A stretch of DNA of 64,000 nt from Asterias rubens. Its lineage: Eukaryota. Position 1 is the stretch's first letter. The number at the start of each line of letters is the position of its first letter. A model generated the notes under the pieces. The model searched no databases. It saw nothing but the letters and a program-made list of their open reading frames with translations, and had not been told where the DNA came from. The position numbers were made by a program, and so were the translations under genes. Positions 1 to 64,000 of this stretch are shown one piece after another. Location of the stretch: assembly GCF_902459465.1 (NCBI RefSeq), contig NC_047064.1:6572001-6636000 (forward strand). Reading direction: 5' to 3'.

Positions 1-44
1 AACATAGAAGTCCTTTCTGCTCTAAGCTGACTGGGTCAGCTTAA

Positions 45-411
45 AGGGACACGTTGCCTTCGATCGGTCGAGCCTTTAAAAAGTGTTTGAAACCATTGTT
101 GTGAAATGCACATGATCAGAAAGATGTTTTAAAATGATCCACACAAAATAATATGACTCGAAATTGCGTGGGCCTACCTTTTATTATGCGAACTGACACG
201 ATCGGCCATTTTGTTGAGTCAAATATTTGACTCCAAAAAATAGCGTGTTAGTTCACGACCTATTAAAAAACACGTGCAATTTTGAGTCATTTTTATGTGA
301 ATCATTATGTTCTACTTTTAAAACAGCTTTCCTACCAAATGCATTTCATAACGAAAATGTTTCAATCGCTTTTCTTAAACCAACTCGCCCGATCCAAGGC
401 AACGTGTCCCT
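45..411. mobile_element. TTAA-flanked MITE, family 2 (Kolobok-like)
   Basis: TIR agggacacgttgcctt / aaggcaacgtgtccct with TTAA on both sides; sister copy at 50008-50384. Confidence 0.85.
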
Positions 412-822
412 TTAAGTTCTTTCTTCTCTGTGGTGGCATTAGATGTGAAAGCCGTCGACATTTCTTGAGGCACTTTCCCATCGTCAATAAGATTAGAAAA
501 ACAAAATATTCTTTTCTTTCAACTATTTACAAAAATAACAACCGTTTTTTGTTTGTTATATAAAACTATACACAAAATGACAATACTTTGACGTCATGCG
601 TGGGAGTTTGCTTTGTTATACCTCCATGCTGCAAATACGGCTAACAAGGTTTTCGCGAATATTTCTGAAAAACACCGGATGAGGGTGTTGAACAAGCTTA
701 TTTTGACACAACTAAAATCTATTTATACTCATGTGAACTTGATTTCCTTAATGATTGAAAAACATTTCGAATGAATTCAGCAAAGATCACGACTTGCTGT
801 TTTTGTTCAAGTAAGTCTTTAA

Positions 823-1200
823 AGGCAGTGGACACTATTGGTAATTGTCAAAGACTAGCCTTCACAGTTGGTGTATCTCAACATATGCATAAAATAACAA
901 AACTGTGAAAATTTGAGCTCAATCGGTCATCGAACTTGCGAGATAATAATGAAAGAAAAAACACCCTTGTCACACGAAGTTGTGTGCGTTTAGATAGTTG
1001 ATTTCGAGACCTCAAGTTCTAAATCTGTGGTCTCGAAATCAAATTTGTGGAAAATAACTTCTTTCTCGAAAACTATGGCACTTCAGAGGGAGCCGTTTCT
1101 CACAATGTTTTATACCATCAACCTCTCCCCATTACTCGTCACCATGAAAGGCTTTATGTTAATAATTATTTTGAGTAATTACCAATAGTGTCCACTGCCT
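823..1200. mobile_element. TTAA-flanked MITE, family 1 (Kolobok-like)
   Basis: Perfect 24-bp TIR aggcagtggacactattggtaatt; TTAA at 819-822 and 1201-1204. Confidence 0.9.
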
Positions 1201-1783
1201 TTAACGAACACATAATTAAACGCATAGCAGCTGCTGATACATACAACGAGGATACGAGTGCCGAGGATCAAGCGTAGTACTGGATAAAAGTTGATAGCAA
1301 AATCTAAAATCTTTTATATTGCAAAAGCACTAAAAACAAAAAAATCATTGAAGGTGTATGAGAAACAGTATGAACACTCTGGAAGTCGTGTTTCAGACTC
1401 CCCACACAAACCAAACGGTCGTATGCACACAAGGCGACCATACGCCAAAGATGGCTGGAAAGTCCGAACAAGACTAAAAGTGTAAAAAAAAGAGTATTTG
1501 TTGCAGAGTAAAAACAGGCATGCTTAGCAGAGCATAATGTTGGGCTTTCCCCATGTTGTCGTACGGTCCCTTTTGAAAAATTTTGCCTGCTAAAAACATT
1601 GCGGTGCTAAACCCAACAATGTAATATTTATTATGTTTTTCTATAAAAAAAAACAAAAAAACATGGCCACTAGCTCCCGTACGCCCAGTGTACCACACAA
1701 TTAAAACAATCAAAAACATTTTAATGCCCTTTTTCGAGAATTGTGTGTGTGTGTTTAAATGAATCGTACCTTATTTCAGAGAA

Positions 1784-2779
1784 CTAGAGCGTTTGTGCTG
1801 TTGCCGTTTGCTGAATCGGGTCTATGGCCAAAGAGGGCGCACCAGTAGACTCTCCAGGACGCACCCGCTTTCGGCGAAATCGCTTCTGTACGAGTTGCTT
1901 CAGCTGAGTGCGGAAATGCTCGTATTTGAAGCAATAAACGACTGGATTCACGCACATGTTGCACATGATCATACTCATAAACGCCTGACCAATGAGAATT
2001 ACTAATGCGCCGGAGCTTGAAGAAAATGCACCGATGGCAATGAACACCCGAAACGCCTGCATCGGAGTCCAGCAAATGAAGAACATGCAACCAGCAATCA
2101 ACAACGTCATGATGACGTTTCTCTTAGCCTTGCTCAAGATACCATTTTGCTGATTGGCGTTAACATTGTCAAGTTTGTGTCGAAGAACGAGGAGTATTCT
2201 CACGTATGAAAACGAGATGAGTGTCACAGGAATAGCGTACTCCACCAACATAATCACAATGAACAGAACGATCCTAGCAGTGGGACTTGTGGAATAATCA
2301 TAGCCGCACTTGTTACCAGTGAATTTGAACAAAAAGGTAGACCTCAGCGCATACGTGAAACCGATGATCCAAGCAACACACATTGAAACTTTGATCTTTA
2401 AGAGTGAGCAGTAGTTGCGGTGTTTGACCGGATAGCACGTGGCAAGAAAACGCTCCAGCGATATCACCACCAGATTGTACGTGGATGCTACGCTTACACC
2501 CCAAACGAAAAAACCTGAGCCAACCAACCTACAGAGAATCAAACCGAAGAAATTAATTTCCAAATTGTCCAAAAGCGAAGTTTGTCTGATAAAAGTCACT
2601 GCGAGGAACACCAAACCAGAGATGAAGTCGATGATGGACTGGTGACGGATAAGTCGGTTAGTGAAGGAGCTGAACTGTTTACGCCTGACCGTCATGACGA
2701 AAATCGCCAAACCGTTTCCGAGGATAGCCAAAAATGCCACGATCATATTAAACACAAAAGCCAAACCTTCACTTGCCAT
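1784..2779 (-). CDS. Class A (rhodopsin-like) 7TM GPCR, single coding exon, type A (331 aa)
   Basis: Seven hydrophobic segments with class A motifs: TM1 LGNGL, TM2 QSIIDF, LCRL Cys plus ECL2 NKCG Cys, SLERF (DRY variant), TM6 FFICWTP, TM7 NMCVNPVVY, helix 8 FRTQLKQL. Confidence 0.93.
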   Translation of the reverse strand: MASEGLAFVFNMIVAFLAILGNGLAIFVMTVRRKQFSSFTNRLIRHQSIIDFISGLVFLAVTFIRQTSLLDNLEINFFGLILCRLVGSGFFVWGVSVASTYNLVVISLERFLATCYPVKHRNYCSLLKIKVSMCVAWIIGFTYALRSTFLFKFTGNKCGYDYSTSPTARIVLFIVIMLVEYAIPVTLISFSYVRILLVLRHKLDNVNANQQNGILSKAKRNVIMTLLIAGCMFFICWTPMQAFRVFIAIGAFSSSSGALVILIGQAFMSMIMCNMCVNPVVYCFKYEHFRTQLKQLVQKRFRRKRVRPGESTGAPSLAIDPIQQTATAQTL

Positions 2780-3188
2780 TGTAGGCTGATCGGGAAAAAA
2801 AGTTTATCAAAAATACTCTGAAGTATTTTGATCAGATTGTTTGCTGCTCCAACAACAGATGAATATAAGTTGAGATTGTTGAGTGTACTAAGTAAAGGCT
2901 TGATTGTTTTGAGAAAGATATCATCAACTAAAATGGCGCGACTTAGTTTGGTGAAAGCAGGAAATATCAATGGTAAATTCAGAAACCCACAGCATGTGGT
3001 TTATACTGATAACTTCGGATCTCTCACCAACTATCCTTGTCCAGGCGAACAGTAGTGGGGCCAAAGCATAAAACGAATGTGCGGAGTAGTCGAAGGTATT
3101 TGAATAAAACTGTACAGGGCAACCTTAGACGATTATATTTATAGGAATCCACATCACACACCGTATACAACACTGAACATGTTATTCA

Positions 3189-3497
3189 AAATTGAAGTTT
3201 GGCGGCTAAATTGCACCAAAGATCCTTTTAGAGTCATGTAATGCTTTCCGCAAGCTTTCAGCATTTCTTGTTAACCTGTAAAGTGCCACCGACTTTCAAG
3301 CAAACAAAAAATCGGGACCTGATTCTCGTTGATCACAAACAATCAACTTCAAAATAAAAGTTTGAAGGTTAATTTGCAGCCAAGATCCTTTCAGAGTCAT
3401 GTGTGGCTTTCTGCCAGCTTTCAGCATTTCTTAAGACGCCACCGACTTTGAAGCAAACCAAATATCGGGACCTGAATCTTGTTGATCACAAACAATC
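3189..3497. repeat. ~160-bp direct duplication upstream of type A/B genes
   Basis: Two diverged copies of aaaattgaagttt...gttgatcacaaacaatc; the type C upstream region (~9165-9330) has only one. Confidence 0.8.
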
Positions 3498-3501
3498 TAC
3501 T

Positions 3502-3598
3502 CATCATCATTCGGCATAGACTTGCGTCTGTGCCCGCTCGTCATCAGGTTGTAATGGGGGCGCACTCCTGGAGTTGCCGCAATCACCTGGTGTCTGTC
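3502..3598 (-). mobile_element. 97-bp 5'-truncated LINE-like 3' end with 11-bp TSD
   Basis: AACAATCTACT at 3491-3501 and 3599-3609; minus strand ends in (ATG)3. Copies at 14575, 19855, 25142, 27858 and 36418. Confidence 0.7.
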
Positions 3599-3804
3599 AA
3601 CAATCTACTGTTGCAGTGAAATACTCTAGATTTGAAAGATCAACGCATTTAATTTCTTGACACACATTCTCGTCAAGAAACCTACAGTTAGACTATTCTT
3701 CTAGGTCATTCTTTTAAATTCTCAAGAAAAAAGAAAGAAAAAAAGATAGTAACCGGATACAACTTTTCGTCAAGACCTCCAGAAACTTTAATCCAAATCT
3801 TCAG

Positions 3805-3970
3805 GTCGGCTCAGAGAAGAAATGACTTCAAATGAGACCTGGAAAGACAGACTCGGCTTCGAGTGCAGAAACTTAATAGACCAACAAAATACAAAGTCGG
3901 CTCAGAGCAGAAATGACGACGTATGAGACCTAGAAAGACCCGGTTGGTTAAGAGGACAAAGAACTTGGAT
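3805..3970. repeat. Degenerate ~45-bp tandem repeat of the intergenic spacers
   Basis: Units of gtcggctcagagaagaaatgactt...agacc.ggaaagac recur 3-4 times here and in every spacer type. Confidence 0.7.
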
Positions 3971-4500
3971 ATTTTCTGGGTTAAAAAAGGGTTCTGTCTT
4001 TTCTGGGTCGGCAATCAAAGTGAAAGACGCTAAAAAATGAAAGATCAACGCTTTTAATTTCTTGACACACAATTCTCACCAAGAAACTTTCAGATTAAGA
4101 ATACTCGTCAAGGTCGTTCTTATAAATGATCAAGGCAATAAAAGAAAACGGTAACCGTGCACATCGGAATAAAACTAGTCGTCAAGACCTTCAAATTGTG
4201 TTTACCCCAAACAGTCTACTGCAGTGAAAGAATTAAAAATGAATTTCTCAACACATAATATTCTCGTAACGAAACTTGCAAGTTATTCAATGTCTTCAAG
4301 GTTATAAAACAAAAGCAAAAAAAAAACGGAAAAAAAGAGTCGGCTTCGAGCACGGACACTTAATATAAACAAAACTTAGGATTACGTATACATTCTGTGC
4401 ATATAGGAATGTTATTTTTTTGGCAAAACCATCAAATACCGTTTTTGTTTTCCCGTGACTATCTGCACATTTGAGTGAACCGTACCTTATTTCTAAAATC

Positions 4501-4792
4501 TTACATCGCTTGTGTCGTTGCCAATTGCTGAATCGGGTCTATGGCCAAAGAGGGCGCACCAGTAGACTCCTCTCCAGGACGCACTCGGTTTAGACCAAAT
4601 CGGCTCCGTACAAGTTGCTTGAGCTGTGTACGGAAATGCTCGTACTTGAAGCAATAAACGACTGGATTTACACTCATGTTGCACATGATCATACCCATGA
4701 GTGCCTGTCCAAGGAGATTAACTGATGAGGAGAGTGGCCGAGCATGCGATAGTCACGTTCAACGCAGTTGCACAGCCGTCATTTGATTCCAT
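4501..4792 (-). pseudogene. Internally deleted GPCR pseudogene (psi copy 1)
   Basis: ATG at 4792 reads MESNDGCATALNVTIACSA, like the N-terminus of the 37518-38516 gene. It is joined out of frame to TM7 and the tail (VNLLGQALMGMIMCNMSVNPVVY...QAM*). 292 bp versus ~999 bp for an intact gene. Confidence 0.9.
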
Positions 4793-5583
4793 CGTAAAAT
4801 TGATTACAAATGAAAATGTAGCGAAATAAATTGTGAAGTTTTTTAGTATGAGTTTTTGCAGCGGATTTTATATTAAAAAAAGGTTAAATTGGGGTATGTT
4901 GAATGAACTCTCAGTGTAACAAATTTGAGGTAAAATTTTCTTATAAATCAATGTGAAATCCGCGGGAAAAAAAAACGTTTTATTTACTACTTTCGATCTC
5001 AAAAACACCGCTTTGTACACCGAGTGCACCAGTAATGCAACCGAAAGCTAAAATAAACCAGCCTGAGATTTAGAAAGTATTTAAATAAAACTGTTAAACC
5101 TCAGGCAAGGTTGAACGATTGTCTAAGGCTCCAAATAATAAAATGAACGCGCAGTGTTGAATATAGTCATTGCTTTATGAAAAGATTTGTCTCGAGAACT
5201 TAGCAATGAACAATACATTTGAGTTATATATAAATGCACCAAGGTCCTACAAAAGAATGTAATTCCTGTTTAACTTATCAAGAGTCACAGGCACTCGAGG
5301 TTTAAACACCTACATCGAATTGACAAATTGGTTATCACAAATACTCGCGGGGTTTATCTTTTATATAATTTGAGGGCCAATGCTTTTTACTCTCCCTAAT
5401 ATAATGTTTCCTGTTCTTAGAGGAAAGCTCCAAAAACCCTTTGGGAGTATGTGTACATCTCGTTAAGTTCCTTCGGGAATAATATGTTACATATTCCTAA
5501 CGTTTTTGTCAAAAGCCACTTTACCGTCAAACCAAACCTTTACATAAATTTCATAAAACTGGTAGTGAAACTCGAGTTCTTAA

Positions 5584-5845
5584 AGTAACTGGACACTTTT
5601 GGTAATTACTCAAAATAGTTGTTAGCATACAAACTTACTTGTTTAACGATCAAAGGAGAGCTGTTGATAGTATATAAAACATTTTTTAGAAACGGCTCCC
5701 TCTGAAGTAACGTAGTCTCGAGAAAGAAGTAATTTTCCACTCAAATAATGTTATGTGAATTTGACTTCGAGACCTCAGAATTAGATTTTAGAATTAGGCA
5801 TTAGTAGACAGCACACAACTTCGTTAGACAAGGTTGTTTTTTCTT
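5584..5845. mobile_element. Truncated family-1 MITE in the psi spacer
   Basis: One terminus after TTAA, other end missing; copies near 11386 (intact aggcagtggacac end), 16665, 21953 and 29956. Confidence 0.75.
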
Positions 5846-6015
5846 CCAGTTTTATCATTCTTTTGAATCCTCAAGGTAACAAAAAAATCGGTATTAAACT
5901 AATTGTCAAAACCTACAACAATTTGTGTTTTATACAAATCTTCAAGTCGGCTCAGAGAAGAAAGGACTTAGTAAGACCCGGATAGACAGAGTCGGCCTAT
6001 AGCACAGAGACTTAA

Positions 6016-6336
6016 AGCCATTGGACACAGTCGGAACAGAACCAAAAAAAAGTTCACAGATTTACAAATAACTTACAGGGTTTACAAAAGGTAATGGTGA
6101 AAGACTTCTGTTGAAATGGAATGCTTTACTTTGTGAGAAAACATTAAAACAATATCGATTCTCGATATTACGGATGACACGGCGAAACGTGCGGAAACAA
6201 GGGTGGGTTTTCCCCGTTATTTTCTCCCGACTCCGATGAACAATTGAGCCTAAATTATCACAGGTTTGTTATTTTATATATAAAATGTGATACACGAAGT
6301 GTGGGCCTTGGACAATCGTGTAAATGTCCAATGGCT
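6016..6336. mobile_element. TTAA-flanked MITE, family 3
   Basis: TIR agccattggaca / tgtccaatggct with TTAA TSD; copies at 11818-12138, 17097-17416, 22385-22705 and 30388-30708. Empty paralogous site (acttaatagacc) near 3870. Confidence 0.88.
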
Positions 6337-6691
6337 TTAATAAACAAAAAAAAATACAAAGTCGGCTCGTCAGAGCAGAAATTACCTTTAAGACATAGAA
6401 CGAACCGGTTGGCTAGAAGCACAATGGATATTTTTGTGGTCTAAGTTCTGTCTTTATGGGCAATCAATGTGGAAGATGCTAACATTGAAAGATCAACGCT
6501 TTTAGTTTCTTGATACACATTCTCGTCAAGATACTTTCAGATTAAGAATATTCTTCTTGGTAGTTCTTGTAAATCTTCAAGGTAACAATACAAAAAGGTA
6601 ACCGTGCACATCGATGTAAAACTTTTCGTCAAGATCTTCAAAACGTTTGTATTTTAACAACATCTTCAGGCTCAGAGAAGAAAAGACTTTA

Positions 6692-7062
6692 AGGAACATA
6701 ACAGAGTTTATAAGAAAACAAATCTTGAATACTATAAATTTGCATGAAACTTACACGGTCTAATGATGATGATGGTAGGAAACATATTTTGAAATATTTA
6801 GGTCTGAAATGTCATTTTTGATGAGAAATAAATACAACTTGTCAGAGTTTACCGCTCAGTGAGCGTTTTATTCATTTTTATTTCAAACGATATCATGCAA
6901 ATGTGTAGTGTGGTTTTTTGTTTCACCATGTTCTGGTGACCCAGGTGGTCGATCGACCTCAAACCTCTCCAGGTTTTTTCAGTGTTTTGGTATTATGGTG
7001 GATTACATAAAGTGCTTACACTGCCAGCAACTGTTAGCTAAAACCAATTTTGCAATGTTCCT
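6692..7062. mobile_element. TTAA-flanked MITE, family 4 (diverged)
   Basis: Termini aggaacat / atgttcct; twin at 31064-31434, relatives at 40412 and 56735. Confidence 0.8.
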
Positions 7063-7406
7063 TTAATAAGACCCGGAAAGGCAGAGTCGGCTTCGAGCAA
7101 AGAGACTTATTAGACCTAGAAAGACCCATTCAGCTCAGAGCAGAATGATTTTTACCTGGAAAGAACCGGTCAGTTCAGAGCACAACAGAACATGGATATT
7201 TTCTGGCCGCTCGAAATGAAAGATTAATTCTTTTAGTTTCCTGACTCACCTACCCGTCGAGCTAGCAAATTTCCTCGATCGTCAAAAAAAAAGTACGTTC
7301 TGTGGATTTCGGAATATTACCTTTTTGGCAAAACCATCAAATACCGTTTGCGTTTTCTCGTGAATTATTTGCATATTTGTGTGAATCGTACCCTATTTCT
7401 TAGTTC

Positions 7407-7630
7407 TTACATCGCCTGTGTGATTGCCGATTGCTGTATCGGGTCTATGGCCAAAGAGGGCGCATCTTTAGACTCAACTCCAGGACGCACTCGGTTTCGA
7501 CCAAATCGGCCCCGTACAAGTTGCTTAAGCTGTGTACGGAAATGCTCGTACTTGAAGCAATAAACGACTGGATTCACGCTCATGTTGCACATGATCATAC
7601 CAATGAGTGCCTGTCCCAGGAGATTAACTA
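7407..7630 (-). pseudogene. 5'-truncated GPCR fragment (TM7 plus C-tail, F1)
   Basis: LVNLLGQALIGMIMCNMSVNPVVY...SAITQAM*. Homology stops at ~7630, where the 3' flank of the next gene (acgcccagt...) begins. Confidence 0.88.
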
Positions 7631-7759
7631 ACGCCCAGTATACCGCACAAACCCGTGCACATCGGAATAACAATTTTCGTTAAAACAATCAAAAGCATTT
7701 TATGCCCTTTTTCGGGAATTTTGTGCGTGTTTGAATGAATCGTACCTTATTTCTGAGAA

Positions 7760-8757
7760 CTAGAGCGCTTGTGCTGTTGCTGTTTGCTGAATCGGGTCTA
7801 TGGCCAAAGAGGGCGCACCAGTAGACTCCACTCCAGGATGCACTCGGTTATGGCGAAATCGCTTCTTTACGAGTTGCTTGAGCTGTGTGCGGAAATGCTC
7901 GTACTTGAAGCAATAAACGACTGGATTCACGCACATGTTGCACATGATCAAACCCATAAATACCTGACCCAGGAGAGTTACTAACGAACTTGAGCTTGAA
8001 GAAACTGCACCAATGGTAATGAACACCCGCAACGTCTGCATTGGAGTCCAACAAATGAAGAACATGAAACCAGCAATCAACAACGTAATTATGACGTTTC
8101 TTTTGGCCTTGCTCAAGATACGGTTTTGCTGATTGGCGTTAGCATTGTCAAGTTTGTGTCGAAGAACGAGGAGTATTCTACCGTACGGAAACGATATCAA
8201 GATCACTGGAATAATGTACTCCACCAACATGATCAAAATGAATAGAACGATCCTAGCAGTGGGACTTATGGAATAATCAAAGCCGCACTTGTTGTCAGTG
8301 ATTTTGTACAAAATGATAAACCTTATCGCATAGGCGAAACCGATGACCCAAGCAGCACACATTGAAACTTTGATCTTGAAGAGTGAGCAGTAGTTGCGTA
8401 GTTGACCGGATAGCACGTGGCAAGAAAACGCTCCAGCGATATCACCACCAGATTGTACGTGGATGCTACGCTTAAACCCCAAACAAAAAAACTTGAGCGA
8501 ACCAACCTACAGAGAATCCACCCGGAGAAATTCCCCTCTAGATTGTCCAAAAGCGAAGTTTGTCTAATAACAGTCACAGCGAGGAACACCAAACCAGAGA
8601 CGAAGTCGATGATGGATTGGTGACGGATAAGTCGGTTTGTGAAGGAGCTGAACTGTTTACGTCTGACCGTCATGACGAAAATCACCAAACCGTTTCCACA
8701 GATGGCAAAGCATGCCATGATCATGTTGAACGCAAAAGCCAAACCTTCACTTGCCAT
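7760..8757 (-). pseudogene. GPCR type C with net 1-bp frameshift after TM3
   Basis: 998 bp versus 999 bp for its near-identical intact twin at 32136-33134. Lesion at ~8397-8404 (gcgtagttgacc versus gcggtgtttgacc). Two overlapping ORFs in the track cover the two halves. Confidence 0.85.
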
Positions 8758-10307
8758 TGTAAGCTGAGTGGAAAGAAAAAGTTTATCAAAAGATACTCTG
8801 AAGAATTCTGATCAGACGGTTTGCTGCTCCAAGAACAGATGGATATAAGTTGAGTTTTGGTTGAATTCACTCGGTAAAATCTTGATTGTTTTGAGAGAGA
8901 TATCATCAACTAAAATGGCGCGACTGAGTTTTGTGAAAGCAGGAAATATCGATGAGAAATTCAGAAACACCCCCAAGTGGTTTATACTAATAACTTCAGA
9001 TCTATCACGCAGTATCCAGCCGAACGGTAGTGGGACCAAAGCATAAAACGAATCTGCCGGAGGAGTCGAAGATATCTGAATACAACTGTACAGGGCAAGC
9101 TTGTGCGATTGTTTTTTATAGGAATCTACATGACGAACACTACTGACGCTGGACATTGTTTTCAAAATTTAAGTTTGAAGGCTAATTTTCACCAAAGATC
9201 CTTTCAGAGTTCTGTAATACAATTTGCCAGCTTGTTAAGGTCCTTGCGGCATTTCTTGTTAACCTGTAAAACGCCACCGACTTTCAAGCAAACAAAAAAT
9301 CGGGACCTGAGTCTTGTTTATCACAAACATTTTAATGGCGGTGAAAGACTCTGACATTGAAAGATCAACTCTTTACATTTCTTGACACACATTCTCGTCA
9401 AGAAACTTACGGTAAGAATATGTATCTAGGTCATCCTTTTAAATCCTCAAGAAAAAAAGAAAGAAAAAAAGATAGTAACCGGTATACAACTTTTCGTCAA
9501 GACCTCCAGAAACTTTAATCAAAATTTTCAGGTCGGCTCAGAGAAGAAATGACTTCAAATGAGACCTGGAAAGACAGGCTCGGCTTCGAGCACAGAGACT
9601 TAATTAAGACCAAAAAAACACTGAGTCTGCTCAGAGCAGAAATGACTTATAAGACACAGAAAGACCCGGTTGGCTAAGAGAACAAAAGAGCTTGGATATT
9701 TTCTGGGTCTAAGTTCTGTCTTCTCTAAGCCGGCAATCAAAGTGAAAGACGCTAAAATTGAAAGATCAATGCTTTTAATTTCTTGACACACAATTCTCAC
9801 CAAGAAACTTTCAGATTAAGAATACTTGTCAAGGTCGTTCTTATAAATGATCAAGGCAACAAAGGAAAACAGTAACAGTGCACGTCGGTATAAAACTAGT
9901 CGTCAAGACCTTCAAATTTAAACCGCGACCTGAATCGTGTTTACCACAAACAGTCTACTGCAGTGAAAGAATTAAAAATGAATTTCTCAACACATAATAT
10001 TCTCGTAACGAAACTTGCAAGTTATTCAATGTCGTCAAGGTTATAAAACAAAAGCAAAAAACTTTATATTTAGACTTTCAAATTTGTTTGTGTGCTATCC
10101 AAATCTCCAAGTCGGCTCAGAAAAGAAAAGACTTAATAAGACACGGAAAAAAAGAGTCGGCTTCGAGCACGGACACTTAATATAAAAAAAAACTTAGGAT
10201 TACGTATACATTCTGTGCATATAGGAATGTTATTTTTTTGGCAAAACCATCAAATAACGTTTTTGTTTTCTGCATATTTGAGTGAACCGTACCTTATTTC
10301 TAAAATC

Positions 10308-10599
10308 TTACATCGCTTGTGTCGTTGCCAATTGCTGAATCGGGTCTATGGCCAAAGAGGGCGCACCGGTAGACTCCACTCCAGGACGCACTCGGTTTAG
10401 ACCAAATCGGCTCCGTACAAGTTGCTTGAGCTGTGTACGGAAATGCTCGTACTTGAAGCAATAAACGACTGGATTTACACTCATGTTGCACATGATCATA
10501 CCCATGAGTGCCTGTCCAAGGAGATTAACTGATGAGGAGAGTGGCCGAGCATGCGATAGTCACGTTCAACGCAGTTGCAAAGCCGTCATTTGATTCCAT
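10308..10599 (-). pseudogene. Internally deleted GPCR pseudogene (psi copy 2)
   Basis: Same deletion junction as 4501-4792; keeps F at codon 7 (MESNDGFATA) like the intact MESN gene. Confidence 0.9.
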
Positions 10600-12856
10600 C
10601 GTAAAATTGATTACAAATGAAAATGTAGCGAAATAAATTGTGAAGTTTTTTAGTATGACTTTTTGCAGCGGATTTTATATTAAAAAAGGTTAAATTGGGG
10701 TATGTTGAATGAACTATCAGTGTAACAAATTTGAGGTAAAATTTTCTTATAAATCAATGTGAAATCCTCGGGAAAAACGGTTTATTGACTACTTTCGATC
10801 TCAAAAACACCGCTTTGTACACCGAGTGCACCAGTAATGCAACCGAAAGCTAAAATAAACCAGCCTGAGATTTAGAAAGTATTTAAATAAAACTGTAAAA
10901 CCTCAGGCAAGGTTGAACGATTGTCTAAGGCTCCAAATAATAAAATGAACGCGCAGTGTTGAATATAGTCATTGCTTTATGAAAAGATTTGTCTCGAGAA
11001 CTTAGCAATGAACAATACATTTGAGTTATATATAAATGCACCAAGGTCCTACAAAAGAATGTAATTCCTGTTTAACTTATCAAGAGTCACAGGCACTCGA
11101 GGTTTAAACACCTACATCGAATTGACAAATTGGTTATCACAAATACTCGCGGGGTTTATCTTTTATATAATTTGAGGGCCAATGCTTTTTACTCTCCCTA
11201 ATATAATGTTTCCTGTTCTTAGAGGAAAGCTCCAAAAACCCTTTGGGAGTATGTGTACATCTCGTTAAGTTCCTTCGGGAATAATATGTTACATATTCCT
11301 AACGTTTTTGTCAAAAGCCACTTTACCGTCAAACCAAACCTTTACATAAATTTCATAAAACTGGTAGTGAAACTCGAGTTCTTAAAGGCAGTGGACACTT
11401 TTGGTAATTACTCAAAATAGTTGTTAGCATACAAACTTACTTGTTTACCGATCAAAGGAGAGCTGTTGATAGTATATAAAACATTCGTTAGAAACGGCTC
11501 CCTCTGAAGTAACGTAGTCTCGAGAAAGAAGTAATTTTCCACTCAAATAATGTTATGTGAATTTGACTTCGAGACCTCAGAATTAGATTTTAGAATTAGG
11601 CATTAGTAGACAGCACACAACTTCGTTAGACAAGGTTGTTTTTTCTTCGAGTTTTATCATTCTTTTGAATCCTCAAGGTAACAAAAAAATCGGTATTAAA
11701 CTAATTGTCAAAACCTACAACAATTTGTGTTTTATACAAATCTTCAAGTCGGCTCAGAGAAGAAAGGACTTAGTAAGACCCGGATAGACAGAGTCGGCCT
11801 ATAGCACAGAGACTTAAAGCCATTGGACACTTTCGGAACAGAACCAAAACAAAGTTCACAGATTTACAAATAACTTACAGGGTTTACAAAAGGTAATGGT
11901 GAAAGACTTCTGTTGAAATGGAATGCTTTACTTTTTGAGAAAACATTAAAACAATATCAATTCTCGAAATTACGGATGACACGGCGAAACGTGCGGAAAC
12001 AAGGGTGGGTTTTCCCCGTTATTTTCTCCCGACTCCGATGACCGATTGAGCCTAAATTATCACAGGTTTGTTATTTTATATATAAAATGTGATACACGAA
12101 GTGTGGGCCTTGGACAATCGTGTAAATGTCCAATGGCTTTAATCAACCAAAAAAAATACCAAGTCGGCTCGTCAGAGCAGAAATTACCTTTAAGACATAG
12201 AACGAACCGGTTGGCTAGAAGCACAATGGATATTTTTGTGGTCTAAGTTCTGTCTTTATGGGCAATCAATGTGGAACATGCTAACATTGAAAGATCAACG
12301 CTTTTAGTTTCTTGACACGCAATTCTCACCAAGAAACTTTCAGATTAAGAATACTCGTCAAGGTCGTTCTTATAAATGATCAAGGCAACAAAGGAAAACA
12401 GTAACCGTGCACATCGGTATAAAACTAGTCGTCAAGACCTTCAAATTTAAACCGCGACCTGAATTGTGTTTACCACAAACAATCTACTGCAACGAAAGAC
12501 TTAACAATGAATTTCTTAACACATAATATTCTCGTAACGAAACTTGCAAATTATTCATAGTCCTCAAGGTAACAAAACAAAAACAGTAAACCGTGCACAT
12601 CGGAATAAAACTTTTCATTTAGACTTTCAAAATGTTTTGTGTGCTATCCAAATCTTCAAATCGGCTCAGAAAAGAAAAGACCCGTAAAAAAGGAAGTCGG
12701 CTTCGAGCATGGACACTTCATAATAAAAACAACTTAGGATTACGTACATTCTGTGCATATAGGAAGATTATTTTTTGGCAAAACCATCGAATATCGTTTG
12801 TGTTTTCTCGTGAATTATTTGCATATTTGAGTGATTCGTACCTTATTTCTTAGTTC

Positions 12857-13852
12857 TTACATCGCCTGTGTAATTGCCGATTGCTGTATCGGGTCTATGG
12901 CCAAAGAGGGCGCATCGTTAGACTCCACTCCAGGACGCACTCGGCTTCGACCAAATCGGCCCCGTACAAGTTGCTTAAACTGTGTACGGAAATGCTCGTA
13001 CTTGAAGCAATAAACGACAGGGTTCACGCTCATGTTGCACATGATCAAACCCGTGAAAGCCAGACTGATTGAAGTGAATGACCTTGTTCTTCTTGTGACG
13101 ACACCAATGGTTAGGAGAAATCGCAAAGTCTGCGTCGGGGTCCAGCAAATGAAGAACATGCAACCAGCGATCAGCATCGTCATGATGACGTTTCTCTTAG
13201 CCTTACTGAAGACACCATCTTGCTGATTGGCGTTAGCAATGTCAAGTTTGTGTCGAAGAACGAGGAGTATTGTAACGTACGAAAACGATATAAGGATGAC
13301 TGGAACGATATACTCGACGAAAACAGTTACACAAAACACAATATTCAATGCAGTGGGACTAATGGAACGATTAAAGCCGCACCGATTCCCATTGACTTTG
13401 TAGAGGAAAATATACATGACAGCATATATGAACCCGATGATCCAAGCAACACACATTGAAACGTTGATCTTAAAGAGTGAGCAGTAGTTGCGGTGTTTGA
13501 CCGGATAGCACGTGGCAAGAAAACGCTCCAGCGATATCACCACCAGATTGTACGTGGATGCTACGCTTACACCCCAAACAAAGAAGTTTGAGAAAATCAA
13601 CCTGCAGAGAATCCAACCAGAGAAATGTATCTCTACATTCTCCAGAAGCGAACTTTGAATGATCCCAGTCATGAGGAGAAACACCAAACCAGAGATGAAG
13701 TCGATGATGGATTGGTGACGGATAAGTCGGTTAGTGAAGGAGCTGAACTGTTTACGCCTGACCGTCATGACGAAAATCACCAAACCGTTTCCGAGGATAG
13801 CCAAAAATGCCATGATCATATTTAACACAAAAGCCAAACCTTCACTTGCCAT
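12857..13852 (-). CDS. Class A GPCR type B1 (331 aa)
   Basis: Intact 7TM ORF from ATG 13852 (MASEG), same motifs; YVTIL and RTQFK variant. The track extension to 13882 uses a TTG and is not used. Confidence 0.92.
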   Translation of the reverse strand: MASEGLAFVLNMIMAFLAILGNGLVIFVMTVRRKQFSSFTNRLIRHQSIIDFISGLVFLLMTGIIQSSLLENVEIHFSGWILCRLIFSNFFVWGVSVASTYNLVVISLERFLATCYPVKHRNYCSLFKINVSMCVAWIIGFIYAVMYIFLYKVNGNRCGFNRSISPTALNIVFCVTVFVEYIVPVILISFSYVTILLVLRHKLDIANANQQDGVFSKAKRNVIMTMLIAGCMFFICWTPTQTLRFLLTIGVVTRRTRSFTSISLAFTGLIMCNMSVNPVVYCFKYEHFRTQFKQLVRGRFGRSRVRPGVESNDAPSLAIDPIQQSAITQAM

Positions 13853-15589
13853 TGTAGGCTGATCGGGAAAAAAGTTTATCAAAAAATACTCTGAAGTATT
13901 TTGATCAGATTGTTTGCTGCTCCAACAACAGATGAATATATGTTGAGATTGTTGAGTGTACTAAGTAAAGGCTTGATTGTTTTGAGAAAGATATCATCAA
14001 CTAAAATGACGCGACTTAGTTTGGTGAAAGCAGGAAATATCAATGGCAAATTCAGAAACCCACAGCATGTGGTTTATACTGATAACTTCGGATCTCTCAC
14101 CAACTATCCTTGTCCAGGCGAACAGTAGTGGGGCCAAAGCATAAAACGAATGTGCGGAGTAGTCGAAGGTATTTGAATAAAACTGTACAGGGCAACCTTA
14201 GACGATTATATTTATAGGAATCCACATCACACACCGTATACAACACTGAACATTTTATTCAAAATTGAAGTTTGGCGGCTAAATTGCACCAAAGATCCTT
14301 TTAGAGTCATGTAATGCTTTCCGCAAGCTTTCAGCATTTCTTGTTAACCTGTAAAGTGCCACCGACTTTCAAGCAAACAAAAAATCGGGACCTGATTCTC
14401 GTTGATCACAAACAATCAACTTCAAAATAAAAGTTTGAAGGTTAATTTGCAGCCAAGATCCTTTCAGAGTCATGTGTGGCTTTCTGCCAGCTTTCAGCAT
14501 TTCTTAAGACGCCACCGACTTTGAAGCAAACCAAATATCGGGACCTGAATCTTGTTGATCACAAACAATCTACTCATCATCATTCGGCATAGACTTGCGT
14601 CTGTGCCCGCTCGTCATCAGGTTGTAATGGGGGCGCACTCCTGGAGTTGCCGCAATCACCTGGTGTCTGTCAACAATCTACTGCTGCAGTGAAATACTCT
14701 AGATTTGAAAGATCAACGCATTTAATTTCTTGACACACATTCTCGTCAAGAAACCTACAGTTAGACTATTCTTCTAGGTCATTCTTTTAAATTCTCAAGA
14801 AAAAAGAAAGAAAAAAAGATAGTAACCGGTATACAACTTTTCGTCAAGACCTCCAGAAACTTTAATCCAAATCTTCAGGTCGGCTCAGAGAAGAAATGAC
14901 TTCAAATGAGACCTGGAAAGACAGACTCGGCTTCGAGTGCAGAAACTTAATAGACCAACAAAATACAAAGTCGGCTCAGAGCAGAAATGACGACGTATGA
15001 GACCTAGAAAGACCCGGTTGGTTAAGAGGACAAAGAACTTGGATATTTTCTGGGTTAAAAAAGGGTTCTGTCTTTTCTGGGTCGGCAATCAAAGTGAAAG
15101 ACGCTAAAAAATGAAAGATCAACGCTTTAATTTCTTGACACACAATTCTCACCAGAAACTTTCAGATTAAGAATACTCGTCAAGGTCGTTCTTATAAATG
15201 ATCAAGGCAATAAAAGAAAACGGTAACCGTGCACATCGGAATAAAAACTAGTCGTCAAGACCTTCAAATTTAAACCGCGACCTGAATTGTGTTTACCACA
15301 AACAGTCTACTGCAGTGAAAGAATTAAAAATGAATTTCTCAACACATAATATTCTCGTAACGAAACTTGCAAGTTATTCAATGTCTTCAAGGTTATAAAA
15401 CAAAAGCAAAAAAAAACGGAAAAAAAAGAGTCGGCTTCGAGCACGGACACTTAATATAAACAAAACTTAGGATTACGTATACATTCTGTGCTATAGGAAT
15501 GTTATTTTTTGGCAAAACCATCAAATACCGTTTGTGTTTTCCCGTGACTATCTGCACATTTGAGTGAACCGTACCTTATTTCTAAAATC

Positions 15590-15881
15590 TTACATCGCTT
15601 GTGTCGTTGCCAATTGCTGAATCGGGTCTATGGCCAAAGAGGGCGCACCAGTAGACTCCACTCCAGGACGCACTCGGTTTAGACCAAATCGGCTCCGTAC
15701 AAGTTGCTTGAGCTGTGTACGGAAATGCTCGTACTTGAAGCAATAAACGACTGGATTTACACTCATGTTGCACATGATCATACCCATGAGTGCCTGTCCA
15801 AGGAGATTAACTGATGAGGAGAGTGGCCGAGCATGCGATAGTCACGTTCAACGCAGTTGCACAGCCGTCATTTGATTCCAT
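15590..15881 (-). pseudogene. Internally deleted GPCR pseudogene (psi copy 3)
   Basis: Same 292-bp structure and junction as copy 1. Confidence 0.9.
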
Positions 15882-18135
15882 CGTAAAATTGATTACAAAT
15901 GAAAATGTAGCGAAATAATTGTGAAGTTTTTTAGTATGAGTTTTTGCAGCGGATTTTATATTAAAAAAAGGTTAAATTGGGGTATGTTGAATGAACTCTC
16001 AGTGTAACAAATTTGAGGTAAAATTTTCTTATAAATCAATGTGAAATCCGCGGGAAAAAAAAACGTTTTATTTACTACTTTCGATCTCAAAACACCGCTT
16101 TGTACACCGAGTGCACCAGTAATGCAACCGAAAGCTAAAATAAACCAGCCTGAGATTTAGAAAGTATTTAAATAAAACTGTAAAACCTCAGGCAAGGTTG
16201 AACGATTGTCTAAGGCTCCAAATAATAAAATGAACGCGCAGTGTTGAATATAGTCATTGCTTTATGAAAAGATTTGTCTCGAGAACTTAGCAATGAACAA
16301 TACATTTGAGTATATATAAATGCACCAAGGTCCTACAAAAGAATGTAATTCCTGTTTAACTTATCAAGAGTCACAGGCACTCGAGGTTTAAACACCTACA
16401 TCGAATTGACAAATTGGTTATCACAAATACTCGCGGGGTTTATCTTTTATATAATTTGAGGGCCAATGCTTTTTACTCTCCCTAATATAATGTTCCTGTT
16501 CTTAGAGGAAGCTCCAAAAACCCTTTGGGAGTATGTGTACATCTCGTTAAGTTCCTTCGGAATAATATGTTACATATTCCTAACGTTTTTGTCAAAAGCC
16601 ACTTTACCGTCAACCAAACCTTTACATAAATTTCATAAACTGGTAGTGAAACTCGAGTTCTTAAAGTAACTGGACACTTTTGGTAATTACTCAAAATAGT
16701 TGTTAGCATACAAACTTACTTGTTTAACGATCAAAGGAGAGCTGTTGATAGTATATAAAACATTCGTTAGAAACGGCTCCCTCTGAAGTAACGTAGTCTC
16801 GAGAAAGAAGTAATTTTCCACTCAAATAATGTTATGTGAATTTGACTTCGAGACCTCAGAATTAGATTTTAGAATTAGGCATTAGTAGACAGCACACAAC
16901 TTCGTTAGACAAGGTTTGTTTTTCTTCGAGTTTTATCATTCTTTTGAATCCTCAAGGTAACAAAAAAATCGGTATTAAACTAATTGTCAAAACCTACAAC
17001 AATTTGTGTTTTATACAAATCTTCAAGTCGGCTCAGAGAAGAAAGGACTTAGTAAGACCCGGATAGACAGAGTCGGCCTATAGCACAGAGACTTAAAGCC
17101 ATTGGACACTTTCGGAACAGAACCAAAACAAAGTTCACAGATTTACAATAACTTACAGGGTTTACAAAAGGTAATGGTGAAAGACTTCTGTTGAAATGGA
17201 ATGCTTTACTTTTTGAGAAAACATTAAAACAATATCAATTCTCGAAATTACGGATGACACGGCGAAACGTGCGGAAACAAGGGTGGGTTTTCCCCGTTAT
17301 TTTCTCCCGACTCCGATGACCGATTGAGCCTAAATTATCACAGGTTTGTTATTTTATATATAAAATGTGATACACGAAGTGTGGGCCTTGGACAATCGTG
17401 TAAATGTCCAATGGCTTTAATCAACCAAAAAAAAATACCAAGTCGGCTCGTCAGAGCAGAAATTACCTTTAAGACATAGAACGAACCGGTTGGCTAGAAG
17501 CACAATGGATATTTTTGTGGTCTAAGTTCTGTCTTTATGGGCAATCAATGTGGAACATGCTAACATTGAAAGATCAACGCTTTTAGTTTCTTGACACGCA
17601 ATTCTCACCAAGAAACTTTCAGATTAAGAATACTCGTCAAGGTCGTTCTTATAAATGATCAAGGCAACAAAGGAAAACAGTAACCGTGCACATCGGTATA
17701 AAACTAGTCGTCAAGACCTTCAAATTTAAACCGCGACCTGAATTGTGTTTACCACAAACAATCTACTGCAACGAAAGACTTAACAATGAATTTCTTAACA
17801 CATAATATTCTCGTAACGAAACTTGCAAATTATTCATAGTCCTCAAGGTAACAAAACAAAAACAGTAAACCGTGCACATCGGAATAAAACTTTTCATTTA
17901 GACTTTCAAAATGTTTTGTGTGCTATCCAAATCTTCAAATCGGCTCAGAAAAGAAAAGACCCGTAAAAAAGGAAGTCGGCTTCGAGCATGGACACTTCAT
18001 AATAAAAACAACTTAGGATTACGTACATTCTGTGCATATAGGAAGATTATTTTTTGGCAAAACCATCGAATATCGTTTGTGTTTTCTCGTGAATTATTTG
18101 CATATTTGAGTGATTCGTACCTTATTTCTTAGTTC

Positions 18136-19131
18136 TTACATCGCCTGTGTAATTGCCGATTGCTGTATCGGGTCTATGGCCAAAGAGGGCGCATCGTTAG
18201 ACTCCACTCCAGGACGCACTCGGCTTCGACCAAATCGGCCCCGTACAAGTTGCTTAAACTGTGTACGGAAATGCTCGTACTTGAAGCAATAAACGACAGG
18301 GTTCACGCTCATGTTGCACATGATCAAACCCGTGAAAGCCAGACTGATTGAAGTGAATGACCTTGTTCTTCTTGTGACGACACCAATGGTTAGGAGAAAT
18401 CGCAAAGTCTGCGTCGGGGTCCAGCAAATGAAGAACATGCAACCAGCGATCAGCATCGTCATGATGACGTTTCTCTTAGCCTTACTGAAGACACCATCTT
18501 GCTGATTGGCGTTAGCAATGTCAAGTTTGTGTCGAAGAACGAGGAGTATTGTAACGTACGAAAACGATATAAGGATGACTGGAACGATATACTCGACGAA
18601 AACAGTTACACAAAACACAATATTCAATGCAGTGGGACTAATGGAACGATTAAAGCCGCACCGATTCCCATTGACTTTGTAGAGGAAAATATACATGACA
18701 GCATATATGAACCCGATGATCCAAGCAACACACATTGAAACGTTGATCTTAAAGAGTGAGCAGTAGTTGCGGTGTTTGACCGGATAGCACGTGGCAAGAA
18801 AACGCTCCAGCGATATCACCACCAGATTGTACGTGGATGCTACGCTTACACCCCAAACAAAGAAGTTTGAGAAAATCAACCTGCAGAGAATCCAACCAGA
18901 GAAATGTATCTCTACATTCTCCAGAAGCGAACTTTGAATGATCCCAGTCATGAGGAGAAACACCAAACCAGAGATGAAGTCGATGATGGATTGGTGACGG
19001 ATAAGTCGGTTAGTGAAGGAGCTGAACTGTTTACGCCTGACCGTCATGACGAAAATCACCAAACCGTTTCCGAGGATAGCCAAAAATGCCATGATCATAT
19101 TTAACACAAAAGCCAAACCTTCACTTGCCAT
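18136..19131 (-). CDS. Class A GPCR type B1 (331 aa)
   Basis: Protein identical to 12857-13852. Confidence 0.92.
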   Translation of the reverse strand: MASEGLAFVLNMIMAFLAILGNGLVIFVMTVRRKQFSSFTNRLIRHQSIIDFISGLVFLLMTGIIQSSLLENVEIHFSGWILCRLIFSNFFVWGVSVASTYNLVVISLERFLATCYPVKHRNYCSLFKINVSMCVAWIIGFIYAVMYIFLYKVNGNRCGFNRSISPTALNIVFCVTVFVEYIVPVILISFSYVTILLVLRHKLDIANANQQDGVFSKAKRNVIMTMLIAGCMFFICWTPTQTLRFLLTIGVVTRRTRSFTSISLAFTGLIMCNMSVNPVVYCFKYEHFRTQFKQLVRGRFGRSRVRPGVESNDAPSLAIDPIQQSAITQAM

Positions 19132-20871
19132 TGTAGGCTGATCGGGAAAAAAAGTTTATCAAAAAATACTCTGAAGTATTTTGATCAGATTGTTTGCTGC
19201 TCCAACAACAGATGAATATATGTTGAGATTGTTGAGTGTACTAAGTAAAGGCTTGATTGTTTTGAGAAAGATATCATCAACTAAAATGACGCGACTTAGT
19301 TTGGTGAAAGCAGGAAATATCAATGGCAAATTCAGAAACCCACAGCATGTGGTTTATACTGATAACTTCGGATCTCTCACCAACTATCCTTGTCCAGGCG
19401 AACAGTAGTGGGGCCAAAGCATAAAACGAATGTGCGGAGTAGTCGAAGGTATTTGAATAAAACTGTACAGGGCAACCTTAGACGATTATATTTATAGGAA
19501 TCCACATCACACACCGTATACAACACTGAACATTTTATTCAAAATTGAAGTTTGGCGGCTAAATTGCACCAAAGATCCTTTTAGAGTCATGTAATGCTTT
19601 CCGCAAGCTTTCAGCATTTCTTGTTAACCTGTAAAGTGCCACCGACTTTCAAGCAAACAAAAAATCGGGACCTGATTCTCGTTGATCACAAACAATCAAC
19701 TTCAAAATAAAAGTTTGAAGGTTAATTTGCAGCCAAGATCCTTTCAGAGTCATGTGTGGCTTTCTGCCAGCTTTCAGCATTTCTTAAGACGCCACCGACT
19801 TTGAAGCAAACCAAATATCGGGACCTGAATCTTGTTGATCACAAACAATCTACTCATCATCATTCGGCATAGACTTGCGTCTGTGCCCGCTCGTCATCAG
19901 GTTGTAATGGGGGCGCACTCCTGGAGTTGCCGCAATCACCTGGTGTCTGTCAACAATCTACTGCTGCAGTGAAATACTCTAGATTTGAAAGATCAACGCA
20001 TTTAATTTCTTGACACACATTCTCGTCAAGAAACCTACAGTTAGACTATTCTTCTAGGTCATTCTTTTAAATTCTCAAGAAAAAAGAAAGAAAAAAAGAT
20101 AGTAACCGGTATACAACTTTTCGTCAAGACCTCCAGAAACTTTAATCCAAATCTTCAGGTCGGCTCAGAGAAGAAATGACTTCAAATGAGACCTGGAAAG
20201 ACAGACTCGGCTTCGAGTGCAGAAACTTAATAGACCAACAAAATACAAAGTCGGCTCAGAGCAGAAATGACGACGTATGAGACCTAGAAAGACCCGGTTG
20301 GTTAAGAGGACAAAGAACTTGGATATTTTCTGGGTTAAAAAAGGGTTCTGTCTTTTCTGGGTCGGCAATCAAAGTGAAAGACGCTAAAAAATGAAAGATC
20401 AACGCTTTTAATTTCTTGACACACAATTCTCACCAAGAAACTTTCAGATTAAGAATACTCGTCAAGGTCGTTCTTATAAATGATCAAGGCAATAAAAGAA
20501 AACGGTAACCGTGCACATCGGAATAAAACTAGTCGTCAAGACCTTCAAATTTAAACCGCGACCTGAATTGTGTTTACCACAAACAGTCTACTGCAGTGAA
20601 AGAATTAAAAATGAATTTCTCAACACATAATATTCTCGTAACGAAACTTGCAAGTTATTCAATGTCTTCAAGGTTATAAAACAAAAGCAAAAAAAAACGG
20701 AAAAAAAGAGTCGGCTTCGAGCACGGACACTTAATATAAACAAAACTTAGGATTACGTATACATTCTGTGCATATAGGAATGTTATTTTTTTGGCAAAAC
20801 CATCAAATACCGTTTGTGTTTTCCCGTGACTATCTGCACATTTGAGTGAACCGTACCTTATTTCTAAAATC

Positions 20872-21163
20872 TTACATCGCTTGTGTCGTTGCCAATTGCT
20901 GAATCGGGTCTATGGCCAAAGAGGGCGCACCAGTAGACTCCACTCCAGGACGCACTCGGTTTAGACCAAATCGGCTCCGTACAAGTTGCTTGAGCTGTGT
21001 ACGGAAATGCTCGTACTTGAAGCAATAAACGACTGGATTTACACTCATGTTGCACATGATCATACCCATGAGTGCCTGTCCAAGGAGATTAACTGATGAG
21101 GAGAGTGGCCGAGCATGCGATAGTCACGTTCAACGCAGTTGCACAGCCGTCATTTGATTCCAT
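20872..21163 (-). pseudogene. Internally deleted GPCR pseudogene (psi copy 4)
   Basis: Same 292-bp structure and junction. Confidence 0.9.
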
Positions 21164-23422
21164 CGTAAAATTGATTACAAATGAAAATGTAGCGAAATAA
21201 ATTGTGAAGTTTTTTAGTATGAGTTTTTGCAGCGGATTTTATATTAAAAAAAGGTTAAATTGGGGTATGTTGAATGAACTCTCAGTGTAACAAATTTGAG
21301 GTAAAATTTTCTTATAAATCAATGTGAAATCCGCGGGAAAAAAACGTTTTATTTACTACTTTCGATCTCAAAAACACCGCTTTGTACACCGAGTGCACCA
21401 GTAATGCAACCGAAAGCTAAAATAAACCAGCCTGAGATTTAGAAAGTATTTAAATAAAACTGTAAAACCTCAGGCAAGGTTGAACGATTGTCTAAGGCTC
21501 CAAATAATAAAATGAACGCGCAGTGTTGAATATAGTCATTGCTTTATGAAAAGATTTGTCTCGAGAACTTAGCAATGAACAATACATTTGAGTTATATAT
21601 AAATGCACCAAGGTCCTACAAAAGAATGTAATTCCTGTTTAACTTATCAAGAGTCACAGGCACTCGAGGTTTAAACACCTACATCGAATTGACAAATTGG
21701 TTATCACAAATACTCGCGGGGTTTATCTTTTATATAATTTGAGGGCCAATGCTTTTTACTCTCCCTAATATAATGTTTCCTGTTCTTAGAGGAAAGCTCC
21801 AAAAACCCTTTGGGAGTATGTGTACATCTCGTTAAGTTCCTTCGGGAATAATATGTTACATATTCCTAACGTTTTTGTCAAAAGCCACTTTACCGTCAAA
21901 CCAAACCTTTACATAAATTTCATAAAACTGGTAGTGAAACTCGAGTTCTTAAAGTAACTGGACACTTTTGGTAATTACTCAAAATAGTTGTTAGCATACA
22001 AACTTACTTGTTTAACGATCAAAGGAGAGCTGTTGATAGTATATAAAACATTCGTTAGAAACGGCTCCCTCTGAAGTAACGTAGTCTCGAGAAAGAAGTA
22101 ATTTTCCACTCAAATAATGTTATGTGAATTTGACTTCGAGACCTCAGAATTAGATTTTAGAATTAGGCATTAGTAGACAGCACACAACTTCGTTAGACAA
22201 GGTTGTTTTTTCTTCGAGTTTTATCATTCTTTTGAATCCTCAAGGTAACAAAAAAATCGGTATTAAACTAATTGTCAAAACCTACAACAATTTGTGTTTT
22301 ATACAAATCTTCAAGTCGGCTCAGAGAAGAAAGGACTTAGTAAGACCCGGATAGACAGAGTCGGCCTATAGCACAGAGACTTAAAGCCATTGGACACTTT
22401 CGGAACAGAACCAAAACAAAGTTCACAGATTTACAAATAACTTACAGGGTTTACAAAAGGTAATGGTGAAAGACTTCTGTTGAAATGGAATGCTTTACTT
22501 TTTGAGAAAACATTAAAACAATATCAATTCTCGAAATTACGGATGACACGGCGAAACGTGCGGAAACAAGGGTGGGTTTTCCCCGTTATTTTCTCCCGAC
22601 TCCGATGACCGATTGAGCCTAAATTATCACAGGTTTGTTATTTTATATATAAAATGTGATACACGAAGTGTGGGCCTTGGACAATCGTGTAAATGTCCAA
22701 TGGCTTTAATCAACCAAAAAAAATACCAAGTCGGCTCATCAGAGCAGAAATTACCTTTAAGACATAGAACGAACCGGTTGGCTAGAAGCACAATGGATAT
22801 TTTTGTGGTCTAAGTTCTGTCTTCATGGGCAATCAATGTGGAAGATGCTAACATTGAAAGATCAACGCTTTTAGTTTCTTGACACGCAATTCTCACCAAG
22901 AAACTTTCAGATTAAGAATACTCGTCAAGGTCGTTCTTATAAATGATCAAGGCAACAAAGGAAAACAGTAACCGTGCACATCGGTATAAAACTAGTCGTC
23001 AAGACCTTCAAATTTAAACCGCGACCTGAATTGTGTTTACCACAAACAATCTACTGCAACGAAAGACTTAACAATGAATTTCTTAACACATAATATTCTC
23101 GTAACGAAACTTGCAAATTATTCATAGTCCTCAAGGTAACAAAACAAAAACAGTAAACCGTGCACATCGGAATACAACTTTTCATTTAGACTTTCAAAAT
23201 GTTTTGTGTGCTATCCAAATCTTCAAATCGGCTCAGAAAAGAAAAGACCGGAAAAAGGGAGTCGGCTTCGAGCATGGACACTTAATAATAAAACAAAACT
23301 TAGGATTACGTACATTCTGTGCATATAGGAAGATTATTTTTTGGCAAAACCATCGAATATCGTTTGTGTTTTCTCGTGAATTATTTGCATATTTGAGTGA
23401 TTCGTACCTTATTTCTTAGTTC

Positions 23423-24418
23423 TTACATCGCCTGTGTAATTGCCGATTGCTGTATCGGGTCTATGGCCAAAGAGGGCGCATCGTTAGACTCCACTCCAGG
23501 ACGCACTCGGCTTCGACCAAATCGGCCCCGTACAAGTTGCTTAAGCTGTGTACGGAAATGCTCGTACTTGAAGCAATAAACGACAGGGTTCACGCTCATG
23601 TTGCACATGATCAAACCCGTGAAAGCCAGACTGATTGAAGTGAATGACCTTGTTCTTCTTGTGACGACACCAATGGTTAGGAGAAATCGCAAAGTCTGCG
23701 TCGGGGTCCAGCAAATGAAGAACATGCAACCAGCGATCAGCATCGTCATGATGACGTTTCTCTTAGCCTTACTGAAGACACCATCTTGCTGATTGGCGTT
23801 AGCAATGTCAAGTTTGTGTCGAAGAACGAGGAGTATTCTAACGTACGAAAACGATATAAGGATGACTGGAACGATATACTCGACGAAAACAGTTACACAA
23901 AACACAATATTCAATGCAGTGGGACTAATGGAACGATTAAAGCCGCACCGATTCCCATTGACTTTGTAGAGGAAAATATACATGACAGCATATATGAACC
24001 CGATGATCCAAGCAACACACATTGAAACGTTGATCTTAAAGAGTGAGCAGTAGTTGCGGTGTTTGACCGGATAGCACGTGGCAAGAAAACGCTCCAGCGA
24101 TATCACCACCAGATTGTACGTGGATGCTACGCTTACACCCCAAACAAAGAAGTTTGAGAAAATCAACCTGCAGAGAATCCAACCAGAGAAATGTATCTCT
24201 ACATTCTCCAGAAGCGAACTTTGAATGATCCCAGTCATGAGGAGAAACACCAAACCAGAGATGAAGTCGATGATGGATTGGTGACGGATAAGTCGGTTAG
24301 TGAAGGAGCTGAACTGTTTACGCCTGACCGTCATGACGAAAATCACCAAACCGTTTCCGAGGATAGCCAAAAATGCCATGATCATATTTAACACAAAAGC
24401 CAAACCTTCACTTGCCAT
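23423..24418 (-). CDS. Class A GPCR type B2 (331 aa)
   Basis: Intact 7TM ORF; YVRIL and RTQLK variant. Confidence 0.92.
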   Translation of the reverse strand: MASEGLAFVLNMIMAFLAILGNGLVIFVMTVRRKQFSSFTNRLIRHQSIIDFISGLVFLLMTGIIQSSLLENVEIHFSGWILCRLIFSNFFVWGVSVASTYNLVVISLERFLATCYPVKHRNYCSLFKINVSMCVAWIIGFIYAVMYIFLYKVNGNRCGFNRSISPTALNIVFCVTVFVEYIVPVILISFSYVRILLVLRHKLDIANANQQDGVFSKAKRNVIMTMLIAGCMFFICWTPTQTLRFLLTIGVVTRRTRSFTSISLAFTGLIMCNMSVNPVVYCFKYEHFRTQLKQLVRGRFGRSRVRPGVESNDAPSLAIDPIQQSAITQAM

Positions 24419-26138
24419 TGTAGGCTGATCGGGAAAAAAAGTTTATCAAAAAATACTCTGAAGTATTTTGATCAGATTGTTTGCTGCTCCAACAACAGAT
24501 GAATATATGTTGAGATTGTTGAGTGTACTAAGTAAAGGCTTGATTGTTTTGAGAAAGATATCATCAACTAAAATGACGCGACTTAGTTTGGTGAAAGCAG
24601 GAAATATCAATGGCAAATTCAGAAACCCACAGCATGTGGTTTATACTGATAACTTCGGATCTCTCACCAACTATCCTTGTCCAGGCGAACAGTAGTGGGG
24701 CCAAAGCATAAAACGAATGTGCGGAGTAGTCGAAGGTATTTGAATAAAACTGTACAGGGCAACCTTAGACGATTATATTTATAGGAATCCACATCACACA
24801 CCGTATACAACACTGAACATTTTATTCAAAATTGAAGTTTGGCGGCTAAATTGCACCAAAGATCCTTTTAGAGTCATGTAATGCTTTCCGCAAGCTTTCA
24901 GCATTTCTTGTTAACCTGTAAAGTGCCACCGACTTTCAAGCAAACAAAAAATCGGGACCTGATTCTCGTTGATCACAAACAATCAACTTCAAAATAAAAG
25001 TTTGAAGGTTAATTTGCAGCCAAGATCCTTTCAGAGTCATGTGTGGCTTTCTGCCAGCTTTCAGCATTTCTTAAGACGCCACCGACTTTGAAGCAAACCA
25101 AATATCGGGACCTGAATCTTGTTGATCACAAACAATCTACTCATCATCATTCGGCATAGACTTGCGTCTGTGCCCGCTCGTCATCAGGTTGTAATGGGGG
25201 CGCACTCCTGGAGTTGCCGCAATCACCTGGTGTCTGTCAACAATCTACTGCTGCAGTGAAATACTCTAGATTTGAAAGATCAACGCATTTAATTTCTTGA
25301 CACACATTCTCGTCAAGAAACCTACAGTTAGACTATTCTTCTAGGTCATTCTTTTAAATTCTCAAGAAAAAAGAAAGAAAAAAAGATAGTAACCGGTATA
25401 CAACTTTTCGTCAAGACCTCCAGAAACTTTAATCCAAATTTTCAGGTCGGCTCAGAGAAGAAATGACTTCAAATGAGACCTGGAAAGACAGACTCGGCTT
25501 CGAGTGCAGAAACTTAATAGACCAACAAAATACAAAGTCGGCTCAGAGCAGAAATGACGACGTATGAGACCTAGAAAGACCCGGTTGGTTAAGAGGACAA
25601 AGAACTTGGATATTTTCTGGGTTAAAAAAGGGTTCTGTCTTTTCTGGGTCGGCAATCAAAGTGAAAGACGCTAAAAAATGAAAGATCAACGCTTTTAATT
25701 TCTTGACACACAATTCTCACCAAGAAACTTTCAGATTAAGAATACTCGTCAAGGTCGTTCTTATAAATGATCAAGGCAATAAAAGAAAACGGTAACCGTG
25801 CACATCGGAATAAAACTAGTCGTCAAGACCTTCAAATTTAAACCGCGACCTGAATTGTGTTTACCACAAACAGTCTACTGCAGTGAAAGAATTAAAAATG
25901 AATTTCTCAACACATAATATTCTCGTAACGAAACTTGCAAGTTATTCAATGTCTTCAAGGTTATAAAACAAAAGCAAAAAAAAACGGAAAAAAATAAAAT
26001 AATAAAAAAAAAAACTTAGGATTACGTACATTCTGTGCATATAGGAAGATTATTTTTTGGCAAAACCATCGAATATCGTTTGTGTTTTCTCGTGAATTAT
26101 TTGCATATTTGAGTGATTCGTACCTTATTTCTTAGTTC

Positions 26139-27134
26139 TTACATCGCCTGTGTAATTGCCGATTGCTGTATCGGGTCTATGGCCAAAGAGGGCGCATCGT
26201 TAGACTCCACTCCAGGACGCACTCGGCTTCGACCAAATCGGCCCCGTACAAGTTGCTTAAGCTGTGTACGGAAATGCTCGTACTTGAAGCAATAAACGAC
26301 AGGGTTCACGCTCATGTTGCACATGATCAAACCCGTGAAAGCCAGACTGATTGAAGTGAATGACCTTGTTCTTCTTGTGACGACACCAATGGTTAGGAGA
26401 AATCGCAAAGTCTGCGTCGGGGTCCAGCAAATGAAGAACATGCAACCAGCGATCAGCATCGTCATGATGACGTTTCTCTTAGCCTTACTGAAGACACCAT
26501 CTTGCTGATTGGCGTTAGCAATGTCAAGTTTGTGTCGAAGAACGAGGAGTATTCTAACGTACGAAAACGATATAAGGATGACTGGAACGATATACTCGAC
26601 GAAAACAGTTACACAAAACACAATATTCAATGCAGTGGGACTAATGGAACGATTAAAGCCGCACCGATTCCCATTGACTTTGTAGAGGAAAATATACATG
26701 ACAGCATATATGAACCCGATGATCCAAGCAACACACATTGAAACGTTGATCTTAAAGAGTGAGCAGTAGTTGCGGTGTTTGACCGGATAGCACGTGGCAA
26801 GAAAACGCTCCAGCGATATCACCACCAGATTGTACGTGGATGCTACGCTTACACCCCAAACAAAGAAGTTTGAGAAAATCAACCTGCAGAGAATCCAACC
26901 AGAGAAATGTATCTCTACATTCTCCAGAAGCGAACTTTGAATGATCCCAGTCATGAGGAGAAACACCAAACCAGAGATGAAGTCGATGATGGATTGGTGA
27001 CGGATAAGTCGGTTAGTGAAGGAGCTGAACTGTTTACGCCTGACCGTCATGACGAAAATCACCAAACCGTTTCCGAGGATAGCCAAAAATGCCATGATCA
27101 TATTTAACACAAAAGCCAAACCTTCACTTGCCAT
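26139..27134 (-). CDS. Class A GPCR type B2 (331 aa)
   Basis: Protein identical to 23423-24418. Confidence 0.92.
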   Translation of the reverse strand: MASEGLAFVLNMIMAFLAILGNGLVIFVMTVRRKQFSSFTNRLIRHQSIIDFISGLVFLLMTGIIQSSLLENVEIHFSGWILCRLIFSNFFVWGVSVASTYNLVVISLERFLATCYPVKHRNYCSLFKINVSMCVAWIIGFIYAVMYIFLYKVNGNRCGFNRSISPTALNIVFCVTVFVEYIVPVILISFSYVRILLVLRHKLDIANANQQDGVFSKAKRNVIMTMLIAGCMFFICWTPTQTLRFLLTIGVVTRRTRSFTSISLAFTGLIMCNMSVNPVVYCFKYEHFRTQLKQLVRGRFGRSRVRPGVESNDAPSLAIDPIQQSAITQAM

Positions 27135-28874
27135 TGTAGGCTGATCGGGAAAAAAAGTTTATCAAAAAATACTCTGAAGTATTTTGATCAGATTGTTTGC
27201 TGCTCCAACAACAGATGAATATATGTTGAGATTGTTGAGTGTACTAAGTAAAGGCTTGATTGTTTTGAGAAAGATATCATCAACTAAAATGACGCGACTT
27301 AGTTTGGTGAAAGCAGGAAATATCAATGGCAAATTCAGAAACCCACAGCATGTGGTTTATACTGATAACTTCGGATCTCTCACCAACTATCCTTGTCCAG
27401 GCGAACAGTAGTGGGGCCAAAGCATAAAACGAATGTGCGGAGTAGTCGAAGGTATTTGAATAAAACTGTACAGGGCAACCTTAGACGATTATATTTATAG
27501 GAATCCACATCACACACCGTATACAACACTGAACATTTTATTCAAAATTGAAGTTTGGCGGCTAAATTGCACCAAAGATCCTTTTAGAGTCATGTAATGC
27601 TTTCCGCAAGCTTTCAGCATTTCTTGTTAACCTGTAAAGTGCCACCGACTTTCAAGCAAACAAAAAATCGGGACCTGATTCTCGTTGATCACAAACAATC
27701 AACTTCAAAATAAAAGTTTGAAGGTTAATTTGCAGCCAAGATCCTTTCAGAGTCATGTGTGGCTTTCTGCCAGCTTTCAGCATTTCTTAAGACGCCACCG
27801 ACTTTGAAGCAAACCAAATATCGGGACCTGAATCTTGTTGATCACAAACAATCTACTCATCATCATTCGGCATAGACTTGCGTCTGTGCCCGCTCGTCAT
27901 CAGGTTGTAATGGGGGCGCACTCCTGGAGTTGCCGCAATCACCTGGTGTCTGTCAACAATCTACTGCTGCAGTGAAATACTCTAGATTTGAAAGATCAAC
28001 GCATTTAATTTCTTGACACACATTCTCGTCAAGAAACCTACAGTTAGACTATTCTTCTAGGTCATTCTTTTAAATTCTCAAGAAAAAAGAAAGAAAAAAA
28101 GATAGTAACCGGTATACAACTTTTCGTCAAGACCTCCAGAAACTTTAATCCAAATTTTCAGGTCGGCTCAGAGAAGAAATGACTTCAAATGAGACCTGGA
28201 AAGACAGACTCGGCTTCGAGTGCAGAAACTTAATAGACCAACAAAATACAAAGTCGGCTCAGAGCAGAAATGACGACGTATGAGACCTAGAAAGACCCGG
28301 TTGGTTAAGAGGACAAAGAACTTGGATATTTTCTGGGTTAAAAAAGGGTTCTGTCTTTTCTGGGTCGGCAATCAAAGTGAAAGACGCTAAAAAATGAAAG
28401 ATCAACGCTTTTAATTTCTTGACACACAATTCTCACCAAGAAACTTTCAGATTAAGAATACTCGTCAAGGTCGTTCTTATAAATGATCAAGGCAATAAAA
28501 GAAAACGGTAACCGTGCACATCGGAATAAAACTAGTCGTCAAGACCTTCAAATTTAAACCGCGACCTGAATTGTGTTTACCACAAACAGTCTACTGCAGT
28601 GAAAGAATTAAAAATGAATTTCTCAACACATAATATTCTCGTAACGAAACTTGCAAGTTATTCAATGTCTTCAAGGTTATAAAACAAAAGCAAAAAAAAA
28701 CGGAAAAAAAGAGTCGGCTTCGAGCACGGACACTTAATATAAACAAAACTTAGGATTACGTATACATTCTGTGCATATAGGAATGTTATTTTTTTGGCAA
28801 AACCATCAAATACCGTTTTTGTTTTCCCGTGACTATCTGCACATTTGAGTGAACCGTACCTTATTTCTAAAATC

Positions 28875-29166
28875 TTACATCGCTTGTGTCGTTGCCAATT
28901 GCTGAATCGGGTCTATGGCCAAAGAGGGCGCACCAGTAGACTCCACTCCAGGACGCACTCGGTTTAGACCAAATCGGCTCCGTACAAGTTGCTTGAGCTG
29001 TGTACGGAAATGCTCGTACTTGAAGCAATAAACGACTGGATTTACACTCATGTTGCACATGATCATACCCATGAGTGCCTGTCCAAGGAGATTAACTGAT
29101 GAGGAGAGTGGCCGAGCATGCGATAGTCACGTTCAACGCAGTTGCACAGCCGTCATTTGATTCCAT
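28875..29166 (-). pseudogene. Internally deleted GPCR pseudogene (psi copy 5)
   Basis: Same 292-bp structure and junction. Confidence 0.9.
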
Positions 29167-31778
29167 CGTAAAATTGATTACAAATGAAAATGTAGCGAAA
29201 TAAATTGTGAAGTTTTTTAGTATGAGTTTTTGCAGCGGATTTTATATTAAAAAAAGGTTAAATTGGGGTATGTTGAATGAACTCTCAGTGTAACAAATTT
29301 GAGGTAAAATTTTCTTATAAATCAATGTGAAATCCGCGGGAAAAAAACGTTTTATTTACTACTTTCGATCTCAAAAACACCGCTTTGTACACCGAGTGCA
29401 CCAGTAATGCAACCGAAAGCTAAAATAAACCAGCCTGAGATTTAGAAAGTATTTAAATAAAACTGTAAAACCTCAGGCAAGGTTGAACGATTGTCTAAGG
29501 CTCCAAATAATAAAATGAACGCGCAGTGTTGAATATAGTCATTGCTTTATGAAAAGATTTGTCTCGAGAACTTAGCAATGAACAATACATTTGAGTTATA
29601 TATAAATGCACCAAGGTCCTACAAAAGAATGTAATTCCTGTTTAACTTATCAAGAGTCACAGGCACTCGAGGTTTAAACACCTACATCGAATTGACAAAT
29701 TGGTTATCACAAATACTCGCGGGGTTTATCTTTTATATAATTTGAGGGCCAATGCTTTTTACTCTCCCTAATATAATGTTTCCTGTTCTTAGAGGAAAGC
29801 TCCAAAAACCCTTTGGGAGTATGTGTACATCTCGTTAAGTTCCTTCGGGAATAATATGTTACATATTCCTAACGTTTTTGTCAAAAGCCACTTTACCGTC
29901 AAACCAAACCTTTACATAAATTTCATAAAACTGGTAGTGAAACTCGAGTTCTTAAAGTAACTGGACACTTTTGGTAATTACTCAAAATAGTTGTTAGCAT
30001 ACAAACTTACTTGTTTAACGATCAAAGGAGAGCTGTTGATAGTATATAAAACATTCGTTAGAAACGGCTCCCTCTGAAGTAACGTAGTCTCGAGAAAGAA
30101 GTAATTTTCCACTCAAATAATGTTATGTGAATTTGACTTCGAGACCTCAGAATTAGATTTTAGAATTAGGCATTAGTAGACAGCACACAACTTCGTTAGA
30201 CAAGGTTGTTTTTTCTTCGAGTTTTATCATTCTTTTGAATCCTCAAGGTAACAAAAAAATCGGTATTAAACTAATTGTCAAAACCTACAACAATTTGTGT
30301 TTTATACAAATCTTCAAGTCGGCTCAGAGAAGAAAGGACTTAGTAAGACCCGGATAGACAGAGTCGGCCTATAGCACAGAGACTTAAAGCCATTGGACAC
30401 AGTCGGAACAGAACCAAAAAAAAGTTCACAGATTTACAAATAACTTACAGGGTTTACAAAAGGTAATGGTGAAAGACTTCTGTTGAAATGGAATGCTTTA
30501 CTTTGTGAGAAAACATTAAAACAATATCAATTCTCGATATTACGGATGACACGGCGAAACGTGCGGAAACAAGGGTAGGTTTTCCCCGTTATTTTCTCCC
30601 GACTCCGATGAACAATTGAGCCTAAATTATCACAGGTTTGTTATTTTATATATAAAATGTGATACACGAAGTGTGGGCCTTGGACAATCGTGTAAATGTC
30701 CAATGGCTTTAATAAACAAAAAAAAATACCAAGTCGGCTCGTCAGAGCAGAAATTACCTTTAAGACATAGAACGAACCGGTTGGCTAGAAGCACAATGGA
30801 TATTTTTGTGGTCTAAGTTCTGTCTTTATGGGCAATCAATGTGGAAGATGCTAACATTGAAAGATCAACGCTTTTAGTTTCTTGATACACATTCTCGTCA
30901 AGATACTTTCAGATTAAGAATATTCTTCTTGGTAGTTCTTGTAAATCTTCAAGGTAACAATACAAAAAGGTAACCGTGCACATCGATGTAAAACTTTTCG
31001 TCAAGATCTTCAAAACGTTTGTATTTTAACAACATCTTCAGGCTCAGAGAAGAAAAGACTTTAAGGAACATAACAGAGTTTATAAGTAAACAAATCTTGA
31101 ATACTATAAATTTGCATGAAACTTACACGGTCTAATGATGATGATGGTAGGAAACATATTTTGTAATATTTAGGTCTGAAATGTCATTTTTGATGAGAAA
31201 TAAATACAACTTGTCAGAGTTTACCGCTCAGTGAGCGTTTTATTCATTTTTATTTCAAACGATATCATGCAAATGTGTAATGTGGTTTTTTGTTTCACCA
31301 TGTTCTGGTGACCCAGGTGGTCGATCGACCTCAAACCTCTCCAGGTTTTTTCAGTGTTTTGGTATTATGGTGGATTACATAAAGTGCTTACACTGCCAGC
31401 AACTGTTAGCTAAAACCAATTTTGCAATGTTCCTTTAATAAGACCCGGAAAGGCAGAGTCGGCTTCGAGCAAAGAGACTTATTAGACCTAGAAAGACCCA
31501 TTCAGCTCAGAGCAGAATGATTTTTACCTGGAAAGAACCGGTCAGTTCAGAGCACAACAGAACATGGATATTTTCTGGCCGCTCGAAATGAAAGATTAAT
31601 TCTTTTAGTTTCCTGACTCACCTACCCGTCGAGCTAGCAAATTTCCTCGATCGTCAAAAAAAAAGTACGTTCTGTGGATTTCGGAATATCACCTTTTTGG
31701 CAAAACCATCAAATACCGTTTGCGTTTTCTCGTGAATTATTTGCATATTTGTGTGAATCGTACCTTATTTCTTAGTTC

Positions 31779-32006
31779 TTACATCGCCTGTGTGATTGCC
31801 GATTGCTGTATCGGGTCTATGGCCAAAGAGGGCGCATCTTTAGACTCCACTCCAGGACGCACTCGGTTTCGACCAAATCGGCCCCGTACAAGTTGCTTAA
31901 TTAAGCTGTGTACGGAAATGCTCATACTTGAAGCAATAAACGACTGGATTCACGCTCATGTTGTACATGATCATACCAATGAGTGCCTGTCCCAGGAGAT
32001 TAACTA
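31779..32006 (-). pseudogene. 5'-truncated GPCR fragment (TM7 plus C-tail, F2) with extra TTAA
   Basis: Twin of 7407-7630, with a 4-bp duplication (ttaattaa at 31897-31904) that shifts the frame. Confidence 0.88.
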
Positions 32007-32135
32007 ACGCCCAGTATACCGCACAAACCCGTGCACATCGGAATAACAATTTTCGTTAAAACAATCAAAAGCATTTTATGCCCTTTTTCGGGAATTTTGT
32101 GCGTGTTTGAATGAATCGTACCTTATTTCTGAGAA

Positions 32136-33134
32136 CTAGAGCGCTTGTGCTGTTGCTGTTTGCTGAATCGGGTCTATGGCCAAAGAGGGCGCACCAGTAG
32201 ACTCCACTCCAGGATGCACTCGGTTATGGCGAAATCGCTTCTTTACGAGTTGCTTGAGCTGTGTGCGGAAATGCTCGTACTTGAAGCAATAAACGACTGG
32301 ATTCACGCACATGTTGCACATGATCAAACCCATAAATGCCTGACCCAGGAGAGTTACTAACGAACTTGAGCTTGAAGAAACTGCACCAATGGTAATGAAC
32401 ACCCGCAACGTCTGCATCGGAGTCCAACAAATGAAGAACATGAAACCAGCAATCAACAACGTAATTATGACGTTTCTTTTGGCCTTGCTCAAGATACCGT
32501 TTTGCTGATTGGCGTTAGCATTGTCAAGTTTGTGTCGAAGAACGAGAAGTATTCTACCGTACGGAAATGATATCAAGATCACTGGAATAATGTACTCCAC
32601 CAACATGATCAAAATGAATAGAACGATCCTAGCAGTGGGACTTATGGAATAATCAAAGCCGCACTTGTTGTCAGTGATTTTGTACAAAATGATAAACCTT
32701 ATCGCATAGGCGAAACCGATGACCCAAGCAGCACACATTGAAACTTTGATCTTGAATAGTGAGCAGTAGTTGCGGTGTTTGACCGGATAGCACGTGGCAA
32801 GAAAACGCTCCAGCGATATCACCACCAGATTGTACATGGATGCTACGCTTAAACCCCAAACAAAAAAACTTGAGCGAACCAACCTACAGAGAATCCACCC
32901 GGAGAAATTCCCCTCTAGATTGTCCAAAAGCGAAGTTTGTCTAATAACAGTCACAGCGAGGAACACCAAACCAGAGACGAAGTCGATGATGGATTGGTGA
33001 CGGATAAGTCGGTTTGTGAAGGAGCTGAACTGTTTACGTCTGACCGTCATGACGAAAATCACCAAACCGTTTCCACAGATGGCAAAGCATGCCATGATCA
33101 TGTTAAACGCAAAAGCCAAACCTTCACTTGCCAT
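32136..33134 (-). CDS. Class A GPCR type C (332 aa)
   Basis: Intact 7TM ORF with GN, QSIIDF, SLERF, CWTP and NPVVY motifs. Confidence 0.93.
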   Translation of the reverse strand: MASEGLAFAFNMIMACFAICGNGLVIFVMTVRRKQFSSFTNRLIRHQSIIDFVSGLVFLAVTVIRQTSLLDNLEGNFSGWILCRLVRSSFFVWGLSVASMYNLVVISLERFLATCYPVKHRNYCSLFKIKVSMCAAWVIGFAYAIRFIILYKITDNKCGFDYSISPTARIVLFILIMLVEYIIPVILISFPYGRILLVLRHKLDNANANQQNGILSKAKRNVIITLLIAGFMFFICWTPMQTLRVFITIGAVSSSSSSLVTLLGQAFMGLIMCNMCVNPVVYCFKYEHFRTQLKQLVKKRFRHNRVHPGVESTGAPSLAIDPIQQTATAQAL

Positions 33135-34698
33135 TGTAAGCTGAGCGGGAAGAAAAAGTTTATCAAAAGATACTCTGAAGAATTCTGATCAGACTGTTTG
33201 CTGCTCCAAGAACAGATGGATATAAGTTGAGTTTTGGTTGAATTCACTCGGTAAAATCTTGATTGTTTTGAGAGAGATATCATCAACTAAAATGGCGCGA
33301 CTGAGTTTTGTGAAAGCAGGAAATATCGATGAGAAATTCAGAAACACCCCCAAGTGGTTTATACTGATAACTTCAGTTCTATCACGCAGTATCCAGCCGA
33401 ACGGTAGTGGGACCAAAGCATAAAACGAATCTGCCGGAGGAGTCGAAGATATCTGAATACAACTGTACAGGGCAAGCTTGTGCGATTGTTTTTATAGGAA
33501 TCTACATGACGAACACTACTGACGCTGGACATTGTTTTCAAAATTTAAGTTTGAAGGCTAATTTTCACCAAAGATCCTTTCAGAGTTCTGTAATACAATT
33601 TGCCAGCTTGTTAAGGTCCTTGCGGCATTTCTTGTTAACCTGTAAAACGCCACCGACTTTCAAGCAAACAAAAAATCGGGACCTGAGTCTTGTTCATCAC
33701 AAACAATATAATGGCGGTGAAAGACTCTGAAATTGAAAGATCAACTCTTTTAATTTCTTGACACACATTCTCGTCAAGAAACTTACTGTAATGTATCTAG
33801 GTCATCCTTTTAAATCCTCAAGAAAAAAGAAAGAAAAAAAGATAGTAACCGGTATACAACTTTTCGTCAAGACCTCCAGAAACTTTAATCCAAATTTTCA
33901 GGTCGGCTCAGAGAAGAAATGACTTCAAATGAGACCTGGAAAGACAGACTCGGCTTCGAGCACAGAGACTTAATTAAGACCAAAAAAACACTGAGTCTGC
34001 TCAGAGCAGAAATGACTTATAAGACACAGAAAGACCCGGTTGGCTAAGAGAACAAAAGAGCTTGGATATTTTCTGGGTCTAAGTTCTGTCTTCTCTAAGC
34101 CGGCAATCAAAGTGAAAGACGCTAAAATTGAAAGATCAATGCTTTTAATTTCTTGACACACAATTCTCACCAAGAAACTTTCAGATTGAGAATACTCGTC
34201 AAGGTCGTTCTTATAAATGATCAAGGCAACAAAAGAAAACAGTAACCGTGCACATCGGTATAAAACTAGTCGTCAAGACCTTCAAATTTAAACCGCGACC
34301 TGAATTGTGTTTACCACAAACAATCTACTGCAAAGAAAGACTTAAAAATGAATTTTCTTAACACATAATATTCTCGTAACGAAACTTGCAAATTATTCAT
34401 AGTCCTCAAGGTAACAAAACAAAAACAGTAAACCGTGCACATCGGAATACAACTTTTCATTTAGACTTTCAAAATGTTTTGTGTGCTATCCAAATCTTCA
34501 AATCGGCTCAGAAAAGAAAAGACCGGAAAAAGGGAGTCGGCTTCGAGCATGGACACTTAATAATAAAAAAAAAACTTAGGATTACGTACATTCTGTGCAT
34601 ATAGGAAGATTATTTTTTGGCAAAACCATCGAATATCGTTTGTGTTTTCTCGTGAATTATTTGCATATTTGAGTGATTCGTACCTTATTTCTTAGTTC

Positions 34699-35694
34699 TT
34701 ACATCGCCTGTGTAATTGCCGATTGCTGTATCGGGTCTATGGCCAAAGAGGGCGCATCGTTAGACTCCACTCCAGGACGCACTCGGCTTCGACCAAATCG
34801 GCCCCGTACAAGTTGCTTAAGCTGTGTACGGAAATGCTCGTACTTGAAGCAATAAACGACAGGGTTCACGCTCATGTTGCACATGATCAAACCCGTGAAA
34901 GCCAGACTGATTGAAGTGAATGACCTTGTTCTTCTTGTGACGACACCAATGGTTAGGAGAAATCGCAAAGTCTGCGTCGGGGTCCAGCAAATGAAGAACA
35001 TGCAACCAGCGATCAGCATCGTCATGATGACGTTTCTCTTAGCCTTACTGAAGACACCATCTTGCTGATTGGCGTTAGCAATGTCAAGTTTGTGTCGAAG
35101 AACGAGGAGTATTCTAACGTACGAAAACGATATAAGGATGACTGGAACGATATACTCGACGAAAACAGTTACACAAAACACAATATTCAATGCAGTGGGA
35201 CTAATGGAACGATTAAAGCCGCACCGATTCCCATTGACTTTGTAGAGGAAAATATACATGACAGCATATATGAACCCGATGATCCAAGCAACACACATTG
35301 AAACGTTGATCTTAAAGAGTGAGCAGTAGTTGCGGTGTTTGACCGGATAGCACGTGGCAAGAAAACGCTCCAGCGATATCACCACCAGATTGTACGTGGA
35401 TGCTACGCTTACACCCCAAACAAAGAAGTTTGAGAAAATCAACCTGCAGAGAATCCAACCAGAGAAATGTATCTCTACATTCTCCAGAAGCGAACTTTGA
35501 ATGATCCCAGTCATGAGGAGAAACACCAAACCAGAGATGAAGTCGATGATGGATTGGTGACGGATAAGTCGGTTAGTGAAGGAGCTGAACTGTTTACGCC
35601 TGACCGTCATGACGAAAATCACCAAACCGTTTCCGAGGATAGCCAAAAATGCCATGATCATATTTAACACAAAAGCCAAACCTTCACTTGCCAT
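34699..35694 (-). CDS. Class A GPCR type B2 (331 aa)
   Basis: Protein identical to 23423-24418. Confidence 0.92.
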   Translation of the reverse strand: MASEGLAFVLNMIMAFLAILGNGLVIFVMTVRRKQFSSFTNRLIRHQSIIDFISGLVFLLMTGIIQSSLLENVEIHFSGWILCRLIFSNFFVWGVSVASTYNLVVISLERFLATCYPVKHRNYCSLFKINVSMCVAWIIGFIYAVMYIFLYKVNGNRCGFNRSISPTALNIVFCVTVFVEYIVPVILISFSYVRILLVLRHKLDIANANQQDGVFSKAKRNVIMTMLIAGCMFFICWTPTQTLRFLLTIGVVTRRTRSFTSISLAFTGLIMCNMSVNPVVYCFKYEHFRTQLKQLVRGRFGRSRVRPGVESNDAPSLAIDPIQQSAITQAM

Positions 35695-37517
35695 TGTAGG
35701 CTGATCGGGAAAAAAAGTTTATCAAAAAATACTCTGAAGTATTTTGATCAGATTGTTTGCTGCTCCAACAACAGATGAATATATGTTGAGATTGTTGAGT
35801 GTACTAAGTAAAGGCTTGATTGTTTTGAGAAAGATATCATCAACTAAAATGACGCGACTTAGTTTGGTGAAAGCAGGAAATATCAATGGCAAATTCAGAA
35901 ACCCACAGCATGTGGTTTATACTGATAACTTCGGATCTCTCACCAACTATCCTTGTCCAGGCGAACAGTAGTGGGGCCAAAGCATAAAACGAATGTGCGG
36001 AGTAGTCGAAGGTATTTGAATAAAACTGTACAGGGCAACCTTAGACGATTATATTTATAGGAATCCACATCACACACCGTATACAACACTGAACATTTTA
36101 TTCAAAATTGAAGTTTGGCGGCTAAATTGCACCAAAGATCCTTTTAGAGTCATGTAATGCTTTCCGCAAGCTTTCAGCATTTCTTGTTAACCTGTAAAGT
36201 GCCACCGACTTTCAAGCAAACAAAAAATCGGGACCTGATTCTCGTTGATCACAAACAATCAACTTCAAAATAAAAGTTTGAAGGTTAATTTGCAGCCAAG
36301 ATCCTTTCAGAGTCATGTGTGGCTTTCTGCCAGCTTTCAGCATTTCTTAAGACGCCACCGACTTTGAAGCAAACCAAATATCGGGACCTGAATCTTGTTG
36401 ATCACAAACAATCTACTCATCATCATTCGGCATAGACTTGCGTCTGTGCCCGCTCGTCATCAGGTTGTAATGGGGGCGCACTCCTGGAGTTGCCGCAATC
36501 ACCTGGTGTCTGTCAACAATCTACTGCTGCAGTGAAATACTCTAGATTTGAAAGATCAACGCATTTAATTTCTTGACACACATTCTCGTCAAGAAACCTA
36601 CAGTTAGACTATTCTTCTAGGTCATTCTTTTAAATTCTCAAGAAAAAAGAAAGAAAAAAAGATAGTAACCGGTATACAACTTTTCGTCAAGACCTCCAGA
36701 AACTTTAATCCAAATTTTCAGGTCGGCTCAGAGAAGAAATGACTTCAAATGAGACCTGGAAAGACAGACTCGGCTTCGAGCACAGAGACTTAATTAAGAC
36801 CAAAAAAACACTGAGTCTGCTCAGAGCAGAAATGACTTATAAGACACAGAAAGACCCGGTTGGCTAAGAGAACAAAAGAGCTTGGATATTTTCTGGGTCT
36901 AAGTTCTGTCTTCTCTAAGCCGGCAATCAAAGTGAAAGACGCTAAAATTGAAAGATCAATGCTTTTAATTTCTTGACACACAATTCTCACCAAGAAACTT
37001 TCAGATTAAGAATACTCGTCAAGGTCGTTCTTATAAATGATCAAGGCAACAAAAGAAAACAGTAACCGTGCACATCGGTATAAAACTAGTCGTCAAGACC
37101 TTCAAATTTAAACCGCGACCTGAATTGTGTTTACCACAAACAATCTACTGCAACGAAAGACTTAAAAATGAATTTTCTTAACACATAATATTCTCGTAAC
37201 GAAACTTGCAAATTATTCATAGTCCTCAAGGTAACAAAACAAAAACAGTAAACCGTGCACATCGGAATACAACTTTTCATTTAGACTTTCAAAATGTTTT
37301 GTGTGCTATCCAAATCTTCAAATCGGCTCAGAAAAGAAAAGACCGGAAAAAGGGAGTCGGCTTCGAGCATGGACACTTAATAATAAAACAAAACTTAGGA
37401 TTACGTACATTCTGTGCATATAGGAAGATTATTTTTTGGCAAAACCATCGAATATCGTTTGTGTTTTCTCGTGAATTATTTGCATATTTGAGTGATTCGT
37501 ACCTTATTTCTTAGTTC

Positions 37518-38516
37518 TTACATCGCCTGTGTAATTGCCGATTGCTGTATCGGGTCTATGGCCAAAGAGGGCGCATCGTTAGACTCCACTCCAGGACGCA
37601 CTCGGCTTCGACCAAATCGGCCCCGTACAAGTTGCTTAAGCTGTGTACGGAAATGCTCGTACTTGAAGCAATAAACGACAGGGTTCACGCTCATGTTGCA
37701 CATGATCAAACCCGTGAAAGCCAGACTGATTGAAGTGAATGAACTTGTTCTTCTTGTGACGACACCAATGGTTAGGAGAAATCGCAAAGTCTGCGTCGGG
37801 GTCCAGCAAATGAAGAACATGCAACCAGCGATCAGCATCGTCATGATGACGTTTCTCTTAGCCTTACTGAAGACACCATCTTGCTGATTGGCGTTAGCAT
37901 TGAAAAGTTTGTTTCGTAGAACGAGGAGTATTCTAACGTACGAAAACGATATAAGGATGACTGGAACGATATACTCGACGAAAACAGTTACACAAAACAC
38001 AATATTCAATGCAGTGGGACTAATGGAACGATTAAAGCCGCACCGATTCCCATTGACTTTGTAGAGGAAAATATACATGACAGCATATATGAACCCGATG
38101 ATCCAAGCAACACACATTGAAACGTTGATCTTGAAGAGTGAGCAGTAGTTGCGGTGTTTGACCGGATAGCACGTGGCAAGAAAACGCTCCAGCGATATCA
38201 CCACCAGATTGTACGTGGATGCTACGCTTAAACCCCAAACAAAGAAGTTTGAGAAAATCAACCTGCAGAGAATCCAACCGGAGAAATTTATCTCTACATT
38301 CTCCAGAAGCGAACTTTGAATGATCCCAGTCATGAGGAGAAACACCAAACCAGAGAGGAAGTCGATGATGGATTGGTGACGGATAAGTCGGTTAGTGAAG
38401 GAGCTGAACTGTTCACGTCTGACCGTCATGACGAAAATCACCAAACCGTTTCCGAGAATGGCCGAGCATGCAATGGTCACGTTCAACGCAGTTGCAAAGC
38501 CATTATTTGATTCCAT
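37518..38516 (-). CDS. Class A GPCR type D (MESN N-terminus, B-like body; 332 aa)
   Basis: Intact ORF. The N-terminus and upstream flank match the psi copies; TM4-TM7, the tail and the 3' flank largely match type B. Confidence 0.93.
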   Translation of the reverse strand: MESNNGFATALNVTIACSAILGNGLVIFVMTVRREQFSSFTNRLIRHQSIIDFLSGLVFLLMTGIIQSSLLENVEINFSGWILCRLIFSNFFVWGLSVASTYNLVVISLERFLATCYPVKHRNYCSLFKINVSMCVAWIIGFIYAVMYIFLYKVNGNRCGFNRSISPTALNIVFCVTVFVEYIVPVILISFSYVRILLVLRNKLFNANANQQDGVFSKAKRNVIMTMLIAGCMFFICWTPTQTLRFLLTIGVVTRRTSSFTSISLAFTGLIMCNMSVNPVVYCFKYEHFRTQLKQLVRGRFGRSRVRPGVESNDAPSLAIDPIQQSAITQAM

Positions 38517-39456
38517 CGTAAAGCTTATGACAAAAAAAGATATATGGCGAAATAAACTGTACAGTTTTTGTAGTATGAGTTTTTGTGGCGGATTTTACGA
38601 CAGGTTCAAATTGACTTGAATAATGCTGAAGAGCCCTCAGCGAACAAATTTCATTAAAAAAAAGATGATCAGTACTTCAATGTGAAATCCTCTAAAGAAC
38701 TCGTTCCACAATCTCTAACTCATTGTCTTTGAACACCGAGTGCAACAGTAATGCAACCGAAAGCTCAAATAAAGCAGCCCGAGTTTTCAAAAGTATTTAA
38801 ATAAAACTGTAAAACATCAGGCAAGGTTGGGCAATATTGTTATAAAGCTCCAAATAACAAATGAACGTGCAGTGTTGGATATATCCATTGTTTTATTATT
38901 AGATTTGTCTCCTCGAGAACATAGCTGTGCACAATACACTTGAGTTATATAATTGCATCTAGGTCATCTAATGAAATATAATTCTTGTTAACCTATGAAG
39001 AGTCACAGGCACCTGAGGCTTAACTAACTACAGCGAATTGACAATTGGTTATCACAAGTACCCGTGGGGTTTATCTTTCATATATTTTGAGGGCCCATGC
39101 TTTTAGTTTTCCCCTATAAAAATAATGCCACATGGTCTTAAGGGAAACTTTACCCTTTGGGAGCCTGTTTTTATATAAATATTCTCAAGTTTCTTTTGGA
39201 GTCTGTTACAGATCCTCAAGTTTTTGATGAAAGCCACCTTCCCGTTTGAAACCAAACCTTGGCATTAATTTAAAAACCCCTGGTATAGTCTCTCAAACTT
39301 GAATTCTCAACAACGACGACCCACGTTTTGCAAAAAAAGTAGTTTCGTACAGGTTGCATGAAATGTACGCGGAAATGCTCCCATGTAATTTTTAGCTCTG
39401 TAAATTGGATGATCGAGGGAAAAAAGTTCGGTACATGATCGGTACATTATTTTTAA

Positions 39457-39833
39457 AGGCTGTGGACACTATCGGTAATTACTCAAAATAATTATTAGCA
39501 TGAAACCTTACTTGGTAAACGAGTAATAGGGAGAGGTTGATAGTATAAAACATTGTGAGAAACAGCCCCTCTGAAGTGACGCAGTTTTCGAGAAAGAAGT
39601 AATTTTCCATGAATTTGATTTAGAGACCTCAGATTTAGAACATGAGGTCTCGAAATCAAGCATCTGAAAGCACACAACTTCGTGTGACATGGGTGTTATT
39701 TCTGTATTATTATCTCGCAACTTCGACAACCAATTGAGCTAAAATTTTCACAGGTTTGTTATTTTATGCATGTTGAGATACACCAAGTGAAAAGACTGGT
39801 CTTTGACAATTACCACAATAGTGTCCAGTGTCT
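39457..39833. mobile_element. Family-1 MITE (opposite orientation to 823-1200)
   Basis: aggctgtggacact...agtgtccagtgtct with TTAA on both sides. Confidence 0.87.
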
Positions 39834-40411
39834 TTAAATTGCCACTATAAAATTTAAATTAATAAAAATAAAAATAAAAGTACTGTATTTAGTTCTTATA
39901 TCGCGCTACGTCAACAAATAGTGTCAATGTACTCTATACACATACTGGTATTCAATTAAAACAATGATATATTAAAATAACAATTAAAAGCACTTTAGAA
40001 ACATTTTCAGGCTCCACGGGTCATCAACAACTAAGTTTTTAGTTGAACATTTTTGGGAAAGGAAATTTGTTTCACTAAAAGCGCTTCATCTTGCTTTACA
40101 CATTCATGACGATTGAATGTTTTATTAACATTCGGCCAACCATGCCAACCAGCACGGTTTGTTTAAATATACACTAGAATTTTGTCTATAACGGCTGTGC
40201 CACACTGATCTCCAGTATAATAGAGATCAGTTGACTGTGCCCACTAACTAGTTAATACCGCCCTCTACATGAGTTTTAAAATTATTGTTAATTTTATTGT
40301 CTATTAATGTGTGTAATAGTCTAAATCTTAGTTATTTTTGAAAACTTTAATGCGTTGTATTTATGTTACAAAACAGTCATTGTGTGCATTTTACTCATTC
40401 GAAGATTTTAA

Positions 40412-40787
40412 AGGAATGTTACAGAATTGTTAGAAGCAAAAATCGTGAAGATCACAGATTTACATAAAACTTACACGGCCTACTGATGATGATAGTAGAA
40501 AACATCCCTTGAAATATTTTTGTCTGAAATTTCGTATTTGATAAAAAATAAATAATCTAACTTCGCGTTTGGAGTTTATCGCTCAGTGAACGTTTAAATT
40601 CATTTTTATTTTGGCATTGATGCAAAGCAAAATGTGTAATCTGTCTTTCACTATTCTCTCGTGACCCAGATGACCGATCGATCTCAAACTTCTACAGGTT
40701 TTTCAGCTTATGTATACGGTAAATTGCATAAAGTGCTTCAGTGACAGCAACTGTTTTGCTAGCAAACACCAATTCTGTAATATTCCT
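40412..40787. mobile_element. Family-4 MITE
   Basis: TIR aggaatgttacagaattg / caattctgtaatattcct with TTAA TSD. Confidence 0.85.
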
Positions 40788-41491
40788 TTAAGTTATTGCT
40801 CAGCACTAATTACATATGCTGGGCTGTATATAACTTTAACTTCCCGTCTCAATCTTCTTCGTGATGTACCGGATGATTGGCTGCGTGTATTTTAAACCCT
40901 GAAGCTAATCCGCCCAGGAATATACCATTATGACTTATGCATAATTTAAGATCTAACGCAAAGCCCCTTGTGTCCGTGGTCCAATACCCATTGCTAAAAT
41001 GTAATGCTTGATTATCGATGCATAGCATTTAAACGAGATTAGCGTCCCTTTTTTTTTCTTCTTTTTTTTTCTATAATTTATTTTTATGTAGTGGGCTATT
41101 TGTATAACAAAATATATAAATTTCTTACGAAGGTTTTTGTTAAGCCCTCCCTGTTGTCTTTAAAAATATAAAATTCCTCGGGAGGCCAACTTGAGGGGAA
41201 ACACAATAACATAAAGTAAATCCTTCATCCTTTTTTCAACGCTTTTTTGTTGTTGGCCTCATATCGCGTTGATGAAGGGGACACCATGCACACAATTGTC
41301 TCATTAGTGTTAAATATTCGGACACCGTGTATTAGAGCGACGCCTTTGGTTATGCGTATAGCGACGGCTATATCCGATTGCAATACAGTACAATACTATA
41401 AAAACATTTGTAGAGCTCTCTTATACTCATCAAGAAATATACACCCCCACCCCCCCCCCCCCCCAAAAGAAAAAATAATAATACAGGTTAA

Positions 41492-41858
41492 AGATGCTAT
41501 GTCAGATTTTTGGCCACAAACATTAAAAAATATATTTTTTTGAATGAATGGTATTTCAAAGAGTATCACCCGCTCGCGAAAACAAGTTTTACTTTTACTT
41601 TTAATGGTCAGGAACCATGACAAAAATTTAAAACGTTTCTTATAAAGCACATAATAATTGGTCACGTGACATATTGTCGGGATCCCGACAAAAACTAATT
41701 TTGAGCACTTTATTTCACTGCTACTAATAATTGGCGGACTTTTTCGAGCAATGGCTCAAATGAAAGCTTGTAACTTTCTCGACCCCCATCAAAATACCTA
41801 TTGAATTTTAAATCAAAATTTGGGGGTCAAATCGGCCAAAAAATCTGACATAGCATGT
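41492..41858. mobile_element. TTAA-flanked MITE, family 5
   Basis: TIR agatgctatgtcagattttt(g)gcc; sister copy at 57651-58020. Confidence 0.87.
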
Positions 41859-42552
41859 TTAATATGAAGTCAATGTTCACATACAACATTTTGGGGTGCA
41901 GGCGTGGCAAAAACATACTTTGAGCACTCCTTCCCCCAACCAGATAAAACTCAACTAAAAATATGCCTTTACAAAAATTAAGTGCTGTTGTTTGCATTGC
42001 TCTGGAAATCATTTGTCCGTGCAAACAATGACATGAAAATTTGTATGGTATGTTCAAAAGTGTGGCTCAAAAACGGCAATTATTTGTCTGTCTTGACCGC
42101 CGTTTAACCTGTGCTTATTCAATTATGTGATCAAATTAGTTCCCGTATAGACGCCAGGTAAACACACACAAAAATTACAGCCAGGTGCGTCGGTTTTATC
42201 TTTCATATTTACTTAAGATACCATTGTGTGCAGACAACCCAAACCAGTTTTGTCAAGATGAACATTATTCTTAATATCAACACTATTACACGTTTCGTTC
42301 ATTCATCACTCTGTCAATTTTATATTAATCATCCATCAATCACATAATAAAAGTCGGTATGAACTTAATGAGAAGGTTGGACTGGCTAGAGTTTGTCTTC
42401 GTGATGAGATGACTTGGGTTTGAGCGGAACACATTCGCATTGACAGTTTTTACTTTTCACAGGCAGCCATTTCCTCCCCCCCCCCCCGCATTTAAAACCA
42501 ATTACATGAAAAACGAAGCAGGAAAGGAAAAGTTAACGAGCTGACGCGAAAT

Positions 42553-42565
42553 TGCCATCTGGTGG
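42553..42565 (-). promoter_or_regulatory. CTCF-like motif
   Basis: Minus strand CCACCAGATGGCA fits the CTCF core CCASYAGRKGGCR; motif match only. Confidence 0.45.
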
Positions 42566-42888
42566 CAGGAACTTCACTGCGACCACTGGGCCAGGGTGAT
42601 GGCTTTGGTAGTTATAGGGCCGGTGTCATAAGGAGATCTGTCCTCGGAGATGTTGATTCAAAAGAGGGCGCTATCGATATCAAAGAAGTTTATGACACTG
42701 TGACAGCCGCGTCGTAAACCACGACATTTTCAAAAACCATGACTTCTGCTTTAGATTCGTCTTCAGGCTCTTTCCTCTTACTTTAATTATTACAATTAAC
42801 TTTTTTTTATTTTATATATATATTGGATCCGTCTGCGACAAGTCCCATATCTGTTAATTTGGCTTGCCAACTTCTAAAGTACGTTTAA

Positions 42889-43464
42889 AGTCACCTGGAA
42901 ATAGAATTTTTTTTCTTTCAAACCAAAGAGTATATGCTTACGAACAATAAAACAATTTTTTTAGTAAATGTTTGTCACGGTTTATATGTTTAAAAAATAT
43001 ATAAAGTTGTTTGGGGGACTGACTCAGCCTACCCCTTTTGTGACGTCAATCGAGGCAGACTTTGCCTGCAATGCGTATAGTAAACACACGTGCAAAGTAC
43101 ATGTACGTCCAAGTCGTGAGTTGGTACATTTCAAAAAGTGTTTTTCTGCATTCAGCAGCAATACACCTGGTCGGCATTGCCGGAAAAAAACAAAAACAAT
43201 TTTTTTTTTAAACGTACAAACTCACAACTTGGTCCGTACATGTACTTTGCAATTGTGTTTACTCTACGCATTACAGGCAAAGTCTGCCTCGATTGACGTC
43301 ACGAACAGCGCCCTCTCGGGTCGGGGTCTACTCTTAAATTTGTAAATAACATAAGAACTGATTTTTCAAAACCTTAGTTAACTGTTTATTCACATTCCAC
43401 ACACAAAAACACATATATTAGTGACAAAAGCTTTATTTTGAAAAAATACCACTTCCAGGTGACT
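42889..43464. mobile_element. TTAA-flanked element, family 6, with internal hairpin
   Basis: TIR agtcacctggaa / ttccaggtgact with TTAA TSD; ~90-bp inverted arms at 43040-43302. Confidence 0.82.
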
Positions 43465-43468
43465 TTAA

Positions 43469-43793
43469 AGGCACTAAACACTTTTGGTAATCGTCAAAGA
43501 ACAGTATTCTCACTGGTGTATCCTTTTGCACAAAATCAAATCAAAACTGTGAAAATTTGGGTTCAATTGGTCATCGAAATTGCAAGAGAATAATGAATGA
43601 AAAACACCCTTGTTGCATCAGATGCGTAATAACAGGCTTCAGTTGATTATTGAGTGAGAAATCACTTAAATTTACTTCAGAGGGAGGCGTTTCTCACAAT
43701 GTTTTAAATTACCAACAGCTCTCCATTGCTCATTACAAGTACGTTTTTACGCTAACAACTATTTTGAGTAATTACCAACAGTGTCCAGTGCCT
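43469..43793. mobile_element. Family-1 MITE sharing a TTAA with the family-6 element
   Basis: Begins right after TTAA 43465-43468 and ends gtgtccagtgcct. Confidence 0.8.
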
Positions 43794-44344
43794 GTAATAA
43801 GTGAAGGAAACAGCTCTGTGCATTTTGCCAAACTACACGCGCTTTTTTCGATGTGTCGTACTTTATTGCCACACGTGTCTCTAAATCTTTAACGACCACA
43901 CATTAGTATACTAAATATTATATGATTTGTACCAATGATAATATTCCAACGCGGTAGTCGGGTCAAAGCAATGATTAAAAGGGAATCAATATGAAAGGTT
44001 GACATATAATATGTCAGTTCTTTTTTTGCTCAGAGTAATTCATTTACCGCGACACGGAGGCAAGGGACTGAAGCGTATGCTGCCGTTAAAGATCGGTTTT
44101 CGTTGCATCGATAACATTTTTGAAACCGTTAAACTTTAAGGCAACGTATATAGGTGAAGGTTAAAACAGATGGGTCGGGTGGTCTATTCAAACTGTCCAA
44201 CTTAATCTTGTCACAACCAGAGGATTACGTTTCCAGTTTCATTTGAGTTGAAATAGATTGCGTTGCTCCGGTTGTGGAAGTGTCCAACCTACCACAAAAA
44301 TTAATGACAGATGCACTTCGCAAAATCTCTTTCAATTCAAAATA

Positions 44345-44688
44345 ATGATTAGCATAAAACCTTACTTGGTAACGAGTAATGGGGGAGAGGATGATAGTAT
44401 AAAACATTGTGAGAAACGGATCCCTCTGAAGTGACGTAGTTTTAGAGTTATTTTCCACGAGTTTGATTTTTAGACCTATAAGAATTAGATGTTGAGGTCT
44501 CGAAATCAAGCATCTGAAAGCACACAACTTCGTGTGACAAGGGTGTTGTTTCTTTCATTATTATCTCGCAACTTCGACGATCAATTGTTAAGCTCCAATT
44601 TTTATTTGTTTGTTGTTCTATGCATATATTGAGGTAAACCAAGTGAGAAGACTGGTCTTTGACAACTACCAACATTGTCCAGTGACCT
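44345..44688. mobile_element. Family-1 MITE, one end eroded
   Basis: Internal sequence matches 39457-39833. Confidence 0.75.
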
Positions 44689-45273
44689 AATGTGACAACA
44701 CCGAATTCCAATACTTACATTGTAAAAATTAACACAGCGCCAGTGCTGTTACATATATATACTGAAAACATACTACATGGATTTTGGAAGCCGAGAGTGG
44801 TGCGGGGATGGCAAGCCTCCCTACTACTCAGAACCGCCAGACCCCAAAATATGATCACAAAAATAAAAATTGTTTACATCGATTAGTACTATATAAACAT
44901 CATATTTAGGATTGGCAGAAGTATATGAGTGTTGTAGCCAAAGAGTTATTGAGACTAACATGTCCGTAATGAATAAACCAAGAATAAATGCAACTCCCCA
45001 AAGTTATAATAAATAAATAAATAGGCATAAATAAATATATAATACGTTATAAAAAAAAAACATGTAAAAAATATAATAAAAAATTAAAGTGTTTAACAAA
45101 ATTAATATGCCCTACAAAAATAAATAAATGAATGAACCGAAGTAGGAAAGAGTTGCTGCGTGACTTTTATAAATAATTGATAGCCATTTCGACTACATTT
45201 TTTTGAAAATTAAGGTCACAGTAACTATGGTTTGTCATGTTCATGCAAGCCCTTGAGCTTCATGAAGAGTTAA

Positions 45274-45617
45274 TGGAACTGGACACGTTTGGTACATGTC
45301 AAAGACCAGTATTCTCACTTGTTGTATCTCAACTTATGCTTAACATAAATCGGTCATTGAAGTTGCAAAAGAATAATGAAAGTAAAAACACCCCTAATGC
45401 GCAAAATGTGTGATTTCATATGCCTTATAAAGGCTTGAGGCCTGGAAGTCTTTTAATATTTTAGTGAGAAATTACCTCTTTATAAAAAACTACGTTACTT
45501 CAGAGGGAGCTTTTCACACAATGTTTTACACTATCACTAGCTCTCCATTGCTCATTACCAATTAAGTTGTTTATGCAAACGGTTATGTTGATTAATTACC
45601 AATGGTGTTCAGTGCCT
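45274..45617. mobile_element. Family-1 MITE (diverged)
   Basis: actggacacgtttggt...ggtgttcagtgcct with family-1 internal blocks; a further partial copy ends at 46073. Confidence 0.75.
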
Positions 45618-47679
45618 TAAAATGTGTGGTTGTGTACGTGATGGAGCCGGTCGACTCCGGAGAGGCTCGGATGCACGGCTCATTTTCTGTCTTATTTATT
45701 GCAAATTGCCGTAAACTCAAGTGAAGCAGAACAAACAGGTCTACGGAGTCATGTTCACCAAGGTTCAGGGTGTTCTGTGAGAAGTAAGCAACTTAATATA
45801 GTACTCGTAAAGGGCCTTTGTTATTAATGTTTATAAGCTTATTATTATTTCTTTTCCTCGAAATATTGTTTCGCTCCTTCGAAGAGTGTTAAGATTTCGC
45901 AGGGAACAAAGTAATGCAACAATGGTGCATGACTTTTCTTTCATTATTACTTTGCAAATTCGATGACTAATTAAGCCCAAGTTTTCACAGGTTTGTTATT
46001 TTATGAATATGTTGGGATATACCAAGTGAGAAAACTGGTCTTTGACAAATTACAAAAAACGTGTCCAGTGCCTTTAAGGGTCGAATTGCTACTTATTATT
46101 GAGGCAAGTTGAGTGTGAAGTATAAATTATGTATCAAGCTGACAATGTTACACACTCATTACTTGCACTTGAAGACTTCAATGTATTTTCAACAAATCAT
46201 TTTGGAGTTGAGATAATCTTTAAAGGTGCAAAGTAACGATCAGAAAGCAAATCTAAAATGATATACAATTTTTTTAAATTATTATTATTATTATATGGTA
46301 TCAGCTGCCCTAAATGGGGTTTGGGGGTTATCTCGTCATAAAACACCGCCGGACGATTTTTTGTTCGGAAAAAAACAAACAAAAAAACGATAGAAAAGTG
46401 ATTACACAAAATTTGAAACTAACATCTACTTGGCCATTTCAATTAAAGCGTTAAACTAAACCTTTTGAAGGATTTGTGGTTGAATTTGTTTGTGCCCATA
46501 ACCGTGGGAACAAAACCTTTTCAAAGCCGAGGGATTTTTTTTCTTACAAAAAGGGAATGTTTGGGAAAACTTGAGTAAAAAAACCGTTATTAAAATTGTC
46601 AGTCTTTGGCAGCGTGTACTTGTGTGCGTTAACCAGTCAGTGCAAAGAAAAGAAGTAAACACACGCATTCAAAACAATGACGTTTATCTGTCTGCTTGTA
46701 TATCTGTCGGAATGGGTTAACAAGAGAAACATTGTGGGCATTGTCAGGTCATTGAAAAACAAAAACAAATATTACATCGTGGGCTTAGCACACAATGTTT
46801 TATATAAGGGGAATGTTTAACAAGGGGATTATAGGACAGCATCTAAAGATTACAGTTTTTACACTTTTGTTTAACCTTGACGGCCCCTGTCCAACTGATA
46901 ATTGTGTATAGGCCTATGTCTAAAGAGTTGAACCTAAAACAATTAATACTAGAAAATAAATAACATCTGGGGAAAGCGACAATCTCTCTCTCCTAGATGT
47001 ATGTCTGTCTATCTGTCTGACTCAGAACTGTGAACTTCGAACAATCTTTAGTTCTGGCAATGTCTCCTGGGCGATAATGACTCGCGAATGTTCACCTCTG
47101 CATGACATTCCCGACAAGTCATTTTTCATTACCGCTGGTATACAGGTATACCGTATGAACTGGTTATTGTGAAAGCTACCGTTCGATTAAACTATCTTGC
47201 ATTCAACAGATGAAAAACCTTATGTGGGGAAAAGAACTATCGGTTAAGCCGATGGGTGCTTTGTTTTGTGTATTTTGCGTGCTTATGTCAAGTCCGGCGA
47301 CAAATTACGACATTCGAAAACTCAACGACTCATTTGTTGAAACTTTACATTTCACGATAAGAACCCCTATCATTGTTACACAAATCAAATAATGTGAATG
47401 GTTCAAGTTTAGGAAAACACTATAGGTAACACTATAAACTGTTGAGGTAAACACGTTATACTTCTTCACCTTTGTGTATCACTTGCCTTTAAAATGGCAT
47501 TCTGCCAAAATACATTGAGTGTAAGTTCCTAACAAGTTCTTAAGTCTGCAATTACTGAGCAGCTCAGAAGCAACACCATAAATGGTAAAAATCGTGATCA
47601 GAAATGTCGAATTTTAATCGGCAGAAGACGTGCTCTATATCATGAAAGGTTAAATAATCGCTTCGAAAATCTTGCTTAA

Positions 47680-48066
47680 AGACAGTGGACACTATTGGTA
47701 AATGTCAAAGACTATAGTCTTCACAGTTGATGTGTCGCAGAATAATTATGTACAACATAACAAACCTGTGAAAATTTGATGCCAATCGGTCGTCGAAGTT
47801 GCGAGATATTAATGAAAGAAAAAACACCCTGTCGCACCATGGTCACACGAAGTTGTGTGCTTTCTGATGCTTGATTTCGAGACCTCAAATTCTAAATCTG
47901 AGGTCTCGAAATCAAATTTGTGGAAAATTACTTTTTTTTCCCGGAAATCTACGTCACTTCAGAGGGAGCTGTTTCTCACAATATCAACCTCTCCCCATTA
48001 CTCGTAATCAAGAAAGGTTTTATGATAATAATTACTTTGAGTAATTACCAATAGTGTCCACTGCCT
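47680..48066. mobile_element. Family-1 MITE
   Basis: agacagtggacactattggtaa / ttaccaatagtgtccactgcct with TTAA TSD. Confidence 0.88.
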
Positions 48067-48573
48067 TTAAAGAGTAATTTGTAACAATTCCCACTGCATT
48101 TCTAAAATATTATCTGAAATAATTTGGTTTTGTTATGTGATGTAAAGCACACGCACCAAAAACAGTTGTTGAAAACAATAGCACACAAAGCAGAATCATC
48201 AATAGAATATCATGAAAGGGTCTGTATATATACGATTGGTAATGACTCTCTGAAAATGAATGGCAATAAAAACGTTCGTGCTAAGAAGTAGGCTAGGGGG
48301 GCCTACAGCAGCTTTGGGCAATTTAATGCATGTTGAGAGACTTTTCACTCTGAAGTACTGTGGTTCTGGAAAAAAAGATATAACTGTTATTCCCCTAAAA
48401 AAATCAACTTTAAGGAGCGTGACCGTGGTAAAGGTTTTCAGATTGTGTATACAATGTTTTTGGTTATTATTCCTGCATGGACGTATTCGCTCCGGGTTTT
48501 TGGCGATATCTCATAAAGCGACCAAATGAAATGAAATGCGCGTGGAATAGTATGAAAATACTGACTGCTATGA

Positions 48574-48694
48574 GGGGTACAGTTAAAATTATAGGCACAA
48601 AGTGATGTTAAAACCATGACGACGGCTGAAGCAAAGCTGATGGCATAGCCATGGTTTTGACATCAGCCAGGGCCTATAATTTTAACTGTGCCCC
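48574..48694. repeat. Long imperfect hairpin (palindromic element)
   Basis: Arms ggggtacagttaaaattataggc...atgttaaaaccatg and its complement. Confidence 0.8.
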
Positions 48695-48873
48695 GATTAT
48701 TAAGCTGTCAATACTTCTTTTATATACCGAATACAGATTCTTCTAATCAACAATCCTGACTACGGTAGGTCGTCGGCGAAGATGACACGGAACGCTAGAC
48801 GTACATCATTCAGTACGCACGAACGACCCATTTGCGACCGTTGCTATCAGGGCGGACACAGTCGATTGACAAT

Positions 48874-49026
48874 GGGTGCGTTCGTTTAGCTCCCCCGGGT
48901 CGACCCCGGTGTGTGGCGGGGTTTTTTTTCCAGGACGAGCGTGTGCAGATAATTACCCACGTTCGTCCTGGAAAAAAAAACCGCCACACGTCGGGGTCGA
49001 CCCAGGGAAGCTAAACGAACGCACCC
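48874..49026. mobile_element. 153-bp palindromic MITE-like hairpin
   Basis: ~70-bp near-perfect arms gggtgcgttcgtttagct... / ...agctaaacgaacgcaccc around a ~14-nt loop. Confidence 0.8.
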
Positions 49027-49823
49027 TATGCTCCGGGCATAGCAAACTACGACGTCATCTTGACAGAAAAAGTAGGCTATCGAATCCATGACTCCATTTT
49101 TAACCAATCAGATTGGAGGATTCTAAAAAAAAAAATATGAGGTATATAATTCGTTTTAAATATTATTTGAACGGTTACAACAACCAAACGTTGACATCTC
49201 TTTAAACGCAAGCCCGCAATAAGGTATCATTCTGTCAACAGTAAGGCATTCATGTAATGTATGTATTAGTCGTCTCGCAACATCATTGGTCAACTCCCGT
49301 CACGTGCCAAGTTCAAGTAAAAACTCAGCTAAAATGCACTGCGAAGAAATTTTTTCACCTGCTTGTTGCATCATTTACGCATGGTATCCGTTTTGATATC
49401 CCGTGTTTATTTTAAACATATCTTTTTCAACTTGCTTCAGTGATCCATCTTCCACATCAAAATAATCAAAATTGAAAGCAGTTTGTTTTCAAAAGTAGTA
49501 AATCAATTGTGGTTAATTTACTATATATTTTTTTTTTATAATTTTTATTTTAGTTTATAGGAGAGAGATCATTTTCCCCATCCCTTTTAGCTTCATTAGA
49601 GGTCACGGTCTCACAATTACTCGCGTAATTAAACAACAATTAGCCGTGAATTAGCCGCATGACGTCACTTGTCTCACCTATGGTGTCCCCTTTTTAATGA
49701 CCAAGAAATGCACAATAAAATTTGCATTCAACTGTGGAGTATTAAACATCTGTTAAACAAAATAATGTCTAATTCACGAATTATATTGTTATAAATGGCA
49801 ATTTGGAAAGCTCTATTGAACGA

Positions 49824-49973
49824 CAATAGGAGACTTTCCAACGCTAGGCGGCAGCAGACATACCGGGTAAATTTCCAATGTTTACGTAGTTCTGAACATG
49901 CGCATAATTCTGAGAACAATGGATTTACCCGGTAAGTCTGCTGCCCTCTATCGTCCCAGAAAGTCTCCCATTA
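49824..49973. mobile_element. 150-bp palindromic MITE, copy 1
   Basis: Self-complementary ends caataggagactttc / gaaagtctcccatt; reverse complement of 52265-52414 with ~3 differences. Confidence 0.82.
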
Positions 49974-50007
49974 ATGTAGTAAACTTGCGAGTACAACCAT
50001 GTGTTAA

Positions 50008-50384
50008 AGGAACACGTTGCCTTGGATCGGTCGAGTTGGTCTTTGAAAAGCGTTCGTAACCGTTTTTTTTTAATAAAATGCATTTGGGTAGAAAGATGTT
50101 GTAAAAGTAGAATACAATGATCCACACAAACATGCCTCGAAATTGCACGGTTTTCCTTGTCGACTAACACGGTCGGCCATTAATGGGAGTCAAGTTTTTG
50201 ACACTCAAATGGCCGACCGTGTTAGTTCGCGCAGTAAAAGGAAAACCACGCAATTTCGAGGCAAACTTGTGTGGATCATTGTATTCTACTTTTAAAACAT
50301 CTTTCCAACCATATGCATTTTATAAACAACGGTTACAAACGCTTTTTATAAACCAACTCGTCCGATCCAAGGCAACGTGTTCCT
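50008..50384. mobile_element. Family-2 MITE
   Basis: TIR aggaacacgttgccttggatcgg; homologous to 45-411. Confidence 0.87.
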
Positions 50385-50417
50385 TTATGCCCTTCTGTGC
50401 ACAGTATGCTCTGCTCG

Positions 50418-50425
50418 TATAAAAG
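50418..50425 (+). promoter_or_regulatory. Possible TATA box of the channel gene
   Basis: TATAAAAG 340 bp upstream of ATG 50758; a palindromic CRE (TGACGTCA) lies at 49660-49667. Motif match only. Confidence 0.3.
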
Positions 50426-50757
50426 GGAGTTCGCAGTTTTCGATGCGCTGTACAAACGCTGTTAATTAGTATTTATTATGAACATGCAAACTATACTGTA
50501 TTAGCATTCATTTGCTGAATACCGGCTCTCAGCAAAAAGGGCCCACGCATCGACTACTAAAAACAGAAGACACCCTGCAGAGAGCATGACACTCCTGTAT
50601 CATCTTCTGAATATTAATGTCACACAATCTCCACAAACTTCCAGTCGTGACTGGTTGACACACTGATGTGACACCACACACAGTTGGGTTCGCGTGCCGA
50701 GAGAGCCACTCAGGGCAGCCCGATCGAGAACAGTGAGAGAGCGACCGAGAAGACAGC

Positions 50758-50828
50758 ATGCATCTCGTGGGGGAAAATGCAACCTTTCGCCGTATGCTGT
50801 GTGTCGTTATCGCGCTGATGCTAGTTCG
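50758..50828 (+). CDS. Glycine-receptor-like Cys-loop ion channel subunit, exon 1 (signal peptide)
   Basis: ATG 50758 reads MHLVGENATFRRMLCVVIALMLV-R, a basic then hydrophobic core. Donor cg|GTGAGT is phase 2 and compatible with exon 2. Confidence 0.72.
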
Positions 50829-51837
50829 GTGAGTGTTATTTTTACGAGGAGTCTGTGATAACAGAAATATTGGTTTGATTTGAATCGGTTCTAACATTTA
50901 CATCTATACATGGGGCTTTTGGGTTCACGTTGAATGTAGGTCGAAATATATTGTGACCTATAAATGCCTTGTTTGAGTGACGTGCATTTTGTAATTAAGT
51001 ATTTACATTTAATTACCCGCTTAATTAACTAACAATCTAATTTAATAATGCAGTTGTCCACTGTACAAACTGACATTGACGGTGTCATTGTCCGGTGATA
51101 TTGTTCGCCATATTGTAGTCATATCACGATTATGTTAAAGGAGAATGGACGAGAAAGTGTAGATTCGTGGATAGAATGTACGAGCCGATGGCGAGGGACG
51201 TTGTATTCACGAATCTACACTTTAGAGTACGGAGGCTTAAAAATGTTACCTTCATGTTACTGAGTCAGAACTGAGACAAATTATCTCAGAAACACAGAAT
51301 ATCTTCTTGGAAACACAGAATTCAACGACAATGCATCTTTGAAAGATGGAAGGCCAAGATAAGGTATCTTGAAACACGGAATACGGGAAGGCAATTTAAG
51401 CTTTCGTATGAGAGTCTATTCTCTGGCTTGAACTATTTCCCTCAATGATTATGTGACAGTTTCAAGGAATTGGATTTCTCAGTAATAATAACACTTATTA
51501 GTATATTTAATTTCGTGTAACTTGTCAAAACGACGGTATGGTCACGATAATTTGTATAACTATTGTGCAAAATACACTGGCATAGTTAGAGGGCTTGCGA
51601 CATTATGGAGAACAATTTCAGTTTGCTCAATAAACAATACATTGAGTTGACAAAAGTGAATTGGAAGATTTGTTTTTTTAAGTTGAAAGATAACGTATTT
51701 TCAGCTGTGCTTTGTTGCACATCATGTTATCTTTCAGTTTGGAAAGACAGTAGTTTGTAAACAATCGACACTTAAGTAAGACTCGTTACCGATGTACAGT
51801 TGAGTGCACGTTCGTATAAAATCTACACTTTCAATAA

Positions 51838-52155
51838 TTGAACTGGACACGTTTGATAATTGTCAAAGACAAGTTTTCTTGTAAACATTTGATCTCATTG
51901 GTCGTAGAAGTTTTTAAAAAACAATGCATGAAAAACACCCTTGTTGCTGTGTGCTTTCAGATGCATAATAAAAGTCAGCTGAAGCCTTTTATTTTAGTGA
52001 TAAAATACCTCCTTCTAAAATAAAAATACGTTACTTCAGAGCTTGGTTATTCCTCCATGTTCACAGGGAGCCGTTTCTTATACAATGTTTTGTAATACTG
52101 ACAGCTCCCCGTGCTAACAATTATTTTGCGTAATTACCAATAGTGTCCAGTGCCT
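51838..52155. mobile_element. Family-1 MITE (diverged)
   Basis: actggacacgtttgataattgtcaaagac...tagtgtccagtgcct-ttaa. Confidence 0.75.
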
Positions 52156-52264
52156 TTAATATAGAGTGATGTCACAGAAAAGGGTTTATGTAATTGAGGT
52201 ATGAGAATGCGTGCGTTGCCGCGCAAACATACACGACCCTGAAGATAAGTATGGAAACAAACGT

Positions 52265-52414
52265 CAATGGGAGACTTTCTGGGACGATAGAGGGCAGCAG
52301 ACTTACCGGGTAAATCCATTGTTCTCAGAATTATGCGCATGTTCAGAACTACGTAAACAATGGAAATTTACCCGGTATGTCTGCTGCCACCTAGCGTTGG
52401 AAAGTCTCCTATTG
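52265..52414. mobile_element. 150-bp palindromic MITE, copy 2 (inverted relative to copy 1)
   Basis: Reverse complement of 49824-49973. Confidence 0.82.
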
Positions 52415-52894
52415 AATTCAATTGGACGCTATGGAGGGACTGTGTCCTAGTTTTGAGGTTGGGGGGGGGGGGGGGAGTCAATACATTCAAATCGGCTTGC
52501 TTTCCGAACCGAGTCATGCAGGTCTACATTGCTCTATATACATAATTTGTCTGCTATAGTAGGGGGCCTTTTACATCCTCTAAAATTTATTTGTTTTCTA
52601 ACTTATTTAGAACAATTGTGGGGCACACGGACCGGAAATTGTATCTGTATATTAATTCACGCTAGCTGTAATTTAACGTATATGTCTCTCCGTTTAATTG
52701 GTATGGGACTTTGGTTTCTCTTTCGAAGGTATACAATTGCCATCAAGGCAACATTTTAAGACATTTTGGAGCCAACAAACCTATCTCCCATACTATATTT
52801 CCCTCATAGGGTGTCGCCCCACCCCCCCCCTTTCAACGTGACCACCGAATTCGATGCCATGAGGTTGGACAAAAATGTACTCTAATTAAGTAGA

Positions 52895-53237
52895 TTGTAA
52901 TAATTGTCAAATACCAGTCTTCTCACTCGGTGTATCTCAACATATATGCACAAAATAACAAACCCGCGAAGTTGCGAGATAATAATGGAAGAAAGCAAAC
53001 TTTTTCACACGAAGTAGTGTGTTTTCAGATGCTTGATTTCGATACATCAAAATATAATTCGGAGATCTCAAAATCAAATTCGTGGAAAAAATTTTCTTTC
53101 TCGAAAACTACGTTTTACTTCAGAGGGAGCCATTTCTTACAAAGTTTTATACTATCAACAGCTCTACAATGCTTGTAACCAAGTAAGTTTGTATGCAACA
53201 ATTATTTCTTAGTAATTACCAATAGTATCGAATTCCT
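52895..53237. mobile_element. Family-1 MITE (eroded ends)
   Basis: Internal family-1 blocks (ggtgtatctcaacatatgc, cttcagagggagcc). Confidence 0.7.
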
Positions 53238-53324
53238 TTAAACAAATTTACTAATACCTAGAAAAGGAAACAAAATAATATAAATGACTTTTGGGGTAAA
53301 CAAAGACAAATTTACTGCCAACAT

Positions 53325-53400
53325 AGGAACAGAAAGCTCAGTTGTTAGAGCGCCGGCACGTTAATCTAGATGTCGTTGGTTCAAATCCTACTCTAGTGCA
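53325..53400 (+). mobile_element. tRNA-derived SINE head
   Basis: A-box agctcagttgttagagc and B-box ggttcaaatcc, but the anticodon and acceptor stems do not pair well, so not a functional tRNA. Confidence 0.7.
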
Positions 53401-54027
53401 TTTTTCTTTGTTCCAGCCCAAATCAGTTAAAATTTACTCAGCAGCAGTTTCCCTTTTGGTTTATAATATTAGTTGATACAATAATACAAAGTCTCCTGAG
53501 TAGGCCTACATAAACTGTCGTCAGAACTTGTAATTGTGCACGTGGACTGCCCTATAATGGTTTTAGCCGGGCTGCATTATCCTAAACGGAATCTCCCAGT
53601 AATCCAGGAAAGAGTAAGTACTGTAAGTTTTATATGTCAATGCTTTGTGTTAACTCCCAACTGCCCTGATAAAGACATGACTGTGGAATACTCTTTTTAT
53701 TTTGTCCTTTCTTCTTTTTCTTCTTCTTCTTTCCCCTCCTTTAAATTATCCTTGACATTTTTCTGCACGAAGACTTTTAGTACAATAAGATTACTCCGTC
53801 CTTCATTTTGTCACGATCCACATCAGAATCTCAGGCCGTGTCTGAATAAGCAATTTGCGTGTTAGATGTGAATATTGTCTGGTACATTGACGTGCTTGAT
53901 CACAAGTTACCACTTAAATTTGAATTCACATGATTCGGGGCAAGTTTGCCTAGTTTGAGGCGGTGAACATGCCTTACAATGTTTTAAATGAAGGTAAATG
54001 ACACAATGGTACCGGGGTCTGCTCATC

Positions 54028-54440
54028 TAGCTGGGGTTGCTATACAAAAGCTTGCCCCGAATCATGTGACATAGCAACTGTCTATAGTCTGGTGAGTTCA
54101 ACTTAAAGTGTTAACTTGTGATCAAACAAGTCATTGTATTAGACAATATTCAAATCTAATACGCAAATTGCTTATTGGCGGCTACACTACGGCTTCAGCT
54201 AGATTTCCGCGTCATCATGCGTTGATGAGGCATAGCTGGGGTTGCTATACAAAAGCTTGCCCCGAATCATGTGACATAGCAACTGTCTATAGTCTGGTGA
54301 GTTCAACTTAAAGTGTTAACTTGTGATCAAACAAGTCATTGTATTAGACAATATTCAAATCTAATACGCAAATTGCTTATTGGCGGCTACACTACGGCTT
54401 CAGCTAGATTTCCGCGTCATCATGCGTTGATGAGGCATAG
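54028..54440. repeat. Perfect 205-bp tandem duplication
   Basis: Units start at 54028 and 54233; no differences seen; 3-bp TAG junction microhomology. Confidence 0.93.
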
Positions 54441-55409
54441 GACGTCATTATAGTAACACCCTTAGCAACAACCGTAGCCTTTTACAACTCGAGTGTGGTT
54501 TCTTAGGTTGTTTTACTTTATATTAAAAGGCCCTCGTGGCTTTGCCATACTCGACTCGCCCCAGTGATCTCTCCTTCCAGTCGCTTGGGATTGCGGTTCT
54601 CTACAAAGCTGTGCAAGCCAAGAAGGTTTTGACTCAAAACTAGGTGTGCTCAAGCAAATAAAGAGACAGAGACCCCCCCCCCCCCCCTCCTTCCACCCAC
54701 CCACCCTTTACATGAACCCAGCACTGAAAATGGCACGAACATACTACCCATAACCCAAAACAAACAACCCGGCAAATGAACCATCAAATATCAATATACA
54801 TATTATACATACGCTGATAAATGAATAATAAGTAATTGTTTACACGATATAGTTCAAATATTTGTTTTGCATCTTGAAATTTTCTCACAAACTCTTTATA
54901 CGAATATCAGATTCCTTTGAGTACACAGTAATTTTAAATAAAACATTGTACATAATGTTGGAGTACAGTATCGTTGAATTTTTCAGCCCATCAACTTTAA
55001 ACATGATCGCAAAATGAGTGTCTGATGAGCGATATCACGAGGACACTAAGCCATACAGGTGCTTAGTGTTAGGATGGAAGACTACATAACCAATTCGGAT
55101 TCTTATGTCGGGTCGCTTATAACACGTCGCCCAAAGGCGGGTTCTGTATAGGTTTAATACTTTGCAAAAAGAGATAAATTTGCAAGACGCTATTTGTGTC
55201 ATCGTCACCCTAAACTTTGTTAGCACGATTGAACTTTGGGAGCTGAAGCAAGGTCTAGCCCAAAGAGGCCGAAGTCAACCGGACCCAGTCTTACCCCCTT
55301 GCCTGACATGTGAACATCTACGCTCGGACACTGACTTTTGTTTGATATCACCTAATAAGTTTATATGGTGAATGTCTACATTGTCATCGATAATGGATAT
55401 TGGACATTC

Positions 55410-56033
55410 CCTATATATACAACGTTGATCTTTGCTGTACAAACATGTGAATTACCAATATCCAATATCAAATTAACGTTGATTGTCATGACAACAGATG
55501 ACACAGTACATGATTACAATACTAGGTCGTCAGCTAAATTACATGTTCCCCTATTTAGATCAACTCTTTCCCAACACACAATTTCTTTCACTGGACCAAA
55601 AAACTGGAATAATCTTCTACCACCAATTACTAATTGCCCCTCAATTAGCTCGTTTAAATACCGACTAAAAACGTTTTTACTAAATTCCCAACATAGTTGA
55701 TCGATTTGCTTTTTTATACTGGTAGTTGGCTTAGCCGTTACTTACTTACCAACCTACTTACTCGTCTATGTTTTCACATTTGTATTGTTTGTGTAATTGC
55801 TGTCCCTTTGTTTACTTCACATACATGTTCTGCTTCATAGTTATATTTACATTGTTTAACCATGGTTAAACCTTTGTGTAGTTATCTACCGTAGTGGAAT
55901 GTATTTATTTATTCGTCTATTTAGTGCTGTATTCCTGTTTTGTTCTGTAATCTTGTAACACAAGCCTCGGCTTTTAGGATGATGCTTCCATGTGATATGA
56001 ATGTGGAAATAAATGTTTTATTGATTGATTGAT
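55410..56033 (+). mobile_element. CR1/L2-group LINE 3' fragment
   Basis: VHDYNTR...ISFTGPKNWNNL..I..CPSISSFKYRLKTFL* matches the ORF2 C-terminal motif; AATAAA then a (TTGA)n tail. Confidence 0.8.
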
Positions 56034-56734
56034 ATCTACACGTATGAAGGACTGGGAAATCTTGGGACACCATTGGCCGAGGACACCACTCGACATAGAG
56101 GTAGACTATTGAGCTTGTCTATATAATGCATCAGGGTCAATGGACGTTCTAACAGGTTCAAATGGCTTCAAGTGGACTCAAAAGCAGACTCTATACGGCT
56201 TGACGGCTTCTCCATTAAGCTCCAGCGAGTCTAGTCGTAAACCAAAGGGGAATGCGGTGTCCCACGTGGCGACTGCTTCATCTCAGAATGTGTACCGTAC
56301 CAGCAACAAAAGCATTTTTCATCATAGGCTGCATGGGGAGCAACGTAATGCAAGGTTTATACATACATGGTGGAATCTTGAATTACAAAATTGTGTAATC
56401 ATGATGGTGTATCGAATTCAAACTGGGCAAAGATCATTAATGGACAGCGGTATGGGGTCCGTTTCTGATGTAATATGGTTATTAGTAGCTACAGTAAGTA
56501 ATGCAATAGAATCGTTGTGGTTATGGAAAATATTTAGGAAAACAATTTAGAAATTTTCTTCTCTGGACGAACTTTTACAGATGATGTTGTTTCGACAACA
56601 AAAAACTTCTGCATATGCCATGGACAATACACAAGATACGAGTGTCATATTTTCATACTTGACTGACGGACGTGAGATAATGTCAGGATCCCGATAATTA
56701 CAATTTTTCAGTGTTCTAAATGACTAAATTTTAA

Positions 56735-57116
56735 AGGAACGTTACAGAATTGGTAACAAACAAAAATCGTGAAGATCGCAGAGTAACATAAAACTTACAC
56801 GGTCTAATGATGATGATAGCAGAAAACATCCCATGAAATTTTATTGTCTGAAATGCCATATTTGAAGAGAAATAAATAATCTTTTTTCCTGTTTGGAGTT
56901 ATTCGCTCAGTGAGCGTTTTATTCATTATTTTGTTTTTGCATTGATGTCATGCAAAATAATGTGTAATCGGTTTTTCACTATTTTCTCGTGAGCCATGTG
57001 GCTGATCGATCTCAAACTTCTACAGGTTTGTAAATTTATGTATATGGTGGTCTACATAAAGTGCTAACACTGCTAGCAACTGTTTTGTTAGCAAGAACCA
57101 ATTTTGTAATGTTCCT
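56735..57116. mobile_element. Family-4 MITE
   Basis: TIR aggaacgttacagaattgg / ccaattttgtaatgttcct with TTAA TSD. Confidence 0.87.
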
Positions 57117-57149
57117 TTAAATAAAATGCCGGAACACTTTCCTCCGTAG

Positions 57150-57235
57150 ATTTGTGAACGGCACTATGAACACCTCTGCGGTGCTAGAAGGAATGTTTGC
57201 AGGGTACGACAAGCGCATCCGGCCTTCTTGCAGAG
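57150..57235 (+). CDS. Glycine-receptor-like Cys-loop ion channel subunit, exon 2
   Basis: Acceptor cactttcctccgtAG; reads FVNGTMNTSAVLEGMFAGYDKRIRPSCR, matching the GYDxRxRP helix motif of GlyR/GABA-A. Donor g|GTGAGT is phase 1. Confidence 0.88.
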
Positions 57236-57254
57236 GTGAGTACGAAAAACACTC

Positions 57255-58140
57255 TTATATAGCGCATTTTACAAAAACCGTATCAATGCACTTTACATTT
57301 TAGTGCCCTGGTCATGGGGCCAAATACATTCCTTTTAAGTTTTTCTCAATTCATCGTGGACTAATACAACCCCGGGGCAACCGTAGCGCCCAATTTTTCT
57401 TTTCAAACACAATATCAAACCTCTATACCCTCACAGGTATAGGCATTTATACCATTGGGGGAGTCGGAGAGAAGCAATTATAGTCAAGTATCTTGCTCAA
57501 TGATATAAATGAATAACCGACACAACGACACAAGTGTCATGACCAGTAGCCGATTTCACGAAACGCTAGGATTAATCCTATCCCGAGTTAGGGCGAGTAA
57601 CCGTTGGATGGAATCAATGCGTTCTAACGTCCATAGGATACGGAACTTAAAGATGCTATCTCAGATTTTTGGCCCCAGACATTAAAAAATAGATTTTTTT
57701 GAGTGAACGGTATTTCAAAGAGTATCACCTGCTCTAACGAAAAAAAAGGTTAAACTTTTACTTTTAATGGTCAGGAACCATGACAAAAATTTAAAACGTT
57801 TCTTATAAAACACATAAGAATTGGTCACGTGATATATTGTCGGGATCCCGACACAAACTAATTTTGAGCACTTTATTTCACTGCTACTAATAATTGGCGG
57901 ACTTTTTCGAGCAATGGCTCAAATGAAAGCTTGTAACTAGCTCGACCCCCATCAAAATACCTATTGAATTTTAAATCAAAATGTTTGGGTCAAATCAGCC
58001 AAAAATCTGACATAGCATCTTTAACTCGTCGTACAAGATTAATCCTAAGTTAGGAAGAATTTGGTGAAATCGACGGCTGAACCCACACTAAGATTACCTA
58101 ACCACAGAACTTGAAGTCTTTAAACCATTCGGCCATGGCA
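57255..58140 (-). mobile_element. tRNA-derived SINE interrupted by nested MITEs
   Basis: SINE-like body (gagaagcaattatagt...gacacaagtgtcatgacc) resumes at gaacccacact after the insertion at 57544-58079; family assignment is from recall. Confidence 0.6.
57544..58079. mobile_element. Small TIR element hosting a family-5 MITE (57651-58020)
   Basis: Imperfect TIR cagtagccgatttcac / gtgaaatcgacggctg; inner element has TTAA TSDs at 57647-57650 and 58021-58024. Confidence 0.72.
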
Positions 58141-58565
58141 ACCTACAATGGGATGGTACGGATTGTAAGATTACAACTGAACAATGACCACAATCTATGA
58201 TCATTTTCACCAAAGACCCGCTGTGTACTATTTGTTTTGTTCGTTTCCCCGCAGTGTGTGTTTTTGAGTCTGAAATTTATTAATAAAGAAGTTTATACTA
58301 GAACATTTTTTTCCCCATGAAATGAATTCACATTCTGGTTAACTGTTAATTTAAAAGAAAAACTGCAACAATCGATTTCAGACAAATAAGATACATGCTG
58401 AAAATTGTGCATGTTTTTTCAATATTTTCTTCTAACTCACACAACGGAATAAGGGAAAATTTTTCACAGCTTTATTAATTCAAAAAGGATATGGTTGATC
58501 ACACAAAACATGAACACTGACCGCGACTAATTTGCTACCTTTTTTTTCCGCTCTATTAATTTGTA

Positions 58566-59115
58566 TTCATAAACACCTCACACAGTTTCGCTATTCCTAT
58601 TGGTGGAGAGCGCGTCACGTGGGTGTGTATAAACCTTTGTTTATGACCGGTAAAACGTGTTAATTCATGGGCGTGACACGCGACCTTGCACCTGTTCTTT
58701 TAAGACAGTTTCTTTATTCCTATTGGTCGAGAGCAACAGCTGAAACAGTTGTGCCACACCACTCGATACGCGCGAAGCACAGCATTCCCTTATAAGGAGT
58801 TGTTTACCCGAGGGCGGCGGAGGGCTTTACCATTTCAAAGCTGGAGGGGTGTTGTGTTGAAAGAAATCATTTAACAATTATAATGTTTGCATTTATTTTA
58901 CTTTTTGACCAAAAAGTGATGATGTTTTTGACCGAAAAGGTATTTATGAATGGGAATCAAAGTGTGTTGAATCGGTTTTCAACTAGTGGTTTAAACCCGC
59001 CGAGGCCTGGTTCTTTATAATTTACCTCGACTTCGTCTCGGTAAAATTATCAAGAACCAGGCTTCTTTGGGATTAAACCACTAGTTGAAAACATCTTCAC
59101 CACACATTGATTCCC
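58566..59115. mobile_element. Inverted-repeat-bounded element plus terminal hairpin
   Basis: ttcataaacacct / aggtatttatgaa inverted pair, followed by a ~165-bp hairpin at 58952-59115. Confidence 0.6.
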
Positions 59116-59836
59116 TTATTCAGGGCATATTTAGTGTACATCCGATGTAGGTCACCAGATCTACGCATCATTTGTTTTTGCTCTCCGGAGCCCTCGCCCA
59201 TCTCGGGAAATAGCTAGTGTCTTGTATTTGTTCATGTACTGCTGTTATGGCAATCAAATAGTTATGATAATAACACTATGTACCTTTAAAGCAAAAGTCA
59301 ACCATTGACCGTGAAACTAGCTTGAACATTCAAACTGTTACTGGGATCATTGATAATCACACCGCTTGCTCAAGCGTGTGAATGAAATAGACTAGAGCAC
59401 TTCAACGGACCAATTATTTGAAACCTGATAGTGGCACGGTCCTTTCCGAGAGTTTCAACAACTGGTTAAACCTTTTTGATCATTCCACTCTTGAGTGACA
59501 TTAATGACAGACAATGTATAAGCATAAATGCCCACTATGATTGTCTTTGTTTTGCACCAAGTGTCACATACTCCCAACGCAAAGCACCTGTAATGAGTAT
59601 AGCAGAATACAATGTGATTAAAGCATGGCTGACTGACCATTATTCTAACAAATGATGGGACTATAAAGCGACTGTTCTGGAAAAAAAATGGGTCGTGACT
59701 TGAGCCATGTTGATTTATATATATTTTTTTTTTTTTTTTTTTTAATTTAGAGGATGGGAACTCATCTATGGCGACTTCTGATGAAGGTAAGCAGGTTACT
59801 TATAACATAAAAACAACAAACGAAAATTCTGTTTAA

Positions 59837-60186
59837 AGGGACTGTACACGTTTGATTATGCCTCTGAAAATTAAGTGCAATCTAGAATTACTTGGTGAGA
59901 AGTTCATAAGCTTTGGATGGTACAATGCATTTGGAGAGATGTCCACTTCGAAGTGCTGAAAAAAGGTATTTTGAATCTGAGAAGCGTTACTGACGGTAAC
60001 ATTTCTCAGAAAGTGCGTTTCATTTGCAGATCATTCTTCTGAGGGAACAAACCGCTCAAAACTGTCGGCAATATCGCAAAACCCTTCCACCTTTTGAAAT
60101 AAAATTTTAACAGGTTAGATTTTATACAAACAACTATAGGATTAAAACAAACAGTAGGTTGCACTTAACAAACGTATACAATCCTT
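59837..60186. mobile_element. TTAA-flanked MITE (family-1 relative)
   Basis: agggactgtacacgttt / aaacgtatacaatcctt with TTAA on both sides. Confidence 0.7.
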
Positions 60187-60201
60187 TTAAGATTGGTTGT
60201 A

Positions 60202-60933
60202 TATAGGCTGTCACTCGCTAACGAGTAAGACTATCGGGGGGTTGAGTTTCGAAGTTTAAGTTGGCAAGACTCCTCATGCGAGTATAGGCCAATCCTGGCA
60301 GATGTTTGGCGGCCACAGTATCTGCATTGGAGGGATGCGTCCTCGGGATAAACCGCTCTCTGGTGACGCCGCATCCTCCTAGTCCTCACCTCAGCCTGAT
60401 CCCGAAGGCCTGCGCCATGTGTTTATAGTGCAGCATACGTTGCGCATCTGTAGCGACACTCTCTGGGTTCCAGTGTTCTGTATCCATCGGAGAGCCTGGG
60501 CTCCACAGCTGGAGAACACAAGAACTTCCCCGCAGTGCTCAGAAGAAAGAGAACCCCTTCCACTGAGGTGGTTCCAACCATGCCATTGACCAACCAGTAG
60601 TTCACCTGCCATGAAGGGATACCAAACCACTGCTGCCTGGTTTGGGGATTTGTGGTCAGAGTACACCGTCTCCTAGAAGGGTTTCCTAGCAGGGATAACG
60701 GGCCCCCTCCGCCCGGGTTTTAAATCAGGAGAGCTACCATCCAATGTTGATGAGCCCCTCCCGCCCAGAGCAATCTGGTTTTGGGCGCCAGAAACCCGCC
60801 TTCACACCTCTGCTTACTGTTCGCAACAGGGATCGGAACATGAAGCCAAGCAGATAGGAGTTTGATTAGGAGAGGCTCTTTGTGACGCTGGTCACCCTAC
60901 CCATCCCGACCATCCCAACCCTTTGACCCCCGT
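60202..60933 (-). mobile_element. Non-autonomous, internally deleted RTE-clade non-LTR retrotransposon with 12-bp TSD
   Basis: Direct repeat AGATTGGTTGTA at 60190-60201 and 60934-60945. Minus-strand remnant CRYCGRQTSARIGLYSHEESC (60326-60264) matches the RTE ORF C-terminal CxxC..RIGLxSH motif. RTE-like 5' UTR; no RT core. Confidence 0.85.
60809..60931 (-). ncRNA. Candidate HDV-like self-cleaving ribozyme (possibly degenerate) at the RTE 5' end
   Basis: Manual parse: P1 GGGGGUC/GAUCCCU with a G1-U wobble, P2 UCUGCUU/AAGCAGA, P3 GGC/UCC (one mismatch), L3 UUCAUGU. G1 lies 2 nt from the TSD-defined 5' end. Confidence 0.6.
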
Positions 60934-60991
60934 AGATTGGTTGTAGAACAGCAATTTGAAATGTCGATCATGTTTGGGCTCTTTTAATAAA

Positions 60992-61247
60992 AGACACTGG
61001 ACACTTTGGTAATTGTCAAAGACCAGTATTCTCACTTGGTGTATCTGCATGAAATACCAAACCTGTGGAAATGATGGCTCAATTGGTCATCGAAGTTTCA
61101 TGGGAAAAAACACCCTTGTTGCACAACTTTGTCTTCCAGATGTGAGAAAGTATACCTCTTTCTCAAAAAACCACGTCACTTCAGAAGTAGCCGTTTTTCA
61201 TGAATGAACAACTCTCATTGCTTGTTGCCAAAAGTGTCCAGTTCCCT
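60992..61247. mobile_element. Shortened family-1 MITE
   Basis: agacactggacactttggtaattgtcaaagacc...aagtgtccagttccct. Confidence 0.72.
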
Positions 61248-61576
61248 TTCCGAATGATTGTAAATTTTATTCTTTTTTTTTACGATCATGTTTTGCCTCT
61301 TTAAGCCTGAATGATCGAGCAAGGAAACTTGTGACAATTGTGCCGACGGCTCCTATACGGAACTCTGCCAGGTGTTCAAATTAACAATTCACTCTTCGCT
61401 GCTCCTTCCAAACATTCAATTTAAAACAAAACAAAAGACGAATTCGTTTCCCGCTTCTTTCAGACAGCACTTTAAGCATAAATTACTTACGGTTTTGGGG
61501 TTCCAAAACACAAACAGGTAACGAAATCATATGCTAAAACATTTAGATTTACCGGGATATATGTTTGTGTTTTATA

Positions 61577-61860
61577 AGATAGATAGATAGATAGATAAAA
61601 ATGGTTTATTAAAAAAAAAACTGTCCTCGCAGCACAAAGGCTGAATTACAACAATTTTACATAAATCTAATAAAACAAAAAAATAGTTAAGCCACTCCCC
61701 CAAATTCACGCATTGAAAATTGCACATTGAAATTGAATCAACTTTACTCAGAAAATGGTGTGACAATACAATAAAACAACAGACAGGATTGAAAATGTTA
61801 CAATCAAGAAAAACAAGCAAAAGACCAAGCAAAATCTGAACATCAATTTATAAGTCTTCT
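61577..61860 (-). mobile_element. Probable LINE 3' UTR with (TATC)5 tail
   Basis: Minus strand ...gtaattcagcctttgtgctgcgagg...AATAAA followed by TATC repeats; extent uncertain. Confidence 0.4.
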
Positions 61861-62444
61861 GTGCAATATTTACATCCTGAAAGTTCTCCAATGATAATCA
61901 TTATGATATAATAACAACAAAATATATGGTTTTTTCTCGCATGTTTCGGACAGCACTGAGCCTGTTTGCTTAGACAAAACCCAGAAGATAACGACAAATC
62001 ATATGATTTGTTTTCTTGTTTTCTTCTTTTCTCGTAAGTAAAAAAGTTGTTGGTGTTTGTATTTTGAAATCTTCTATGTATAGTATTTACATATTTTAAT
62101 TCATTTGCTGATTATCATAAGATTTAATAAACATTTTTTTCCCGCTTATTTCAGAAAGCAATGAGCATACAAGGCTATAATAGCACATGTTGGGTAAATC
62201 ACTTCAATGATAAATATTATCATCTACAGGAATTATGTACATGTTTTACAATTCTTCCATGCAATATTCATATCCCAACTTCCTTCGCTGATTATTATAT
62301 TTCACCTTCATACAAAATCAAGCACCCATGCCTTCTTGAGAAAAAAAACATCATTGCTGTCGCGCACTCAAGATCACAATGCATTATTCATTGACAGTTT
62401 CTACTGTTATTTATAACAAGTGGTATTATTTATCCCCCGTGTAG

Positions 62445-62512
62445 ATCCACCGGTGCGAGTCTACGTCCAAATTTACATTGAAAGTATAGACGGCATCAAG
62501 GAGACTACTATG
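62445..62512 (+). CDS. Glycine-receptor-like Cys-loop ion channel subunit, exon 3 (gene continues beyond window)
   Basis: Acceptor tatcccccgtgtAG; 68 nt reading (D)PPVRVYVQIYIESIDGIKETTM, then GTAGGT. Resembles vertebrate GlyR alpha GPPVNVxCNIFINSFGSIAETTM in length and phase. Confidence 0.9.
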
Positions 62513-62765
62513 GTAGGTAACACGGGGGTGGAGGGGGGGGGGTAAATTCACCAAACCCGGGGTTTGCTAACCTGTAAACTTCTGCTTAGCATCAAAACTG
62601 TTGATATGAAACGCAAGGGGAGCTTATGAGCAAGAATAATGCTGCTCATTATTTGCTTACGACCTATAGAATCAGGACGATGTGCGCCTATGAAAGCAGT
62701 GCCTAAACATGGGTGCATGCCTGCCCTCATAAAGATGTCTCCCCCTCCCTTCCCGTCACACCAGC

Positions 62766-63004
62766 CAGGGCCCAATTTCCTAGAGCTGCCAAGCACAACA
62801 ATTTTGCTAAGCATGAATTTTCTTCCTTGATAAAAACAGGATTACCAACCAAATTTCCATTTATTGCATATTGCTTAATACTAGTATTCAGCTGCTGTTT
62901 GTTCACTCTGAAAACCACGTGGCAATTTGGTTGGTTATCCTGTATTTATCAAGAAGAAAATTTCATGCTAAGCAAATTGTTGTTCTCTCTGAAATTGGGC
63001 CCAG
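62766..63004. mobile_element. Palindromic MITE (Harbinger-like ends)
   Basis: Ends cagggcccaatttc / gaaattgggcccag; arms of ~90 bp pair imperfectly. Confidence 0.75.
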
Positions 63005-63505
63005 GTCTGTAGTCCGGTGCTATGAATAATGTTATTGGCAGTCGACACTAGAAAAGTGCTTAAATATCAACTTGATCAGTTTAATTCAACTCGAATTTTG
63101 CAAACTAATTAATTAGTATAGCGACAATGCATTAAATCCATAAACACGGATCTTCTGTCAGAGGTTTAAGGAAGATATCGGAGTTTATTGCCTGCTCAGC
63201 ACAAAGCAGACTGCCTTATATTTTGAGCATCATCTTCAGAAAGAACACGGTGATGTAAATACATACTATCATTGACTTGCCCTGCTACACGGTGTTAGTT
63301 GCTCTGCTCTAGTTTACACAGCAGTATACGTGACATTGCCTGGACAACATATCATAGTCGCTTAATATTGTCACATCTCATTAAAATGATATATATTATA
63401 TCGTTTCCAATCAAGATTCAATCAGGGCTGATTTATGTATTATGAAGGAAAGGGTTGTACTTAATTTCCCGTGAAAAAGAGTAAACTATTTCAAATGGGT
63501 CTTAA

Positions 63506-63865
63506 ATGCACTGGAAATCTTTGGTAACTGTCAAGAACCATCAGTCTTCCCCCTATCCCAGCATAATCAGAAAACAAATCTATAAAAATTAGGTCTCAAT
63601 TGCTCATCAAAGTTGCAAGGAAAAAAATGAAAGAAAAACGCCCTTGCTACACATTTGTGTGTTTTTAGATGCAAAACAAAAGGCTTACGGCCTGAATGTC
63701 TTTTTATTTTTTTATTTTTTATTAATTACCTTTTCTCACAAACTACGCTACTTCAGAGGGAGCCGTTTCCCACAATGTTCTATTAACAGCTCTCCAATGC
63801 TTGTTACCAAGTAAGTTTTTATGCTTACAATTGTTGTGACTAATTGTCAATAGTGTCCAGTGCCT
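63506..63865. mobile_element. Family-1 MITE (diverged)
   Basis: TTAA on both sides; ends tagtgtccagtgcct. Confidence 0.75.
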
Positions 63866-64000
63866 TTAACGAAACAGGGCTTAACGAAACAATCCAAGCT
63901 TGTCTCCGGCTTTGGCTACACGAAATGGTGACGTAATCAGAAAAGAGAAGTCAGCTTTATGGTTGGAATTTAGTTTATAAAGACTAATTTCATGGTTCAG

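What the first reader, a model, noticed from the sequence alone, without database searches (positions are those of the whole stretch)
1784..38516. 16-locus chemoreceptor-like GPCR array built from nested higher-order repeats
Seen order: A, psi, F, C(frameshift), psi, B1, psi, B1, psi, B2, B2, psi, F, C, B2, D, all on the minus strand. Start-to-start periods: ~5.28 kb (10308/15590/20872; 12857/18136/23423), 2716 bp (23423/26139), 2819 bp (34699/37518) and ~24.37 kb (4501/28875, 7407/31779, 7760/32136). Established: echinoderms have large clustered single-exon rhodopsin-type GPCR expansions (sea urchin surreal-GPCRs, sea star olfactory-receptor-like genes). Inference: an accordion locus under ongoing unequal crossover, with five near-identical B copies raising receptor dosage; likely copy-number polymorphic.
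Basis: partly seen in the sequence, partly recalled or inferred. Interest (0 to 1): 0.7.

Follow-up and report, generated by a model that had tools for sequence, protein, structure and literature searches.

The report
Young chimeric GPCR gene array, starfish
A 37-kb stretch of common starfish (Asterias rubens) chromosome 3 holds a real tandem array of intronless orphan receptor genes that grew about five-fold since the split from its Pacific sister species, mainly by amplifying a hybrid gene made by unequal crossover. It is a clear but fairly ordinary example of how such receptor families evolve.

Summary
There are 16 loci on the minus strand in the stated order, with periods of about 5.28 kb, 2,716 bp, 2,819 bp and about 24.37 kb. 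Eight ORFs are intact (A, B1 x2, B2 x3, C2, D) and all are full-length Pfam 7tm_1 receptors. C1 carries a 1-bp deletion. The five "psi" loci are one internally deleted gene copied five times, and the two "F" loci are old C-terminal relics.

- **B is a hybrid gene.** It has A-type upstream DNA and the first ~55 codons, then a D-type body. Diagnostic sites split 20/20 then 133/136.
- **The sister species lacks it.** The orthologous A. amurensis interval is 7.5 kb, with one intact D ortholog and two A-type pseudogenes. The A. rubens interval is 36.7 kb.
- **B is young.** B-D dS is 0.019 against 0.09 for orthologs, and B units differ by 0-3 bases in 2.5 kb.
- **The assembly holds up.** Short-read contigs of the probable source animal contain the unique B2a-B2b junction, and their k-mer depths fit 5-6 copies.

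The family is an asteroid-specific orphan clade, not a conserved neuropeptide receptor. Chemosensory function, a dosage benefit and population copy-number variation remain untested. The scan has already judged similar young GPCR arrays elsewhere in this genome ordinary (s1-150231, s1-150253).

The parts
1784..2779 (-). Gene A: intact 331-aa 7tm_1 receptor, the terminal gene of the array. Its 1.7-kb upstream module is 99.6% identical to that of the B genes, but its body from codon ~58 onwards is only ~76% identical to B.
4501..4792 (-). psi1: internally deleted pseudogene. About 20 D-like N-terminal codons are joined out of frame to the last ~70 codons (24-aa ORF). Same structure at psi2-psi5.
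7407..7634 (-). F1: C-terminal relic (about aa 258-331, D-like tail) lying 144 bp downstream of C1. An equivalent relic sits behind the A/C-position gene in A. amurensis, so it predates the species split.
7760..8757 (-). C1: C-type gene with a 1-bp deletion near 8403 plus two adjacent substitutions relative to C2. Apparent pseudogene.
10308..10599 (-). psi2
12857..13852 (-). B1a: intact 331-aa chimeric B gene. The real ATG is at 13852; the TTG-extended ORF in the list is mechanical.
15590..15881 (-). psi3
18136..19131 (-). B1b: intact. Its gene body and upstream module show no base differences from B1a (0/993 and 0/1544).
20872..21163 (-). psi4
23423..24418 (-). B2a: intact chimeric B gene.
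24245..24262 (-). Crossover interval of the B chimera (CDS nt ~157-174, TM2), shown on B2a. On the 5' side B matches the A type; on the 3' side it matches the D type.
24419..25976 (-). A-type upstream module, shown here for B2a. There are six copies, upstream of A, B1a, B1b, B2a, B2b and B2c. Five differ by 0-7 bases in ~1.53 kb. It is array-specific in the genome apart from a ~100-bp dispersed element at 25139-25240.
25965..26018 (.). Unique B2a-to-B2b junction, the only gene-next-to-gene join with the 2,716-bp period. Its 31-mers occur once in the window. A short-read contig of run X1 spans it at depth 77.4.
26139..27134 (-). B2b: intact. Its gene body and upstream module show no base differences from B2a (0/993 and 0/1547).
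28875..29166 (-). psi5
31779..32010 (-). F2: copy of F1 with a 4-bp insertion.
32136..33134 (-). C2: intact 332-aa C-type gene. An independent metagenome contig (L033) carries a 98% identical C gene together with the start of F.
34699..35694 (-). B2c: intact, CDS identical to B2a and B2b. Its distal upstream region differs (2.4%).
37518..38516 (-). D: intact 332-aa gene at the 5' edge of the array. Conserved ortholog of A. amurensis amD (97.3% aa, dN/dS 0.14). Donor of the B body.
10143..26338 (.). Three copies of the 5.28-kb [psi + B] higher-order unit (98.7% over 10.9 kb).
1754..10507 (.). Left copy of the ~24.35-kb-offset duplication (A, psi1, F1, C1). Its partner is 26108-34898 (B2b, psi5, F2, C2). 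Identity is 98.8-99.6% outside the A/B gene body.

Best explanation
This is a genuine, recently expanded tandem array of intronless rhodopsin-class (7tm_1) orphan GPCR genes on Asterias rubens chromosome 3. The genes belong to an asteroid-specific family.

**How the array grew.** It grew by repeated non-allelic homologous recombination (unequal crossover, with some gene conversion).
1. A crossover inside the conserved TM1-TM2 coding region joined the promoter side and first ~55 codons of an A-type gene to the body and 3' flank of the conserved D gene. This created the hybrid gene B.
2. B was then amplified to five near-identical copies as 2.7-kb and 5.28-kb units. The 5.28-kb unit dragged along a dead, internally deleted gene (psi).
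3. A duplication with a ~24.35-kb offset copied the psi-F-C block.

**What is shown.** The repeat anatomy, the chimeric structure of B, the absence of B from the sister-species reference, the relative ages of the copies, and agreement of copy number with short-read k-mer depth.

**What is inferred.** The intact genes encode working receptors, since the canonical ERF, CWTP and NPVVY motifs and the TM3-ECL2 cysteines are present. They most likely sense external or other fast-changing ligands (about 50% for chemosensory). B probably puts a D-type ligand pocket under A-type regulation. The array is probably copy-number variable in populations.

The confidence given applies to the structural and evolutionary core, not to the function.
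For: **Receptor identity**
- Full-length 7tm_1 match (profile positions 1-260 of 260) with E 1e-26 to 1e-32. The motifs are read directly from the translations.

**Repeat anatomy**
- All loci and periods are reproduced.

**B is a chimera**
- A and B share an upstream module with 6-7 differences in 1,527 bp, and only 5 differences in CDS nt 1-175. From nt 176 to 996 they differ at 195 positions.
- B and D differ densely up to nt ~100, then at only 10 positions from nt 226 to 996. Their upstream regions are ~74% identical.
- At 157 sites fixed in both species (A = amA1, D = amD, A differs from D), B is A-type at 20/20 sites and then D-type at 133/136. Fisher p = 2e-22.

**Sister species**
- In A. 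amurensis (CP134956.1:20626301-20646876, L032) collinear flanks bracket only three genes: a D ortholog and two A-type genes that share one nonsense codon, plus one F relic.
- The neighbouring gene P0002 is the ortholog of the A. rubens gene 17 kb away.

**Timing**
- dS is 0.019 for B-D, against 0.083-0.091 for D-amD and 0.126 for L008-amL008.
- B units differ by 0-3 bases in 2.5 kb.

**Assembly check**
- An X1 contig spans the unique junction at depth 77.4. Shared-module contigs have depth 416-571, which is 81-109 per assembled copy.

**Independent samples**
- A marine metagenome run (X4) holds exact 258-391-nt pieces of the B body and the upstream module.
- An ENA metagenome contig carries C plus the start of F at 98% identity.

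**Family placement**
- 123+ GPCR matches genome-wide, with the nearest paralogs clustered on the same chromosome.
- The array genes sit in an Asterias chr3 clade (support 99), inside an asteroid-only family.
- PDB hits are weak and even across families: GALR2 3.6e-19, MCHR1, delta-opioid, TAAR1, beta-1 adrenergic.
- Between paralog types, 48-58% of extracellular-loop residues differ, against 25-27% in TM segments and 19-20% in intracellular parts.
Against: - No convincing transcript evidence was found. RNA runs hold at most 10% of the words, and the contigs laid are short and 95-99% alike, so they probably come from paralogs or relatives.
- The depth baseline rests on one junction contig, and the genome-wide single-copy depth of X1 is not known. 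A heterozygous junction would change the arithmetic.
- Perfect identity between some units could be partly a polishing artefact in a long-read assembly.
- Only one reference genome per species was compared. Fixed differences therefore cannot be separated from polymorphism, and without an outgroup the ancestral arrangement is unresolved (in particular whether C was lost in A. amurensis).
- B shows no sign of purifying selection since its origin. B-D has 9 nonsynonymous to 4 synonymous differences, and B1-B2 has 2 to 0. The numbers are too small to interpret.
- No ligand, tissue or G-protein coupling is known.
Confidence: 0.85

Rival explanations
1. Assembly artefact. The long-read assembler inflated a smaller array, or laid two haplotypes in tandem, so the real animal has fewer B and psi copies.
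For: Some units are identical over 2.5 kb. Tandem repeats of 98-100% identity are hard to size from noisy long reads. No spanning reads could be examined, because the runs are available only as contigs.
Against: The window has no gaps. The psi modules between identical B units carry 5-14 distinguishing differences. The one-off B2a-B2b junction is present in short-read contigs of the source sample. Depth per assembled copy (81-109) matches the depth of that unique junction (77.4), which would not hold if copies were doubled.
Confidence: 0.07
2. The array is old, and its near-identity comes from ongoing gene conversion rather than recent duplication. A. amurensis then simply lost copies.
For: Divergence is uneven between adjacent modules: B units show 0 differences while the psi modules next to them show 5-14. 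Mosaic tracts exist, for example a short A-like patch at B CDS nt 610-611. A. amurensis shows its own shuffling: amA1 and amA2 share a nonsense codon but have different 5' ends. The C type is older than the species split (C2-L008 dS 0.17) yet is absent from A. amurensis.
Against: Identity covers whole 2.7-5.3-kb units including non-coding spacers, with exact higher-order periodicity. All five psi copies share one deletion junction. The B hybrid combination is not in the A. amurensis reference at all, and B-D dS is one fifth of the orthologous dS.
Confidence: 0.15
3. The genes are receptors for endogenous peptides (galanin/kisspeptin/NPFF-like, as automatic annotation names them), not environmental chemoreceptors.
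For: The best PDB matches are peptide receptors such as GALR2, MCHR1 and opioid receptors. Sources name relatives 'galanin receptor 2b-like' and 'neuropeptide FF receptor 2-like'. A. rubens does have expanded peptide-receptor families, with 11 kisspeptin-type receptors (PMC13020265). D itself is conserved, with dN/dS 0.14.
Against: Similarity to any characterised receptor is low (about 72 bits) and about equal across galanin, MCH, opioid, TAAR and adrenergic receptors. No non-asteroid hit exceeds 33% identity. The genes show birth-and-death turnover with pseudogenes in both species. The N-terminus before TM1 is only about 5 residues long. The named kisspeptin-type receptors seen in the supplement are longer; for example ArKPR11 has 402 aa.
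Confidence: 0.25

Closest known systems
Acanthaster planci putative olfactory receptors (ApORs / starfish OR-like groups A-K; Roberts et al. 2017, PMC5442662)
   Same: Rhodopsin-type 7tm_1 genes in tandem arrays, expanded within a lineage, with conserved TM helices and variable extracellular loops. A. planci relatives of the array genes (41% identity) exist, one of them on a contig of 4,163,896 bp. That is the length the paper gives for scaffold 10, which carries a 12-gene cluster.
   Different: Membership in the named ApOR set could not be checked, because the sequences are not in the held supplements. ApORs were defined by expression in tube feet and the sensory tentacle, which is not shown here. 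In the tree the Asterias and Acanthaster/Patiria genes form separate, order-specific expansions.
Sea urchin surreal-GPCRs and sea cucumber OR-like genes (described in PMC7042368)
   Same: Large, independently expanded, mostly single-exon rhodopsin-type GPCR groups arranged in tandem in echinoderms.
   Different: No sea urchin or sea cucumber protein appeared among the hits. Assignment to a surreal group was not tested.
Hybrid genes made by unequal crossover in tandem receptor arrays, for example the human red/green opsin array (own knowledge)
   Same: The crossover lies within a conserved coding stretch of neighbouring paralogs. It yields a chimeric 7TM gene and a copy-number change in one step.
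   Different: Here the exchange also swaps the whole upstream region, the hybrid was then amplified five-fold, and no phenotype is known.
Other young GPCR arrays in the same genome, noted earlier by this scan (s1-150231, s1-150253)
   Same: Tandem intronless orphan GPCR genes in A. rubens that duplicated, recombined and decayed since the split from the Pacific sister species.
   Different: They lie on different DNA and were not re-examined here. The present array adds a cleanly resolved promoter-swap chimera and a higher-order repeat structure.

Membership tests
Rhodopsin-class GPCR (Pfam PF00001 7tm_1) | Full-length match to the 7tm_1 profile above the gathering score | tested here: met
   A, B2, C2 and D score 92-111 bits against a cut-off of 30.5, covering profile positions 1-260 of 260.
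Rhodopsin-class GPCR (Pfam PF00001 7tm_1) | Microswitch motifs: E/DRY at the end of TM3, CWxP in TM6, NPxxY in TM7, and a TM3-ECL2 cysteine pair | tested here: met
   ERF, CWTP, NPVVY and the two cysteines were read directly in all eight intact translations. TM boundaries were set by eye, not by a predictor.
Echinoderm OR-like / chemosensory GPCR expansions (surreal-GPCRs, ApORs) | Single-exon coding region, tandem clustering and lineage-specific expansion | tested here: met
   Uninterrupted ORFs, clusters on chromosome 3, and an asteroid-only and Asterias-only clade structure.
Echinoderm OR-like / chemosensory GPCR expansions (surreal-GPCRs, ApORs) | Phylogenetic grouping with a named surreal-GPCR or ApOR group | not tested
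   Reference sequences were not obtainable. Supplement searches found none.
Echinoderm OR-like / chemosensory GPCR expansions (surreal-GPCRs, ApORs) | Expression in sensory organs (tube feet, terminal tentacle) | tested here: inconclusive
   No RNA run holds more than 10% of the gene's words. The RNA contigs laid are short and carry mismatches.
Conserved bilaterian neuropeptide receptor (galanin/kisspeptin/NPFF type) | Clear orthology to characterised receptors, with conservation outside asteroids | tested here: not met
   The best PDB E-value is 3.6e-19, with near-equal scores for unrelated receptor families. Non-asteroid hits are at most 33% identical. The family is multi-copy and asteroid-specific in the tree.
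Segmental-duplication array shaped by non-allelic homologous recombination | Nested periodic units with chimeric junctions inside homologous sequence | tested here: met
   Periods. The B breakpoint lies in CDS nt 157-174. The B2a-B2b junction sequence was read.
Segmental-duplication array shaped by non-allelic homologous recombination | Copy-number difference between close relatives | tested here: met
   36.7 kb with 9 genes and 7 relics in A. rubens, against 7.5 kb with 3 genes and 1 relic in A. amurensis, between collinear flanks.
Segmental-duplication array shaped by non-allelic homologous recombination | Copy-number polymorphism within the species | not testable with these tools
   Only contigs of public runs were available, and the single read-laying run was used.

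The most novel reading that the evidence does not exclude
B is an adaptive promoter-swap. The conserved D-type ligand pocket was placed under A-type regulation and a new N-terminus/TM1. It was then driven to five identical copies in A. rubens within roughly the last fifth of the time since the split from A. amurensis. On this reading the amplification is a very young, selected change in the dosage or expression domain of a sensory receptor, rather than neutral churn, and should appear as a selective sweep or as structured copy-number variation.
Probability: 0.15. Interest if true: 0.6.

Novelty: new member of a known kind. Interest (0 to 1): 0.35.

Why it matters
The locus gives a base-level example of how a lineage-specific receptor family grows: one crossover makes a hybrid gene with a swapped promoter, and further crossovers amplify it. 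A sister-species genome fixes the starting state and the time scale. A. rubens is an experimental model with working receptor assays, and B and D differ almost only in promoter and N-terminus. That makes the pair a natural experiment on regulatory versus coding change in receptor evolution. Beyond this, it adds one more case to a pattern already described in echinoderms and already met elsewhere in this genome.

Tried and rejected
- **MAFFT --auto on unit pairs** timed out. It was replaced by pairwise dynamic programming.
- **ApOR sequences in the supplements of PMC5442662**: searches with motifs and N-termini of the A. planci relatives found nothing, because the supplements hold only ID tables and primers. 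Identity with ApOR2-4 is therefore not established. Only the scaffold length coincides.
- **Kisspeptin-receptor supplement (PMC9400282)**: the motif search was uninformative because the protein sequences there are printed letter by letter.
- **Exact-protein look-up of B2 in public assemblies**: nothing on record outside the source genome.
- **RNA evidence**: only small shares, and short, mismatched contigs.
- **ESM Atlas**: only generic rhodopsin-GPCR clusters; the nearest is echinoderm.
- **ORFs in the right flank (38.6-64 kb)**: no Pfam family.
- **Joints in run X3** (for example 27077 to 29006) have sides of only 24-27 letters. They were not interpreted as structural variants.
- **Full event-by-event history of the array**: abandoned, because the mosaic pattern and the lack of an outgroup leave several orders of events open.


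Full report
**Observation.** The window is G000:C3:6572001-6636000 of a 417.6-Mb assembly. Named homologs on a contig of the same length (22,888,987 bp) identify it as Asterias rubens.

There are eight intact ORFs of 331-332 aa: A, B1a, B1b, B2a, B2b, C2, B2c and D. C1 is split into two frames. Five loci are short 'psi' copies and two are 'F' fragments.

Self-blastn reproduces every period:
- 5,273 bp at 98.7% over 10.9 kb
- 24,354 bp at 95.9% over 8.8 kb
- 2,717 bp at 98.1%
- 2,813 bp at 97.7%

The window contains no N.

**What the genes are.** A, B2, C2 and D each match Pfam 7tm_1 over the whole profile, with E 1e-26 to 1e-32. The translations show ERF at the end of TM3, CWTP in TM6, NPVVY in TM7 and the TM3/ECL2 cysteines. 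The N-terminus before TM1 is about five residues.

Against solved structures the best scores are low and nearly equal for galanin-2, MCH-1, delta-opioid, TAAR1 and beta-1 adrenergic receptors, with E from 3.6e-19 to 2.5e-15. Source names such as 'galanin receptor 2b-like' are therefore best-hit labels, not orthology.

The genome holds at least 123 GPCR matches. The nearest paralogs (65-75% identity) are clustered on the same chromosome at 6.49-6.56 and 16.25-16.28 Mb.

In a 70-protein tree the array genes fall in an Asterias chromosome-3 clade (support 99). That clade sits inside a family containing only starfish sequences, and the Patiria and Acanthaster members form their own expansions.

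**Mosaic units.** Window-by-window identity between units is strikingly uneven. A and the B genes share a 1.7-kb upstream module with 6-7 differences in about 1,527 bp, and 0-1 among four of the B units. The A and B bodies, however, are only 74-91% identical. Conversely, B and D are 97-100% identical over most of the body, 88% over the first 200 nt, and about 74% upstream.

The upstream module occurs only in this array, in six copies, apart from a ~100-bp dispersed element.

**B is a hybrid gene.** A and B2b differ at 5 positions in CDS nt 1-175 and at 195 positions afterwards. B2b and D differ densely up to nt ~100, and at nt 157, then at only 10 positions from nt 226 to 996.

I then used only sites fixed in both species: those where A equals its A. 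amurensis counterpart, D equals its ortholog, and the two types differ (157 sites). B is A-type at the first 20 of 20 and D-type at 133 of the remaining 136. The best breakpoint lies between alignment nt 103 and 177 (Fisher p = 2e-22). Together this places the crossover in CDS nt ~157-174, inside the TM1-ICL1-TM2 stretch that is nearly invariant among all paralogs.

The D arrangement (D-type upstream, N-terminus and body) is shared with A. amurensis, so B is the derived recombinant. An unequal crossover between an A-type gene on one chromatid and a D-type gene on the other produces exactly such a hybrid and duplicates the genes in between. That matches the observed C-F-psi-B ... C-F-psi-A layout. 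This last step is inference.

**The dead loci.**
- **psi.** Each psi keeps a D-like ATG and about 20 codons, joined out of frame to the last ~70 codons, leaving a 24-aa ORF. All five copies have the same junction, so the deletion preceded the amplification. The psi upstream region is 86% identical to the upstream region of the second A-type gene of A. amurensis, and about 75% identical to D's.
- **F.** F is a C-terminal relic 144 bp behind each C gene. The same relic follows the corresponding gene in A. amurensis, so it is older than the species split.
- **C1.** C1 differs from C2 by a 1-bp deletion near 8403 with two adjacent substitutions. I cannot exclude that this is an assembly error.

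**Sister-species comparison.** Two look-ups gave 44 kb of A. amurensis chromosome CP134956.1. L032 is collinear with the window's right flank (88-92% identity), then with D, and at the other end with A's 3' flank and the left flank.

Between those flanks A. amurensis has only three genes:
- a D ortholog (97.3% aa to D, 92.7% to B)
- an A-type gene followed by the F relic
- a second A-type gene with a D-like N-terminus

Both A-type genes carry the same premature stop in TM5. The interval is 7.5 kb, against 36.7 kb in A. rubens. The next gene outward, P0002, is the 94.6% ortholog of the A. rubens gene 17 kb left of the window, and most other family members pair 1:1 at 91-98%. This array is therefore the exception in an otherwise stable family. 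Both species show shuffling of 5' ends and bodies.

**Timing.** Synonymous divergence is 0.083-0.091 for D versus its ortholog (dN/dS 0.14) and 0.126 for the neighbouring ortholog pair. For B versus D, outside the swapped N-terminus, it is 0.019.

Divergence between copies is as follows:
- psi groups differ by about 2%.
- psi1/psi5 and the A/B upstream modules differ by about 0.4%.
- psi2/3/4 differ by 0.2-0.7%.
- B1a/B1b and B2a/B2b differ at 0 of about 2,540 bases.

B thus arose after the species split, at roughly a fifth of that depth, and the latest duplications are essentially undiverged. B1 and B2 differ by two nonsynonymous and no synonymous changes, and B-D shows 9 to 4. The counts are too small to call selection.

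**Assembly check.** Only contigs of public runs were available. In run X1 (organism A, probably the source sample) one contig crosses the unique B2a-B2b junction. The 11 letters it carries between the two laid parts occur once in the window, at 25995. Its depth is 77.4.

Seven X1 contigs lying in shared modules have depths of 416-571. Dividing by the mean 31-mer multiplicity of the same stretch in the assembly (3.9-6.3) gives 81-109 per assembled copy, mean 89. An assembly with twice the true copy number would give about half the junction's depth.

Two caveats apply. The baseline is a single contig, and if that junction were heterozygous the arithmetic would change.

Independent samples hold parts of the array. 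A marine metagenome run (X4) has exact 258-391-nt pieces of the B/D body and the upstream module. An ENA metagenome contig carries an intact C gene plus the start of F, at 98.0-98.3% identity to both C units. No contig spans the B hybrid junction in other individuals, because the conserved stretch breaks short-read contigs there.

**Function.** No RNA run holds more than a tenth of the gene's words, and the RNA contigs that could be laid carry mismatches. Expression is therefore not shown.

Several features are what is described for echinoderm OR-like genes (PMC5442662; PMC7042368):
- Between paralog types, extracellular loops differ at 48-58% of residues, TM segments at 25-27% and intracellular parts at 19-20%.
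- The genes are intronless and tandemly arranged.
- There is pseudogene turnover in both species.
- The N-terminus is very short.

I rate a chemosensory or other environment-facing role at about 50%, an endogenous-ligand role at about 25%, and leave the rest open. If B is expressed, it should follow A's regulatory region while carrying D's ligand-facing body. This too is inference.

**Comparison and novelty.** Tandem, lineage-specific, single-exon rhodopsin-type GPCR expansions are established in sea urchins, crown-of-thorns starfish and sea cucumbers. This scan has already judged two other young GPCR arrays in the same genome ordinary (not re-tested here).

What is new here is the detail: a cleanly resolved promoter-swap hybrid, its five-fold amplification as a higher-order repeat, and a five-fold size difference from the sister species. 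I class it as a new member of a known kind.

**Limits.**
- No spanning reads, no population data and no outgroup were available.
- Only one reference genome per species was compared.
- Long-read polishing may have homogenised near-identical units.
- The complete order of events could not be reconstructed.

Noticed in passing
L032:10574-10576 and L032:14425-14427 (A. amurensis CP134956.1): Both A-type genes of the A. amurensis locus carry the same premature stop in TM5 (Tyr to stop), although their N-termini and upstream regions differ. This suggests gene conversion or duplication after the nonsense mutation. Only the D ortholog is intact there.
   Followed up: partly
window 818-1204, 39450-39838, 43464-43797, 44337-44684, 45270-45622, 47676-48078, 52901-53251, 63573-63869, and inside each psi unit (e.g. 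5580-5856): An interspersed repeat of about 390 bp (67-92% identity) occurs many times in the window and also in the A. amurensis locus. It is probably a SINE or MITE-like element. One copy sits in every psi unit.
   Followed up: no
window 25139-25240 (and the equivalent position in each A-type upstream module): A ~100-bp element inside the upstream module matches dozens of places on many chromosomes at 92-93% identity. It explains a local peak of short-read depth.
   Followed up: partly
window 54028-54440: A perfect two-copy tandem repeat of a 205-bp unit (100% matches, no indels).
   Followed up: no
G000:C3 6.486-6.556 Mb and 16.25-16.28 Mb: Further clusters of the same receptor family lie on the same chromosome, including pseudogenes with internal stops. 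Most intact members have 1:1 orthologs in A. amurensis, unlike the array in the window.
   Followed up: partly
A-type upstream module, unit positions 1400-1563 / 1563-1716 and 1830-1997 / 2235-2409 (e.g. window 24825-25141 and 25255-25834): Old internal duplications (75-80% identity) lie within the upstream module itself, so the spacer was also built by duplication.
   Followed up: no
L033 (ENA ERZ1764478 k141_4257629): A metagenome assembly contig holds a starfish C-type receptor gene that is 98% identical to C1 and C2. A. rubens-like DNA is therefore present in that environmental sample.
   Followed up: partly

What the first reader, a model, noticed from the sequence alone, without database searches (positions are those of the whole stretch)
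60202..60945. HDV-like ribozyme fold exactly at the 5' end of a TSD-flanked mini-RTE retrotransposon
Seen: a 12-bp TSD bounds a 732-bp minus-strand element that keeps the RTE 5' UTR and ORF C-terminus but lacks the RT. Its first bases parse as a nested double pseudoknot: P1 GGGGGUC (60931-60925) / GAUCCCU (60834-60828) with a G1-U wobble; a 70-nt J1/2; P2 UCUGCUU (60854-60848) / AAGCAGA (60815-60809); P3 GGC/UCC; L3 UUCAUGU, one base from CPEB3 UUCACGU; then GU as in CPEB3. The predicted cleavage site is 2 nt from the element boundary. Established: RTE-clade elements use HDV-like ribozymes to process their 5' ends. Inference: this is a parasitic non-autonomous family that kept the ribozyme. 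P3 has a mismatch and J4/2 is ambiguous (CAGU or CGAA), so this copy may be dead. It is antisense to the host gene and should not cut that pre-mRNA.
Basis: partly seen in the sequence, partly recalled or inferred. Interest (0 to 1): 0.75.

Follow-up and report, generated by a model that had tools for sequence, protein, structure and literature searches.

The report
Self-cutting RNA heading shortened jumping gene
A shortened, dead copy of a sea-star jumping gene starts with an RNA fold of the hepatitis-delta type, which its relatives most likely use to cut their own RNA free; this is a known trick, here in a stripped-down shape that standard ribozyme models miss.

Summary
A 720-base minus-strand element (60214-60933) lies between two perfect 12-base target duplications.

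In this copy alone the parse is not beyond chance: about 0.35 such parses are expected per window. Its position and its relatives make the case. About 80 genomic copies share the core. In 26 copies with unrelated flanks, similarity begins at P1 position 1. P2, a J1/2 helix and, more thinly, P1 and P3 keep pairing through changes on both sides. The loop-3 letters that matter in CPEB3 are invariant.

The family has no P4 helix and a 106-111-nt structured J1/2. No Rfam model detects it. The conserved candidate catalytic C is 60819 (the CAGU option), not the CGAA C.

The "parasitic mini-family" reading fails. The deletion junction is unique in the genome, so this is one internally deleted copy. 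Its P3 mismatch probably disables it.

In passing: the ~350-nt ribozyme module is shared at 78-97% identity by RTE-like LINEs whose endonucleases are only 25-48% identical.

Cleavage itself was not tested. The scan had already found a different HDV-like ribozyme elsewhere in this genome (s1-150352).

The parts
60934..60945 (-). 5' copy of the target-site duplication (tacaaccaatct)
   Evidence: identical to 60202-60213
60202..60213 (-). 3' copy of the target-site duplication; its first 'ta' may belong to the element's (TA)n tail
60214..60933 (-). Internally deleted LINE copy, 720 nt, single-copy structure
60925..60931 (-). P1 5' strand GGGGGTC; predicted cut is 5' of G 60931
60855..60924 (-). 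J1/2, 70 nt; about 40 nt shorter than in the family (106-111 nt) because an inner hairpin is missing
60907..60912 (-). 5' arm (TGGTCG) of the J1/2 helix (P1.2-like)
60889..60894 (-). 3' arm (TGACCA) of the J1/2 helix
60848..60854 (-). P2 5' strand TCTGCTT (other copies mostly CTGCCC)
60845..60847 (-). P3 5' strand GGC
60838..60844 (-). L3 TTCATGT; most copies have TTCACGT; positions 1, 2 and 6 invariant, position 3 at least 90% conserved
   Evidence: PMC4836649
60835..60837 (-). P3 3' strand TCC; T 60837 breaks the pair that is C-G in 28 of 30 copies
60828..60834 (-). P1 3' strand GATCCCT
60816..60827 (-). 12-nt linker GTTGCGAACAGT in place of J1/4 + P4 + J4/2; candidate catalytic C at 60819
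60809..60815 (-). P2 3' strand AAGCAGA (other copies mostly GGGCAGA)
60639..60808 (-). Rest of the shared 5' module (weaker similarity, 68-nt repeat region in relatives)
60385..60638 (-). Lineage-specific 5' region shared with L038, L003 and (its last 55 nt) L036, where it lies upstream of the APE domain
60383..60384 (-). Internal deletion junction (2-nt overlap); relative to L036 it removes 1,317 nt including the APE domain
60214..60382 (-). 3' tail; includes the C-terminal coding remnant 60231-60389 with a CxxC...H...C motif, and ends ...gacagcctata

Best explanation
The window holds one dead, internally deleted copy of an RTE-like non-LTR retrotransposon of a sea star, inserted by target-primed reverse transcription (10-12 bp duplication).

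Its first ~125 nt are a copy of a ribozyme module that heads many LINEs of this genome. The module is an HDV-like nested double pseudoknot:
- P1 of 7 bp, P2 of 6-7 bp, P3 of 3 bp.
- Loop 3 and the following GU as in the CPEB3 ribozyme.
- A long J1/2 that folds into its own helix, like the P1.2 domain of the mosquito RTE ribozyme drz-Agam-2.
- No P4 helix, only a 12-nt linker.

Inferred mechanism: these LINEs are transcribed as part of longer read-through RNAs. The module cuts 5' of the first P1 nucleotide, using the conserved C that sits four letters before the P2 3' strand. The LINE RNA thereby gets its exact 5' end, which is what new insertions then carry.

The window copy lost the APE/RT region. 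It carries a P3 mismatch and a shortened J1/2, so it probably no longer cuts.

Shown: the anatomy, the family, the 5' boundaries and the covariation. Inferred: the cleavage itself, which C is catalytic, and when the internal deletion arose.
For: Family and 5' ends:
- About 40 BLAST copies, 47 pattern hits against 0 in the reversed control, and 80 covariance-model hits in the genome.
- In 26 copies with unrelated flanks, the 6 upstream positions carry 0.07-0.26 bits and the P1 positions 0.75-2.0 bits.
- For the intact LINE in L048/L034, contigs of the neighbouring repeat break at 1686/1687-1688, the first P1 nucleotide.

Pairing:
- P2 has 3 pairs with changes on both sides (C-G to U-A or A-U). 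Covariation score 0.127 against 0.077 in shuffles, reached in 0 of 500. Cells paired: 91% against 33-54% when the partner is slid.
- The window itself has CTGCTT/AAGCAG where other copies have CTGCCC/GGGCAG.
- P1: G.U becomes A-U or G-C in 10 copies. L097 has GGGGATT/AATCCCT (C-G to U-A) and L098 has G-C to A-U.
- P3: L095 has GGT/ACC.
- RNAalifold, with no guidance, recovers P2, P3 and the J1/2 helix, whose two central pairs read AU 19 / GC 4 and CG 13 / UA 11.

Core letters:
- L3 positions 1, 2 and 6 are invariant and position 3 is at least 90% conserved. They correspond to CPEB3 U20, U21, G25 and C22, which form the metal-binding wobble and P1.1 (PMC4836649).
- Linker letters A, A are invariant and the C at least 90% conserved.

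LINE context and literature:
- Downstream ORFs carry APE and RT, including an open 1084-aa frame in L034.
- Tails are short tandem repeats.
- Homologues include Patiria miniata at 76% and a 'Craniofacial development protein 2'.
- HDV-like ribozymes at RTE 5' ends, helices in J1/2 and P4-less variants are all described (PMC6765202, PMC3774820, PMC4908430, PMC10879173).
Against: - No cleavage was observed. Only assembled contigs, not raw reads, were served.
- No Rfam HDV, CPEB3 or drz model matches at E up to 10, either in the window or in an intact-looking copy.
- There is no P4. The linker GTTnnnAAC could itself form a 3-bp hairpin that would tie up the candidate catalytic C.
- J4/2 reads C-N-G-U, not C-G-A-A.
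- Variation within one genome is small. The P1 shuffle test is not significant (584 of 5000) and P3 is almost invariant.
- One subfamily (L3 TTCCCGT) carries 13 to more than 140 conserved nt upstream of G1.
- Another subfamily (P1 3' strand AAACCCT) has no P1 partner at all.
- In the window, and in L085, two letters 'AC' lie between the flank and G1.
Confidence: 0.75

Rival explanations
1. The module is a conserved, structured 5' UTR with another job (internal promoter, translation start, or binding site for the element's protein). Its 5' end is a transcription start, not a cut. The likeness to HDV/CPEB3 would then be superficial.
For: No Rfam ribozyme model matches. There is no P4, and the J4/2 letters differ from CGAA. 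The P1 covariation is thin. The ~170 nt downstream of the fold are conserved as well, so conservation is not limited to the ribozyme.
Against: All three helices of the double pseudoknot are in the HDV order. L3 and J1/4 are letter-identical to CPEB3, and the invariant positions are the functionally important ones. P2 and the J1/2 helix covary. P4-less and large-J1/2 HDV-like ribozymes are active in other systems (PMC10879173, PMC4908430). A promoter role would not exclude cleavage: L1Tc Pr77 does both (PMC3383444, abstract).
Confidence: 0.17
2. One reading: the 720-nt element is a member of an amplified, parasitic non-autonomous mini-RTE family that kept the ribozyme in order to be mobilised.
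For: Both ends are intact and there is a perfect duplication. Three other internally deleted relatives exist: L036, L038 and L003.
Against: The deletion junction is unique. The junction-spanning query matches only itself over its full length, and 18 other places match one side only. The relatives have different breakpoints. L038 and L003 lack the ribozyme end.
Confidence: 0.05
3. The parse in this copy is a chance match within ordinary 5' UTR sequence.
For: A descriptor of equal stringency is expected 0.35 times per window by chance.
Against: The only hit in the window lies 2 nt from the element boundary. The same helices recur in dozens of copies with compensatory changes.
Confidence: 0.03

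Closest known systems
drz-Agam-2 family: HDV-like ribozymes at the 5' end of RTE retrotransposons of Anopheles gambiae (Ruminski et al. 2011, cited in PMC6765202 and PMC3774820; P1.2 study PMC4908430)
   Same: Lies at the exact 5' end of an RTE-type LINE that has no promoter of its own. Has a large J1/2 holding a helix (P1.2) that brings P1 and P2 together. Presumed role is release of the element RNA from a co-transcript.
   Different: There is no P4 helix here. The core letters resemble CPEB3. The Rfam models, which to my knowledge include the drz-Agam families, do not match. The host is an echinoderm.
CPEB3 ribozyme (mammalian intronic HDV-like ribozyme)
   Same: L3 UUCACGU followed, after P1, by GU. 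G1.U closing pair of P1. 3-bp P3. 4-nt J4/2 beginning with C. The CPEB3 sequence is from my memory; its residue numbering is consistent with PMC4836649.
   Different: CPEB3 has a 7-bp P4, a short J1/2 and J4/2 CGAA. It is a single-copy intronic element, not a transposon head.
Minimal HDV-like ribozymes (drz-Mtgn) and theta ribozymes of gut phages (PMC10879173)
   Same: The P4 domain is missing and replaced by a short linker. The catalytic C is the first letter of J4/2.
   Different: Those come from metagenomes and phages, are short overall and have a short J1/2. This one is in an animal LINE and has a 106-111-nt structured J1/2.
Pr77/L1TcRz hallmark of trypanosomatid L1Tc/ingi elements (PMC3185411, PMC4035085)
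   Same: A 5' ribozyme-bearing module is shared by several different retrotransposon families of one genome, including non-autonomous ones.
   Different: Pr77 is 77 nt and also a promoter. The families that share it belong to one clade. Here the sharing spans LINEs with 25-48% APE identity, and the module is ~350 nt.
R2 5' ribozyme (PMC3774820)
   Same: HDV-like fold with a long, variable J1/2 at a LINE 5' end; processing from a co-transcript.
   Different: R2 is specific for one site in 28S rDNA and uses a restriction-like endonuclease. In many species it cuts upstream, within 28S.

Membership tests
HDV-like (delta-like) self-cleaving ribozymes | Nested double pseudoknot with strands in the order P1-P2-P3-P3'-P1'-(P4)-P2' | tested here: met
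   P1 7 bp, P2 6-7 bp, P3 3 bp in that order. P2 covariation reached in 0 of 500 shuffles. A few two-sided changes in P1 and P3. RNAalifold recovers P2 and P3.
HDV-like (delta-like) self-cleaving ribozymes | Cut site at the first nucleotide of P1, which becomes the 5' end of the product | tested here: inconclusive
   Genomic 5' boundaries of 26 copies fall at P1 position 1, within about 1 nt. RNA ends could not be read, because only contigs were served. The TTCCCGT subfamily keeps upstream letters.
HDV-like (delta-like) self-cleaving ribozymes | Catalytic cytosine as the first letter of J4/2 (PMC10879173) | tested here: inconclusive
   A C four letters before the P2 3' strand is at least 90% conserved (window 60819). 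With no P4 the junction is not defined, and that C could pair with the linker's first G.
HDV-like (delta-like) self-cleaving ribozymes | L3 with the U...G reverse wobble and a C that pairs with J1/4 (P1.1) | tested here: met
   L3 positions 1, 2 and 6 are invariant and position 3 at least 90% conserved. J1/4 G and U are each at least 90% conserved. These correspond to CPEB3 U20, U21, C22 and G25.
HDV-like (delta-like) self-cleaving ribozymes | P4 helix | tested here: not met
   Only 12 nt lie between the P1 and P2 3' strands. P4 is dispensable in minimal drz (PMC10879173), so this does not exclude the class.
HDV-like (delta-like) self-cleaving ribozymes | Match to curated covariance models (Rfam HDV_ribozyme, CPEB3, drz families) | tested here: not met
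   No such hit at E up to 10 in window 59000-62000 or in L045:1380-1620.
HDV-like (delta-like) self-cleaving ribozymes | Mg2+-dependent self-cleavage, lost on C-to-U | not testable with these tools
   Needs a bench assay.
RTE-clade LINE | One ORF of about 1000 aa with an APE endonuclease followed by RT; element of about 3.2-4 kb | tested here: met
   Met for the elements that share the module. L032 has APE and RT. L034 has an open 1084-aa frame. Homologues are 1040-1060 aa on 3.3-4.3 kb contigs. Not shown for the window's own lineage, where only an APE is seen, in L036.
RTE-clade LINE | 3' end made of short tandem repeats, no poly(A) | tested here: met
   (GAC)n in L032. (TA)n in the window's tail family.
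RTE-clade LINE | RT groups with the RTE clade in a phylogeny | not tested
   Only indirect support: homologues named 'Craniofacial development protein 2' and a fish/turtle/flatworm spread. No reference RT set was at hand.
Non-autonomous retroposon family (mini-RTE) | Several copies with the same internal structure and different insertion sites | tested here: not met
   The junction-spanning query matches only the window copy.

The most novel reading that the evidence does not exclude
The ribozyme is an active HDV-like ribozyme of a new build (no P4, large P1.2-type domain). It sits in a ~350-nt 5' cassette that is passed among at least eight deeply diverged RTE-like LINE lineages of one animal genome, most likely by template switching onto another element's RNA 5' end. 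5' processing would then be a shared, exchangeable module rather than an inherited part of each LINE.
Probability: 0.45. Interest if true: 0.6.

Novelty: new variant of a known kind. Interest (0 to 1): 0.45.

Why it matters
HDV-like ribozymes at LINE 5' ends are an established way for promoter-less retrotransposons to define their RNA.

This case adds an echinoderm family that every curated model misses. It combines a P4-less core, known so far from metagenomes and phages, with a large J1/2 domain. Searches built on the current models therefore undercount such ribozymes in animals.

If the cassette sharing holds, it shows that the 5' processing module moves between LINE lineages. That bears on how LINEs acquire and replace 5' UTRs.

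For the window itself the practical result is simple: a dead, single-copy transposon remnant.

Tried and rejected
- Rfam scans at E up to 10 on the window and on an intact-looking copy gave no ribozyme family.
- RNA evidence: all runs offered were assembled contigs, not raw reads. Laying four RNA runs on L048 showed contigs over the element and none bridging the 5' junction. Contigs break at repeats and cannot show RNA ends. This gave no verdict on cleavage, only support for the DNA boundary.
- Cross-species copies: the metagenome scan gave two contigs, L090 and L091, one of them nearly identical to genomic copies.
The homologues found (Patiria and others) could therefore not be inspected for a ribozyme.
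The TTCCCGT subfamily's upstream piece could not be followed.
- A semi-global aligner set-up for mapping P1 gave nonsense. It was replaced by local alignment with ungapped extension.
- The P1 shuffle test is not significant, and the J1/2 shuffle is uninformative because GATC and GGCC are palindromes. The explicit pair types are reported instead.
- The AAACCCT subfamily was examined as a possible strong P1 covariation. No partner strand exists within 1.5 kb, so it is not counted as support.
- Host-gene strand: ORFs of 90 aa or more in 40-64 kb have no Pfam match, and no earlier notes cover this window. Left open.
- No consensus of the element was built, and no copy is proposed for revival.

Full report
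**What is in the window**

Read on the minus strand, tacaaccaatct occurs at 60945-60934 and again at 60213-60202. The 720 nt between them begin ac|GGGGGTC and end ...gacagcctata.

Fourteen other copies of the 3' part end at the same ...gacagcctata followed by a variable (TA)n run and then unrelated DNA. The 3' boundary is therefore real, and the duplication is 10-12 bp.

- P1 60931-60925 / 60834-60828.
- P2 60854-60848 / 60815-60809.
- P3 60847-60845 / 60837-60835, with a C.U mismatch.
- L3 TTCATGT at 60844-60838.
- J1/2 of 70 nt.

**Is the parse more than chance?**

Alone it is not. A descriptor no stricter than what this copy satisfies (P1 7/7, P2 7/7, P3 at least 2/3, L3 U.C..G., J1/2 up to 120 nt) finds one site in the real window, this one. 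It finds on average 0.35 per 128 kb in resampled sequence. Rfam finds no HDV, CPEB3 or drz match at E up to 10. The case rests on position and on relatives.

**The family**

The window's assembly has 417.6 Mb in 150 contigs. It is probably a sea star: a 'starfish metagenome' run holds part of the sequence, the closest named homologue is from Patiria miniata, and earlier notes of the scan say the same.

- BLAST finds about 40 copies of the 5' part.
- A 19-mer of the core with up to 2 mismatches gives 47 hits against 0 for the reversed control.
- A covariance model of the 3' core gives 80 hits.

Most copies read CTGCCC-GGC-TTCACGT-GCC-GATCCCT-GTTnnnAACnGT-GGGCAG(A), preceded 106-111 nt upstream by GGGGGTC. 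P3 is thus perfect in the family. The window's TCC is a private mutation, as is C-to-T in L3.

**Five-prime ends**

In 26 copies with unrelated flanks, the six positions before P1 carry 0.07-0.26 bits. The P1 positions carry 0.75-2.0 bits.

For the copy with an open 1084-aa frame (L034/L048), contigs of the neighbouring, highly abundant repeat run up to L048 1687-1688 and then diverge. That is exactly before A-GGGGTC.

**Pairing**

- P2: three pairs change on both sides (C-G to U-A or A-U). This includes the window's own CTGCTT/AAGCAG against the common CTGCCC/GGGCAG. The covariation score is 0.127 against 0.077 in shuffles (reached in 0 of 500). Cells paired are 91%, against 33-54% when the partner is slid.
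- P1: variation is small. G.U becomes A-U or G-C in ten copies. L097 has GGGGATT/AATCCCT and L098 has a G-C to A-U change. The shuffle test is not significant (584 of 5000).
- P3: almost invariant. L095 has GGT/ACC.
- J1/2: RNAalifold, which cannot draw pseudoknots and was given no hint, returns P2, P3 and a helix inside J1/2. That helix's two central pairs read AU 19 / GC 4 and CG 13 / UA 11. The explicit arm pairs are GATC/GATC, GACC/GGTC, GGCC/GGCC and, in the window, GGTC/GACC.

The window lacks an inner hairpin of J1/2 but keeps this outer helix.

**Core letters**

In the 30-copy alignment:
- L3 positions 1, 2 and 6 are invariant and position 3 is at least 90% conserved.
- Positions 4, 5 and 7 vary.
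- In CPEB3 the corresponding U20.G25 wobble holds the catalytic metal, and C22 forms P1.1 (PMC4836649).

After P1 comes GU, then a 12-nt linker whose letters T3, A7 and A8 are invariant and C9 at least 90% conserved.
- The candidate catalytic C is therefore 60819, giving J4/2 = C-N-G-U.
- There is no P4. P4-less HDV-like ribozymes are known from metagenomes and phages (PMC10879173), and J1/2 helices that activate RTE ribozymes are known from mosquito (PMC4908430).
- A caveat: GTT...AAC could form a 3-bp hairpin that would occupy that C.

**The elements**

Downstream of the module lie APE and RT domains (L032), an open 1084-aa frame (L034) and short-repeat tails such as (GAC)n in L032. Homologues are 1040-1060-aa proteins on 3.3-4.3 kb contigs from many animals, one of them named 'Craniofacial development protein 2'. 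This fits RTE by architecture. No phylogeny was run.

**The window copy**

- Its last 183 nt belong to a tail family that is mostly 5'-truncated.
- Its reading frame is the last 44 aa of a 152-aa frame in L036. L036 has an APE domain just upstream.
- Relative to L036 the window lacks 1,317 nt.
- L038 and L003 carry different deletions.
- A query across the window's junction matches only itself.

It is one internally deleted copy, not an amplified mini-family. Whether the deletion arose during reverse transcription or after insertion cannot be told.

**Seen in passing: a shared cassette**

The ~350-nt module is 78-97% identical between copies whose APE domains are 25-48% identical. Over 80 pairs there is no correlation (Spearman rho 0.02). 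This points to exchange of a 5' cassette among at least eight lineages. It recalls the Pr77 hallmark of trypanosomatid elements (PMC4035085).

**What does not fit**

- The TTCCCGT subfamily has 13 to more than 140 conserved nt upstream of G1, and this piece was not found apart from the ribozyme. Two units 1,483 nt apart hint at head-to-tail arrays.
- An AAACCCT subfamily has the core inside a repeat of more than 2 kb and no P1 partner.
- The window and L085 both have 'AC' before G1.

**Limits**

- No raw RNA reads were served.
- Cleavage itself is untested.

**Verdict**

The ribozyme reading is well supported at family level, with about 0.75 confidence. This copy is probably inactive. The 'parasitic family' reading is rejected. 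It is a new variant of a known kind. The scan had already reported a different, 74-nt HDV-like ribozyme on another LINE of this genome (s1-150352).

Noticed in passing
L041-L064 (for example L048:1330-1686 minus strand; L049; L043; L050): The ~350-nt 5' module (ribozyme plus a stretch with 68-nt repeats) is 78-97% identical between LINE copies whose APE domains are only 25-48% identical. Over 80 pairs there is no correlation (rho 0.02). It looks like a 5' cassette exchanged among at least 8 LINE lineages.
   Followed up: partly
L070-L084 (for example L084:1-140): In the subfamily with L3 TTCCCGT, 10 copies share at least 140 nt upstream of G1 and 3 more share only ..ttacttttatcgt. The upstream piece was not found without the ribozyme. 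Two units lie 1,483 nt apart on contig 7, which may mean head-to-tail arrays cut into units by the ribozyme.
   Followed up: partly
L101-L119, L122-L126: About 16 copies have a diverged core (GGT TTGATGC GCC AAACCCT) lying ~900 nt inside a repeat of more than 2 kb with 47-nt tandem repeats upstream. No 7-nt partner for the P1 3' strand exists within 1.5 kb. It is a relic or a re-used core.
   Followed up: partly
L048:1687-1840 and 1950-2057: The DNA flanking the intact LINE is another repeat with very high summed contig depth in the RNA libraries (up to ~6,500 against ~10 for the LINE body).
   Followed up: no
L032:3775-3830: Directly after the (GAC)n tail of the LINE comes GGCGTGTCATGGCCGAGCGGTTAA..., which reads like the 5' half of a tRNA (Ser/Leu type). 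It could be a tRNA gene or a tRNA-derived SINE used as target.
   Followed up: no
window 59001-59066: A long, near-perfect hairpin gives weak matches to the mir-606 and mir-605 models on the two strands (28.6 bits against a threshold of 80; E 0.004). It is probably an inverted repeat of a transposon end.
   Followed up: no
L052, L053 upstream of G1: Two copies of the LINE (contigs 103 and 7) sit directly behind a (CCCAACCT)n-like microsatellite and are 99.7% identical over the module. This is a duplicated locus or a microsatellite-targeted insertion.
   Followed up: no
L090, L091 (JACSEG010001905.1, JACSEG010009818.1): Two contigs filed as metagenome carry the module. One is ~90% identical to the sea-star copies and is followed by APE/RT remnants. 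This is probably echinoderm DNA inside a metagenome record.
   Followed up: partly
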